A stretch of DNA of 64,000 bases from Malacoraja senta (Eukaryota): positions 16,308,001 through 16,372,000 of the forward strand of contig CM075989.1 in NCBI GenBank assembly GCA_038087875.1, given 5' to 3'. A program made the position numbers and the translations under genes. Below, piece by piece: positions 1 through 64,000 of this stretch (position 1 is its first letter; every line of letters starts with the position of its first letter). The notes under the pieces are model-generated. The model made no database searches and was not told where the DNA came from. It was given only the letters and a program-made list of their open reading frames with translations.

Positions 1-967
1 TAGAAAATATGCAAACTTCTGAGATAAAGTGCAGTACATACTCCCAGCAAAAACTGTAAGACTATATTTTATTAATCGCCTTTGCCACTTCAAATAACTT
101 CAAAGACTACAAGTGTTTTTTTCTTTGAATAACCATGAGACAATACTAGAGATTGAGGCCTAACAAATACACTGGACAATATATCTGTATTTCTACATAC
201 AGGAATCACGAATTTTTATGTAACAAAAAGCACTGACAACACCTAACATATCAAAAAGTAGGCATGTAAAGAAAAAAAACAGTATTACCATTGCAGGTCA
301 AAGACCCTTGATCAGACATCTCCCATATTACTAAACAGTCTTTAACTTGAAACATTTACACTGCTCCTTATTTTACCGATCTACCGGACGTGCTGACTTT
401 TTACAGTATTTTATTTTCATTTCAAATATCCAATATCTGCTGATTTTTATTCTCAAAATATTTGTTGTCTAAAGTTATACACGTCAAAATAAATACTTGC
501 TAAAACGGAAATTATGGGTAGATTTTATATCAAACCACAAAAAGTGAAAATTATTCGTTTTTAACCGATAGTTTGTCAGATAAGGGGTTGCTTTGCGATA
601 GTATTAAAAAAACGTTCTGTCAGAGTGCCAGTCTATTTGCGGATGCAAACTCCGACCAAACGTTATCGATAATATACACTGGATCAAAACATATGTATTA
701 ACGGACGTTAATCGGACCATTCACTATTTTGCAGGTGAAATGAAATTATACAACATTATAGCACAAAACAATCATTTTCACCGATAAAAGGACATTTAAT
801 TTACTATGACCTATTTGTGTTGACGCAAGAGACGTTAAACAGTTTAACAGTTAAACATTTACAACAGTTCCCATTGGAACCGTGGAGGTAGGCTTTGGCC
901 AAGGCCCACAAAAAGGCGGCGGCGATAAGCCGCGGCCTTCTTTCACTTTAATGAAGGCTTCTCGCAC

Positions 968-1102
968 CTGTTTCAGCCTTGCAATGAGAACAGTTTTGAC
1001 ACCACTTATGTCTAGATTCCGCCGTTTAAGTTCTGATTTGAGATCTACGACACGCAAATCTGTGATGCACCGTGCCTCGACGGCGCTGGGAACAGCGGCC
1101 AT
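968..1102 (-). CDS. SLTM: SLTM (SAFB-like transcription modulator) first coding exon, SAP domain; rest of gene lies left of the window
   Basis: ATG at 1102 gives [45 protein letters not shown] (45 aa). This matches the SLTM SAP domain as I recall it ([33 protein letters not shown]). It ends at a phase-0 donor CAG|GTGCGA. SLTM is the known neighbour of RNF111 in vertebrates. Confidence 0.9.
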
Positions 1103-1480
1103 TTTACGCGTCTCCACCACCGACCCGACCCGTGCTCGAGCGCTGGCAGCGCGACCCCGCCCCCCCCTTCACTGCCTGCGCGCGCGCAGCCCGCCAACCC
1201 CCACCCCCCGCGAGCGCAGCCCGACAACCCCCTCCCCCCCGCGCCACGTGACCTAGCCTCTCGCGCGCGCAGCGCGAACCCGCTCCCCCTTGACTGCCTG
1301 CGCGCGCGCAGCCCGCCACCCCCCTCCCCCCCGCGCGTGACCCCGCCTCTCGCGCGCGCGCGCAGCCCGACACCCCCCTGCCCCCGCGTAACCCCGCCCT
1401 CCACCCCGCGCGCGATCCGTCAGGCGCCCGGATGTAGTCAGCTGCTGCTGCCGCAAAGGAGGGGGCGACAGTCGAGATAG
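1060..1480 (-). promoter_or_regulatory. CpG-island promoter/5'UTR of SLTM
   Basis: Very high GC and CpG density. YY1-like AAAATGGCCG overlaps the ATG. USF/E-box CACGTGAC at 1245-1252 and ETS-like CCGGATGT at 1428-1435. Confidence 0.65.
1140..1420. repeat. Imperfect GC-rich tandem repeat (GCGCGCGCAGCCCG(A/C)CA-C-run units)
   Basis: The unit gcgcgcgcagcccg..acccccc recurs several times with variable spacing. Confidence 0.7.
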
Positions 1481-1694
1481 AGAGTGGAAGTGGATGGGGC
1501 CCGGCCTCAGGGAGGGAGGGAGGGAGAGAGTGGAAGTGGATGGGGCCCGGCCTCAGGGAGGGAGGGAGGGAGAGAGTGGAAGTGGATGGGGCCCGGCCTC
1601 AGGGAGGGAGGGAGGGAGAGAGTGGAAGTGGATGGGGCCCGGCCTCAGGGAGGGAGGGAGGGAGGGAGAGAGTGGAAGTGGATGGGGCCCGGCC
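1481..1694 (+). repeat. 46-bp minisatellite, ~4.5 copies, containing (GGGA)4-5, followed by (GA)n
   Basis: AGAGTGGAAG starts at 1481, 1527, 1573, 1619 and 1669. Units are otherwise identical apart from one extra GGGA. Confidence 0.95.
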
Positions 1695-2239
1695 GGAGAG
1701 AGAGAGGGGGGGGGGGACAGAGAGAGAGAGAGAGAGAGAGGGGGGGACAGAGAGAGAGGGGCATGGGTGGGGACCCGGCCTCTTGCGAGGATGTATTGTG
1801 TGGGGCTGGCCTCTAGCGAGGACAGGGGAGTTGATGAGGGCCCGCCCTCAAGGGGACAGGGAATGGTGGTGGGGACCCAGTTTCCAGCGGGGGAGGGGTG
1901 GGCGGCTTCCATTGAGGACAGGGAGTGGGAGGGGCCCGGCTTCTAGCGGGGAGGAGGAGCGGGTAGGGTCCCAGTTTCCGCTGGGCATGTAGGGGTAGTG
2001 ACAGCGAATGAAATCTGACAGGAAAAACGTTCTGATGGGCCGCCACTTACTGAAGGAAGCGCGACTCTAAGCCTTTCACTGATAAATGGAAGGCACGAAT
2101 GCTTTTATGGATTGATAGATTTCATGGTCCTCACTCTCACTTCACAAAAACACTAAAGTCCTGGTGAAAAAGTTTGTCCCAATTGTTCCCACGAATGTTT
2201 GCTGATGGGTTGGCTGTTTTCTGAGTGGGTATTAAATTT

Positions 2240-2372
2240 ATAGGAAGGAACTGCAGATGCCAGTTATAAATACACCGAAGATACAAAATGCTGGAGTACA
2301 TCAGCGGGACAGGTAGCATCTCTGGAGAGAAGCAATGTGTGATGTTTCGGGTCGAGACCCTTCTTCAGACTT
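2240..2372 (-). mobile_element. Penelope-type short element with hammerhead core
   Basis: Reverse complement of 2341-2371 reads AGTCTGAAGAAGGGTCTCGACCCGAAACATC, followed by the family body (ctccagagatgc...ctccagcattttgt...gcatctgcagttcc). Confidence 0.7.
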
Positions 2373-2399
2373 CAGTCTTAAATTTGATCGATTAAAAGA

Positions 2400-2805
2400 T
2401 GCAGCATGGATACAGGCCCTTCAGCCCACCGAGACCACACCGACCATCGATCGTTCACAGTACGTTATCCCACTTTCGCATCCACTTCCTACACACTTGG
2501 AGCGATTTTGCAGATGCCGATTACCCCATAAAAACCCGCACTTTTGGATGTGGGAAGAAGCTCACACGGTATAAGGGAGTGTGTAGGAAGTAGCTGCAGA
2601 TGCTGGTTTAAACGGAAGATAGCCACAAAGAGCATTCATTTTCTCCAGAAACTGTCTGACCCGCTGAGTTGCTCCAGCTTTTTGTGTCTATCTTCGGTAG
2701 GTAACAGGGAGAACGTGCAAACTCCACACAGAAGACCGCACCCGAGGTCAGCATCGAACCCAGGTCTCTGGCTCTGAGAGATAGCAGCTCTATCAGCTGC
2801 ACCGT
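2400..2805 (-). mobile_element. HE1-like V-SINE interrupted by a Penelope-type fragment (~2575-2698)
   Basis: SINE tail (acaggcccttcagcccaccgag), V-domain remnants and a B-box-like GGTTCGATGC on the - strand. Confidence 0.6.
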
Positions 2806-2929
2806 CCAAATTCATTGATATAACATCGGTATTTTTTTTAGAAAGATAATGTAATTTTGAATTGCATCGAGCTGTAAAACTCCTGCATCTTCCCCCATCC
2901 TGAGAGCTTCCACCAGTGTCTGCAGCAGC

Positions 2930-3356
2930 TAAAGTCACTGCAACGCATGCGCTTCACCGTCTCCCCGCTCGTCTCACGGCTGAAAACGGCTCTCGGTGAA
3001 TGTTTTATCAGAGCCGACTGACACCGGTCACTTTTGTTTTGTACATTAACCCAAATTTGGTGGGGGAAGAGGTCCGAGAGATGGTTGCGAGAGGCGATCT
3101 GGTCATGTTTTGGCCCCAGCAAACAAAGCCGGTGTCGTAAATGAGAGTGGCTGTGGCGAAGGCCGTCGCTGTCGTGAAGCCGGGGGAGTGCCGTGCGGTG
3201 TATTGTGCAAGACTCGCGCGAGCCTCCCCGGGCCGCGCTGCGATTGCCGTCGACTCGGCGCTGCTGTAAACAAGAGGCCAATTCTTCAAAGAAATGTCTC
3301 AATAAACCTCTGTGTGGAGATAATGTGCGACTGGTAGCACTTGCGCCGAAGCTTCG
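2930..3356 (+). promoter_or_regulatory. RNF111: Second CpG-rich block: probable RNF111 promoter and non-coding exon 1 (donor CG|GTAAGC after 3356)
   Basis: CpG-rich unique sequence with an NRF1-like CGCATGCGC at 2944-2952. A strong donor is followed by AT-rich intron-like sequence. The TSS cannot be determined. Confidence 0.55.
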
Positions 3357-4059
3357 GTAAGCTCCTTTTTCATGTCACTCGACATTTTTCTATTTTAATT
3401 CCACACAGTATTTTAACCGTCTTCCCGGCAGGTTAAAAAGTGAATCTAAAGTCCCGGCCTGGTCATCTCCTTTCGAGCTGCTGACGTTTGTAGGCTTGAG
3501 TGTGTGACTCTCTTCTCGCCTCCCCCAAACGTCCGCATTATTTATTCAATAGCACTTGTAATGAGGGTGTGGGGGGTGGGGAGAAGTTTGAAACCCTTCG
3601 ATATTCTCTTGCAAGTCTTTACCACATTTTAACAGATGCGCAGTGAAAATTATTTTAAGTGTTTTAACTGTGGTTGCCAGGGAGTGATGTAGGATTCTCA
3701 ATAGCAGATGAACTATCTGTGTTGATTGATTGAATACTTTATAACGGGAAGTCTTGTATCTTATGTAATGTCTTCATATTTTCATATTCAATTGAGCAGT
3801 TATTAATTTCTGTGCAGGAAAGTCAACAGTACTTTAGATTTGATTCTGAAAGTGAGTACATCAATGTAATCTGTCCGATGTTGATTTTAAGCCTTTATGA
3901 TTTTTATGGTTTAAATTGTATTTTGTCATCTTTTGAAGGATAGTCAAAACTAGTTTAGATTTGGTTCTGAAAGTGGTCTGTTGAGGCTTGAATTTAAGCC
4001 TTTAATACATTTTATTGTTTAAATTGTTTTCTATTAACTTTTTAAATTGATGTCACATG

Positions 4060-5930
4060 AAATGGTGTTACTGTTGAGACTGAAGGCAGATAAATCCCCA
4101 GGGCCTGATGGTCTGCATCCCAGATTACTCAAGGAGGTGGCCCTAGAAATCGTGGATGCATTGGTGATCATTTTCCAATGTTTTCTGTGGACTGGAGGGT
4201 AGCCAATGTAACTCCACTTTTAAAGATGGGAGAGAAAAAACGGGAAATTATAGATGAGTTAGCCTTAAAGCCCTGTCCCACGGTACGAGTTCATTCCAAG
4301 AGCTCTCCCGAGTTTAAAAAAAATCAAACTCGTGGTAAGCACAGAGAATGAATGTAGCGGGTACGTTGGAGCTCGGGGACTTCTCTTAGCGCTAACGGCA
4401 GGTACTCGGGAAGACTCGCTAACGGCAGGTAAGCACGGGAAGACTCGTGAAGATTTTTCAACATGATGAAAAATGTCCACGAGTACCGACGAGTGGCCAT
4501 TACCGTAAATCTCAGAGTTCGAATCAGGGCAAACTCGGGAGAACTCATGGAATGAACTCGTACTGTGGGACAGGGCTTTAACATCGGTAGTGGGGAAGAT
4601 GCTTGAGTCGATTATTAAAGATGTTATAGCAGTCCATTTGGAAAGCAGTGACAGGATCGGTCAAAGTCAGCATGGATTTGTGAAGGGGAAATCATGCTTG
4701 ACTAATCTTCTGGAATTTTTTGAGGATGTAACGAGTAGAATGGATAAGGGAAAGCCAGTGGATGTGGTGTATCTGGACTTTCAAAAAGCCTTTGACAAGG
4801 TCCCACACAATAGATTAATGTGCAAAATTAGAGCACATGTTATTGGGGGTAAGGTATTGACATGGATAGAGAACTGGTTGGCAGACAGGAAGCAAAGAGT
4901 AAGAATTAACGGGTGCTTTTCAGAATGGCAGGCAGTGACTAGTGGGGTGCCGCAAGGCTCGGTGCTGGGCCCCCAGTTATTTACAATATATATTAACGAT
5001 TTAGACAAGGGAATTAAATGTAACATCTCCAAGTTTGTGGATGACACAAAGCTGGGTGGCAGTGTGAGCTGTGAGGAGGATGCTTTTTGGCTGCAGGGTG
5101 ACTTGGTTAGGTTGGGTAAGTGGGCAGATGCAGTATAATGTGGATAAATGTGAGGTTATCCACTTTGGTGGCAAGAACAGGAAGGCAGATTATTAACTGA
5201 ATGGTGCCAGATTAGGAAAAGGGGAGGTGCAATGAGACCTGGGTGTGCTTCTTCATCAGTCACTGAAAGTAAGCATGTAGGCACAGCAGACAGTGAAGAT
5301 TTGATTTCAGGAGCAAGGGGGTCCAACTGCAGTTGTACAGGGCCCTGGTGAGACCACACCTGGAGTATTGTGTACAATTTTGTTCTCCTAATTTGAGGAG
5401 AGACATTATTGTTTTTGAGGGAGTGCAGTGCAGGTTCACCAGGTTAATTCCCGGGATGGCGGGACTGGCATATGATGAAAGAATGGGTCGACTGAGCTTG
5501 TATTCTCTGGAATTTTGAAGGATGAGAGGGGATCTAATAGAAACATATAAAATTCTTATAGGATTGGACAGGCTAGATGCAGGAAAAGTGTTCCCGATGT
5601 TGGAGGAGTCCTGAACCAGCGGTCACAGGTTAAAAATCAGGCGTAGGCCATTTAGGACTGACATGATGAAAAACGTTTGCACCCCCAGAGGGTTGTGAAT
5701 CTGTGGAATTCTCTGCCGCAGAAGGCAGTGGAGGCTGATTCACTGGATGTTTTCAAGAGAGAGTTAGATTTAGCTCTTGGGGCTAAAGGAATCGGGGGGG
5801 TATGGGGAAAAAGCAGGAATGGGTTACTGATTTTAGATGATCGGCCATGATCATATTGAATGGCGATGCTGGCTCAAAGGGCCGAATGGCCTATTCCTGC
5901 ACCTATTTTTCTATGTTCTATGTTTCTAAT
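4060..5930 (+). mobile_element. CR1/HER1-type LINE, 5'-truncated, degraded ORF2 reverse transcriptase plus 3' UTR
   Basis: KSPGPDGLHP, QHGFVKGKSCLTNL, YLDFQKAFDKVPH, SGVPQGSVLGP and FVDD motifs, with frameshifts and stops. Tail ggccgaatggcct...ctatgttctatgtttcta. Confidence 0.92.
4268..4578. mobile_element. PIF/Harbinger-like MITE nested in the CR1
   Basis: TIRs AAGCCCTGTCCCAC...GTGGGACAGGGCTT with long subterminal inverted repeats and TTA/TAA flanks. CR1 sequence resumes after it. Second copy at 48349. Confidence 0.75.
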
Positions 5931-6104
5931 AAGACAGTTAAATAAAGGGGGGAAAAAGCTTATAAAATAATTGTCAAAATTTAACTTTCCAAACCCAATG
6001 ATTATGTCATCGCAAAAACCCAAAGGAAATACTTAATGTAAAATTATTATAAAACTAGATTTTTGTGCACCTTTATCTTTCCAGGTGAAAATAAGAACTA
6101 GTTT

Positions 6105-6612
6105 GACAAGTCCAGAACAAGGGGTCACAGTTTAAGGATAAGAGGGAAGTCTTTTAGGACCGAGATGAGAAAATCATTTTTTACACAGAGAGTGGTGAAT
6201 CTGTGGAATTCTCTGCCACAGAAGGTAGTTGAGGCCAGTTCATTGGCTATATTTAAGAGGGAGTTAGATGTGGCCCTTGTGGCTTAATAATAATAATAAT
6301 AATGGATTTTATTTACGGGCGCCTTATACCGAGGTCTCAAGGACACCATACAGAGATTTATAGAAAACATATAATCAGAATTAAAAAAAAATAGGTTATA
6401 AAGACCAATACATAAATCAGGGACAGAATTCCTTCCAAAAACACACAAAAAAAGAAAATCAGAAGCACAGCTTAAGGGATCAGGGGGTATGGAGAGAAGG
6501 CAGGGATGGGATACTGAGTTGGATGATCAGCTATGATCATGTCGAATGACGGTGCAGGTTCGAAGGGCCGAATGGCCTACTCCTGCACCTATTTTCTATG
6601 TTTCTATGTTAA
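6105..6612 (+). mobile_element. CR1/HER1 3' fragment interrupted by an L2-like 3' end
   Basis: Aligns by eye with 5610-5930 (gtggtgaatctgtggaattctctgcc...gggccgaatggcctactcctgcacc). Confidence 0.85.
6288..6469 (-). mobile_element. L2-like LINE 3' end with (TTA)n tail, copy 1
   Basis: The - strand ends ccttgagacctcggtataaggcgcccgtaaataaaatccattattatt. Flanked by a GCTTAA duplication (6282-6287 and 6470-6475). Confidence 0.6.
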
Positions 6613-7393
6613 GATTATCATTAATTATGAATTAATTTCACCTATGTAAGATTTAATATTGTTTGAGGTAATAGAATGTTGCACATTTTTTCGAAATAGG
6701 GCCATCTAATTCTGGGGGATAAAACAGTCATTTACCATTTTGTTCCCTGGATGGGCTGTCAGTTTAGAATTTTATCTTTTGGATAAGAAGGAGAGATGTC
6801 AAACTGTTAATAAAATCAGGACTTACTGTTCATATAGGCATACATTTAATCAGGCTGTATTGGTGATATAAACTTCAGTTTTTTGTAGTTCAAATGTTCT
6901 CACTGCACGAGATGAAATGTCTGTGTCTTTTGGATCGACTTGTATTTTAAGATTGTTGCACAAAGGCCAGTTATCTTTTTGACAAAAAGTTCTGTTTGAT
7001 TTAACCAAATAATTGTATGAAATAGAATTTATTCTGTTTCATATGCCATACCATAAATATTCATACACTAGAATTCCATTTATTTTTTGTTATTTGCAGA
7101 GTAGACGAGCTCTGAAATAGTACTCTGAAATTTGTACTCCGCCTGACCAACAATACAGATTATTTTCTTATTTAACAATGCTGAACATTAAGATCCATTT
7201 AAGAAAAAGAAAAAAATACTGTACTGGCATGATGTAACAACATTTTACATACTTTTACCTTTAATATTTAATTAGACTGTTTTGGAGAATAGATGTGTGG
7301 GTTTACAACATTTCTTGCTTATTGATTTACAGTAGTTGCATGTCATATTTCTATATTCCGCTTTCTTCAGAAATAAGAATATTTTGGTCTTAG

Positions 7394-7609
7394 TAATAAT
7401 AATAATAATGGATTTTATTTACGGGCGCCTTATACCGAGGTCTCAAGGACACCATACAGAGATTTATAGAAAACATATAATCAGAATTTTAAAAAAATAG
7501 GTTATAAAGACCAATACATAAATCAGGGACAGAATTCCTTCCAAAAACACAAAAAAAAAGAAAATCAGAAGCACAATTTGAGGAGAGAGCAGCGGCAATT
7601 TAACGCCAC
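7394..7609 (-). mobile_element. L2-like LINE 3' end, copy 2 (near-identical to 6288-6469)
   Basis: About 180 bp shared almost base for base with copy 1, plus ~35 bp extra. Confidence 0.6.
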
Positions 7610-8727
7610 AGTTGATTTAAGTATACAGTTAAATGTTTGTCTTGGGTACTGACCTGGCACATCCATTATTACTTTGCTTTCGAAGTTGTTGTTTGACCCA
7701 GCTTCTTCCAATAGCTTTTTTGTTGCTTCAGATTACAGCATCTTTAGTCGTTTGTCTTCAATGTTTGTCTTCACATTTGTTGGAAGAGGGGATTTGAAGT
7801 GATATTTAAATGTCATTGAGGAATCTAGTTAAGTATATGAGTGAAAAGGAGTAAAAGGACATGCAAGTACGTTTGGAGTGGTGTGGGAGCGGTTTTATGT
7901 CACACCCACGGGGCCCACTGGGCTAAATAATACGCTCAGGACTGGTATTCTTATGACTGGCATGATCAAAGATTTTACGTTATAAAAGGCAGATAGTCAT
8001 TTGTTGACGACTAGGATTGAGTTGGTTCAAATCAAAGCTGATAGTTCATACTTCATTACTGGCTGCTCAACACCCGGCTTGAGATTAACTATTTCTTTGG
8101 TTTATGTTTCATTCGCAAGAAGAAGAAGACTTCATTACTGTATGGGGTTTGAATTTGTGTTAGGAAAAAAGCATATTTACTTAAATAGTGTAGCAAAGCA
8201 TGCAGAGTGGCAAGGCATAGGACGACAGTGGCATATTTCTCCTGATATCAAACTTCCTTTACTTCACTGCATCTTATTACTGAATTGAATAATCAATTAT
8301 TGGGTCTGACAAAATTATGAATTTTTGGTTAATTAATGTCAGTTAGTGAAGAGATGTAGTTTATTTCTGTAACTCTTTATGATATTAGGGATTTTTGCTC
8401 AAATATAATATATTTGGTTGCTTGAAAATTTCTCTTAAGATTATCATAAAGATAATGAGTTGCTGCAAGTCTGTCTGGAACTCGCTTAAGCTTGAATGCA
8501 TCCTGTTCGTACATATTCAGACAATAATAATAATAAATGCAATAATAAAGAAAAATTGTGACTGAATTGGTTATTCAAAATTGAACGACATGATATTAAA
8601 TGTGATTAACTTTTTGGTGAGAATTTTGCTTTAAGTAAAATGTATTAAGCATAATAGTACAATGCATTCATCATTATAAATTGATTTTATGAAAGAAAAA
8701 GGATGAAAGAACACATTTACCACATAT

Positions 8728-8862
8728 GTGTAGAAAAGAACTGCAGATGCTGGTTTAAATTGAAGATAGACACAAAATGCTGGAGTAACGCTGCAGGACA
8801 GGCAGCATCTCTGGAGAGAAGGAATGTGTGACGTTTTGGGTCAAGACCCTTCCTCAGACTGG
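8728..8862 (-). mobile_element. Penelope-type short element, mutated hammerhead core
   Basis: The - strand reads CTGAGGA-A-GGGT-CTTG-ACCC-AAAAC-GTC (G12 to A). Confidence 0.65.
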
Positions 8863-11800
8863 CCATTTATCACATTTTTGGGACATTAGTTCCACACATT
8901 GAGCTTTTATTAAATACCAAATATGTGGAAGTAATATATATCAGTAATAAACATATGGTAAATAATCAATTTGATTGGTGGGGAGTCAGCAGAAAACAAC
9001 ATGTATCTGAAGGATAATTAAAGATGTTTTGGTGGAAATTGAATTTTACCCATTTTTGGGCACAGAATCGATATAACGTTTGCCATCATGTCTAACTGGA
9101 GGCCTCCAGTTTGGGGTATCTTCACTGGTAGTAATTGGTTTATTTGCTATATGAAATATTAACACCTGATGTTCTTTCAGCAATAACAGCAGCAGAAATA
9201 TGCTATTGCATTTGAATGCTGCTCATGGGGGGAAAAGTCCATCAGCACTGTTAGAGGGACCTTTCTTCACCAGCCATTCAGGGGGTCATGGAGATAAGAA
9301 ACTGCGATGGGCAGAAGTTTGAAAGCAATTTGATGGAGAATCCTGTGAGCTACTAAATGTCTTAAATGAGCCAATTGCCACATCTGGCCTAGACAGTATA
9401 AGGCCACTCTATTCCATTCATTGGGCCTGACTACTGAATGGTGGTGGGCAGTAGAGGGGGGTAAGCAATGATCTCTAGCTAATGGCCCCCCAACCCTTCC
9501 CACTGTTCTTCCCCCCCAACCCCTTACTACCTCCAACTCGTGCCAGACTTGTCATGCTATGGCTGGTCCCGAATCAACATGGTTAGTGTCAATGCTCGTG
9601 GTTTTCAGTAATGAGATATATGATACCATATAACCAACACCAAGTTCCCTCACTACCCCCAATTCCAAGTCTCTTGAAAATATAAAATTTTGTTCTAGCT
9701 TTAACTTTAATCATGCAAGCTTCAGTACTTTCAATGTGATGTACTCCTTGTTGAACTGTGAATTAATAACAAAGGTCACCGGTTTGATCATACTGTCAAT
9801 AAGTAAGTGATTGATCATGTCTTCACATGCACAATGTGCAACAAGAAGATGACACAGATGTTCAGGTGAAGCAGGAAAGGAAGAGTCTGTTCCAATTTCC
9901 TAAACGGGCATGTGTTTCAATGTTTTTTATGCATGCATAAAATGGGTCCAATCTCCAGCAAATGGAGATTTCAAACACTTATTCCAAACACTTTTATTGG
10001 AAGCCTTTGAAATTTTAAACTTAATGTCGTAATCCATTAGTTGCTTGACTCATATTTCTATTTAAAAGATTCATTATAAGAAAAATATTCTGGCAAATTG
10101 ATCTGTACCAAGATGATTCAAGCCCAACAGAGAGACTTGATTGGCAATATTCTATCTGCTCTGTTATCAATTACCTTGTAGAAGTATTAAATCAAAGTAT
10201 TGACTACTTTTTTCCAAATTTTCATTTCCTTCACTTCATTATGTGGAGTTATGAAGGTCATATGAATATCCATAATCTTGAATACGTCATACTTGTTTCT
10301 TCAGATCCTAGCTAAAGATGGAAATTCTGAGCCATATCCACAGGCCACTATGAATGTGATTTGTACAATGAGACTGTTTAATATATAGTTTTAATTTCCC
10401 ATTTGAGGCACACCCCACAAATTGCCACATGCTTAATCCAAGGCCTCCTGTTATCAATAGTATCTTGTAGCTTTAGATCTTGTTACAGCTTTGTTTATTC
10501 CAACATTTCTATTGATGTTTTTTTTAAATTGCGCATAATTTATGAAATGCAGAGCTGCTATTTTGAATTTTGCATGTTTCAATATATTGGAAGCAATCTC
10601 AGAATAAAGTTTCCAATTCAGAAATGAATTTAGTGTTCCAGGATATATATCAAAAACAAGAACAATGATGTGTAATCCATTTATACAAATAAAATATTGC
10701 TGTTTATGGGTATAAAAACTTGGCTCGACACTTCCATTGTAGAAAATATAACCATACAAAGTGTACAGTTTAATAGTAAATGCAAGTCAAAGGAAGCAAA
10801 ATATAGCCACCTCTTGTATATGACTTGTCAAAATATGAACGAATAGAAATCATAATTTCTCAAGACTAATAATTTTCACCACTAATTCCTTCCCTCTTGT
10901 GTTTGTCTTTCATTTCTGCTCTTTTAAATGCAATCACATGTTCCTTCTTCCGCCCCCCACTGTACCACCCCCCTCCCCACTTTCTTGTTCTTTTCATCAC
11001 TTATAGAAATGGAAACTTTTTTTTTGACCAGCTATATATGCTTTCATAAACCCATTATTTATATTGTTGACACATCAGATACCGGTAAAATACAGAATCT
11101 TTATGGGAATGTTTTAAAACTCTATAAAACTGAAAATACTTCTTCTAGGGTGATATATTTTGACAGTCCTGCCATACAGATAGCTTTGATTTAAATAAAT
11201 CGTACAAGAGAAGTTACTGAATAAAGTGCTTAAAGCCAATTGGATAAATGGTCTTTACGGCTAAGAATTATCATGTGATGCATAATATATATACTGAAAT
11301 GGAGATGACTATCCTTTTTAATACTCGTGAATTAAGAAAATAAATAGATCACGTGGCCCTTCAGGCATGCATTGTCATTCATTTGATTTTAATCTAACCT
11401 CAAACCCACGTTCCCACCAACCCTAAGAACGTTTCACCCACTTACTTAACAAGAACTTTCTTTTATTTGCCTTAAAAAAAAATAAAAAAAAATCTGACTG
11501 CTTCCACCACTCTTTCAAGATTGATTAATTCTCAGCATGAAAAAACATGTCTTGACTGGATGACTTCCTATTTTTAAGTGGAGACTCCCTTGTCCTAGAT
11601 TCCCCCAAAATATACCTATTATTTACATCACCTCTCTCTCTTCTCGAGTCTGACAGCATAACCTGTCCTTCATTAGAATAATGTCCTTAGGTGTTCAAGT
11701 TACCGTAAGTGTAACAATTGAAAATTGTTACACTTACAGTAACTTGAACACCTAATGACAATTACGGTAACTTGAATACTTAAGGACAAGGAAAATTGTT

Positions 11801-11871
11801 ACATTACTTCGGAAAATGTTCTTGTTTTCACATCTTCTCTTTTTTGATATTTGTAAACCGCGTCAGAAGAG

Positions 11872-12090
11872 GTTTAGTTTAGAGATACAGCACGGAAACA
11901 AGCCCTTCAGCCCACCGAGTCCGTGCCAGCGATCCCTGTACACTAAGAATATCTATCCTACACACTAGGGACAATTTAGAATTTTTTTAACCCAAGCCAA
12001 TTAACCTATGTCATTTGGAACGTGGGAGGAAACAGGCGCACCTGGAGAAAACCCACACAGTCACGGGGAGGAAAGGACAAACTCCTTCTA
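11872..12090 (-). mobile_element. HE1-like V-SINE fragment
   Basis: gtttagtttagagatacagcacggaaacaagccc tail and V-domain (ggagaaaacccacacagtcacgggg). Confidence 0.7.
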
Positions 12091-13279
12091 CGGGTGCTGT
12101 CTGTGTGGAGTTAGTATGTTCTCCCTGTGACTGCGTGTTAATGCTTAATTGTATTGTGGCTAATATATACATAAACCTTTTATACCAATGGATCCAGTTT
12201 TAAAAATGTTATGCATCAATATTTTGGTTGTTTTGCACTTTTTCTTCTTGTTTTGGTAGTGCAATGATTAAGTTATTGGATGAACATCCAGAGGCTGAGG
12301 TTTCTGTTCCAGATGCTGAGGAATTTAAACCCAAGTTTAGTGAAATTTGGAATTCATAAAGGATTAGCTTTGTCATATACAAAATATATACATAAATAAC
12401 ATTGGTTTCATTAAACTTCAGACGTGCCCAGTCTGGTCTGTATGTGATAGCCCACAGCAATATGCTTGACTCCAACCCTTGTATCATTTGGACTTGACAC
12501 TGCAAAGTGTGTATTTCTACGCTGGGTAAAGCTGATTTCTTGATTTACAAAGTTTTAATTTTGTGATGTTTTGAAATGTGTGTAATGTTCTGACCTGTGC
12601 TTTGGGATTGGGGGGGTGGGGGGGGGGGGGAAGAGAGATTATCAAAATTAATTAACTTGGAAGTAAAAGCCTGCACTTACAAAAGCGTACAGAACTTTTA
12701 TAGTAGAGAATTTTGCAGCCTGCTTAACAATTTAAAATTGCCACCTTGGCTCATGTCAACTTGCCTTTGTTTCAGAAAGGGGTGGCCCGTGAGTGAAAAT
12801 GGCCATTAATCAGATAGAAAAGAAAAATGTTAGGTTAAAGAAGAAATATGTTCTAAACTCATTTTGTAGATGTGACAAGGCCCTCCTTAAATTTCAGAGT
12901 ATGTTGAATTAAACCTTGATAGGCTGCTGAATTTCTTATAAAACAAAATTTTAATGTGTTGTATTGTGGTCCTTGCAAAATGAATGGCAAGTTTGATATG
13001 TATGAATTTAATACAATTAACTGGTTTAGAAAATTGCTAGTAGATTTCACACTCAGCTGACAAAGCAGAATACTGATTGGTTTCACATCTCAGCCAAATG
13101 TTGACTTTTCTAGCAGTTGCATTTCCCAAATTCTCGAGTGATTTTCTTAATCCTCACAACATTCTGAATTTGAGTTGAAAATACAACCATTAGACAAAAT
13201 TCGTAAAACAAGTTTGCAATGTGGAGGTTGGTTTAGAAAAAGTTAAAGTAGCTCTGTCATGCTCCTATGATTTCTGTGT

Positions 13280-13410
13280 AATAAAAAGGAACTGCAGATG
13301 CTGGTTTATACCAAAGGCAGACACAAAATGCTGGAGTCACTCATCAGGATAGGCAGCATCTCTGGAGAAAATGGATAGGTGACGTTTCAGATCGGGACCC
13401 TTCTTCAAAT
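13280..13410 (-). mobile_element. Penelope-type short element, variant hammerhead core
   Basis: The - strand reads TTGAAGA-A-GGGT-CCCG-ATCT-GAAAC-GTC-ACC. Confidence 0.65.
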
Positions 13411-14328
13411 GGTTTCCTTTGCTACTTTTAATCCGTACCCATTTATACTTGTTCAAATATTTTACTCGAAAATAGCATTTCTTGAAGCAGGATGAACACA
13501 TGCATTGCTGTCAGTGACTTGCTTTTGACCTTTTTAAAACTCCTTAAAGTGGTTAGTTAAGCATATTCAAAATGTTCCCAATTCTACTCATAGTCTTAAC
13601 ATTATCAGCTGTGTTTCATCACCACCTACCCAACAAGTCGTCCAGTCATGGATATTTTTGTGTTCTAACTTGTTTTAGTACATGCTTTCACCCCATCTAA
13701 ATGAGAATAGCAATGTGCTATTTGGACTCTGGCCCATTTGCCTTCGCACTGCGTTAGTCAAGCAGTTATTTGCTTTTTGATTCTAGAAAATGTAGACAAG
13801 TATTGGAATTCACACTACAAATGAGTTTTTTCCAGTATTTTCTGATTGTGTGTATCTGCAATCCCCACAGTGACTGAGTGCATTCTGTCAGTGGGGGCAC
13901 ACTGAAGAGCTGCACGTGAGTCACAACAACAGCCGCAGTACCGGTGAGGAAGGGCTGGCTGGTGCAGACCAGCTGCATCGATACCTAGTTTTAAAGTGAA
14001 ACTCTGCAATGTGCTGGAGTAACATAGCCATGTGAATCAGTCTGAGGAAGGGTCCCGATGTCACCTATCCGTGCTCTCCAGTGATCCTGACACTGTGCGT
14101 CGTTAATTCTTTCACATCAGAGGGACGAGATCAGAAAGAGCGTTCACCACACGCATTGCATTTGTGGCCGCTATGAGAATATCAACTGAGCTCTCAATTT
14201 TGTCTGGATTATAGGGGTGGGCGAGCCATCAGTTGCCAGATAATCCGTGTTCAACCTTGCAGAAGTGAATGATGTCACTGGCTATCTTATTCTAGAGCTG
14301 AATTACTACACATGCTATTACTATGCTA

Positions 14329-16669
14329 CAGTGCCCTCCATAATGTTTGGGACATGTATTTATTTGCCTCTGTACTCCACAATTTGAGGTTTGTGATAGA
14401 AAAAATCACATGTGGTTAAAGTGCACATTGTCAGATTTTATTAAAGGCCATTTTTATACATTTTGCTTTCACCATGTAGAAATTACAGCTGTGTTTATAC
14501 ATAGTCCCCCCATTTCAGGGCACCATACCTGCGAAGCCAGGACACATTGCTTCACAGGTATTTGTAATTGCTAAGGTGTGTTTAATTGCCTCCTTAATGA
14601 AGTTATAAGAGATCTCTCAACACCGAGTCTTTCCTCCAGTCTTCTCAGCACCTTTGGAAACGTTTATTGCTGTTTATCAACATGAGGACCAAAGATGTGC
14701 CAATGAAAGTCAAAGAAGCCATTATGAGACTGAGAAACACAAATAAAACTGTTAGAGACATCAGCCAAACAGGCTTACCAAAATCAACTGTTTAGAACAT
14801 TATTAAGAAGAAAGAGAGCACTGGTGAGCTTACTAATCGCAAAGGGACTGGCAGGCCATGGAAGAACGCCACAGCTGATAACAGAAGAATTCTCTCTATA
14901 TTAAAGAAAAAATCACCTGTCCCACAGATCAGAAACACTCTTCAGGAGTCAGGTGTGGATTTGTCAATGATCACTGTCCGCAGAAGACTTCATGAACAGA
15001 AATACAGAGGCTACGCTGCAAAATGCAAACCACTGGTTAACCGCAAAAATAGGACTGCCGGGTTACAATTTGCCAAGAAGTACTTAAAAGAGCAACCACA
15101 GTTCTGGAAAAAGGTCTTGTGGACAGATGAGACGAAGATTAACTTGTATCAGAGTGATGGCAAGAGCAAAGTATGGAGGAGAGAAGGAACTGCCCAAGAT
15201 CCAAAGCATACCACCTCATCTGTGAAACATGGTGGTGGGGGTGTTAAGGCCTGGGCATGTATGGCTGCTGGGCATTTATGGCTCACTTATCTTCATTGAT
15301 GATACAACTGCTGATGGTAGTAGCATAATTAATTCTGAAGTGTATACACCAGCGTTTCTCAACCTTTTTACCCTTGTAGAACCCTTGAAATAATTTTCAT
15401 ATTTCAGGGAACCCCTACCATAAAAATTATTATATATCTTTATTAATCTATTTCTTTCTCTGTCATAAACTTAAAGTTCAAGAGGCAAACATAATATATT
15501 TTAAAATAACTGAAATCAAACTGCATGTTCAAAACTGAAGCAAATAAAGGCAAACAGAACTAACTGTGGGGGAGGGGGAGGGGGGGATGAGAGAGAGTAA
15601 AAACAACACACACAAACTTTTCATGAACTGACAAAAACATAGATAAATAAACTTTTGATAAACTAACGAAAATAAACATAAACATAATTTTTTCAAATTC
15701 ATATAACATCCCCAAATCATGGGTAAAAATGACTAAATAACGTGGGTGAATGAGGGACTGTATCTGTCAGGAAGCACAGACAGGACTTATGGAGACCGTG
15801 CGTGCGTCTGTACGCAAGTGAATCACTTGATGATACACAAATCAGTCACGTACAGCTCCTGTCCACTAAAGGCCGTTTCACACTGGTGCCGTAGAAACGT
15901 CGCTAAATATACGCCGTATAGACGTCGCTAAATACCCAAGAATATTCCAAGACTATGCCATACGTGTTTAATAAAATTACGAAATGAAATTAAACACAAA
16001 AATGACTCAAAAATGCATTTACATATGATTATCACTATTTCTCTCGGAACCCCTAGCGACCTCTAGCAATGCTAGCGTTCCAGGGAACCCCAGTTGAGAA
16101 ACGCTGGTATAGACACATCCTATCTGCTCAAGTTCACACAAATGCCGCAAAACTCATTGGCCAGCGGTTCATTCTACAGCAAGACAATGATCCCAAACAT
16201 ACGAGTTTTTCAAAGCTAAAAAATGGTCAATTCTTGAGTGGCCAAGTTAATGACCCGATCTGAACCCAATTGAGTATGTCTTTTATATGCTAAAGAGAAA
16301 ACTGAAGGGGACAAGCCCCCAAAACAAGCATAAGCTAAAGATGGCTGCAATACAGGCCTGGCAGAGCATCATCAGAGAAGACACCCAGCATCTGATGATG
16401 TCCATGAATCGCAGACTTCAAGCAGTCATTGCATGTAAAGGATATGCAACAAAATACTAAACATGACTACTTTCATTTACATGATATTGCTGTGTCTCAA
16501 ACATTATGGTGCCCAAAAATGGGGGGGACTATGTATAAACACTGCTGTCATTTCTACATGGTGAAACCAAAATGTATAAAAATGGTGTTTACTAAAATCT
16601 GACAATGTGCACTTTAACCATGTGATTTTTTCTATTACAAATCTCAAATTGTGGAGTACAGAGGTAAAT
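14329..16669 (+). mobile_element. Tc1-family (DD34E, IR/DR type) transposon copy 1, degraded, with nested hAT MITE
   Basis: TA|CAGTGCCCTCCATAATGTTTGGGACA left end. Transposase pieces MRTK..., KVLWTDETK, KHGGG, QQDNDPKH and PDLNPIE. Right TIR is truncated. Confidence 0.9.
15350..16106. mobile_element. hAT (Charlie/Buster-like) non-autonomous element nested in the Tc1
   Basis: 14-bp TIR CAGCGTTTCTCAAC...GTTGAGAAACGCTG. 8-bp TSD GTATACAC/GTATAGAC (7/8). Removing it restores the Tc1 sequence gaagtgtatagacacatcc. Confidence 0.88.
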
Positions 16670-18351
16670 CCCACCTTGGCAGATGTGGAATTTAATTTCT
16701 GGTAATTAAAGTAAAAACAAGTTTCTGTAATGGTTTACAGAAAGACTGCTGGAAGAACCCCATGGGTCAAACAGCATCAGTTGGCGGAATGGAATTGACC
16801 GGCTGCAGAATAGCGACCCGAAACATCGACAGTTCTCTTCCCCTCCAGCTGCTGCTCAACCCACTGACTTCCTCTAGCTGTTAGATTTTTTGTTCGGTCT
16901 GCAGTTAGTTTCTTGTGTCTCTATAATGGTAATTATGAAATGCTTGTTTTGGGCTATCTGTGACCCCCTGACCCACTAAAGTAGTTGACACTTCACTGCC
17001 TCCTCAGCTGCCAAGGCAATTATAAAGGTGTGTGTTTTCGGTGTTATCTGCATCCTGTGAGATCTAAATTTTTAATTGTTGAGCTTTATATTTGGCTATC
17101 AGTTCTTTTGGGAACAAATCCTTTGCTTTCCCATGTGCTGTTAAAGTTATGCCACTGACATAAATGTTGGGTAGACTGCAGGTTGCCCAGAGGTATTGGT
17201 GCTTTCATGTTGGGGAAGTGAGTAGAAAATCAGCCAGTAGAGCCATTTTATTGATCGGTACTTGATCACTACTGTTGAATGGTGAAATGATGCACAAGTA
17301 GAGGCTTGAGTTCTGTGAAATAAGCTTCTACAGCTTTGTTTAAATTCAAAATTATTAGTTTCAGTAATACTGGGAAAATAAATATTGACCAGGATATCAG
17401 GATTACTCTTTTTAACAAGAGATTGTTTACTTTCGTATAACTAATAAGGTCTAAGGAACTTTAAATATAAGTTGGCTGAACAGCTTGCAAGTGTACATTC
17501 ACATATAGTTTACCACTATATGCACAGCAGGTTAATGAAGAATGTTAGAACCTACAGATTTATTTGTGCGGCTGGCTTTGTATTTATTTTGCTCTTTTTC
17601 TATTGTCTACTGCAGAAACCTCCAGCTGGAGTGACAGTTCCAAATGAGGATTTTTTTTGTGTGTTTAGTTTTGCATAGGGAGTCGGATATTGAGAACTGA
17701 AGGATACAGAAAAAACAATCCACAGCGTTATCTAGGTTTTAAAGCTATAGCTCTTTCAAATTAGAATGATTTCCAATTTACTTATTTTCTACAATACAAG
17801 TTGACCCACATGAAAGGAGTGTGAGATGGGGAAGTCAGAATCACCAGTTGGCGAAGATGCTGTTGTAATTTTATTATGCTTCACAATTTAAAGATGAAGG
17901 AATCCAAATTGGTTTGTTTGGGATGGCTGCTGTGGAAAGAACCGTTTGTTCTTTCTGGAGCAACAAGTTCAAAAGAAAAGCATGTCTGACAGGATGCCTT
18001 GCATTCCATTCAATGTTCTCTCATTGAGTCAGATTTTTAATTCTCTCTCATTTACAGTTGAGAATTTTTTTTCTGCTGCTCCCATAATTAAAACGGTATT
18101 AATTCATGTAGATTCTAACTTTACAGAAAATTCTAGAGCTGCCCAAAATTGTTCGTAAATTGAGAAACAACTTGGTTTGAGTGCAGGATGCCTATTAGGA
18201 AACCAAATAGCCTAAAGTACTAATGAGTGCAGTCTGGGATTATGTATTTAGCAGTTTAGAAGATGGTCTCATGTGCAGGAGAGAGTCACAAAGCCCTTCC
18301 TAGAAGTTTACATTAAATCCAAATGCACATATTTCAAGCCACCGGGTGTTT

Positions 18352-18608
18352 TAGTCTTGAGCATGGAAACAGGCCCTTTGGCCCACTGAATTGGTGTTGA
18401 CCAGTGATCACCCATACACAAATTCTATCCTGCACACCAAGGGCAATTCACAGAAGCCAATTAACCTACAAACCTACACGTCTTTGGAATGTGGGAGGAA
18501 ACCGTAGAGCCACAGGGAGCCACAAACTCCATACAGACAGCACCCGTAGTCAGATCAAACCCAGGTCTCTGGTGCTGTAATGCATCATCTCTACCATTGC
18601 ACTGCCCT
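18352..18608 (-). mobile_element. HE1-like V-SINE, diverged
   Basis: gcatggaaacaggccc tail and the ccaattaacctacaaacctacacgtctttggaatgtgggagg body. Confidence 0.7.
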
Positions 18609-19744
18609 GTAATGTTATGGGAGGCTAAAACCACAGTGCAAGATTTCAGATTTGTTGCTGAATATACATGGGTTGCATTGAAGCTTGTTCTTCACATTAG
18701 TGTATAATCATGTGGTTAGCTGCAAGTTCCTTAAAATGATGTCCAAACTCTGTGCCATGTTCCAAGATCCCTTTTAGTTTAGCTGCTATGCACAACAAAG
18801 AGATTCTTTAATTTGACCTTCCATCTAATAGTGCAATCTTTCAGAGGCCCAAGGTTTTTGACCTTTCGGCACCTGTTGTATGTGATTTAATTCAATTAAG
18901 TTCAGTCTTCTGTGAAAAAACTGAAAATCATCAGGCAACAATACTATACTTATGGTTTTTCTTATCTGGCCATTGAAACCTTGGATTATACTGGCTATTT
19001 TGCTGATCAAGTTACTTGCCATTATTTTCTGTTGAATCACATAAGGTGTTCCTTAAAAGTCATAATAAACCCAATAGTAATTTTAAAACAATATTACCCA
19101 ATGAGTAGATAAAATATGTACTTGACATAGCTGTATTTAAGGAGAAATGAAATAATCAGAGCAAATGGAATAGAAGGACATTTTAAAAAGATCAGATGAA
19201 GTAGAGTTGGAGGAGGTTTATGATAAACTTCAGATGTCATTTTAAAATAAATCAGCATGTTGTCAGTCATAATTCCTCATGCATCACTGAATCATAAGGT
19301 GGTATGGATTCAAGACTCTCTCCGGAAGTGGAAATGCAACACTTAGACAGACAGAGCAATTCAATGCTGAAGGAACATGGCACTTCTGGAGGTGACATCT
19401 TTTGGATGAGACATAAAACCAAAGCTCTGTCTCTTTCAAATACTAAATGTTCTATGGCGCTGTTTCAGAAGTGCAAAGGGGATTACCCCTGGTGTCTGGC
19501 CAACACACACATACCAATCAATGCCAGTAAAAAAATATTTTGTATCTTGGCATGAAAGCATTGTTATTTGTGGGTACAATTGGTTGCCTCTTTTCTACAT
19601 TACACGAGAGATGGCTTTTTCATTAAAATGAACTTTAGAATGTCCTTAAATGGATTGCGAAAGTTGCTCTGTAACTGCAAGTTCCATCTTTAATATATAG
19701 AAATGTTTGCAGTTATTTTTTTTGATGTAAGAAAATTGTCGGTT

Positions 19745-21740
19745 TGACACAATACGATACGATAGAAGTTTATTTATCCCAGGAGGGAAATTGATCTGCC
19801 AACAGCCATAAAACACAAGATACATGAAACATGAAATTAAAGTGATGAGTGGAAAGGATTGGGGGGATGTGCAAAGATTTGGGGGTGGGGGGGGGGGGGG
19901 TGTGGTGGTCTGTACTGCATGTTGGTGGAACCAGTCTGTTGCCAAAGGTACTCCTCAGGTTGACCAGTGTGTCATGGAGGGGGTGAGCTGTATTGTCCAA
20001 GATGCTCTGCAGTTTGAGGAGCAACCTCCCCTCCAAGACCACCTCCCATGAATCCAACTCCGACCCCAAGGACGGAGCCAGCCTTCCTGATGAGCTTGTT
20101 AATCCTGTTAGTGTCAGCGGCCTTCGCCCTGATGCCCCAGCACACACAACAGCAAATAAAGATGGTACTGGCCACCACCGATTGGTAGAACATCTGCAGC
20201 ATCTTAGTGCAGACGTTCAAGGAGCGGAGCCCTCTCACAAATTACAGCCGGCTCTGTCCCTTCTTGTACAGGGACTCAGAGTTCCTGGACTAGTCCAGTT
20301 TACTGTCCAGGTACACTCCAAGGTATTTGAACTCCTTGGTAAATTGAACATCCACACCATTGATGGAGACAGGGTACAGGGGTGTTCCTTTCCTCCAAAC
20401 GTCCACCACTAACTCCTTAGTCTTGTCAGTTTTGAGCTGCAGGTCATTCAGCCCACACCACATCTAAGTCGTTGACTACACCTCTGTATTCAGCTTCCCT
20501 CCCCTCACTGATGCAGCCCACAATTACAGAGTCATCCGTAAACCTCTGCAGGTGGCAGGAGACGGAGTTATATCTGAAGTCCGAGTTGTAGATGGTGAAC
20601 AGGAAGGGGGAAAGGACCGTCCCCTATGGGGCCCCTGTTTTGCTCACTACCATGTCCGAGACACTGTTCTGTAGCCTGACATACATACTGTGGTCGTCCA
20701 GTCAGGTAGCTGGTGATCTAGGACACCAATGGAGCATCCACCCGCTTCTTCATCAATTTGCAGGCCGGATGGTGTTAAAAGCACTGGAGAAGTAAAAAAA
20801 CATGACTTGCAGTGCTTCCCGGCTTATCCAGGTAAGCATAGGAACGATGGAGCAGGTGGATGATGGCGCCCTCAACGCCATCTTTGTTTGGTAAGCGAAC
20901 TGCAGGGGGTCCAGGTAGGGTTTAACCATGGGGTCGCAGGTGAGTGAGCACTAGCCTCTCCAGGGACTTCATGATGTGTGAAGTCAGTGCCACCTGTCTG
21001 TAGTCATTGGAGGAGCTGGGACGCATCCTCTTTGGTACAGGAACCAGGCAAGATGTCTTCCACATCACAGGCTCAGGTTGAAGATACGCTGGAGTAGGCT
21101 CAGGTTGAAGAACCTCTCTAGGCTCAGGTTGACGATATGCTGGAGTAGTCCGTACAACTGGCTGGCACACTCCTTGAATACCCTAGGGCCAACACCATCG
21201 GGGCCCGTGGCTTTGCATGGGCGGAGTCTGCTCAGCTCTTTCCTCACCTGCTCAGCCTTGATGGTCAGGTGCAACAAAGAAAGGGCAGAGGCAGTGGACC
21301 AGGGGGATTGAGGGGGAGAGTCTGTCGGGGAGCAGGGGGGTGGGTGGCCAGAGGCCCCTCCATCAAATCTATTTAAAAACAGGTTTAGCTCATTGGCCCA
21401 GTCCTGATTGCTTTCCCTCCCCAGACCACCGGTCATCTTGTAGCCTGTAACGCTCCACACATCCCTCGTGTTCTGCTGAAGTTTCAGCCGCAGCTTCCTC
21501 CTGTAGTCGTTCTTGCCTTGTCTTAGTCTCGCCTTCAGATCTTTCTGTACCCGTTCCACCACCTCCCTGTCAGCATTCCTGAAGGCCCTCTTCTGGTTGA
21601 GAAGGGCCTTTATGTCACTGGTGACCCAGGGCTTGTTGTTTGGGAAATAGTGTACAGTCTCCTCAGGGACAACGTTATCCACACAGAAGTTTATGTAACT
21701 GATAACACAGTCCGCGAGTCCATCCTGCCTGGCTCCTGTA
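19745..21740 (-). mobile_element. Rex1/Babar-clade LINE, 5'-truncated, degraded RT
   Basis: PNNKPWVT, KATGPDGVGPR, WKTSCLVPVPK, NDYRQVALTSHIMKSLERLV, MFYQSVVAS and HPLHDTL motifs. Tail ...gggataaataaa followed by (tatcg)n. Confidence 0.88.
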
Positions 21741-21959
21741 CCAAAGAAGACATTTGTTATAAAATGTAGGAATTTATGTGCTCTGAAGTCTAAGTGGGAA
21801 CTAATGTTTTTAAATATCAAAATATGTTGACTGTGAAGCTTAAACCTTTGTGATGCTAGCTTTGTCCTAGTTGCAACATGTACGGAAATTGCTCTACACA
21901 TTTTTTCAGGGTTAGATCGGACTGCAATCATGGCTCAGTTCTCTGAGGATATTTGTTTT

Positions 21960-22670
21960 CAGATTCAGATTCAGATTCAGAAAACGTTATTGTCTGTTGT
22001 AACAGAAAATCTTCTTTGGCGTGGCTCAACATACAAACAGGACAATGTACTGATAAGCAGTCATACAACACAAGATTTCTGCGAGCACACACCGTGTGTA
22101 TAGATCTTAAAAGCAAGTATAAGGATTAAAAACTGTAAAAATAGACAAAATGAAAGTTGTGGATACGTGTAAAGTGACAGTGCATCAGGGTTAATTTGTC
22201 CATTGTTCATTTTTTATTTAAGCTGTTTATGGCAATGGGTATGAATGAGTTTTTGTGGATGTTTTTCTTAGATAGGGGGACTTTATATCGGCGGCCTGAT
22301 GGCAGAAGTTGGAAGGACTTGTGCAGGGGGTGGGTGGGATCCTGTGTAATGAGGTTGGCTTTCCTTTTAACTGCCTGGGTGTGAAGTACTGATAATTGAT
22401 TTTGAGTTTTGCCAGTTATTTTGCTTGCTTGATTGATGATCCGGGAAAGCTTTGATTTGTCTTTGACAGAGGTGAGGGTGAACCAGGATGTGATGTTAAA
22501 GGTGAGTACAGATTCTATAAGTGATTTATAGACAGCTGTTAAAATGTCCTGTCTGACATCAAATCTCCTGAGTTTCCTCAGCAGGAACAGGCGTTGCTGT
22601 GCCTTCTTGTACACAGAGTCTGTGTGCTGGGAGAAGGACAGGCGGGTGTCAATGTCTGTGCCCAGGTATC
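21960..22670 (-). mobile_element. Rex1/Babar LINE 3' fragment
   Basis: KKAQQRLFLLRKL...HPLHKSFQLLPSGRRY with a (tctgaa)n tail. Confidence 0.82.
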
Positions 22671-23161
22671 TAATGGTAATGTTGAGTGTACACAGCTTAT
22701 TTTATACCAGGACTGCTATTGTCTCTTCAATTGATTTCAGCATAAGGCTACAAATAGCAGAGAATGAAAAATAATAACAGCAGATGCTAGAAATTTTATA
22801 TTAAAAAGAGAGATTGCTGATGTCATTCAAGTCAGGCAGCATCTGTGGAAGTAAAAACAGTTAAGGTTGCAGGTCAAAGGCCTTTTACCTGTTCAGATTT
22901 CTCGCAGCTACAACTAGTAAATATGGTTAGAGTATGATCTCCAATGTGATGCAACTTGTAGCTAGTCACATAACAATACATTAAAGATTGAATATTATTC
23001 TCTTTAATTTGATGGAAAGATACTTAGCCAATGTCAGTATTTCTCAGGTTCATAGTTTCGATTATTTTTTATTTTTCCATCAAATGTGAGCAATGTCATG
23101 GTGCCACCTTGATTTTAGTTAAGTCCTCTGAGTAAGCTGTGGAGATTACATCTATGCTATA

Positions 23162-23330
23162 TCTATATTACTAAAAGTCTGATCTTGACCACTTCCTGTT
23201 CTGCATATTGATTTTAGAAAAAACGCTGCCACTTACGGCTGTGATTTTTGGCCATCTTACTCAGTAGGTACGCAGGACAAGAGGATTTTTCCCATCGATG
23301 AAAAATAAAAGAGTTATTAGTGTTTAAAAG
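23162..23330 (+). mobile_element. Possible Helitron-like 5' terminal fragment
   Basis: Begins A|TCTATATTACTAAAA, typical of Helitron 5' ends. No 3' hairpin or CTAG is seen and a CR1 fragment follows. Confidence 0.3.
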
Positions 23331-23530
23331 AGAGTTGTGAATTTGTGTAATTCTGCCTCAGAAGGGAATGGAGGCCGATTCACTGGATGCATTTAAAAGA
23401 GAGTTAGATAGAGCTCTTTGGGCTAGCGGAATCAAAGAGTATGGGGAGAAGGCAGGAATGGGATACTAATTGTGGGTGATCAGCTGGCTCGAAGGGCTGA
23501 ATGGCCTACTCCTGCACCTATTGTCTATGT
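23330..23530 (+). mobile_element. CR1/HER1 3' fragment
   Basis: Same 3' region as 5690-5920 (gaggccgattcactggatgc...gaatggcctactcctgcacc). Confidence 0.8.
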
Positions 23531-23531
23531 A

Positions 23532-24110
23532 CAGTGTCCTCCATAAAGACCCATAATTTATTTGTTTAAGAAGGGACTGCAGATGCTTGAAAAATCAAAA
23601 GTAGCCAAAAAATGCTGGAGAAACTCAGCGGGTGAGGCAGCATCTATGGAGAGAAGGAATAGGCGACGTTTCTTCTGAAGAAGGGTCTCGACCCGAAACG
23701 TCGCCTATTCCTTCTCTCCATAGATACTGCCTCACCTGCTGAGTTTCTCCAGCATTTTTTGGCTAATTTCCATAATTTATTTATTTTCCTCTGTACTCCA
23801 CAATTTGAGATTTGTAATTAAAAACAATTACATGTGGTTAAAGTGTACATTGTCAGATTTTATTAAAGGCCATGTTTATACATTTTGGTTTCATCATGTA
23901 GAAATTACAGCTGTGTTTATACATATTCCCCCCATTTTAGGGCACCATAATGTTTGGGACACATGGCTTCACGGGTGTTTGTAATTGATCAGGTGTGTTT
24001 AAATGCCTCCTTAATTCAGGTATAAGAGAGCTCTCAGCACCGAGTCTTTCCTCCAGCCTTTCCATCACCTTTGGAAACTTTTATTGCTGTTTATCAACAT
24101 GAGGACCAAG
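23532..24110 (+). mobile_element. Tc1 copy 2 (left TIR, 5' UTR and start codon only)
   Basis: TA|CAGTGTCCTCCATAA start. Matches copies 1 and 3 up to atgaggaccaag. Confidence 0.85.
23564..23769 (+). mobile_element. Penelope-type element in inverted (fold-back) arrangement with intact hammerhead core, nested in the Tc1 TIR
   Basis: Arms 23602-23672 and 23695-23765 are reverse complements with 2 mismatches. Core CTGAAGAAGGGTCTCGACCCGAAACGTC at 23675-23702. 13-bp TSD CCATAATTTATTT (23551-23563 and 23770-23782). Confidence 0.8.
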
Positions 24111-24393
24111 ATGAATGAAGGCAATTCAAGGGGGAACATCACCACTAAAGCTTGCTGGGATTGAAATGGAGAGAATAAGCTCTGTCATTTCTGATCTCCC
24201 TATCTTTGGCGCTTACTGTTCCAATTAAAGTCCTGCATAAAGTCCTGTATCTCATCTTCCATCCAGAGATGTTAACCTTGGGGCTCTGTTGAATTTGATA
24301 ATTTCCTCACCAGTTCTGATAGAAGTTCATCCAACAACACGGCAGCTGCTATTTTCTGCATTATGCAATTTTAACATGCTGTTGCTTTTTATT

Positions 24394-24399
<6 letters not shown>

Positions 24400-24424
<25 letters not shown>

Positions 24425-25125
24425 GCCTTTATTGTCATTGTACTTAGAAATACAGCAAAATTAGGAAAGATACTCCTGATCAGTGCAACCAAAACAAGTC
24501 CAAACAAGACGAAAACACATCCAATGCATTCAATACGTTATTTAACTGCTTAAAATAGTAGATAAATTAAAATTATCACACCTAGGTAGAACATTGCACT
24601 GGGAGAATATTACACTTTAAAATGTAATAAATACTTTAAAAGAGTTTAAAAAATATATATATATATATATATATTAGCTGAGTGGCCTGTTTTATAGTGG
24701 ATGACAGCATTCTCATGTCGTGTGGATATTTGAGGAATTTAGAGTTCTAATGGCCCAGGGAAAGAACCTGTTCTTGAGTCTGTTTGTCCGGCTTTTGACG
24801 CACCTGTACCGCCTACCAGAGGGCAGGAGGTTGAATAGGGACTGTCCGGGATGGGAGGGGTCTTTGGTTATTTTCCTGGCTCTACAGAGGCACCGAGAGC
24901 TGGAGATGTCTTCCAGGGAAGGCAGAGGGCAGCCGATAATTTTCTGGGCAGTTTTGATCACTCTCTGCCGGGCTCTCCTGTCTGCTGCTGAGCAGCCGGC
25001 ATACCACACCATGGTACAATATGCCAGCATACTCTCGATGGTGGAACGGTAGAAGGTCACCAGCAGCTTCTCCTCTAAACTGTTCTTCCTTAGCACTCTC
25101 AGGAAGTGCAATCGCTGCTGCCTTA
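24400..25125 (-). mobile_element. Rex1/Babar LINE 3' fragment
   Basis: LHFLRVLRK...FYRSTIES...HPGQSLFNLLPSGRRYR...RLKNRFFP. Tail gacaataaagg followed by (tta)n. Confidence 0.85.
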
Positions 25126-25329
25126 TTCATAATTAGACAGATCTGATAACCTACTATTCTAGCATTTTGTGTCTACCTACTATTCTCAGCTACTATTCTT
25201 TTGTCTTTTTTTTTACATGTTACGCTTTGTATAGTCAATACAATAGTATAATAACTGGGTGAGATGACAGGCAGTGGAGAACTGACATCTGGTAAGTTTA
25301 AAAGTAATATGCAGAAACAGAGATAGATG

Positions 25330-25465
25330 TAGAAACAGTGGGAACTGCCGATGCTGGTTTACAAAAAAAGACACAAAGTGCTGGAGTAATTCAGCAGATG
25401 AGGCAGAATCTCTGGAAAATATGGATAGATGACATTTTGGGTCAGGACACTTCTTCAGACTGGGT
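25330..25465 (-). mobile_element. Penelope-type short element, degenerate core
   Basis: The - strand reads CAGTCTGAAGAAGTGTCCTGACCCAAAATGTC. Confidence 0.6.
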
Positions 25466-25865
25466 AGGAGAAACAGATTCAAATGTGTTTCAGTTTGTAA
25501 AGATTCTGGGCCCTGGCTGCGACTGCAAATCCACCTATCTTCCTGATCCCTGATATTTCTGATGCTGACACCGGCTGCAAACCCAGGCCAGTCTCCAGAT
25601 AAGAGAGTGAGTCAGATTCAGATACATTAGGATTTCTGAAAAATCAGATCGCAGATTATCAGTGTTTTACTGTCGATCACACTGAAATCAATTGTCACCT
25701 GGACAATGTTGCTCCATTCTAACACAGTCATAACCTTTGTTCTTGTCATCCATCTCCTTTTCTGCGTCTTAAAACACTTGGTTTTCCTACTTTTCAGATT
25801 TTTTATAGAAAGTCATCACCCTGACCTGAGAATCTTTTTTTATTTAACATTCCTTAGCTTTTGGT

Positions 25866-26712
25866 AATACAATACAATACAATTTATTTGTCATTTGGAC
25901 CCCGTTGAGGTCCAAACAAAAAGTCGTTTTCTGCAGCCATACATTACAAATCGAAAAAGACCCGAGTCACAACACAATTTACACATACATCCATCACAGC
26001 GTTGTGATGGAAGACAAAAACAACGTATCTCTCCACTGCACTCCCCCCCCCCCCCCCCCCCCCCGATGTCAGAGTGAAAGTCAAAGCCCCCGGCGGGCGA
26101 TGGTGATTGTCCCGCGGCCATTAAAGCCACGCCGGGCGATGCAAGGTCGCGCACCGGGTCTTGGTGTTAGAGCCCCGGCGCGCGCTCGCAAGGCCCCGCG
26201 GCCATTCCAAGCCGCGCGGGGCGGTGATGTAAAGCCCCGCTCCAGGTGCTCTTCAACCCCGCAACTCGGGCGGGAGAAGTCGCCGCTGCGGAAGCCCCGA
26301 AAAGCGGTCTCCCACCAGGGACCCGCAGGCTTCCGGTGTTGCCGTCCGCCAGACCCGCGGTTGTAGCCTCCGAATCTCCGGGGGTCGGGTAGCAGCAGCG
26401 CTTGTCTCCACCACAGCTCCACCCGCTCCGGACTCGGCCAGCCCCGTGACGGTGAGTAGTCCGCAGCTCCGTAACTGGAGCCCCAGGTCGTTCCTGCTGG
26501 AGGCCGCTCCACGTTGCCCAGCCCCAACGACAACGGAGACCCGACAAAGAAAAGGTCGGGTCTCCCGTGCAGGGGAAAGATTTTAAAGTCCCCCCACCAC
26601 ACACATACCCCGACAAAAAAAATTAATAAAAACTACATAGAAACGAGACAAAAATAATAAAAAGACAGACGGGCTGCAGAGGCCGCTGCTGACGAGAGTC
26701 GCGCCGCCCACC
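25866..26712 (-). mobile_element. GC/CpG-rich non-autonomous retroposon (SINE-like, no tRNA head seen)
   Basis: Sharp GC-rich block. The 3' end is gacaaataaa followed by (ttgta)n. 5' architecture is shared with 29645-30450. Confidence 0.55.
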
Positions 26713-27129
26713 TTCCAAATTCTATTCACACCGCTGGTGAAAAAAAAATCTCTTCAGTTCTTTATTGGATTTACTAGTAACTAATTGGTAAATGTAACAC
26801 CTGGTTTTATGCATCTTCAAGTGTAAATGGCTCTCGGACCGCCACTCATGCACCAATTTACTGGAGAAAAGAACTGTTTTGCAATTTATGATAGTTATCA
26901 CATACTGGTTCCATCTCTGTAAATATTTTGATTGCACCTTCTCCATTGCTTCTACCTTTTTGGTACTCAGCAGATAATCTTCCAATTGCAGAAGTATCCC
27001 ATTTTGTTGGATCATGACTAATATTTTTCTCCCTTTTTTCCCCTCAGAACTGAGTGCAAGAATAAGATCACCTTGTCCCTTAATGGACTTCCAGATGTAA
27101 CTCCTCTAAATCTGACATTCAGCCTGGAT

Positions 27130-27955
27130 ATGAAGACTGAGATAACATCTGATGCACCTAAAAGACAGGAGAGTTCCAAGGAGTCATTAATGAACCCTGA
27201 GCCAATCCTGGCAACGAAGAGTTTCAGGACAGACGTTGAAATGATTGCAAGTAAGGTTGTAAATGAGTTCTCTCACGTTTGTGATTCGGGAAAGTCTATC
27301 AAGGACATGAATGAGAACAGATTAGAACAGGAGAAAATGATTGTTGTCAGAAAAAAGCGCAAAAGCCAGCAGGCTGGTCCATCAGAAATTCAGAACTCTA
27401 ATTTGAAAGATCACCCAGGTAACGTTGGTCTGAGGCCTCGTATGCAGTCAGAAGACCATGCAGATGATTCTTCTTTTAGTGAATGTGTTTCATCACCTTC
27501 TTCAAGTCTACATTTTGGAGATTCTGATACAGTGACTTCAGAAGAAGAGGAGGAGATTCCAGACAGACATTCCCAAGTGGTATTGAGTGGCACAAGTAGA
27601 ACAGTTGATTCAAAAATGCACAAGTGGCCTAGGTCTGAACAGGAATCAATATCAGGGATGTTAATCAAGCGACCTTGTCTCCCACATAGCAGTCTGCGAA
27701 GGCCTCAACAGAGGAAAAAATTTAAGAAACCCAATATTTCTCAACGGACTCAAAAGCAAAAAGAACGGATTTTATTGCAGAGGAAGAAAAGGGAAGTTTT
27801 TGCTTGCAGGAAGTATGCCTTACTGTCAAGTTCTAGCAGTTCGGGCGATAATGACCTGAGCAGTGAATCCTCCTCCAGCTCTTCCACAGAAGGAGAAGAG
27901 GATTTATATATGTCGAGGAATGAAAGCCACCAAAATAATACAACAGTTGCCTCAG
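27130..27955 (+). CDS. RNF111: RNF111/Arkadia E3 ubiquitin ligase, first coding exon (exon 2 spans 27048-27955)
   Basis: Acceptor ccctcag|27048 and first in-frame ATG at 27130. [15 protein letters not shown]...[13 protein letters not shown]...[17 protein letters not shown]...[18 protein letters not shown]...[16 protein letters not shown] matches the Arkadia N-terminus. Donor TCAG|GTAAAA, phase 1. Confidence 0.95.
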
Positions 27956-28662
27956 GTAAAACTTTGAGCCTTCAGAAATTGTAAAATAATGGATATTAAG
28001 TTACTTTTTCATTGCATCCATCTAACTGTGCATCAATATATGTATTATTGGTATTTAAGAAATTATGTTAACTTGAATATTTCCCAATTGTTACTCCTTA
28101 CTTTTGGAATGTTGTCATATTGTAACACCATTGAGAATCCTGATTGATTTTGCATTTATATCATAGGCATAATTATTGTATGAAAAATTGATTAAAATGC
28201 AAATCCTGGGTCTGGCAGAAATTCTACTATTGTAATACAAATAGATATTCAAATGATGAAACTTAGTTTAATTGCATTTGGCCAACAAAGAGGGCAAAGA
28301 CTGCAGGCATAGGAGCGCCATCTCATTAAAAATGTCCTTAAATTTACATGGAATCCGGTCTTGGAAATGAATTGTTTACCTTCATTGTTACTGGATCAAA
28401 ATTCTGTAATTCCCTGATCAAAAGCATTGTGAAATTATCTTTATCAAAAGGCTGTAGTAATTCTATGTGATCTTGCCACCATCCATTCATAGTCAGTACA
28501 TGTTAACTTTACCAGAAATATGCTTAAACTATGATTGAAGTAGTCAATGAAGATATTAGGTGTCTTTCAGATTATTACTATACTATTCAATTTTGTTCTG
28601 TGATGACCTGCATAGTTCAATTCATTTTCATGGAGACGTTACCTGCCACTTAACTTTAGTTA

Positions 28663-31073
28663 CAGTGCCCTCCATTATGTTTGGGACAAAGACCCATCAT
28701 TTATTTATTTGCCTCTGTATTCCACAATTTGAAATTTGTAATAGCAAAAATCACACGTGGTTAAAGTGCACATTGTCATATTTTATTAAAGGGTATTTTT
28801 ATACATTTTGGTTTCATCATGTAGAAATTACAGCTGTTTTTATACATAGTCCCCCCATTTCAGGGCATCATAATGTTTGGGACACATGGCTTCACAGGTG
28901 TTTGTAATTGCTCAGATGTGTTTAAATGCCTCCTTAATGCAGGTATAAGAGAGCTCTCAGCACCTAGTCTTTCCATCACCTTTGGAAACCTTTATTGCTG
29001 TTTATCAACATGAGGAACAACGTTGTGCCAATGAAAGTCAAATAAGCCATTATGAGACTGAGAAACACAAATAAAACTGTTAGAGACGTCAGGCAAACCT
29101 TAGGCTTACCAAAATCAACTGTTTGGAACATTATTAAGAAGAAAGAGAGCACTGGTGAGCTTACTAATTGCAAAGGGACTGGCAGGCGAAGGAAGACCTC
29201 CACAGCCGATGACAGATCTCTATAATAAATAAAAATTCCCAAACACCTGTCCGTCAGATCAGAAGCGCTCTTCAGGTGTGGATTTGTCAATGACCACTGT
29301 CTGCAGAAGACTTCATGAACAGAAATACAGAGGCTACACTGCAAGATGCAAACCACTGGTTAGCCGCAAAATTAGGATGGCCAGGTTACAGTTTTCCAAG
29401 AAGTACTTAAAAGAGCAACCACAGTTCAGGAAAAAGGTCTTGTGGACAGATGAGATGAAGATTAACATATATTAGATTGATGGCAAGAGCAAAGTATGGA
29501 GGAGAGAAGGAACTGCCCAAGATCCAAAGCATACCACCTCATCTGTGTAACAGATGTTATGGCCTGGGCATGTATGGCTGCTGAAGGTACTGGCTCACAT
29601 CTTCATTGATGATACAACTGCTGAAGGTAATAGCATAATGAATTGCTTGATACGGAGGAGGCGCTGTCCAGAACGGCTGCCTGTCCTGCAGCTGTCCGTT
29701 TTTTACCCCTTCTTTTTTATTATTTTTAGTACGTTGAGTGTGTAGTCAGGGGGCCTAATCTTTTTATGTGTGGGGGGGAAGGGGGAAACTGTTTTTCTAG
29801 TCCCTACCTGGTCGGAGGGGTTGCCTTCCTCTGAGCAGCGCCCTCGACCTGTCCTTGCGGCCTACCAGCGGGTCCTGGAGCGACGTTTCCCTGAGGGGAC
29901 CTGGCCAGAACATCGGCTTTGGCGGCGGTGCAGCGCTGGAGCGCTGTCGTGGAGCGGGCGATGCCTTTCCTGGGTCGCCGCGCTGGAACTCCAGTATGCT
30001 GGGACCGCCGATGAGAACATCGTGGAGCAGCGGTTCTGTGGAGCGGCCAGCTGCGACGCTGAACGGTACATCCCGGAGCCTGGGATCTCTTGCTGAGATT
30101 GCCAGTGTGTGGAGCTCCGTCCGGCGCGGTCTGTTGGCTTGGAAGCCGCGGTCTTCAGTGGGAAGGTGGTCGTTCCTGGTACCCCAAGCCGCTGGGGGTT
30201 CTCCCGACGCCGGAGCACCATCACCCGGCGAGAACATCGGGTGCCGTGGCGGCGACTGTGGAGGCCTCAGTGGGCTCGACTGGGTGGACAAGAGGATGGG
30301 GACTGGACTTTGTGCCTTCCCCCACTGTGGGGGGATGTTTTTGTGTTTTGGTGGTGAACTTTTTAATACTATGTTGTATTTTATTAGTGTGCTGCAAGGA
30401 CATCTGAATTTCCCCTGAATAAGGGGATTAATAAAGTCTAATTCAATTCAATTCTGATGTGTATAGACACATCCTATCTGCTCAAGGTCAAATGTCTCAA
30501 AACGCATTGGCCGGCGGTTCATTCTCCAGCAAGACAATGATCCCAAACATACTGCTAAAGCAACAAAGGAGTTTTTCAAAGCTAAAAAATGGTCAATTCT
30601 TGAGTGACCAAGTCAATCACCCGATCCAAACCCAATTGAGCATGCTTTTTATATGCTGAAGAGAAAACTGAAGGGGACTACCCCCCAAAACGAGCATAAG
30701 CTAAAGATGGCTGCAATATAGGCCTGGTTGAGCATCACCAGAGAAGACACCCAGCAACTGGTGATGTCCATGAATGTCAGACTTCAAGCAGTCATTGCAT
30801 GCAAAGGATATGCCACAAAATACTAAACATGACTACTTTCATTTACATGACAATGCTGTATCCCAAACATTATGGTACCCTGAAATGGGGGGACTATGTA
30901 TATACACTGCTATAATTTCTACATGGTGAAACCAAAATGAATTAAAATGGCCTTTATTAAAATCAGGCAATGTGCACTTTAACCACATGTGATTACAAAT
31001 CTTAAATTGTGGAGTACAAAGAGGCAAATAAATAAATGATGGGTCTTTGTCCCAAACATTATGGAGGGCACGG
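28663..31073 (+). mobile_element. Tc1 copy 3, both TIRs present, transposase disrupted, nested retroposon
   Basis: TA|CAGTGCCCTCC left end and GGAGGGCACGG right end. ~230-bp TIRs with an inner repeat of ataatgtttgggaca. 34 residues between D (QDND) and E (NPIE). Contains stops and frameshifts. Confidence 0.92.
29645..30450 (+). mobile_element. GC/CpG-rich non-autonomous retroposon nested in Tc1 copy 3
   Basis: Interrupts aatgaatt|ctgaagtgtatagac. 3' end aatttcccctgaataaggggattaataaagt followed by (attca)n resembles the Rex1 tail at 19750-19800. Confidence 0.65.
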
Positions 31074-33725
31074 TGCATGTACATTAATGTGTGTTTCAGA
31101 GAATGCAGAATAAGTTGTTGCATACAGTAATGTACACGTCAGAAACAAATTGGCATTGTTGAAATGCCCTTTCATCTATAAATAATTATTAACAAATAAA
31201 ATTTGTGCTTCCTCAGGTTGTTGTTTTTGATGGAAATGCAAAAGGAATGGGAGTATTATAAAGAATAGTCAATGTAAAATAGTGATCAAGGGTCTAAATA
31301 TGTAGGGTAGTTCCAGACCTTGACCTAAATCTGCACAATTCATTTTTCTCCTTCAACTAATTCCCCATTTAACTGCCTCTTGCGCACATCACATTTGTCA
31401 ATATGTCAGCTTTGTGTCATCTGCAAATTTGCTAACGTTACTTTGAATCCCTTCATCTAAATCATTGATGTTTTTAGGTGACAATCAACGCTTCCATAAA
31501 ATAGATTGGCCATTGTATTTACCTTGAAACACATAAAGTTGTGGTCAATAAATGGGTCCTTTGGTCCATTATGTCCATACTGACCTTACTAGACCCATTC
31601 ACCTATCCTCACTAAACCTATTTACCAGATCTTTGCCCTTGATTCATTGGGCTCTATCCTCTACAGCCAGTCCCCCATCCATGTTCTCCAGAAATGCTGC
31701 CTGACTTGCTGAATTACTCCAGCACTTTGTGTTCTTCCATATGGGACCTTGTCAAAAGCCTCTTTGTCACATCAATTACATTACCCGTATCAATATATTT
31801 TGATACCTCTTTGAAAAATTCAGTCAAATTGGTCAGACAGAATTTGTGTCCCTTTTTTTACATTTATTTATATTTATGCTCTATCTCCTGCTGACTGTTT
31901 GGAGACCTGTTGTAACCCCCCAGTAAAGTGATAGGAATCAAAAAGAAATAGGGCTCTAACTATTTGTTTCATTTGAAGAACCACTAGGATATTCTCCCTC
32001 ATTATACAGTAACTGATCACGAATCAGAATTGCATGTGACCAACCATTTTCCATCCCCTCACACTTGAGTTACCAGTCCATCCCTCCTTTATTTGTTGTC
32101 TCTCTGATATTCCATTCTCATATGCCTTTGAATTTACTAAGTTATGGTCATTGTCTACAAAATGCTTTCCTCGGCAACTACTTTCTCAGCTACATTCTCT
32201 TAAGATTAGTTTCAGTACTACTGCTGCTCTTAAAATGAACCTAAATTAATCTGCCTGACAAGTCAGACTCCTTACAGTAAAGTAAATCCAATTAGGCCTT
32301 GTATTCTTCATATGCCATATTACACCATGTCACCTCTGCCTTCTACACTGACTTGGTAGTGCTTCTGTTTTTGACTGTACTTATTTTCCCACTTGTCCCG
32401 CACCCCCACTCCCTTCCCTGCCAATTTAGCTTGAACCTTTCCTGACCGTTCTGGCAAACATCCTCACAAGAATGTATGACCTTTTCTAGTTCAGGTGCAA
32501 CCTCTCCTTCTTGAACGGGTTCCCCCTTCCCCAGAAACTGTCCCAGTGACCCAGAACTGTGGCCGCAGACGTGCCTGACATTCCCTCCACTATTATTGCA
32601 TTTGGTCTCTTCTTCCTCCCCTGTTGTACAGTTAAGCCATCACAATGTTGTGATCATGAATCATCCGGTTGCATTTCCGGAGATGCATTCAGGGAGCAGA
32701 CGCACACGTACGCACGCACGAATAGCTCATGATGGGCCAAATGGCATGTCTCCACGCTATATGACTTTGAATTCCCACATGCTGCGAGTCATAAGACATT
32801 ATGGACTGAAATTACCTTCCATATTTTTAATTTAGAAAGCATCCCATTAAAATGTAATCCTATCTGTTCCCACACTTTAAAAGTGTGAACTTTAAAAAAA
32901 AAGTTAAATGATTCACAAACCACATACTAACTGGAGCAAATGTTGCATGGTTGAATCGGAGGCATGTGTTGAAAAGATTCTACACACCTTTGCTCACCAA
33001 TGCTCAAACCCACTGACCGCTCTCACTCATCACCATCTCCATTCTCAGATCACTGTACTCAGATATGTTGATCTCAAGCACACTGACGATTTAGAAGCAA
33101 TACTACAGAAAAAACAGTCTAGTAATAACTCATTGTTTATCTTAAAATTGTCATCCAGATTTTTTTTTTGTCTGTAAATTTATGACATCACAAAAATTCA
33201 GGAGGGATCATATTTTGTTTATCGCTGTTGGATTAATAGCTTGGAAATGCTTTAATTATTTTTTTTAAAGAATATTTCAAGGCAGAGATAATTCTTATAC
33301 AATATATAAATAGCTTTTGAAATTGTTCTTTTTTGTTGAAGTATTAAAAGATGTGCTAAAAATATAATCAGGAAATACAGAGGACTGCAGTGCAACTATT
33401 ACAAGCTTGAAAAAAGACCATTTAGTCTGTTGTTACTGCGGTCTGTTCACATTTTGACAGATAGCTTATGTGACTCATTACTGAGTAAAACACATCATAC
33501 AGGTTTAGTGAATAACAGCTGGAGGGCTTTTAAAATTACTGGCTAGCAGGTGATGTTTCATGGTTGATGTTTAATAAAACTCAGAATTTAGGTTAAGCAA
33601 CAAAGATTCAATAAAAATAATTGCATTTAAATTAAGGTTGTTTAATAGTAATTAAGATACCAAACAGTTTTGGCTACTCATTAAATTATTTTTGGTGAAT
33701 TAGTAGCTTATATCAGATATAACTT

Positions 33726-33822
33726 CAGTCTGAAGAAGGGTTTCGGCCCGAAACGTTGCCTATTTCCTTCGCTCCATAGATGCTGCTGCACCCGCTGAGT
33801 TTCTCCAGCATTTTTGTGTACC
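33726..33822 (+). mobile_element. 97-bp Penelope-type insertion with intact hammerhead core
   Basis: CAGT-CTGAAGA-A-GGGT-TTCG-GCCC-GAAAC-GTT. Perfect 14-bp TSD ATCAGATATAACTT (33712-33725 and 33823-33836). Confidence 0.8.
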
Positions 33823-34197
33823 ATCAGATATAACTTGTTTGAAATCTTGCTTCCTCAACACAGTGGCCCAAGTTCTTTTTGTACAGCTGTTTAAAATCCA
33901 TTTGGATGATCATTGAAGCTGCAAAAGTAATTTAACTTTCAGACAACTGCTTTAATCATGGGATTTTGGGGCCCATTCAGCTCATGGGCCAATACTTCGT
34001 CCATGCAATCTTTAAACATTGTAATTTGTTTTATTCCAAGCTCCAAACTGCATGTAGGGATCCGTGTTTATTCAGGGAAACTGATAATCATGTATTTGGA
34101 CCTGAATTTGGGGGGGAATGATTGAGCAGTGAAGGAGGGAAAAAATTGGCAGATATAGTTTAATGTGAGACGTGTCGGACATCAACATTTTTGAGTA

Positions 34198-34473
34198 CGG
34201 TAAATCTGGTACCCATGAGACTTTGGTCAGACTGGCAGATTTTCCAGACTATTGGAGTTTAAATGTAGTAGGAAATGTATAAGCACTGTGTATGCCAGCT
34301 GCAAAGCTGACCCACACTTAATTCCAGCTTGAGTTACACTCCACGCCCAGCCCCTGACCACACGCTCTGCTTGCTGTCTGATTCCTGGCTGCATTCCAGA
34401 ATAATGAGAGAGCCTGCTTCCGAACCATCAGAATATCCAAACAATCCGTATCTGGCTTAATTGTCATTTACTG
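34198..34473. mobile_element. Old Tc1/mariner (Tigger-like) MITE
   Basis: TA|CGGTAAAT...ATTTACTG|TA ends, weak subterminal symmetry. Confidence 0.35.
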
Positions 34474-36040
34474 TATATTCGTAGTGATATATCAGGTAAC
34501 AATAAAGGGACGAATAAAGTTCGGAAGGCTGTTTTGGGTGAGGAGAAATTACAAAAAAAATAGTGATTTGGTCCGAACAAAGTTGTAAACAACTGATGTC
34601 ATCCTCAAGGTGGCAAGATTTTCAAAACTAGAATTTATCTGACTTCTGTGGAAATAAAGTAGGTGAAAGGTAATGTCAAGAGGTACTTATTAATAAAGTA
34701 CACTAAATCCTGAACCACTGATTTAACCCCCTGTCACACTGTTGAAAGTCAGTTGGAAAAAGTCAAAACTGAGCAAATTTTGTTTAAGATGCCCTTTGAG
34801 GTTTGAGAGCTGAATACCCTGTATACCGTGGCTTTGATCAGAGTGTCACAAGGGAAAAGGGCACTCTACGTTAGCTGTTTATTTGCTATAAAGTTATTGT
34901 GAAGGTTGCCCATGCAGCTGGAAGCCTTAGTTTAATGACATATACCAGAAATCTGCCAGGCAAAATAACCATTTTGGCAATAACCATAAAAGGCAAAATG
35001 TCATTTGTGGAAAGGAATTTGGTGCAAAGTGCACCTTTCCTGAGAGTCCTTCTCATTTCTACAAAGCAGTTAAATAGGTGGAATTAAGACTTCAATCACA
35101 CTTTTACCTAAGACCCACTTAAACTGCTGGAAGATTTCAGACTAAATAAGCCAAATCGAGCCACAGCAAATACTTTCAATTGTGTAAATCGAGTGTTGAA
35201 ATTATAATTATGCAGATAGAAGCTTTGGGCAAATCATTTTGAGATCACCCAAAAGCTGCCTGTAATAGAATTGTAGTTAAGAATTAGGTGAAGTAGAATA
35301 ATTATTGTACTAAAAATTGCTGGACTTCTTGTTACAATTGGGCATGCTTTTATTTTATCTGACCACTCTTATGTTTTATGTTTTAAACCATGGTAAATGT
35401 TTGAAGTGTGCCAATATTTTATGACACACATATCAGATTATTTCATCATTAAGTATACTGTGTTCTGTCTTCCACAGCCCCTTCCAAGTGCATCCCCATG
35501 TTTCTTGGAACTTTATATTCCAATCTCTTGAATCAGGTTTCCACTTTTGCTATTGTACCAGAGCAGTGCTTAAGAAATTGACAAATGATGTCTTACATGA
35601 AGATTTCTAATCTGTTAATAGCTTGGCAATCATTTCCATAAACTCATATCTTAGGCAACAAGCAAGACTCCTCCACCATAATCCCTGGATAGGCCTTGTC
35701 CAACAAAAAGGACAGACCTACCTGAACGTTCATCAAACTGGTATATACATGGAAGGGAGTTACTCTGGAAGTTCTCTGCATTGACCACAAATGCTGTGTC
35801 TGGTAACATCAAGTCATATGTGGACAAGGTAACCTCCAGTTGTCATATCAGCTGATCAATCAGTGCTCCTTAGTTTTGGGAAAACATTCGGAAGAAGCAC
35901 AAGATAGCAAGCGCACAGAATGGGGGCCTTACAACTCCATCACCAATAATGGCTTGCTCATGGATATGGGTGCCAAAGGAGGAAGTGACCCAACATGAGT
36001 GATAGGTCTACTTGACTTTCTCCTTATCATTATAACTTAG

Positions 36041-36195
36041 AGTTGCTGCTTTACAGCACCAGAGACCTGGGTTCAATCCTGACATCGGGTGTTGTATGTA
36101 CTGAATTTGTATGTTCTCCCTGTGACCGCGTGGGTTTTCTCCGGGTGTTCCCGTGTTCTCCCACACTCCAAAGACGCACAGGTTTGTAAGTTTAC
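36041..36195 (+). mobile_element. HE1-like V-SINE 5' part
   Basis: B-box GGTTCAATCC and V-domain gttctccctgtgaccgcgtgggttttctccgggtg. Confidence 0.75.
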
Positions 36196-36582
36196 TGACA
36201 AGACTACAAGCGTGCTAAACAACAAGTATGCAATTGATAGAGCTGCATGATTTCATAACTAAATGGTCAGATTATAGGTCTGTGGTCCTACTAGCTCTAA
36301 TTATGAATGGTTGGGGGGCAATAAAACTAATAGAGGAGAAGGAGACTATTCAAAGAACATTACTGTTCTCAGTGAGTGCTAAAGATGAGGCTCAATCATC
36401 AGCAACCTCATTCAGTTAGAAGTGCTGAGTGGATGATCCATCTTAGCTTTCTTCTGAGAACAAAAGGCAGTTGCCTAATCCAATTTTAATCATTGTGTAT
36501 GACATCAAAAAATCATTGTGAGTGCCTTGTTGCAGCAAAGACCAATGGTCTAAAACTAACTATAATTTTTGCATCTACATCA

Positions 36583-36959
36583 TTCATTCATCGTCGTTGA
36601 AAACATTAGCAACGCAGTGGTGCTGGTTTCCAACGGGAATGGTGACGGACGCACCACACATCTCTGTCCTCCAGTTCCTGCGGACTTCCGCTGCTGGAAG
36701 AAGTATAGAATTTTGGTGTGTGTGCTTTATCATCATTCCTTACAATGCTATTTGCGACAGTAATCGCAACTTCTACTGAAGTGTGGATGGCCGTTGGCTC
36801 GTTAGAAGCTGATCCGCCCTTTGACAGGTCTTGTTTTTGGTCCTTCTGGGGGTCCACAGCCCCCTCCTCACCTGGCAAACCAGGTGGGAGAGACGGTTTA
36901 GTCGCCGACTATCCAACCATGGGGCAGGTAGCACGGGATTACGTGGTACCTGTGGCATG
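36583..36959 (-). mobile_element. Probable RTE-derived bipartite short retroposon
   Basis: 10-bp TSD ATCTACATCA/ATCTATATCA, (GAAT)n tail, EDRDVW remnant like RTE C-termini, and a hairpin-rich 5' part. Confidence 0.55.
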
Positions 36960-37046
36960 ATCTATATCACACTGGGGAAAAATTGCCAAAGAATATCCTG
37001 TTACAAAATAGGACAAATCAAATCAGTCTCCTTTCGAGCATCGTTT

Positions 37047-38280
37047 GAGACACAGCAATGTCATATAAATGAAAGTTGTCATGTTTAGTATTTTGTTGCA
37101 TATCCTTTACATGCAATGACTGCTTGAAGTCTGCGATTCATGGACATCACTAGTTGCTGGGTGTCTTCTCTGGTGATGCTCTGCCAGGCCTGTATTGCAG
37201 CCATCTTTAGCTTATGCTTGTTTTGGCGGCTAGTCCCCTTCAGTTTTCTCTTCAGCATATAAAAGGCATGCTCAATTGGGTTCAGATCGGGTGATTGAGT
37301 TGGCCACTCAAGAATTGACAATATTTTAGCTTTGAAAAACTCCTTTGTTGCTTTAGCAGTAAGTTTTGGATCATTGTCTTGTTGTAGAATGAACCACTGG
37401 CCAATGAGTTTGAGGCATTTGTTTGAACTTGAGCAGATAGGATGTGTCTATACACTTCAGAATTCATTATGCTACTACCTTCAGCAGTTGTATCGTCAAT
37501 GAAGATAAGTGAGCCATTACCTTCAGCAGCCATACATGCCCAGGCCATAACACCCCCACCACTGTGTTTCACAGATGAGGTGGTATGCTTTGGATCTTGG
37601 GCAGTTCCTTCTCTCCTGCATACTTTGCTCTTGCCCTCACTCTGATTTAAGTTAATCTTCATCTCATCTGTCCACAAGACCTTTTTCCTGAACTGTGGTT
37701 GCTCTTTTAAGTACTTCTTGGCAAACTGTAACCCGGCCGTCCTATTTTTGTGGCTAACCAGTGGTTTGCATCTTGCAGTGTAACCTCTGTATTTCTGTTC
37801 ATGAAGTCGTCTGCGAACAGTGGTCCCTTTCTTCTTAATGATGTTCCAAACAGTTGATTTTGGTAAGCCTAAGGCTTGGCTGATGTCTCTAATAGTTGTA
37901 TTCTTGTTTCTCAGTCTCATAATGGCTTCCTTGACTATCATTGGCACAATTTTGGTCCTCATGTTAATAAACAGCAATAAAATGTTCCAAAGGTGATGGA
38001 AAGACTGGAGGAAAGATTAGGTGCTGAGAGCTCTCTTATACCTGCATTGAGGAGGCAATTAAACACACCTGAACAATTACCTGTGAAGCCATGTGTCCCA
38101 AACATTATGGTGCTTTCTGCGTGATGAAACCAAAATGTTTAAAAATACCCTTTAATAAAATCTGACAATGTGCACTTTAACCACATGTGATTTTATTTCA
38201 ATTACAAATCTCAAATTGTGGAGTATAGAGGCAAATAAATAAATGATGGGTCTTTGTCCCAAACATTATGGAGGGCACTG
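37047..38280 (-). mobile_element. Tc1 copy 4, inverted orientation; transposase pseudogene 37962-37085
   Basis: MRTKIVPMIVKEAIMRLR...GLPKSTVWNIIKK (HTH), WTDE, WPTQSPDLNPIE. Has an internal deletion and one frameshift. Left TIR ends CACTG at 38280. Confidence 0.92.
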
Positions 38281-40993
38281 TGTGTGTGTGATAGGGTGAG
38301 TGGCTCTAGCTTGTTTAACATTTCATAGAAATAGAATTTGGATGTATGTTGAACTTCTTTCATTTTATTTTAGTCACGATGTATTTATCCTGATTTAAAA
38401 TGTTTGCAAAAAACATGCTGATAGCAGGACCTTCCATTGAATATTTGATGCAATAATAATGGAAATCATCTGTTTATGAAAACATCTTTGTAGTTGACCA
38501 GTTTTAACTTTTTAGCAAAGTTTTTCATTGGATCTGATCAACAGCAACATAAAAAATAGTCTCAGCAATATCTTCAGGTTAGCATTTTGTGCCTCTTTTA
38601 ATCCAAAATTACAAACGCCTAAAAGATAAGTAAATAAAATATTTTAACCGCACTTTTAATGTAGTGAAAGGAACAGGAGACTTGCTAAATATAACACTTT
38701 TTAAACTAATCAGCTATCTTAGTGACCTGGATGTGCAGAATCTGTCTACCATGTTGTTGATCCATAATGATTCCATAAATTTTTCATTTAATGTGAAGTG
38801 TTTCGATAGGTCTTGATTACCTGAAAGATACTTGTTGGAAGTTTGTCGTGAAAGATACTTGTTGGAAGTTTGTCCACTTTTAATAGTGTGAAAAGTGCTA
38901 GTAAAAATATTTCTAGATTAAACTGTTCTTCCAATTTTTGAAAATTAATTCAGTTTACTGGATGCTCAAAAACAAATTTGATATTATTTAGAAACAAAGA
39001 ACTGCAAATGCAGGTTTTTACCAGAAATAGACACAAAGTGCTTCAGTAACTCAGCTGGTCAGGCAGCATCTCTGGAGAAAAAGGATAGGATATTATTTGT
39101 TGGGACAATGCAATGATGATTAACTCTGTAATAATTCTTAAAATGCAATTACCCGTTCTGATGTGTGGGTGGTGTTTTTATAGAGGACCAAGCCAGTAAC
39201 TAGCAGTATCAGAGGAATTTCTAATGTGATGATTATAATAAACTCATATTTGTTTTGGAAACTCCATCTGTTGCAGCTGTACAGAACTTTGCCTTTAATT
39301 ACAAACTGATAATATTTTAGCCATCTTGACCTGTTTTGAGTAAAGTAATCTTTTTTCTCTTGTTCATGACAGAGCTGGGATTAAAAAAACAGCTGTGATT
39401 TTATTTGCTGCTCTTTTTTAAATTAGTGTTCTTGTTCAATTGTAATTTCTGGTCGTCATCATTCAACCATTTTGAAGAGTACAATGACCTTTTCTCACCA
39501 TTAAAATGTCAGAATTTTCCACGTAAAACACTCTTCATTGCTCAGTTGATAATTTGTTTTAACTGAGTCATACAGGCCCAAGGTCCAAATTCAGATTTCC
39601 AGTCTCTGCTCAGTGAATTTGCCAAGATTCCAGCATAGATATGCAAAGCACCAAACCACCTCAAGAAAAAGTTGTGTACAGTACAAATTACTTCATCATG
39701 ATATTAAGTGAATGGAAAATAAGACTACCAGAGACATGGTAGTCTTTGCTATTTTATTTGCACTTGAAGATGTCCTTAACTAATTTATCTTTCAATGTAT
39801 TATAGCACAAGGGTGACAACTGAACACCTCTGTACTAATTGTACTCAGAAGGGGGTGGAGTCTCCTCAAACACTGCAGTCTGTTTTATGAAGAAGTTCTC
39901 TCAATATGCTCCCTGAATGGCTGTTAGTGTTTTGATGTTTGATCAAGGGGAATTTTTAGAATTAACCATGGTTTGGTCTGGACAAAGACAAGAAGTTTCT
40001 TCTCTCAAGGAATAATGAGCCATTTGAATTTTTAAAACATCTTCATTTTTGCTGAGAAATTCAAATTTCAACCTGTCGTATTCAAACAGTAGCTGATTAC
40101 TTAAGGTTTATTGTGCCAGGTATTTTGATGAATAATTAGACAGAATGGTGTTGATGGATGTAATTCGAAGGAGATTAATAATATAATTCTCCCTTGGAAA
40201 TTTGTTAACTAATAATCAGCTTATGTGGAGGAAGTAAATTCATTAAATTGAACACTATTTTTCCTGCACATGCACATGACTGCTGCAGTTACCCTCAAAG
40301 TAGCCATGACTCCATAAAAAAGCAAGCAGAATTTCTTTAAAATTGACTTGGGTTTCATTGCAAGGTATGTTGTTTTTCTCACAGAAATTAATTATTTTGT
40401 ATTTGGCAAAAGCCTTACCCGATAGAGCATAATAAATAGACTAATAACATATTTGAAACCAATATCTGCAAATTAAATATCCACAAATAAAAGTTAAAAG
40501 GCAACTTAATTTCTCCTTGTCTTTATGATCATCTGTGTGAAGAACTATACCACAAATATCTTTCAGGTAAAGATGAAAAATGCATCGAAAGTGTGTTCGT
40601 TTCTGAAGAGAAAAAAAGAGCTTCCATTTTGAGTTGTGAATATAAAATCTTAGTCAATCTTGATTCTACTGAAAAGGCATTCCTCAAAGTATTTCAGATT
40701 TTTGTTTTTCTTTTCTTGGACATTAAAATTGTGTGTTTCTATTAACTAGGAAGAGTCTAAATCCAAATTTGATCAAGGTTATTGTGGAGTAAGTGGCCAT
40801 TGTGGAGCTGTGCATTTGCATTTGCTGTTGAGTTTTTTTCAGACGTATAGAAACATGCATGATAGTAGTAATTTAAATCTGTAGCTAGAGCTTGGTTTCT
40901 TAAATAACGTTTTGAATTTAACTCTGAAAAATATTTCATTCAGTGGATAACAAATGACCAATCAAGAGGTTTAGTGATCATTTTTGTTTTGAT

Positions 40994-41302
40994 GTTTAGT
41001 TTAGAGATACAGCGCGGAAACAGACCCTTCGGCTCGCCGAGTCTGCACCGACCAGCGATCCCCGCACATTAACACTATCCTACACACACTAGAAACAATT
41101 TACACATACACCAAGCCAAATAACCTACATACCTTTACGTCTTTGGAGTGTGGGAGGAAACCAAAGATCTCGGAGAAAACCCACGCAGTCACAGGGAGAA
41201 CGTACAAACTCGGTACAGACCACCCGTAGTCTGGATGGAACCCGGGTTTCCGGCGCTGCAAGCTCAGCAAGTCAGCAACTCTACCGCTGCGCTACCGCGG
41301 CC
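40994..41302 (-). mobile_element. Near full-length HE1-like tRNA-derived V-SINE
   Basis: On the - strand: A-box TAGCGCAGCGG, B-box GGTTCCATCC, V-domain, and CR1-like tail ctgtatctctaaactaaac. Confidence 0.85.
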
Positions 41303-41461
41303 TTGATATAAGATGAGCATTAATGACTATTTAATAATGATAGGCCACTTGCATTTGATGTCTGAAATATAGGTCACATTGGGTGAAACCAAAATTTCAA
41401 GATCACACGCTGTTTATGTATGCTAGATTCTTGCTGATTGTGGATTTTGTGCTGTTTCCAG

Positions 41462-41588
41462 GAAATATTGATGAGGATGTTGTGGTGATTGAGGCCACCT
41501 CAGCTCCCCAGGTTACTGCCAATGAAGAAATCAATGTTACCTCAACGGACAGTGAAGTGGAGATCGTCACTGTTGGGGACAATTGCAG
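41462..41588 (+). CDS. RNF111: RNF111 exon 3 (SIM1 VVVIE, SIM2 VEIVTV)
   Basis: ttccag|[62 protein letters not shown]; phases 1 to 2. Confidence 0.96.
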
Positions 41589-42389
41589 GTAAGTTAAACC
41601 TGACATTGGTGATTTGTGAAATTGCATGTTACTTTAAGGTCTAGAAGGAATGTTTGAAATTAAATTTAGAATTACTAGATGCAGTGATTTGGCAGCAATA
41701 ATACTATATGAATTAAATATGATTTAGGATTTTGCATCTCTGAATGGTCAACTTGATACATTGATTTTGATTTTGTTGATTTAAAAAAATCACTATTAAA
41801 GGCTTTCCCCCACACATTTGTTGAAAGTTAACTTTAAATTTGGCATGTGCACCAAATGGTTTGTGGATGCAATGGTATAAAGTAGAATTTCTTGCCTGTG
41901 GTTACTTTTGAGCACTTCTAGAAATGTTTTTGACATTTATCTTTAAAGACATAATCCAGAATAATAAAAATATTACTGTAATCTCATTATACCCCCAGTT
42001 GGTATTTAGCATCTCTTGAAGATGATCTGTCTGTGTGTAAAATTGACGGAAACACATACACTGCTACTGAATGCTGAGGCTCAGTGTTAGTACTTGCTCT
42101 TATGTTAGTTTGTTGTGGTATAGACCAAGAACAACAGGAGGAGGAATTAGCCTCAAGGCCTCCTATGTTATTTAAAGAGAGCATGGCTAAAGAAGGGTCA
42201 TTACCCGTCACCCATTCCTTCTCACCAGAGATGCTGCCTACTCCAGCATTTTGTGTCTATCGTGGCTAATCCTTTATCTGAAGCTCATTTTCTTATCTTA
42301 TTGTTATTCTTTGACTGTATGCAAAAATCGCTGAATTTTAATTGACAGCCCTTGACTGAAGAAACTTTGCTTTGTTTGAGTACTAACTG

Positions 42390-43780
42390 TCAAGAGTGTT
42401 TTATTGTCATACGTCCCAGATAGAACAATGAAATACTTACTTCCAGCAGCACAACAGAATATATAAACATAATACACTATAAACAATATAATAAACAAAG
42501 AAAAAATGTTCCGTGTGTGTACATACACTCGTATACGGATGCTATATATATGATACACACGCACACACATATATATGACACATGCACACATACGTGTACA
42601 CAGAAAAAGCAAACAAACAATAATAATCCAATAATAACATTAATGGTCTATGTAGTTCAGAGCTTATTTGAGGTTGTAGTGTTTAAAAGCCTAATGGCTG
42701 TAGGGAAGAAACTGTTCCTGATCCTGGACGTTACAGTTTTTAGGCTCCTGTACATTCTTCCCGATGGCAGGGGTGAAATGAGTGTGTGGCCAGAGAGGTG
42801 TGGGTCTCTGATGATGCTGGCTGCCTTTTTGATGTTAGGGAGGTCAGAACCCGTGATGCACTGGGCAGTGTTCACAACTTTTTGCACAACTTCGCTCCTG
42901 GGCATTCAAGTTGCCGAACCAGGCCGTGATGCAACCAGTCAATATGCTCTCGACTGTACACCTGTAGAAGTTCGAGAATCCTCTCTGACATACCGAATCT
43001 CCGTAATCTTCTCAGGAAGTAGAGGAGTTGATGTGTTTTGTTTATAATAACATCAGTGTGCTGGGGCCAGGAAAGATCTTGAGAAATATGCACGCCCAGG
43101 AATTTGAAGCTCTTGACTCTCTCCACCATCGTCCTGTCGATATACATAGTTTTGTGAACCTTACTCTTCCAAATTCCACAATCAGTTCCTTGGTCTGACT
43201 GACATTGAGAGCCAGGTTGTTGTGCGGCACCATTTGGTCAGTTGATCAATCTCACTTCTATACTCTGACTCATCACCATCTGTAATTAGTCAAACAACGG
43301 TGGTGTCGTCAGCGAACTTGAAGATGGACTTAGCACTGTGTCTGGCTACACAGTGAATAGAGCAGGGGGCTGAGCACACAGCCTTGAGGTTCTTCCATAC
43401 TGATTGTTATTGAGGATGTGTTTTTACCAATTCGATCAGACCGTGGTCTGTTCATGAGGAAGTTGAGGATCCAGTTACATAGAGATGCACAGAGTCCCAG
43501 TTCCGTGAACTTGGTAACCATCTTGGAAGGGATGATGGTATTCAATTCCAAGCTGTAGTCAATACAACAGTCTGACGTATGTCTTTTTATTGTCCAAGTG
43601 GTCCAGTGGAGAGCCAGTAAGATTGCATCCTCCGTTGACCTGTTGTGGCAGGCATTAGGCAAACTCTAATAGGTTGTGGTAGGAGTTGATATGCACCATA
43701 ACCTACCCCTCAAAGCACTTCATAACCACGGAAGTTAGTGACACCGGTCGATAGTTGTTTAGGCACATCACCTTACTCTT
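42390..43780 (-). mobile_element. Rex1/Babar LINE fragment, degraded RT
   Basis: NRSTEDAI, PQGCVLSPLLYSL, FADD, FKFLGVHISQDLSW, LPSGRMYRSL...RIRNSFFP. Tail gacaataaa. Confidence 0.88.
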
Positions 43781-44164
43781 CTGACTCCTTCTCTGGAGAC
43801 GATGTTCCCTGGTCCAATAAACCAGGAGAAACAGCACCTATGTATGAAAATCCTTGAGCTTTTTCTGGCTAAAATCCTATTCTGTACAGTCTGTGATGAT
43901 GCTATAATGCATTGCTGAATGAAGTGTCTGCAGAAGAGTCCTGACCTGAAATATAGCCAGCCGATTCCTACCACAGATGCTGCCTGATCTGCTGAGTTCC
44001 TCCAGCACTTTGTGTTTTGGTCAGTGTTCCAGCATCTGCCATTCCTTGTGTCTCTGAGTGAAAGGTGCTGTCTTTAGATGAGATGTTAAACTGAGGACAT
44101 CTTTGACTTACGGAGAATGCAAAACCAAATGTATTCCCATCTGGCAAACGGTGTAGAAATGTGA

Positions 44165-44460
44165 TAATGCACACCTCCAGATTCAAGGACAGTTTCTTCC
44201 CAGCTGTTATCGGGCAACTGAATCATCCTACCACAACCAGAGAGCAGTTCTGAACTACTATCTACCTCATTGGTGACCGTTGGACTATCCTTGATCCGAC
44301 TTTGCTGGCTTTACCTTGCACTAAAGGTTATTCCCTTATCATGTATATGTACACTGTAAATATCTCGATTGTAATCATGTATTGTCTTTCCGCTAACTGG
44401 ATAGCATGCAACAAAAGCTTTTTACTGTACCTTGGTACGCGTGACAATAAACTAAAGCGT
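44165..44460 (+). mobile_element. Rex1/Babar LINE 3' end
   Basis: agattcaaggacagtttcttcccagctgttatc...gtgacaataaa; homologous to 45200-45490. Confidence 0.7.
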
Positions 44461-45029
44461 AACTGTAATAAATGCAAAATATATATTAGGATATATATGA
44501 TTAAGAAATTCTTCAGAGAATGATTGGTTGGCTGGCAGTTGAAGGAAAAAAATACTTTAAACAGTATCAAGAAGGAACCAACTGAATACTCTTCATCTAG
44601 TTCAAGCATTATGAAAGGTCTCCATAATGCAATTGGATATAATGCAATTGATGAATGTTGAAACATTGTTTCTCTGATGCAAGCTGAGTTGGTTAAAACA
44701 CATTTCCTTTATGAACCAGATAACCACTTAAATGCTACTTTCAAAATTGATAAGCAAAAAGAAAAGCTGGCTTGGAAAAAATTGGACCCAAAAATGTTTC
44801 AATACAGCCTCCTCGCAGTAATTGGATACCATTGTATTTTAAGAATACAGTCTGTCATTTTCACTGCAAGTGGCCTCTGAAATTGACAAGCAATTGTTTC
44901 TATTGACACTTGTGCAATAATTCTCTCTTAAAGAATGTAACATACAGCTTTTATTGTTTTTAGCAGTGATAAAAATAGACACAGCTATTAAAAATACATT
45001 TTGTTTGGTAAATCCTGGACAGTTGTGGA

Positions 45030-45490
45030 CAATTGCAGAAAATTGTGGACGCAGCCCAAACCATCACACAAACCAACCACCCTTCCATTGACTCAATTTA
45101 CACCTCACACTGCCTCAGCAAGGGCACCAGCAAAATCAAGGACAAGTCGCACCCCAGCCACTCCCTCTTCTCCCCTTTCCCGTCAGACAAGAGGTATAGA
45201 ATTGTGAAAGCGCACATGTCAAGATTCCGGAACAGTTTCTTCCCTGCTGTTATCAGACAACTGAAACATCCTACCAACAACTAGAGAGCAGCCCTGAGCT
45301 ACTATCTACCTTATTGGAGACCCTTGGACTATCTTTGATCAGACTTGACTGGGCTTTATCTTGCACTAAACGTTATTCATGTTATTCCCTTTATCTGTGG
45401 ATGGCTTGATTGTAATCATATTGTCTTTCTGCTAACAACAAAGGCTTTTCACTGTTTCACAGTACAGGTGACAATAAAGTAAACTCAAAC
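45030..45490 (+). mobile_element. Rex1/Babar LINE 3' end
   Basis: HPSHSLFSPFPSDKRYR...RFRNSFFPAVIR with a gtgacaataaa tail. Confidence 0.8.
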
Positions 45491-47249
45491 TCGAACCTCA
45501 TTACTCCATTGATACAATTGTTTTTATAACACTATTTTCTATAACACAGAGTTTCTTAGGAATGCACTTATCACAAAATAGCAGAACTACCTGTATCAAG
45601 TATTAACAATAATATAGTTGATTGGTCTTGTGTTAGCGTATGCTGTCATAGATGTGAAAATTCGGAAAGTAGATGACAGAGAAACTCTGGCCTTTAATGG
45701 AATGTATTGTTGTGGTCTTTGTGGAGGTAAATGATGCTGAATCAGTGAACTGGTGTAAATGTAGTCTTGATGTAGAAACCATTGACATAAATGGAGCAAA
45801 ACGCAGCAGATGTTGGTAGCATCCATGAGCAGAGAAATTGAGTCAATGTTTCATGTCAAGAACCCTTCATCAGAAACAGAAAAGTGAAAAAAATGTTGTG
45901 TGTTGTAGAAGAAGTGGGATGCAGAGACCAGAGAAAACAGGGTGCTGACAAAGTTGTCATGGTAACAATGGCATCAAAAACCAATTGGAGACAGATGGGT
46001 AAACTAAAATTGAAGCAACAGTGCAGAAGCGTGCACGGAGAGGGGGAAAGAAGGACAATTATAGTGCACCTCCACTTTACTGAGGGATTACATTCCTAGA
46101 AAATAGTTGGCATCGGAAAGTGCCATGTCAAGAATGTTTGGTGGAGACAGAAAAGCAGCCCTGAGTCACAGTGGGCTCCCTCTCTATGTCCATTGCAGGA
46201 CGTAAATGCCTGGGACTATTTGAGATTGAAAATACTTAAATCATTAATTTCTTTGCAAATGCAAATTCTGTTTCCCTACAACCTTTGATCTATATCTTCA
46301 AGTAACAACATTTGTTAATGTTCTACAAAAGAAATCAATTTCTGAAGAACTATTTTTATATATGTTCATTCAGTTCTTATTATATTTGTGCTGAAATATA
46401 CCTGGCTTTCAGATATGTCTTGGCTTTATTTGAACACCAGTGCCTTGACACAGCAATGATAATACTTGCTCACTTGCACAAAGTTAAACGGTATATTTTC
46501 ACACACATATCTAAGATTTAAGAATAATATCTTGGGTAGACATTGTGGTTCTATATTAAGTATGTTTTACATTGATGGGCATTATACTTTTAGTGAATGA
46601 ATATCTGATCTTTTAGGCATTAAAACACGGAGGTGCAATAGACCATCAGCATTTGAAGCCTGCTCAGCTATTCATTTTGGGTAAAGCTTCAGTACTTTGG
46701 CTCCATTTGCCCGTTTATGTTCCATTTCAATGATGTCAGTTAACAGATGTCTGTAGATCTTGAAAGGATTAATTTGAGCATCATCACAATCTTCTAAGAG
46801 AAAGATTGAGTTCTAGATTCATGTGAAAATCTTTGCATTGCGCTAAACCCAAACAGATAATGTCAAACTTAGAGTCTGTCGCTGTAATATAACTTTGTAT
46901 GGGGCAGGTTGGTAGAATTTTCTAATCACTGCATGATAGTCTTGTACTGAGGAACTTGGAACTTCACTGTTGATCAGTGCTTTTTATAGGGAATTAGATA
47001 GATGTGAGAGAATAGCCTCGTACATGCGGGGTGATGTGGAAACAATGGTGCAAAGTGATTGGCGGGGTTGTTCTTATGGAAGGAAGCTTAGACAGAAAGG
47101 GTTGAATGGTCGTCTTTGCCATAACGATTCCGTGATTCTATCATTTCTCAACTCGGATTCCCAGCTTGGGTTTTGGAGCACACAGTTAGTTTCAGCTTTA
47201 GTAGTTAATGGATAAGTTGGTATTAAAATAACCATACAAGAATGAAGGG

Positions 47250-47535
47250 AAAACCACGTGGGTTTCCTCTGGGTGCTCTGGTTTCTTCCCATGTCCCAAT
47301 TGTAGGGTTGTAGGTTAATTGACCAGTGTAAATTGTATGACTGACCTGGCCAGTGAATTTCACTACACCAATTGGTGTATGTGACAATAAATGAACTTAT
47401 GAAATTGTCCCTGGTATGTAGGGAGTGAATGTGAAAGTGGGTTAACACAGAACTAGTGTGAGGGTGAGTCATCGATGATGGCGTGGAGACTCAGTGGGCC
47501 AAAGACCCAGTTGCCATGTTGTACCTTTCAATCAA
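47250..47535 (+). mobile_element. HE1-like V-SINE, diverged
   Basis: gtgggtttcctctgggtgctctggtttcttccca V-domain and tail remnant. Confidence 0.6.
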
Positions 47536-48348
47536 AAAGCAAGAATAATTAATGAGAAACTTGGAGAAGCAGATTGTGTATTCACACGTTAGACTTGAGA
47601 ATCCAACTTTTTCTAATCATTAAATTGGACCAGATTTTTTGAGGGTTGGTTTGAGGGGGAAAGCCACAAAATTATGACATGGTGAGAAAAGCACACCACA
47701 TAAATTAATTAATTTACCGGTAGGTCTGAAAATGACCAGGTCACAATCAGCAAACAGAGATTTTAATTGAGAGTAGCGTCAAAGTAATCTTGGAATACAA
47801 ATATACAAATCATCAGAAATTAGAAGCAGGTTCATTTGAAGAGAAGCAAAATATTGGAGTTTATTCTTAGAGGATTAAATTGAGAATTAGAAAATATGCT
47901 CCAAACTAGCATTGAACCACTTCTGGGAGCACTGAATAATTCTGTTTACTGCACAAACAAACAAGTACATATGTAGTAGTTATGATATTTAAAACATAAT
48001 TAATGGTGGGTTTAATTTTTTCTCCTGAAATGATAAGGCTGAAGGTTAACCTATTACGTTTTTACTCTGGGCAGCGGAGGGGAGGAGAGGGGAGCAAGAG
48101 TTCCCATTTAATGAAAAATATACAATTAAAGTACCGTCAATATATGATGGTGACCAAGAAGTCAAATAAAGAATTCAAAATAACTTATTTATGGGAATGG
48201 TGAAGATATAGAACTCAAAACTATAAATTGATAAGGTGAATTGTACACGTATTTCCAGGAGAAGGTTTGATAAGTATAGAAAATGAAATGAAATGGAGGA
48301 AAATGCTGATCTGTGAAGAATGTGGGCAGCAACATTTGTGGAGCATTA

Positions 48349-48644
48349 AGGGTCTGTCCCACTGTACAAGGTAATTCAAGAGCTCTCCCGAGTTTAAAAA
48401 AAAATCAAACTCGTGGTAAGTACGTAGCGGGTGCGTCGGAGCACGGGACGTTTCTTAGCGACTAGTAACGCTAACGGCAGGTACTCGGGAAACCCGGTAA
48501 GCTCATGAAGATTTTTCAACATGTTGAAAAATGTCCACGAGAGCCCCAAGTACCTACGAGCGGCTATTACCGTAATTCTCCGAGTTCGAATCAGGGGAAA
48601 CTCGGGAGAACTCTTGAATTACCTCGTACAATGGGACAGGCCCT
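48349..48644. mobile_element. PIF/Harbinger-like MITE, copy 2
   Basis: AGGGTCTGTCCCAC...ATGGGACAGGCCCT with TTA on both sides. Homologous throughout to 4268-4578. Confidence 0.8.
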
Positions 48645-50252
48645 TTAACATTCAGATAGACTAGCTGGACTAAATTGCTTGTTGTTTTTTTTACTGTTGC
48701 ATACAATTAAGCATTCTTTCATTAAAAAAACCCATCAGACCAGTGTCAATAATACAACATTATTTGGCTAGAATGAGGAGGGAACCGTATTGATTTTTAA
48801 GATGAAGTATCATGTTTCGGGCTAAAGGGCTTGGGAACTATTAATATTGGAGGACTGCAGGTGTTTTAAGTTTGGTTCTGCCAAGCTTAATAGGCATCTT
48901 GAATTATGAAAATCATGAATTGCTATATTTCCCATCTGGTGCATGTGTGCACTGACAGCACTAATCAGTTATGCCAGCCTGATTGCACCAGATGCAGCAC
49001 TGACCGAGGTGCAGGATAAAAGGAATGAGAGCGAGCAGAAGCATGCTGCAGGTTGAAGCTGAATGTGTGGCACTGGGAGATAGCATAACAAAAGGAAAAT
49101 CCTGGAGGGGGTGGTTGGCAGGGCAATTTATTGTTGTGCACATTGTTTTTGATTTTGATGAACCAGTTTAAGCATTTCCTACATTTAATTTATATTTTGT
49201 GTATGCATGTGCATTTTCTTCTCCTTGAGCAAGCTTGAATGGTGGCATGAATATTCTTTGATTGAAATTAGCCTACTAACATCCTTGTTTCGCTCTAAAA
49301 GTAAAACCGAGCGGGCATATTGATCCGTTGACAGTTTGAATTTTTAAAATTTCTCCCATTATCCAAGGTTTCATTTAATTTACGTTGAGACCTTTATAGA
49401 ATAAACTGATAGAAACAAGATATTTTTGAAGCACTTGCATTCCAATTTAAAAGTAATTCAAACAATGACTCCATTTCAATTCTGATATTGGTGCTAGCTT
49501 ATTTTGCATTACCTGACATACTTGTGAATGGTATGATTGAGTACATATATGAGTACACATACTGACTTTCAGTGAAATTTTTCATTTTACGTCCTTTCCA
49601 GGCAAATCATTCCATACATGAGTATGTCAGGTACTGCGAAAGAGAAAATAAACAGTGCAGAACATAGTGTTACAGTTACAAAGAAAGTACAGGTAAAAGA
49701 GGTAGATTGGAAGCTCGGGAATTCATCCTCAGCATCTGAGAGGTCTGTTCATAAGTATGACAACAGCCCAGAAGAAGCTGTTCTTGAATGTGGTGGTACG
49801 TGCTTTCAATCTTTTACACCTTCTGCCTGAGGAGAGAATGAAGAAAAAGGAATGAATGTTCTTCCATCTAGCACATTTTTTAATATTAATATTATGCAAC
49901 AATAATATTAATATTAAAAAGTTATCTCAGCAAGTCCAAATTCATAGTTCCAAACAAACATGCTTAATTTTCCTTTTTTAGGATATAGGTACCCCTGTGT
50001 TATTGGCTGTTCAGGTAACGTAAATTTACCTTTAGAGAATTAACAAATCACTACCCTAAAATTTGAGATATGGAATAAAGTTTACTCCTGCAGAGTGTGG
50101 GAAGGAAAAATAGTGAGTGGATAAACTTTTCCCTACTCATTTATTGACATCTTGATTTACAGAAAATGGCAATATGGAGTGTTATCTAAGAACGGGGGGC
50201 ACCCAATTATCATTAGATATGAATTAACATTTTGTGGTTGTTTTGCTTCCAG

Positions 50253-50416
50253 GTCTTACACCACACTTGTTGGTCACTCAAGGGTACACTGGGGCCAAAG
50301 CTCAAGCTCCCAGAACAGACATCAGGAGCAGCGGAGCAGAAACAGAATATCTACAGTTATCCAGCCGTTGCGACAAAGCACTGCAGAGGTGGTTGATCTT
50401 ACTGTGGATGAAGATG
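50253..50416 (+). CDS. RNF111: RNF111 exon 4 (SIM3 EVVDLT)
   Basis: ttccag|[19 protein letters not shown]...[31 protein letters not shown]; phases 2 to 1. Confidence 0.96.
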
Positions 50417-50769
50417 GTAAGTGTGTTTGGGTTCTGAAATTGGGCTGCACAGAGAGTACATAATAAATTTGTGAAGCAAACCCCTTAAATGCTTTCATCA
50501 TTTACATTGGAAATGGATAAAACAATATGTTAACCTTTAAAGCCATTGTCGTATCAGTGTTCCAATCTTGGATTAGTTTCGCTAGTCACTCATTAGTAAG
50601 TTTTACCTTGTACACTCCTGGAAATTAAGTATGACTGTAAACTTCAACTGGTTCCTGAAGATTATTATCAGGACGAGTACCTAATGTTCAACCAGTTTTC
50701 CGTTGTTTCTGTGAACCTCTGAGTAAAAAGAGTAAATTTACCCTCGGCAGAGAGTTGTTTTAAATACAG

Positions 50770-51090
50770 TGTCACAGGTAATACAGCTGCTGCGTCAAAG
50801 TGCCAGAGGTTCTGGTTTAATGGGACCACTGATGCTGTCGTGTGGAATTTGTGTGTTCTCCCTGTGACTGCATGGGTTTCCCCTCGATGCACTGGTTTCC
50901 TCCCACATTCCAAAGACGTGAGTTGGTGGGTTATGTAGCCACTGTAAATTGCTCGTTGTATGTAGATGGATGTGAGAATTTGGAGAAAGTTGATGGGAAA
51001 GTGGGGAGAATTTAAAAAAATGGGACAATTGCAGGATTTGTCTAAAAGGATGGACTTGGTGGGCCAAAAGCCTGATGACTGAGCCTACAA
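50770..51090 (+). mobile_element. V-SINE, diverged
   Basis: gtgtggaatttgtgtgttctccctgtgactgcatgggtttcccc V-domain. Confidence 0.65.
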
Positions 51091-51221
51091 TGGTGCTGCT
51101 TCCTGCACTCATGCAGAACTCAAATTTTGTCTCTTGTGTATCCAATTTCCATATTGTGTTCATCTTCAATTTCACATAGTCCATCTCTGACTCTTTCATT
51201 TCCTTTCTGGATCTTTCTTTA

Positions 51222-51530
51222 CAGTTTAGAGATATAGCGCAGAAACAGGCCCTTCGGCCCACCGAGTCTGCACCGGCCTGCATTCCCGATACATTAACAC
51301 TATCCTACACACTAGGGACATTTTACAATTTACAATTATGCCAAGCCAATTAACCTACAAACCTGTACATCTTTGGAGTTTGGGAGGAAACCAGAGATCC
51401 TGTAGAAAACCCATGCAGGTCACAGGGAGAATGTACAAACTCCATACAGACCAGCAGCCATGGTCAGGATCGAACCCAGGACTCTGGTGGTGTAAGGCAG
51501 CAACTGTATCACTGTGCCACCATGCCGTCC
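51222..51530 (-). mobile_element. HE1-like V-SINE
   Basis: Tail, V-domain and B-box GGTTCGATCC on the - strand. Confidence 0.8.
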
Positions 51531-52229
51531 AGAATTGTCTCAGTATCTGGAGGTAGGCCAGCCACCAATATCCAGGGGAAGCCCACAGTTCCTTAATTAT
51601 ACTTCACCCATTCTGCCTCCATTCTTTCAATTCCTTTGTCTCTGCATATGCTCCTGCCTTTATTTTCATCATTCAGTGACAATGAAATTAATTGCAACAG
51701 TCTTGACTGTGATTGAGAAAACTCAATGCAGAGCCGATATGTGACTTTGGATGTTATTGGCTTGTTTGTCCCTGGAGCGCATGCAGGTTACTCTGAGCAT
51801 GTAAATTCCAGCTTCAAGTTAATTTTTGATGAAACATTATCCTGAAATATAATCTTTTTTCTATTTTGCTTTATTATTAAACCAGGCATCAAGTAATAAA
51901 TGTTTTAAACAATAACGCGTAACAATTTGACTGTTGGAGGTTATAGGTTTGTACTTCATATGTGAATTTTAGCAATTATATCTGATTACTTCAATCACGA
52001 TAGGCAAAGCATTTCCTAGTGAAAGATGACTGCTTTTTTTGCATGTTAAATTCAAGCCCTGACTGCTGTAGTTAAGTAAAATAAATATAAATGTTTGAAC
52101 TATATTCCTTTGAGAGTTTCCTGTGCATAAACATTGCAGCTATTTTACAATCTACTGAAGTGACTGCATTTCAAATGATAACTTACTTACTGCGAATATG
52201 AGCAGGTGCTAGTAACTGAAAATTAAGTG

Positions 52230-52260
<31 letters not shown>

Positions 52261-52522
52261 TATATATTGCAAATTGTATGTGGTGAATCCCTGCTTTGAA
52301 AATGAGCAAATCCCTGAGATTTATTTAGCACTTAACTGAATGCGAAAGTATTTCTGCATTAAAATTGACATTGTTCAATTATTTTGAGAGAGAAACCTCC
52401 ATTCTAACTGCAAAAAAAAACGAATTTGTATTTTTGATCTTACTGGAGGTTAAATGTAAATTATTGTTGCAAATCGTAAAACTTGAAAGATGAATGCAGT
52501 CATTTATTATCAACTAGTTTTA

Positions 52523-52806
52523 ACGGTGGCACAGTTGCTGCCTTTCAGTGCCAGATACCCGGGTACTATCCTGACTACGGGTGCTGTCTTCACGGAGTTT
52601 GTATGTTCTCCCCATGTTCGTGTGGGTTTTCTCTGGGTGCTTGGTTTCCTCCCACACTCCAAAGACCTACACGTTTGTAGGTTAATTGGCCTTGGTAACA
52701 ATTCTAAATTGTCCGTAGTGTGGACAGTGCTAGTGTACGGAGATTGCTGGTCAGCGTGGATTCCACGGGCTGAAGGGCCTGTTTCCGCGCTGCATCACTA
52801 AAGTAA
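52523..52806 (+). mobile_element. HE1-like V-SINE
   Basis: acggtggcacag head, V-domain and gaagggcctgtttccgcgctg tail. Confidence 0.8.
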
Positions 52807-54633
52807 AAAAATATTACTGGAGTCATTAGTTCCTCAGCAGAGCCTTGCATAAAGCTCAGTGATGGAGCTTGAAAAGAAACAGTGGAGAAGTGTACCTTTT
52901 CAATTGCATGAATTTAAAAAGGGCTTTATTCAAATCATCTTGCAAAATTTATTATATTGTTCAGAATACTAACCCAGAATGTTATTCAACAAAACATTGA
53001 CTTTAAGCTTTGTGATGCAATGCAAAGATTATGAAAGTTCTAGAGTGCATTTTCATATTTGACTGTTGTACAGTACTGTTTCATACAGTATTGAAGTTGA
53101 AATTCTTCAGGATCAGTCTGTCAAAGATTGAACTGAATTTGAGTGATGTCGGGTTGCTTTTATAGAATAAGGGTTTTCTTTATTAACTCTGTGACTACAG
53201 AGAATGGTGAATTATTCACATTCTGTGAACCTTGTATCTTCATTTCAGTTGGTAAGAATTCTTAAAAACCTAACAATTTACCTCAGATTTATCTGAGAAA
53301 CAAGAAATAAATCATTTAGGTAACATCTCTCTTTGGTTGAAATTTTTCACCAGCCAAAAAGGCAGGTTGGATTTATATTTCACTGAGCTTAGCCTTATTT
53401 GAGTTTCAACTAATTGAATAAATTCAAGATTTCTCCCGTCCTTTGATAATTAAAATCTGGTTCTCTCTTGGTTTTGGGCACACATGGAATCTTTCATGAA
53501 AAGAACATGACATGAAGTTGGATTAGTGAAAACATTTTGAGCATTCTTTCTTCTTTTTGTGACCTTGTTTGTTGAAATTCTATGAAACTCTTCATTTGTT
53601 CATCACAAAGTAATTGATAATCAAACTTTAGAGAAGAACCAGCCATCATTAACCAGTGAGTTCATTCTATTGGAGAGGAACATTTGTCCCCACTCCTCCA
53701 TTACCAACCACCATGGCACCAATGGTGAGACCTGAATCGTTTATAATATCCAGACTCAAATCAACTGTGTAATAACAGGTGTTTTGAAAATTATGCCCAA
53801 TTTCCATAGCAACTTTGTGAAAATGTACAAAATCAATAAGTTTGTAAAATATGAGAATTTCATCTTGAGTAATAATTCAATTACTTTTTAAAAATTCTCT
53901 CACTTTGGCTGTAGTTAGCTGACTTTTCTGCCTCATCCCAATCCTTCGAGCCCTTTCTATTTAATTCACCTTATCTCCCCTTGCCTGATGAAAGTAAGAC
54001 ACTATGTGACACGACTGAGGACTGACAGTGGGTTTCAATTATTTACCCAAGTAGAGCTTCCTACCTTTATTTTTCTGTTCCAGGGAAATTGTAAGCTGAA
54101 AGATCTGAAATTAGATGGGAAATGGTGGTGAGGGGTGGGGTCTTCATTTAGGTAGTTTATCCATTCAGAATATGTAAATGGCATTGTGTTGCTCGATGGG
54201 AATTTGGAAATAAGATTGCGACAGTTTCAAAGAAACCTGTTGGATCACTTCTACCTGTCTACATCTCAACTATAAGTGGGTAGTGATGGAGATTATGAGC
54301 TGACGATTCAATAGCCTTGAGTGAACTAGAAGCAGCTAGGTTAGCATAGTGAATTGACATCAATGAATGATTTATCGTATTTTAATCTAATCAAACCTAC
54401 CTACTGTCTAAGTATGTGTAAATCCATTTCAATTTCTGCCGTGGACAATGTTTAAGAATTCATGTTTTCCTTATTTGTAATAGTTGCAATCAACATAAAT
54501 ATTTATTTTAAAGAGCTATTATCTTTGTGCATTTGAAGTTATTAAAGAATAAAAGCAGAAATTATTTTATTTCAAGTGAAGAATTCCTTGAGATTGATTA
54601 GAAGATGTCAAAAGCAGTTTTTGATTATATTAA

Positions 54634-54792
54634 GTTTGTAGGAAGGAACCTCATGCCGGTTTAAACCAAGGATGGACACAAAAAGCTTGAGTAGCTTCAG
54701 TGAAGAAGGGTCTCGACCCGAAACGTCACCCATTCTTTCTCTCCAGAGATGCTGCCTGTCCCGCTGAGTTACTCCAGCTTTTTGTGTCTATC
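54634..54792 (+). mobile_element. Penelope-type insertion with partial inverted arm and hammerhead core lacking C3
   Basis: GTGAAGA-A-GGGT-CTCG-ACCC-GAAAC-GTC at 54700-54727. 14-bp TSD TTTGATTATATTAA (54620-54633 and 54793-54806). Confidence 0.78.
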
Positions 54793-55762
54793 TTTGATTA
54801 TATTAACTTTTTTGTACCTAATTTACCAAGTTAAAATATAAGTTTCCACCAGCCCTGGTGTGTAATACAGTTTTGAATTTGGTACATGGGTATCAGTTTA
54901 AAGTTTTCTCATCGTTTGATAAGGCCAACATTTTTTTTTCTGTGTCAGCCTGACTTTGGAGGGTGTTCCTTAAACACGTTGCAATGTAGTTTCAGGAGTG
55001 TGGTTGGGGAATACCAAGTTAGCTTTTCTAATTTTCTAGTCTCTGCACCACATAATTTATACAATAGACATGGTATGATTAAATGTTTAAAGCAGATGCA
55101 GAACAATGTAGCTTTAGCGTGTACCTTTATATAATCGGCTTGTAATGTTTGTTTGATGGTCCGATTATGCTGTGGAGGTTTAATTGCCATTATAATTCTT
55201 GGATAAAATTTTGATTATAGATTCTAAGCTCCCCTTTCATTTATTTTCCATCCTTCAGAAAATGAGTCGTATTCACAGTTGTTGGACATAGAATTAGGAT
55301 ATAGTCCTGCCGCAAGATGTTATCTATTAACCTAGTTTTTTTAATGGTCGCATATGGCGGCTGTGCTGCAGGCAGCTTTGGTGGAGATAATTGGGTAATT
55401 TGTGTGTCAATCGCGCTTGGTGACCATACAATAGATAATGGCTGCAATTAGTTTTAGAGGCATAATGTTCTTATAAAAACTCGTAGAGCATTATTTCTGG
55501 GGAATTTGTTCTTTTGCATGGGGAAGTTTTACAGATTGTTTCCTCTGCTCTTTAAAGAGACTGATTGTTAAAATGACAGCTGAGAGCAACATGCCATGGC
55601 CTAATTCCAATCTTTGGATGACTATTGGCAGTAAATCACCCTGTTTGAAGAATGTGTATGTTTTTTTAAATTAATTAAGTTTGAGATTTGTCAACTGTCT
55701 CAACTTTGCGTCCATTTAAGACCCTAATGAAATTTTCATTTATTTTTTTACTTTGATCACAG

Positions 55763-55945
55763 ACCCCACAGTGGTGCCAACTACTTCTGCTGCCAGGTCA
55801 CAACCTGTCACGAATGTACCTACCTCAGGCCAGATCTCAAGTACAACTCCCGGTCCTTCTACCATCCAGCCTGCCTCTGTGGCACAGTCTTCAGGAGCTC
55901 CTATGGCCATTAATGCTGGTCTTTCAACAGTAGGTACGTCTGCAG
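55763..55945 (+). CDS. RNF111: RNF111 exon 5 (Ser/Thr-rich); alternative in-frame donor after 55933
   Basis: cacag|AC CCC; DPTVVPTTSAAR...STVGTSA. Phase-1 donors GCAG|GTTTGT (55945) or GTAG|GTACGT (55933). Confidence 0.88.
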
Positions 55946-57658
55946 GTTTGTTTGAAGGCATTTGGCAAAATTACATATACCAAGGAAGATATCCAGATCT
56001 CACAGGTGTCGCTAACAGGTGCCACTTTCGTATTAAATTTGAATTGCACTACCTTGCTGAGCTTTGTAGTTAATTGTTAGGCCTCTTTAATGAGGTATTC
56101 AGTGAGAACTGCTTTGGTAGCCTTAAGAATTCCTTACCTGAAGAGTAGAGAGGGAATTATTTTCTGAATAGTTAAGGCGAGAAAGATACGGAAAGAAAAA
56201 AGAGTGTTGAAGAATGCAATCGATTCGGTGGAATCTCCACTAAGATGGGTGAAGTGGAACTAGTAATATCTGACCAGGGATGTAAATCTTTGATCTTCCT
56301 CAGATAAAAACATCAGTAAGGAGGGCCAGGATTTGTTCATATTTTATTGGTTTAGCATGAACCAGATGTCCCAAGGTGTTCAAAAGAGGATTGCTTTTTC
56401 TGCTCTTGCACATTCCAGATTTCTTGGGAAATTATATTGGTGTGGAATATGTAGGCATCTAGACAAATCAGGCACGATTTAGTGAGAACCAACAATCTAC
56501 CTAGCATATTAAATAGATTAATAGAAATGTTACCAATAAAACACTGAATGCTGCGGTTGGGGGGGGCTAGTGAAGCTCATTGTATTGGAGTAGAAAATAT
56601 GTTTGCTTCTGTCTTGAGAATGCTGAATGCAATCATAAAGTAGAAATCAGAATATTTTCTTGCCTTAGTATTAAAAATGTTCATCTTGATTAATATGACA
56701 AATAATTTAAGACTACTAGGCCAGTCATATATATTTTGCCTTTCTGAGGGAGGGTTACAGATTTCTGTAAAATTGAGTCAGTTGAACAATATGCAATGGT
56801 ATTGCATCAGTAATCAACAAAAGGAATAAATTGTACTTTTATGAAAATACTCATCCAAAATATCCAAGCATAATTTGCAAGAAATCATAGAGATCTGAAA
56901 AAGTTTAGAGGGAGAGATTATTAAGGAAAGGATCTTTAAGGAAACTTTTGAAGATGAATATTTCAAATGGCTCAGGGAGAGTAAGAGTGAAGAGTATTGG
57001 TGTTGTGTTTTCTACTTAGTTCAATAAAAGTAGCTGTGCCCACTGGAGACAACTGTTCCAGGACAAGAAGTTCAGAATGTGATTTAAGAAAATTGCTTGC
57101 AGTGTAAAGCAGTTACTTGGGGAATAAGGACTGCGAAGGGAACGGTGAAGTGAAAGATGGTCAAGTAATGTGCTGAGATCTGGTGGGTGGAACAAGCCAA
57201 ATTGTGTATCAAAATGATTCGTCTCACATTCTGCAGCTGGTTGGTGAGATTACCAAAAAGACCAAGACTGCAGGAGGTTTAAGAAAAGGCACTGGCAAAC
57301 ATTATATCACCGTATCACTTAATACAAGTGTTCTTTTCAGTTAGTGCCAAGTGTATCTTTGATTGTGACAAAACATTTCACATGTTTTTAGAAAATTGTG
57401 AATGTACTTTAATTGTTTCCATTCTGCACAGACTAATGTCTCACCTGCATTCAGTTTTTTAAGCTAACTTCTCTTTTTAATTTGTTCTGTTTCCAAATTG
57501 TGATTTTTATCTGTGGCAAGAATAAAAGTAACTAGTGGAAACTAATGCAAATATGCCTGCATCTCTATTGTAAATGTGCTGTCAGAACTACTTTTGTAAT
57601 GTAAAGGTGACAAACATTTCCGAGACTAGAGTTTGATCTTTGTTACTTTTCCTCAAAG

Positions 57659-57963
57659 ATGATGTACGGAGAGTTGGGTTAAATACATTGCCAGAAGCTG
57701 GTCCTGGGGCAATGCCAAGGCTCCAGCCCTGCTGCCCTCAGCACTCACCATGTGGCGGATCTTTACAAGGACACAACTCGTTAGGCCACCCTCATCCAAG
57801 CTGTCTTCAGCAACATAGCCACCAATTCCAGCACCACCCAGGTGCCCACTCTACAGTGCCACCAGCAATGCCTTCGTTTCCTGAATCAAACTGTCCTTTG
57901 GAAAGACCTGCTGTAGTGCCCGCTCCTTGTGGAGCTAATGGAAATGCAGGTGGCCTATATCAG
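57659..57963 (+). CDS. RNF111: RNF111 exon 6
   Basis: ctcaaag|AT GAT; DDVRR...AMPRLQPCCPQHSPCGG...LGHPHPSC...CPLERP...APCGAN; CAG|GTTTGT; phases 1 to 0. Confidence 0.94.
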
Positions 57964-59275
57964 GTTTGTATTCTACTACCTCGTTTACAGAAGAAAAATT
58001 GGGCGGGAACAGAATAATAGAATATCTGAGATGCAGTAGGAATAATGTTACGATGACAAAAAATTTAATTTATCATGCAACTCGTTTATATTGTATTTGA
58101 TGAAAACAGCTTTAAAATGGCAACATTTTGAATTGAATTAATGTGTTACGGTTGCTCCAATTTTAATTGGTAATAAGAATTTTATTATGCAATCGGATTA
58201 TGTTTTAAATTGAACTGTTTAAAACTGTCATGCCCATAAGTAATTATTACAATAATTCTGATGCTGGAGAGTGTAATACTGTTGAGAAAAAAATTGCAGC
58301 TTCAATTGGGGGGGGGGAGGGGGGGGGAATTGGCTCTGAGCTCTTGCACATGCTTTGCAATTGCATGAAATGCTGTACATTTAATTTATCCGTTGAATCG
58401 AAGGAAAGTTAAATGAAATAATTTCACTGTGAAATACCACTAATTCCTACAAAAAAAACAATGGGCTTGCAGCCAAGGCAACTGTTTCTTGGAAGAATTA
58501 ACAACATTAAAATGAGGCATAATGACCAATAAAAAAACTCTGGTTAACAGTACTAAAGATAAACAAGTGAATATGGAACGTCTGAAGGAGAAATCAAGAG
58601 GATAGGAAGCTAAATTGATATGTTACAAGGCAAAATGGTTATGAATAATGTAGGTATGTCAAGCAATAATCCAATAAAGGTGCGTGCCAATTAAAAGCAT
58701 GAGAAATATTCCAACTGTAGAGGCTGGACAATTTGCATTACTGTATGGAGTCATCTCTCCAGGCATGTATCGCAGGACGTTGAGCTCTGCCAAAAAATTT
58801 GTATTTTAGAAATTGTGCCAACTGTTATGTTTTCTGATAATCTCCAACAAGGGGCAAAGAGATAAACTGAAGAAACATAACATGGGAATAAATGAAGTTC
58901 ACCAGGGCATAAAGTGAAAGAAAATTAATATTCAGAGCTGTGTTTATATCAGGATAGTTTGTCCCGACTTGTACAGTTAAAGTTTTATTTGGAGAGAAGA
59001 TAGCAAAGAGTGTTAGACACAAAGTGCTGGAGTAACTCAGTGGGCCAGATAGCATCTCTGAAGAAAAGGGATGAGTTGCAGCATCTCTGGAGAAAAAGGA
59101 TGGGTTATAAAGATAGTAAAATGTGTTAACGTTTGTCAATTATTACTATTTTCCAATGCCTAAAGCCATAATTGGTGGACTATAAATGAACACACATAAT
59201 AGAAATTATGGACAATGTTATTAACGTGATACGATTTTCATAATTGACATTAATTGTATGTTTTATTTTAAACAG

Positions 59276-59522
59276 ACTGTGCCTGTTGATTTAAGTAGTG
59301 GTGCTGTTAGAAGCCATGGAAGTGGGAGCTTCCATGGAACTTCTGCATTTGATCCTTGCTGTCCTGGAAATCCTGCACGAACTGCAGTCTACGGAGCACA
59401 AGCAACAGTTGGAACAAGCCAGCCTGTGACTGTCGAAGGATATAGTTCTGGGATGGTAGGACAGACGCAAGTTCAACCACAGCCCCCACTTGCTTCTTGT
59501 CGACATTATATACATCCTACCT
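59276..59522 (+). CDS. RNF111: RNF111 exon 7
   Basis: aaacag|ACT; TVPVDLSSGAVRSHGSGSFHGTSAFDPCCP...SCRHYIHPT; T|GTAAGT; phases 0 to 1. Confidence 0.95.
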
Positions 59523-59849
59523 GTAAGTCTTATTCTTTTTTTTTTTTGCAGTACCATGGGGTAGTTATATTAAATTCACTTCCAGCATAAGCATCTGACC
59601 TGAAAAGGCTTATCTATAAATACAGGAATTGCAAAATTAGTTTAATGTATATTATATAACCATGCTATTTTTTAAGTGTGTGTTTTTAGCTGCAATTATA
59701 CCTGGATTTTTTTTTAAACCGTTTTTGTATGATGATCAAGAGCAGAAACCTCTGCATTTCAATTTGTATCTCATTCTGCTATTCCTGTTTTGATATTGTG
59801 GTTAACATGGTGTGCCCGATATAGCTCCACGCTCCAGAATGAATGTTGC

Positions 59850-60680
59850 TCAGATTCATAGCACTTTATTGTCTTATATACCTTGCCCGTGAATCTCTGT
59901 GAAACAGTATATATGATAATGATAGATACGACAATCTTTCATTACCATTAGCTTGCAAAACAACAGAATAGTGTAACGGTTGTGGTGCAATCTGAAGTAA
60001 AGCAAAAAATGAACTCAAGCAATAATGGAATAAGTGTATCAATGGTAAGAGTATACGGCGGCAGCTCTGGGAGGGAGTGTGTGATAGAGGACTTGTTCAG
60101 GAGTCTTATAATAGTGGGGAAGAGGTTGTTCTTGAGTCTGGACACAAGAGCTTTCAAGCTCCTGTAACTTGTCCCTGAAGGTAGAAGAGATAAAAGGGAA
60201 TGGCCATCAAGGTACTTCCAGTCGTCTTGATGCACTGCAATGTGAAAATGGACTAAATGGAAGGAAGTGACAAGCCTGTGATGGATTTGACTGAGTTTGC
60301 CAGTCTCTTCAGGTTCAGGCAGTCAACAGCAGACCTGTTGCCATACCAGGCTGAGATACATCTCATCAGAATACTTTCTATAGTACATCTGTAGAAGTTC
60401 GAGTGAATCCTTGCAGATATTTCAAATCTTCTCAGATACCTAAGAAAGTACTTTCTTCATCATGAATTTAGTGTGAAAGGACCAGGTTGGGTTGCTGGCG
60501 ATATGAATGCTGAGGGGCTTGAAATTGTTGATCATCTCTACAGCAGCTTTGTTGATAAGTATAGGGTTGTGTTCACTCTCCCCCACTGCTTCTGTTGGTC
60601 AACCACCAACTCTTTCATCTTGCTAATGTTAAGCACCAGGTTGATGTTCTGACACCATGACATAATGTTCCTCATAATGA
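59850..60680 (-). mobile_element. Old Rex1/Babar LINE 3' fragment
   Basis: GHSLLSLLPSGTSYRSL...RLKNNLFPTIIRLLN with a gacaataaa tail. Confidence 0.72.
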
Positions 60681-60974
60681 ACATAGAAAGGTAATTTGGC
60701 TCTGATGCATTTTAGAAAATTCACATCTACAATTTATTCTCTGGGTTAATTTCCATGACAAATGAGCAATGAAAGCTGGTTGAAGAATTTTCAGCATCCG
60801 GTGGCCTTGTTTTTCCACAAGGGAGTTGATGAGAAATAATTAGTACAGTCATCAATCTTGAATGGAATTTTCTAAAGTCCTTACATGTTCATTCTGCTAA
60901 GTTTTGGAAATTCTTCTTTTTCCAAGGTGGCTATTTAGCTGTCAATTCTGATATTATTTATTGCTTCCTTCCAG

Positions 60975-61293
60975 ATGGCCCACTGCCAAGACCATTGCAC
61001 CACCAAGCCCCCATCTGCCCACATGCGCATGGAAATCCTCCCCCTCCACCACAACCCATTCCCCAACCAGAGTATGCTATTCCACACCCAGTGCACCCTT
61101 TCCATCCACAGCTTCCCTCACATCCTGCAACACATACTGTACCACCAGCACCTGCCCCACCTCCGCACCTTCCTGCAACTGCAGCAACAATGCCGCACCA
61201 TCTTCCTACTGCTCCACCCTCTCAGCGACTACACCATCATGAAATGCTTCAGAGAATGGAGGCGCAGCGAAGAAGAATGATGCAGCATCCGAC
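60975..61293 (+). CDS. RNF111: RNF111 exon 8 (Pro/His-rich)
   Basis: ttccag|[29 protein letters not shown]...YAIPHPVH...[22 protein letters not shown]; phases 1 to 2. Confidence 0.95.
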
Positions 61294-62114
61294 GTAAGTC
61301 AAATGTTCCTCATAATTTTGCCATGCCACCAATTCTCGTTAGTGCACCATAATAATTGGGCATTTATTTTAAGTTCCAATTGTTTTGCAAATTTCTATAT
61401 GTCTCTTCAAAAAGTAAATGCCAGATTACTTTTTTAATACTTGTCATCTTTCCAGGCCAAATATATACAGCTCGAGCCACTTAAAGCTTTTCCTTGTTTT
61501 GTACATTTATTTTAAATTAAAGCTCAATTAATAATTCAAAATGTAGACATTTAACACCTGGTCTGATTAAATTGAACACTTTTTCTCTGTGTTTACTCAC
61601 TACATTGGACACTTCAGGAAAGCTAACATTTTCTAGGATTACAAATGAGTTAGAGCAACTGCACATTTGGCCATTGTATGCATGGCCATTGTAAATATCT
61701 ACATACTGTAAGCTGCACTAGATATTTAAAATAATAAATAGCCACAGCGTCTTTTAAGATGGAAGGATGGGTTGTTTAAAGTCTACCACTGCTGAAGATT
61801 TCAGCATTTTTTGTGGTTGCCTTCTGATAATGCTGGTGCAACAATCTTAATACTCACAACAGTAAACATTTCCTGACCGCCTTAATATGTTGGTAGTTTT
61901 GAAGAATGGCCAATGATATCTTCAACAACCTATTAAAATCTCTGTCAATTAATGGATCACAGAACATATTCCAAATTCAATGACAGCAGTAAATTGAGCA
62001 ATGGAAAAACCCAACCCTCCAACCTCTGCTGCAAAGCGAAATCCCAGCTTTAAATTATGATGGTTATGTAGTCATATGGTGTTAACTTGTACCAAAACAA
62101 TACAATACCAAAAT

Positions 62115-62190
62115 AGGCCCAAAATGCTGGAGTAACTCAGCGGGACAGGCTGCGGGACGGGATGGGTGACGTTTCGGGTCGAGACCCTTG
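62115..62190 (-). mobile_element. Penelope-type fragment with half hammerhead core
   Basis: The - strand reads AAGGGTCTCGACCCGAAACGTCACCC; the CTGAAGA box is missing. Confidence 0.6.
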
Positions 62191-62973
62191 GCCCACCGAG
62201 ATTGCATTGACCATCAGATGCCAATTTACAAGAATCCGACATTAATCAAATATATTCTCTTCAAGTTCCCATAATCTCCCCCTAGATTCCACCACACGGG
62301 GCAATTTAATCTACTATTGTGCATGGAGTCCATGAGATGTGGTCAAGGTAAACGTGCAAACTCCAAGTAGACAACATCGGAGGACAGGATTGTATATCTG
62401 TGCCCAGCTCTTTGAGACATTGGCTTTACTAACTGCCTCAGTTTATGACCTGGGACACAATGATATTCTCTCCCATTTTTTGTTAAACTCAAATATCATT
62501 TGGTATTTAGTAATTGGTAGGATATAAAGCTTTTAAGTTGCAGACATTCTGATGTCAAAGTAGCTGACTTCTTGATTTTATTATGTAAATATGTGAAAGG
62601 AGCTTGCTCTCCAAAGTGATTCCTATGCTAATTAATGCTAATTTCACCCAACCCCTTTGAGGTTCAAAGCTGCAAAGCGCTGCACATTTAACAAGAGAAT
62701 GTTACTTTCAAACCTCAATTAGAAGATCAAATATCCTATGATATTTGTAATACAATATTTGCATTTTTTTTTTTATCATGCAGCAAGGAAATGTTATCTT
62801 GTCCTTGAAGTTGCATCTTCGCTGACTAACAATTTTGTTGATATAACCTATTAACAAGTTTATTGTCATATGCTCAAGTATGGTGAGATACAGGTACAAG
62901 GAAAAATCTTGCATGAGGTTTTGAGAACACAGTGGTTTTCTTTGAATAATCTGTTGTGTTGTTTCTTATGCAG

Positions 62974-63099
62974 TCGAGCACATGAGCGGCCTCCACCACA
63001 CCCACATCGTATGCATCCTAACTATGGCCATGGACATCATATTCATGTTCCTCAGACAATGTCCTCACATCCACGGCAGCCACAGGAGAGGCCAACATG
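62974..63099 (+). CDS. RNF111: RNF111 exon 9
   Basis: atgcag|[53 protein letters not shown]; phases 2 to 2. Confidence 0.96.
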
Positions 63100-63824
63100 G
63101 TCAGTGGGAAATTCCCCTCTTCAATTTATTCCTGCAACCATTTAATGCCTTAGTTTCCAAGTAGCTGGGGGTAGCAAAGGCTAAGCTTGAGACTGATGCG
63201 TTGGTATAATTTATTGAAGATCGGATTTTTTTAAATATCAGTAAGGTTTGGGTAAATTTAAAAAGGTACAAACAGCAATATTCATATTTTCCCCCTGAAA
63301 TGGAAAGTGATACTTTTCCTAAAATGTTGACCTTGATTTTAACCAACAACTGCCTTGTATTGCAAGCCTTTTCTGTTTGTGTAATAAACCTGCTGGTTAT
63401 AAACAGATGCACTGTGGCATTTAACATAAAATCGTGGTCAGGGAAATACAATAAATTGTTTGTCATTTTTAACAGAAAATGATTAGTTCTGCATGTCACT
63501 TTAAGTCGGTAGTATCGCACAAGGCCATAGATTTTAGAATTTACATAAAGAATGAGATCAAATTGTGGATTTTCCCAGATACAGCTGTGGGATTCTATGT
63601 GGTAAAAACATAATTTGAACCACTCATTCAGGTTATTGTCCCAGTTAGGTGATTCCAGTCATGATAACCAGCTTCCTCAATTAGTTAATAATTTACATTG
63701 CTAAATATTGTATAGACATAGACCTCTTTATTTTTGTAGCAATTAATAATTGTAGAATCTTTTAAATTACTGCAGCTTTAATATTGAGTAAAGAATTAAT
63801 AAATTTGTGTTTAAACTGTTACAG

Positions 63825-63957
63825 GGATCTAGGTATTGATCCAGGGGTGACTGCAGCACCATATCCACCAGGTCATCTTCATCCTCACTTGGCTCATTAC
63901 CACCCTCCTCCACCTCCTCGACTACATCATTTCCCAATTGGAGCATTGCCGTTTATG
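63825..63957 (+). CDS. RNF111: RNF111 exon 10; downstream RING-H2 exons are outside the window
   Basis: ttacag|[57 protein letters not shown]; phases 2 to 0. Confidence 0.95.
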
Positions 63958-64000
63958 GTGAGCAAATTAATAGATGATAATCCAATTTTAAAATGATTCT

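What the first reader, a model, noticed from the sequence alone, without database searches (positions are those of the whole stretch)
2341..62190. Dispersed family of short Penelope-type retroelements carrying a minimal hammerhead ribozyme
Seen: at least ten copies of a ~100-200 bp repeat contain, intact or decayed, CTGA(A/G)GA-A-GGGT-NNNN-ACCC-GAAAC-GTC. Cores are at 2341(-), 8830(-), 13381(-), 14040(+), 23675(+), 25431(-), 33730(+), 42190(+), 43925(+), 45845(-), 54700(+) and 62165(-). Stem II pairing persists while the loop varies (CTCG, TTCG, CTTG, CCCG), with G-U substitutions. Established: CUGANGA...GAAA...NUH is the hammerhead catalytic core, and one extra base after A9 is tolerated. A loop-less palindromic stem III (ACGU) is the hallmark of the minimal, dimer-dependent type I hammerheads in Penelope-like element pLTRs. 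Inference: this is a ribozyme-bearing non-autonomous Penelope derivative that has spread through this genome. Caveat: stem I is only ~2 bp here, so monomer cleavage is doubtful.
Basis: partly seen in the sequence, partly recalled or inferred. Interest (0 to 1): 0.8.

Follow-up and report, generated by a model that had tools for sequence, protein, structure and literature searches.

The report
Penelope retrotransposon stubs with hammerhead motif
These repeats are short end-pieces of a very common Penelope-like jumping gene, each carrying that element's small hammerhead-ribozyme motif; this is a known pattern, most copies are likely dead-end by-products, and the motif's RNA cutting is untested and predicted to need help.

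Summary
All 12 listed sites carry the repeat, and the motif gives 8 hits against 0.02 expected. The window holds about 16 insertions.

The Penelope link is now shown. In the window's own genome the same module lies 108-130 nt downstream of a GIY-YIG open reading frame in 18 of 20 loci. Long copies encode reverse transcriptase plus GIY-YIG and sit in partial tandems of about 3.9 kb.

The short repeats are the last 100-135 bases of that element: the hammerhead motif plus a "tail". In 862 kb I found 361 insertions (6.4% of bases):
- 281 solo, 77 head-to-head and 3 tail-to-tail;
- target duplications of 10-18 bp;
- two fixed 3' ends, at +92 and +128;
- a sharp 5' end 3-5 nt upstream of the motif.

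Head-to-head copies almost always pair one short with one long end (49 of 53). This matches the published one-sided 30-40 bp tail.

The motif meets the published minimal-hammerhead features except helix I, which has 2 bp. I found:
- no covariation among copies;
- no Rfam hammerhead hit;
- no copy ends or read ends at the cleavage site;
- an unfavourable predicted fold.

The copies are best read as stubs of an autonomous element, not a separate non-autonomous family. Earlier scan notes reached the same reading on other genomes.

The parts
2241..2371 (-). Solo stub covering element positions -3..+126 (long tail). The core is CTGAAGAAGGGTCTCGACCCGAAACATC; G16.2->A breaks the ACGU palindrome.
2580..2698 (.). 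Head-to-head fragment. Arms are 2580-2629(-) covering +81..+130 and 2633-2698(+) covering +31..+98. No hammerhead core is left.
8727..8861 (-). Solo stub covering -4..+130, flanked by the 12-bp duplication CATTTACCACAT. The core carries G12->A (CCCAAAAC) and loop CTTG.
13273..13407 (-). Solo stub covering +1..+132. The core is decayed (C3->T, stem II 3' strand ATCT).
14037..14089 (+). Decayed stub with an internal deletion in the core (ATCAGTCTGAGGAAGGGTCCCGA..TGTCACC).
23560..23773 (.). Head-to-head insertion. The left arm 23560-23672(-) covers +20..+131 (long tail). The right arm 23674-23773(+) covers -1..+98 (short end) and has an intact core at 23675-23702. The target duplication is CCATAATTTATTT.
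   Evidence: (hairpin seen as miRNA-like)
25341..25462 (-). Solo stub covering -4..+120, with a decayed core (CTGAAGAAGTGTCCTGACCCAAAATGTC).
31670..31732 (+). Fragment covering +25..+87, with no core.
33726..33823 (+). Young solo stub of subfamily B covering -4..+92 (short end), 98% identical to the ORF-bearing reference. The core is intact (CTGAAGAAGGGTTTCGGCCCGAAACGTT). The target duplication is (A)TCAGATATAACTT.
38993..39092 (-). 5'-truncated stub covering +26..+125, with the duplication GATATTATTT and no core.
42187..42261 (+). Decayed stub covering 0..+92. The GAAA box is deleted (CTAAAGAAGGGTCATTACCCGTCACCC).
43926..44047 (+). Decayed solo stub covering -2..+122.
45780..45900 (-). Very decayed copy (TTTCTGATGAAGGGTTCTTGACATGAAACATTG...). 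It was seen by eye only and not recovered by BLAST.
54637..54799 (.). Head-to-head insertion. The left arm 54637-54696(-) covers +67..+128 (long tail). The right arm 54701-54799(+) covers +1..+99 (short end), and its core carries C3->G. The target duplication is TTTGATTATATTAA.
59014..59107 (-). Fragment covering +26..+90, in two pieces, with no core.
62110..62189 (-). Stub truncated inside the core, covering +6..+94. It starts at ..AAGGGTCTCGACCCGAAACGTC and lacks CTGAAGA.

Best explanation
The repeats are the last ~100-135 bases (minimal hammerhead motif plus 'tail') of an abundant autonomous Penelope-like retrotransposon, and most copies are likely one-off stub insertions made by that element's reverse transcriptase rather than a self-copying short element.

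Shown:
- The unit is about 3.9 kb. [quoted passage not shown]
- Insertions end at one of two fixed 3' points, +92 or +128.
- Insertions carry AT-rich target duplications of 10-18 bp.
- Insertions are often head-to-head pairs.
- Most copies start 3-5 nt upstream of the motif.

Inferred, by analogy with the Anolis Poseidon element (PMC11167929):
- Reverse transcription starts internally on the RNA at these two sites.
- In head-to-head insertions both DNA ends of the staggered break likely prime, one at each site, probably on one RNA. The cDNA from the nearer site reaches the template's 5' end first and joins the other.
- The hammerhead is predicted to cut after GUC/GUU at +27 only as a dimer or with the element's protein, to process multi-unit transcripts. 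Nothing in the copies shows that it cuts.
For: Abundance:
- The exact 31-mer occurs 13,276 times in the 1.94-Gb genome.
- An 862,200-bp sample holds 441 arms in 361 insertions, covering 6.37% of bases. That extrapolates to about 1 million arms.

Link to an autonomous element:
- A GIY-YIG Pfam search of the genome led to L007. There the ORF stop, a 107-nt UTR, the motif, the tail and a target duplication follow in order.
- 18 of 20 ORF-end loci have the motif 108-130 nt downstream on the same strand.
- The ORF end is 43% identical (E 2e-49) to an 879-aa protein with RVT_1 plus GIY-YIG.
- L039 covers residues 282-879 of that protein, including YIDD.
- L065 has a 1031-codon open frame that is 48% identical over 738 aa, with RVT_1 and GIY-YIG hits.
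- The tandem junction ORF end-UTR-motif-tail-5'UTR-ATG is seen in L115.
- At least 40 copies are 98-99% identical across that junction, with tandem spacings of 3,871-3,997 bp.
- 28 of 30 full-length copies carry an upstream partial unit of variable length.

Insertion signatures:
- 77 head-to-head against 3 tail-to-tail.
- Outer ends are 49 short+long, 4 short+short and 0 long+long among 53 classifiable of 77. Solo ends split 105 short to 97 long, giving binomial P = 3e-11.
- 35 of 36 head-to-head insertions with a target duplication are short+long.
- Target duplications are 10-18 bp and 66% AT against a 57% background.
- Short-end arms reach the 5' limit in 43 of 67 cases, long-end arms in 21 of 62.
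- Junction positions differ from copy to copy.
- The same boundaries (-6..-2, +92..94, +128/129) appear as loose ends in RNA reads of related organisms.

Short copies share the sequence variants of ORF-linked copies. Young B-type stubs are 96-100% identical to the ORF-bearing reference.

Published descriptions match. These cover the minimal hammerhead in pLTRs (PMC4209133), two internal RT start sites with the tail between them and a protein-assisted hammerhead not needed for insertion in vitro (PMC11167929), and inverted 5'-truncated copies with a 30-40 bp tail at one end (PMC3846280 and PMC8557442, passages).
Against: The sharp 5' end is not explained.
- 109 of 144 solo arms that cover the motif start at -9..+5.
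- Only 1 of 30 full-length copies has a boundary there. So neither a simple strong stop in the RNA nor a start site shared with the long RNAs fits easily.

The short-to-long ratio differs between variants: A-type 65 short to 6 long, B-type 11 short to 10 long. This could mean extra amplification of A-type stubs. It could also mean only that old long copies are harder to recognise.

Target duplications of at least 10 bp were found for only 28 of 281 solos, against 36 of 77 head-to-head insertions.

End mapping rests on BLAST ends, good to a few nt. 24 of 77 head-to-head insertions had an end outside both classes.

For the ribozyme step:
- There is no covariation: 85.6% of cells are paired against 85.6% in shuffles, and the score is 0.166 against 0.164.
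- There is no Rfam hammerhead match even at E<=10.
- Helix I has only 2 bp.
- The hammerhead-like monomer fold scores +5.7 kcal/mol against an MFE of -9.4.
- Copy 5' ends at +27..+29 number 5 of 281 solos, not enriched.
- There is no pile of read ends and no dip at the cleavage site.
Confidence: 0.82

Rival explanations
1. One reading: the ~135-bp module is a self-propagating, SINE-like non-autonomous element. A discrete short RNA would start at the TCAGT initiator-like site (-5..-3). The Penelope enzyme would copy it in trans by internal initiation, so each copy can found new copies.
For: - The 5' end is sharp: 109 of 144 solo arms start at -9..+5, and match to the consensus falls to background at -6.
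- Only 1 of 30 full-length copies has a boundary there, so the short template seems to be a separate RNA population.
- TCAGTCT fits the YYANWYY initiator consensus (recalled). An initiator-like motif in a pLTR is noted in PMC3846280.
- A 38-nt tandem duplication of -6..+31 looks like a template jump from an RNA 5' end.
- A-type copies run 65 short to 6 long, against B-type 11 short to 10 long.
Against: - Short copies share the variants of ORF-linked copies, and no private substitution was seen.
- Head-to-head junctions are all different.
- 89-96% of RNA reads run on into unrelated flanks, on both strands in two runs, and no pile of starts was reported. Poly(A) libraries of related organisms would miss a small RNA, however.
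- ARAGORN finds no tRNA-like part in the window.
- No promoter test was possible.
Confidence: 0.13
2. The copies are non-LTR retrozymes: tandem hammerhead-bearing units transcribed, self-cleaved and circularised.
For: Retrozymes are reported as derivatives of Penelope-like elements in vertebrates, including one cartilaginous fish (preprint 10.64898/2026.07.22.740005, results section read). Rare micro-tandems of the core at 31-47 nt spacing exist.
Against: - Only 7 of 174 cores have a same-strand neighbour within 600 bp.
- Copies are dispersed and flanked by target duplications.
- No long arrays of short units were seen in 862 kb.
Confidence: 0.02
3. The hammerhead-like sequence does not work as a ribozyme. 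It is kept because it is part of the RNA or DNA that the element's enzyme or promoter needs: a protein-binding site, or the palindrome TCAGTCTGA at the pLTR start.
For: - No covariation, a 2-bp helix I, an unfavourable fold, and no cleavage-site ends in copies or reads.
- In the Anolis element, hammerhead mutants did not affect insertion in vitro, and no reads ended at the cut site (PMC11167929).
- Conservation between subfamilies A and B begins exactly at -5/-6, while the UTR upstream is unalignable (refs printed).
Against: - All core bases, the extra base, G10.1-C11.1 and the ACGU palindrome are kept in both subfamilies.
- The three A/B differences in the 28-mer fall on loop 2, a wobble-compatible stem position and H17 (C->U), all tolerated by hammerheads.
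- The Anolis hammerhead does cleave when protein is added.
- The motif is found in the elements across phyla.
Confidence: 0.3
4. The copies are fold-back DNA transposons (MITE-like elements with terminal inverted repeats).
For: Some copies are near-perfect hairpins. The one at 23620-23748 even scores as a miRNA-like hairpin.
Against: - Arms are unequal and their junctions variable.
- 281 of 361 insertions are single arms.
- Duplications are 10-18 bp and variable.
- The sequence is the 3' end of an RT-encoding element.
Confidence: 0.01

Closest known systems
Canonical endonuclease-positive Penelope-like elements (Penelope/Poseidon, Neptune, Nematis clades), as described by Arkhipova et al. 2013 (PMC3846280), Craig et al. 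2021 (PMC8557442) and Frangieh et al. 2024 (PMC11167929)
   Same: [quoted passage not shown]
- Partial tandems that form pseudo-LTRs.
- Heavy 5' truncation.
- An inverted 5'-truncated copy placed head-to-head.
- A 30-40 bp tail at one end only (here 36 nt, between +92 and +128).
- Variable target duplications in AT-rich DNA.
- A hammerhead motif in the pLTR a short way upstream of the RT start sites.
- A near-palindrome at the pLTR start.
   Different: - The clade within the Penelope-like elements was not determined.
- The ORF is longer, about 1,200 codons from the ATG, with a proline-rich repetitive N-terminal part.
- In the Anolis element the ORF starts inside the hammerhead. Here the ATG lies about 31 nt after the tail.
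- The stubs are extremely numerous, about 6% of sampled DNA.
Minimal type I hammerhead of metazoan Penelope-like elements (Cervera & de la Pena 2014, PMC4209133)
   Same: CUGANGA and GAAA boxes, an unpaired base between A9 and G10.1, the G10.1-C11.1 pair, no helix III loop with a palindromic ACGU, and a location in the pLTR. A 2-bp helix I is also reported for Drosophila virilis Penelope.
   Different: Helix II has only 4 bp, against 6-8 in the Schistosoma and Drosophila examples. Helix I has 2 bp, against 4-5 in most families. No activity data exist. No Rfam hammerhead family reaches E<=10 on it.
Non-LTR retrozymes (Cervera & de la Pena 2020; Li et al. 2026 preprint)
   Same: A type I hammerhead and kinship to the pLTRs of Penelope-like elements.
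   Different: Retrozymes are tandem arrays that give circular RNAs. These copies are dispersed single or head-to-head stubs with target duplications.
L1 twin-priming inversions
   Same: Both DNA ends of the target prime cDNA, giving an inverted 5' segment joined to a direct 3' segment.
   Different: Here the two arms overlap almost fully. Each arm starts at a fixed internal site of the RNA rather than at a poly(A) tail or a chance internal match.

Membership tests
EN+ Penelope-like element | Reverse transcriptase domain of the PLE/telomerase-like kind | tested here: met
   The L065 ORF is 48% identical over 738 aa to an 879-aa RVT_1+GIY-YIG protein. RVT_1 scores 26.4 bits, below Pfam's 29.6 cut-off. 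The YIDD and FTMDV motifs are seen in L039. Kinship to telomerase RT itself was not tested.
EN+ Penelope-like element | C-terminal GIY-YIG endonuclease in the same ORF | tested here: met
   PF01541 scores 32.1 bits, over the 22.6 cut-off, in L007. It scores 19.5 bits at residues 936-969 of the 1031-aa frame. The YIGETK..EH motif lies at the ORF end.
EN+ Penelope-like element | Pseudo-LTRs from partial tandem copies | tested here: met
   L115 shows the junction ORF end-UTR-motif-tail-5'UTR-ATG. 28 of 30 full-length copies have an upstream partial unit. Tandem spacings are 3,871-3,997 bp.
EN+ Penelope-like element | Adjacent inverted 5'-truncated copy (head-to-head) | tested here: met
   77 head-to-head against 3 tail-to-tail among 361 insertions. 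The L007 insertion shows it with ORF sequence.
EN+ Penelope-like element | [quoted passage not shown] | tested here: met
   The two 3' ends lie 36 nt apart. 49 of 53 classifiable head-to-head insertions, and 35 of 36 with a target duplication, have one of each.
EN+ Penelope-like element | Target-site duplications of variable length | tested here: met
   Duplications of 10-18 bp were found in 64 of 361 insertions, with 66% AT.
Minimal type I hammerhead of PLEs | Core boxes CUGANGA and GAAA, U16.1 and H17 | tested here: met
   The consensus is CTGAAGA-A-GGGT-CTCG-ACCC-GAAA-CG-T-C. Subfamily B has GTT.
Minimal type I hammerhead of PLEs | Unpaired base between A9 and G10.1; G10.1-C11.1 pair | tested here: met
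   A at position 7 is present in 166 of 169 gapless copies. G8-C19 is the commonest pair.
Minimal type I hammerhead of PLEs | No helix III loop; palindromic 15.2-16.2 that allows a dimer | tested here: met
   ACGT is the consensus. 93 of 145 distinct rows keep C-G and 126 keep A-U.
Minimal type I hammerhead of PLEs | Helix I of 4-5 bp | tested here: not met
   Only U-1/A+28 and G-2/C+29 can pair. A 2-bp helix I is reported for D. virilis Penelope.
Minimal type I hammerhead of PLEs | Covariation or compensatory changes within consensus families | tested here: not met
   150 of 195 arms were aligned. 85.6% of cells are paired against a shuffled mean of 85.6%. The covariation score is 0.166 against 0.164, and 186 of 500 shuffles are as high.
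Minimal type I hammerhead of PLEs | Self-cleavage | not testable with these tools
   Indirect signs are negative. No copy ends or read ends fall at +27/+28, and the fold is unfavourable.
Rfam hammerhead families (Hammerhead_1 and relatives) | Match to the covariance model | tested here: not met
   No hammerhead family appears at gathering score, at E<=10 on the whole window, or at E<=10 on a 101-nt stretch around an intact copy.
Non-LTR retrozyme | Tandem arrays of hammerhead-bearing units | tested here: not met
   7 of 174 cores have a same-strand neighbour within 600 bp. Three of these are 31-47 nt micro-duplications.
SINE | tRNA-, 5S- or 7SL-derived head with an internal Pol III promoter | tested here: inconclusive
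   ARAGORN finds no tRNA-like gene in the window. No promoter scan for Pol III boxes was run.

The most novel reading that the evidence does not exclude
The -5..+128 module is copied from a discrete short RNA of its own, starting at the TCAGT initiator-like palindrome beside the hammerhead. It is a 'strong-stop'-like or SINE-like product of internal initiation, and it has filled about 6% of this genome. The strict short-plus-long rule of head-to-head insertions records that both DNA ends of the break prime on one RNA, held by a dimeric enzyme, at two fixed sites 36 nt apart.
Probability: 0.25. Interest if true: 0.55.

Novelty: new member of a known kind. Interest (0 to 1): 0.3.

Why it matters
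Penelope-like elements are the least understood class of retrotransposons, and only one has been studied in vitro. This genome holds an estimated 0.8 million natural insertion records of one family. These records repeat three things with large numbers: the two internal start sites, the one-sided tail, and priming from both DNA ends.

They also show that the hammerhead cut site does not define the ends of the copies. That agrees with the in-vitro finding that cleavage is dispensable for insertion.

For annotation, the repeats should be masked as Penelope pLTR stubs. They should not be called ribozyme genes, miRNA hairpins or MITEs. The fixed 5' stop beside the motif remains a concrete open question.

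Tried and rejected
- **Rfam:** three searches found no hammerhead family. The only hits were miRNA-like scores for the palindromic copy, which I rejected as an artefact of the inverted repeat.
- **Pfam on fragments:** a scan of 81 upstream ORF fragments from four 5'-truncated copies found no RT. Those copies simply end before the RT. The RT was found later in longer copies.
- **Profile HMM for end mapping:** the ends were more diffuse than with BLAST, because UTR states came from only two sequences. I did not use it.
- **Conservation of the core against its flanks:** rejected as evidence. Copies had been picked by a fuzzy match to the core, and a 1-nt indel shifts the columns after +34.
- **Copy 5' ends at the cleavage site:** an apparent peak at +29 came from a mismatch in the reference copy. 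Most such arms extend upstream when read directly.
- **Transcription start at -5 for the full-length RNA:** weakened, because 1 of 30 full-length copies begins there.
- **An alternative hammerhead register cutting after AUC at -4:** considered by hand and rejected. There is no room for helix I, and subfamily B lacks the helix III pairing.
- **Pol III B-box likeness of stem II:** considered and dropped, because the spacing is wrong.
- **The look-up of sequencing runs:** no RNA holder listed. The raw RNA runs I laid are from related organisms, not shown to be the same species.
- **Not run:** no structure or complex prediction, because none bears on the question.

Full report
**1. The observation**

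There are 8 matches with up to 3 mismatches, against 0.02 expected. The four remaining listed sites hold decayed or truncated copies when read directly. BLAST with three copies finds more. The final map gives 15 insertions in the window, 3 of them head-to-head pairs, plus one very decayed copy seen only by eye. Only the cores at 23675(+) and 33730(+) keep every canonical core base.

**2. What the repeat belongs to**

The window's genome (1.94 Gb) holds the exact 31-base core word 13,276 times. A Pfam GIY-YIG search of that genome led to locus L007. There an ORF ending ...YIGETK...PSGMNID* is followed by, in order:
- a 107-nt pyrimidine-rich UTR;
- the motif;
- a tail ending ...CTGCAGTTCTTTCTTACACA;
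- a 13-bp target duplication.

The 5' part of that insertion is an inverted copy.

Searching the genome with that 203-aa ORF end gave 107,298 first-look candidates. All 150 scored had E<1e-78. In 18 of the 20 loci fetched, the motif lies 108-130 nt downstream of the ORF end on the same strand. L022 and L035 are the exceptions.

Further links to a full element:
- The ORF end is 43% identical to the C-terminus of an 879-aa protein with RVT_1 and GIY-YIG.
- Copy L039 covers residues 282-879 of that protein and shows YIDD.
- Copy L065 has a 1031-codon open frame that is 48% identical over 738 aa. It has weak RVT_1 (26.4 bits) and GIY-YIG (19.5 bits) hits.
- In L115 the order is ORF end, UTR, motif, tail, then directly a 31-nt 5'UTR and an ATG that opens the same ORF. 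This is a partial tandem, that is, a pseudo-LTR.
- At least 40 copies are 98-99% identical across this junction, some spaced 3,871-3,997 bp apart.
- 28 of 30 full-length copies have an upstream partial unit cut at variable points, from 25 to at least 1,500 nt.

This is the anatomy of canonical endonuclease-positive Penelope-like elements.

**3. Anatomy of the short copies**

I took an unselected 862,200 bp: 464 kb around the window, plus 200 kb each from two other contigs. I mapped every arm onto element coordinates, with the C of CUGA as position 0.

Counts:
- 441 arms in 361 insertions: 281 solo, 77 head-to-head, 3 tail-to-tail.
- 6.37% of bases, which extrapolates to roughly one million arms.
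- 3' ends fall in two classes: about +92 (..CCAGCATTTTGTGTCTA) and about +128 (..CTGCAGTTCCTTCCTAC). Solos split 105, 97 and 79 unclassifiable.

Head-to-head insertions almost always combine one of each end:
- 49 short+long, 4 short+short and 0 long+long among the 53 that could be classified. 24 of 77 could not. Binomial P = 3e-11.
- 35 of 36 among those with a target duplication.
- The short-end arm reaches the 5' limit more often (43 of 67) than the long-end arm (21 of 62).
- Junction positions differ between copies.

Target duplications of at least 10 bp were found in 64 of 361 insertions. They are 10-18 bp long and AT-rich.

5' ends:
- 109 of 144 solo arms that cover the motif begin at -9..+5. 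The mode is -5..-3, so copies begin (T)CAGTCTGAAG.
- Match to the consensus falls to background at -6.
- Only 5 of 281 solos begin at +27..+29, the predicted ribozyme cut.

RNA reads from three runs of related organisms show the same three boundaries as loose ends.

**4. Comparison with the literature**

Cervera & de la Pena 2014 (PMC4209133; parts 1-2 of the text read) define the minimal hammerhead of Penelope pLTRs:
- an extra base between 9 and 10.1;
- G10.1-C11.1;
- a palindromic 15.2-16.2;
- a short helix I, 2 bp in D. virilis;
- dimer dependence and low activity in vitro.

Frangieh et al. 2024 (PMC11167929; main text read) studied the Anolis Poseidon element. They show that:
- reverse transcription starts at two adjacent internal RNA sites;
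- the optional tail is the sequence between those sites;
- both DNA strands are cut and extended;
- the hammerhead cleaves only with protein;
- it is not needed for insertion in vitro, and no reads end at its cut site.

Arkhipova et al. 2013 (PMC3846280) and Craig et al. 2021 (PMC8557442) were read as passages only. They describe inverted 5'-truncated copies, a 30-40 bp tail often present at only one end, palindromes at the pLTR 5' end, and a transcription start inside the pLTR.

My counts therefore quantify known features rather than reveal new ones. Earlier notes of this scan on other genomes reached the same reading. One of them also flagged the sharp stop beside the motif as unexplained.

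**5. The ribozyme question**

By sequence, the motif meets every published feature except the length of helix I. Subfamilies A and B differ in the 28-mer at only three places. These are a loop base, a U-A to U-G change, and H17 C to U. All three are tolerated.

There is no positive evidence of function here:
- The covariation test on 150 of the 195 arms found is flat.
- The G-U pairs are what C->T and A->G decay produces.
- No Rfam hammerhead family appears even at E<=10.
- The hammerhead-like monomer fold is +5.7 kcal/mol against an MFE of -9.4 kcal/mol. In the MFE fold, GAAGAAGGG pairs with the pyrimidine run at +29..+42.
- Coverage crosses the cut site without a dip or a pile of ends. 89-96% of reads run on into unrelated flanks, on both strands in two runs. 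So the dispersed copies are passively transcribed.

**6. Mechanism proposed**

Shown: the element's structure, the two 3' ends, the head-to-head rule, the target duplications and the 5' limit.

Inferred:
- The enzyme starts cDNA internally at +92 or +128.
- In double-primed events each DNA end uses a different site, likely on one RNA.
- The leading cDNA (from +92) reaches the template end and joins the trailing one.
- Most products are stubs that cannot transpose again.
- The hammerhead would process multi-unit transcripts with protein or as a dimer.

**7. What remains open**

The fixed 5' limit is unexplained.
- It coincides with a 9-nt near-palindrome, TCAGTCTGA, and with an initiator-like TCAGT.
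- It also coincides with the point where subfamilies A and B begin to be alignable.
- A 38-nt tandem duplication of -6..+31 looks like a template jump from an RNA 5' end.
- Yet only 1 of 30 full-length copies has a boundary there. So the short template may be a separate RNA population.

This observation and the excess of A-type stubs keep the non-autonomous reading alive at about 13%.

**8. Verdict**

This is a new member of a known kind, of modest interest.

Noticed in passing
G000:C14:18,244,000-18,406,000 and many small contigs (loci L005-L016): A second, different Penelope-like family. It has 759-aa open frames with RT and GIY-YIG, 32% identical to P0001. It sits in long tandem arrays with periods of about 7.4 kb, 5.5 kb and 1.5 kb. 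Some units carry another hammerhead-like word, CTGACGA-A-GCTA-CAGTGA-TAGC-GAAAC. That word also has an extra A and a fully different stem II.
   Followed up: partly
L189 (G000:C1:3997100-3997800); also sample positions R13:65346/65377 and R5:186046-186130: Micro-tandem duplications of the core at 31-47 nt spacing, for example -6..+31 repeated twice inside a head-to-head insertion. They look like template jumps. They would place two minimal hammerheads side by side.
   Followed up: partly
element positions +74..+80 and +104..+110 (e.g. window 23749-23755; L065 5189-5225): The word CCAGCAT occurs twice. Each occurrence lies about 12-18 nt upstream of one of the two 3' ends, as if the start-site signal were duplicated. 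In A-type copies the stretch between the sites also holds the palindromes GGTTTAAACC and CTGCAG.
   Followed up: no
L065 2145-2430; L067 about 4164-4824: The N-terminal third of the element's ORF is proline-rich and holds tandem repeats, for example 14 or more copies of a 48-bp unit in L067. This makes the ORF longer than in typical Penelope-like elements.
   Followed up: no
window 11682-11758: A near-perfect 25-bp inverted repeat with a 4-nt loop, which scores as a miRNA-like hairpin (MIR7696, 41 bits, far below gathering). It is unrelated to the Penelope stubs.
   Followed up: no
window 1179-1758: A GC-rich block of tandem repeats with periods of 30, 46, 54 and 92 bp, including five copies of a 46-bp unit. 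It is unlike the AT-rich rest of the window.
   Followed up: no
862-kb sample: Target duplications of at least 10 bp were detected for 36 of 77 head-to-head insertions but for only 28 of 281 solo arms. Either solos are older, or some are remnants of head-to-head insertions that lost one arm.
   Followed up: no
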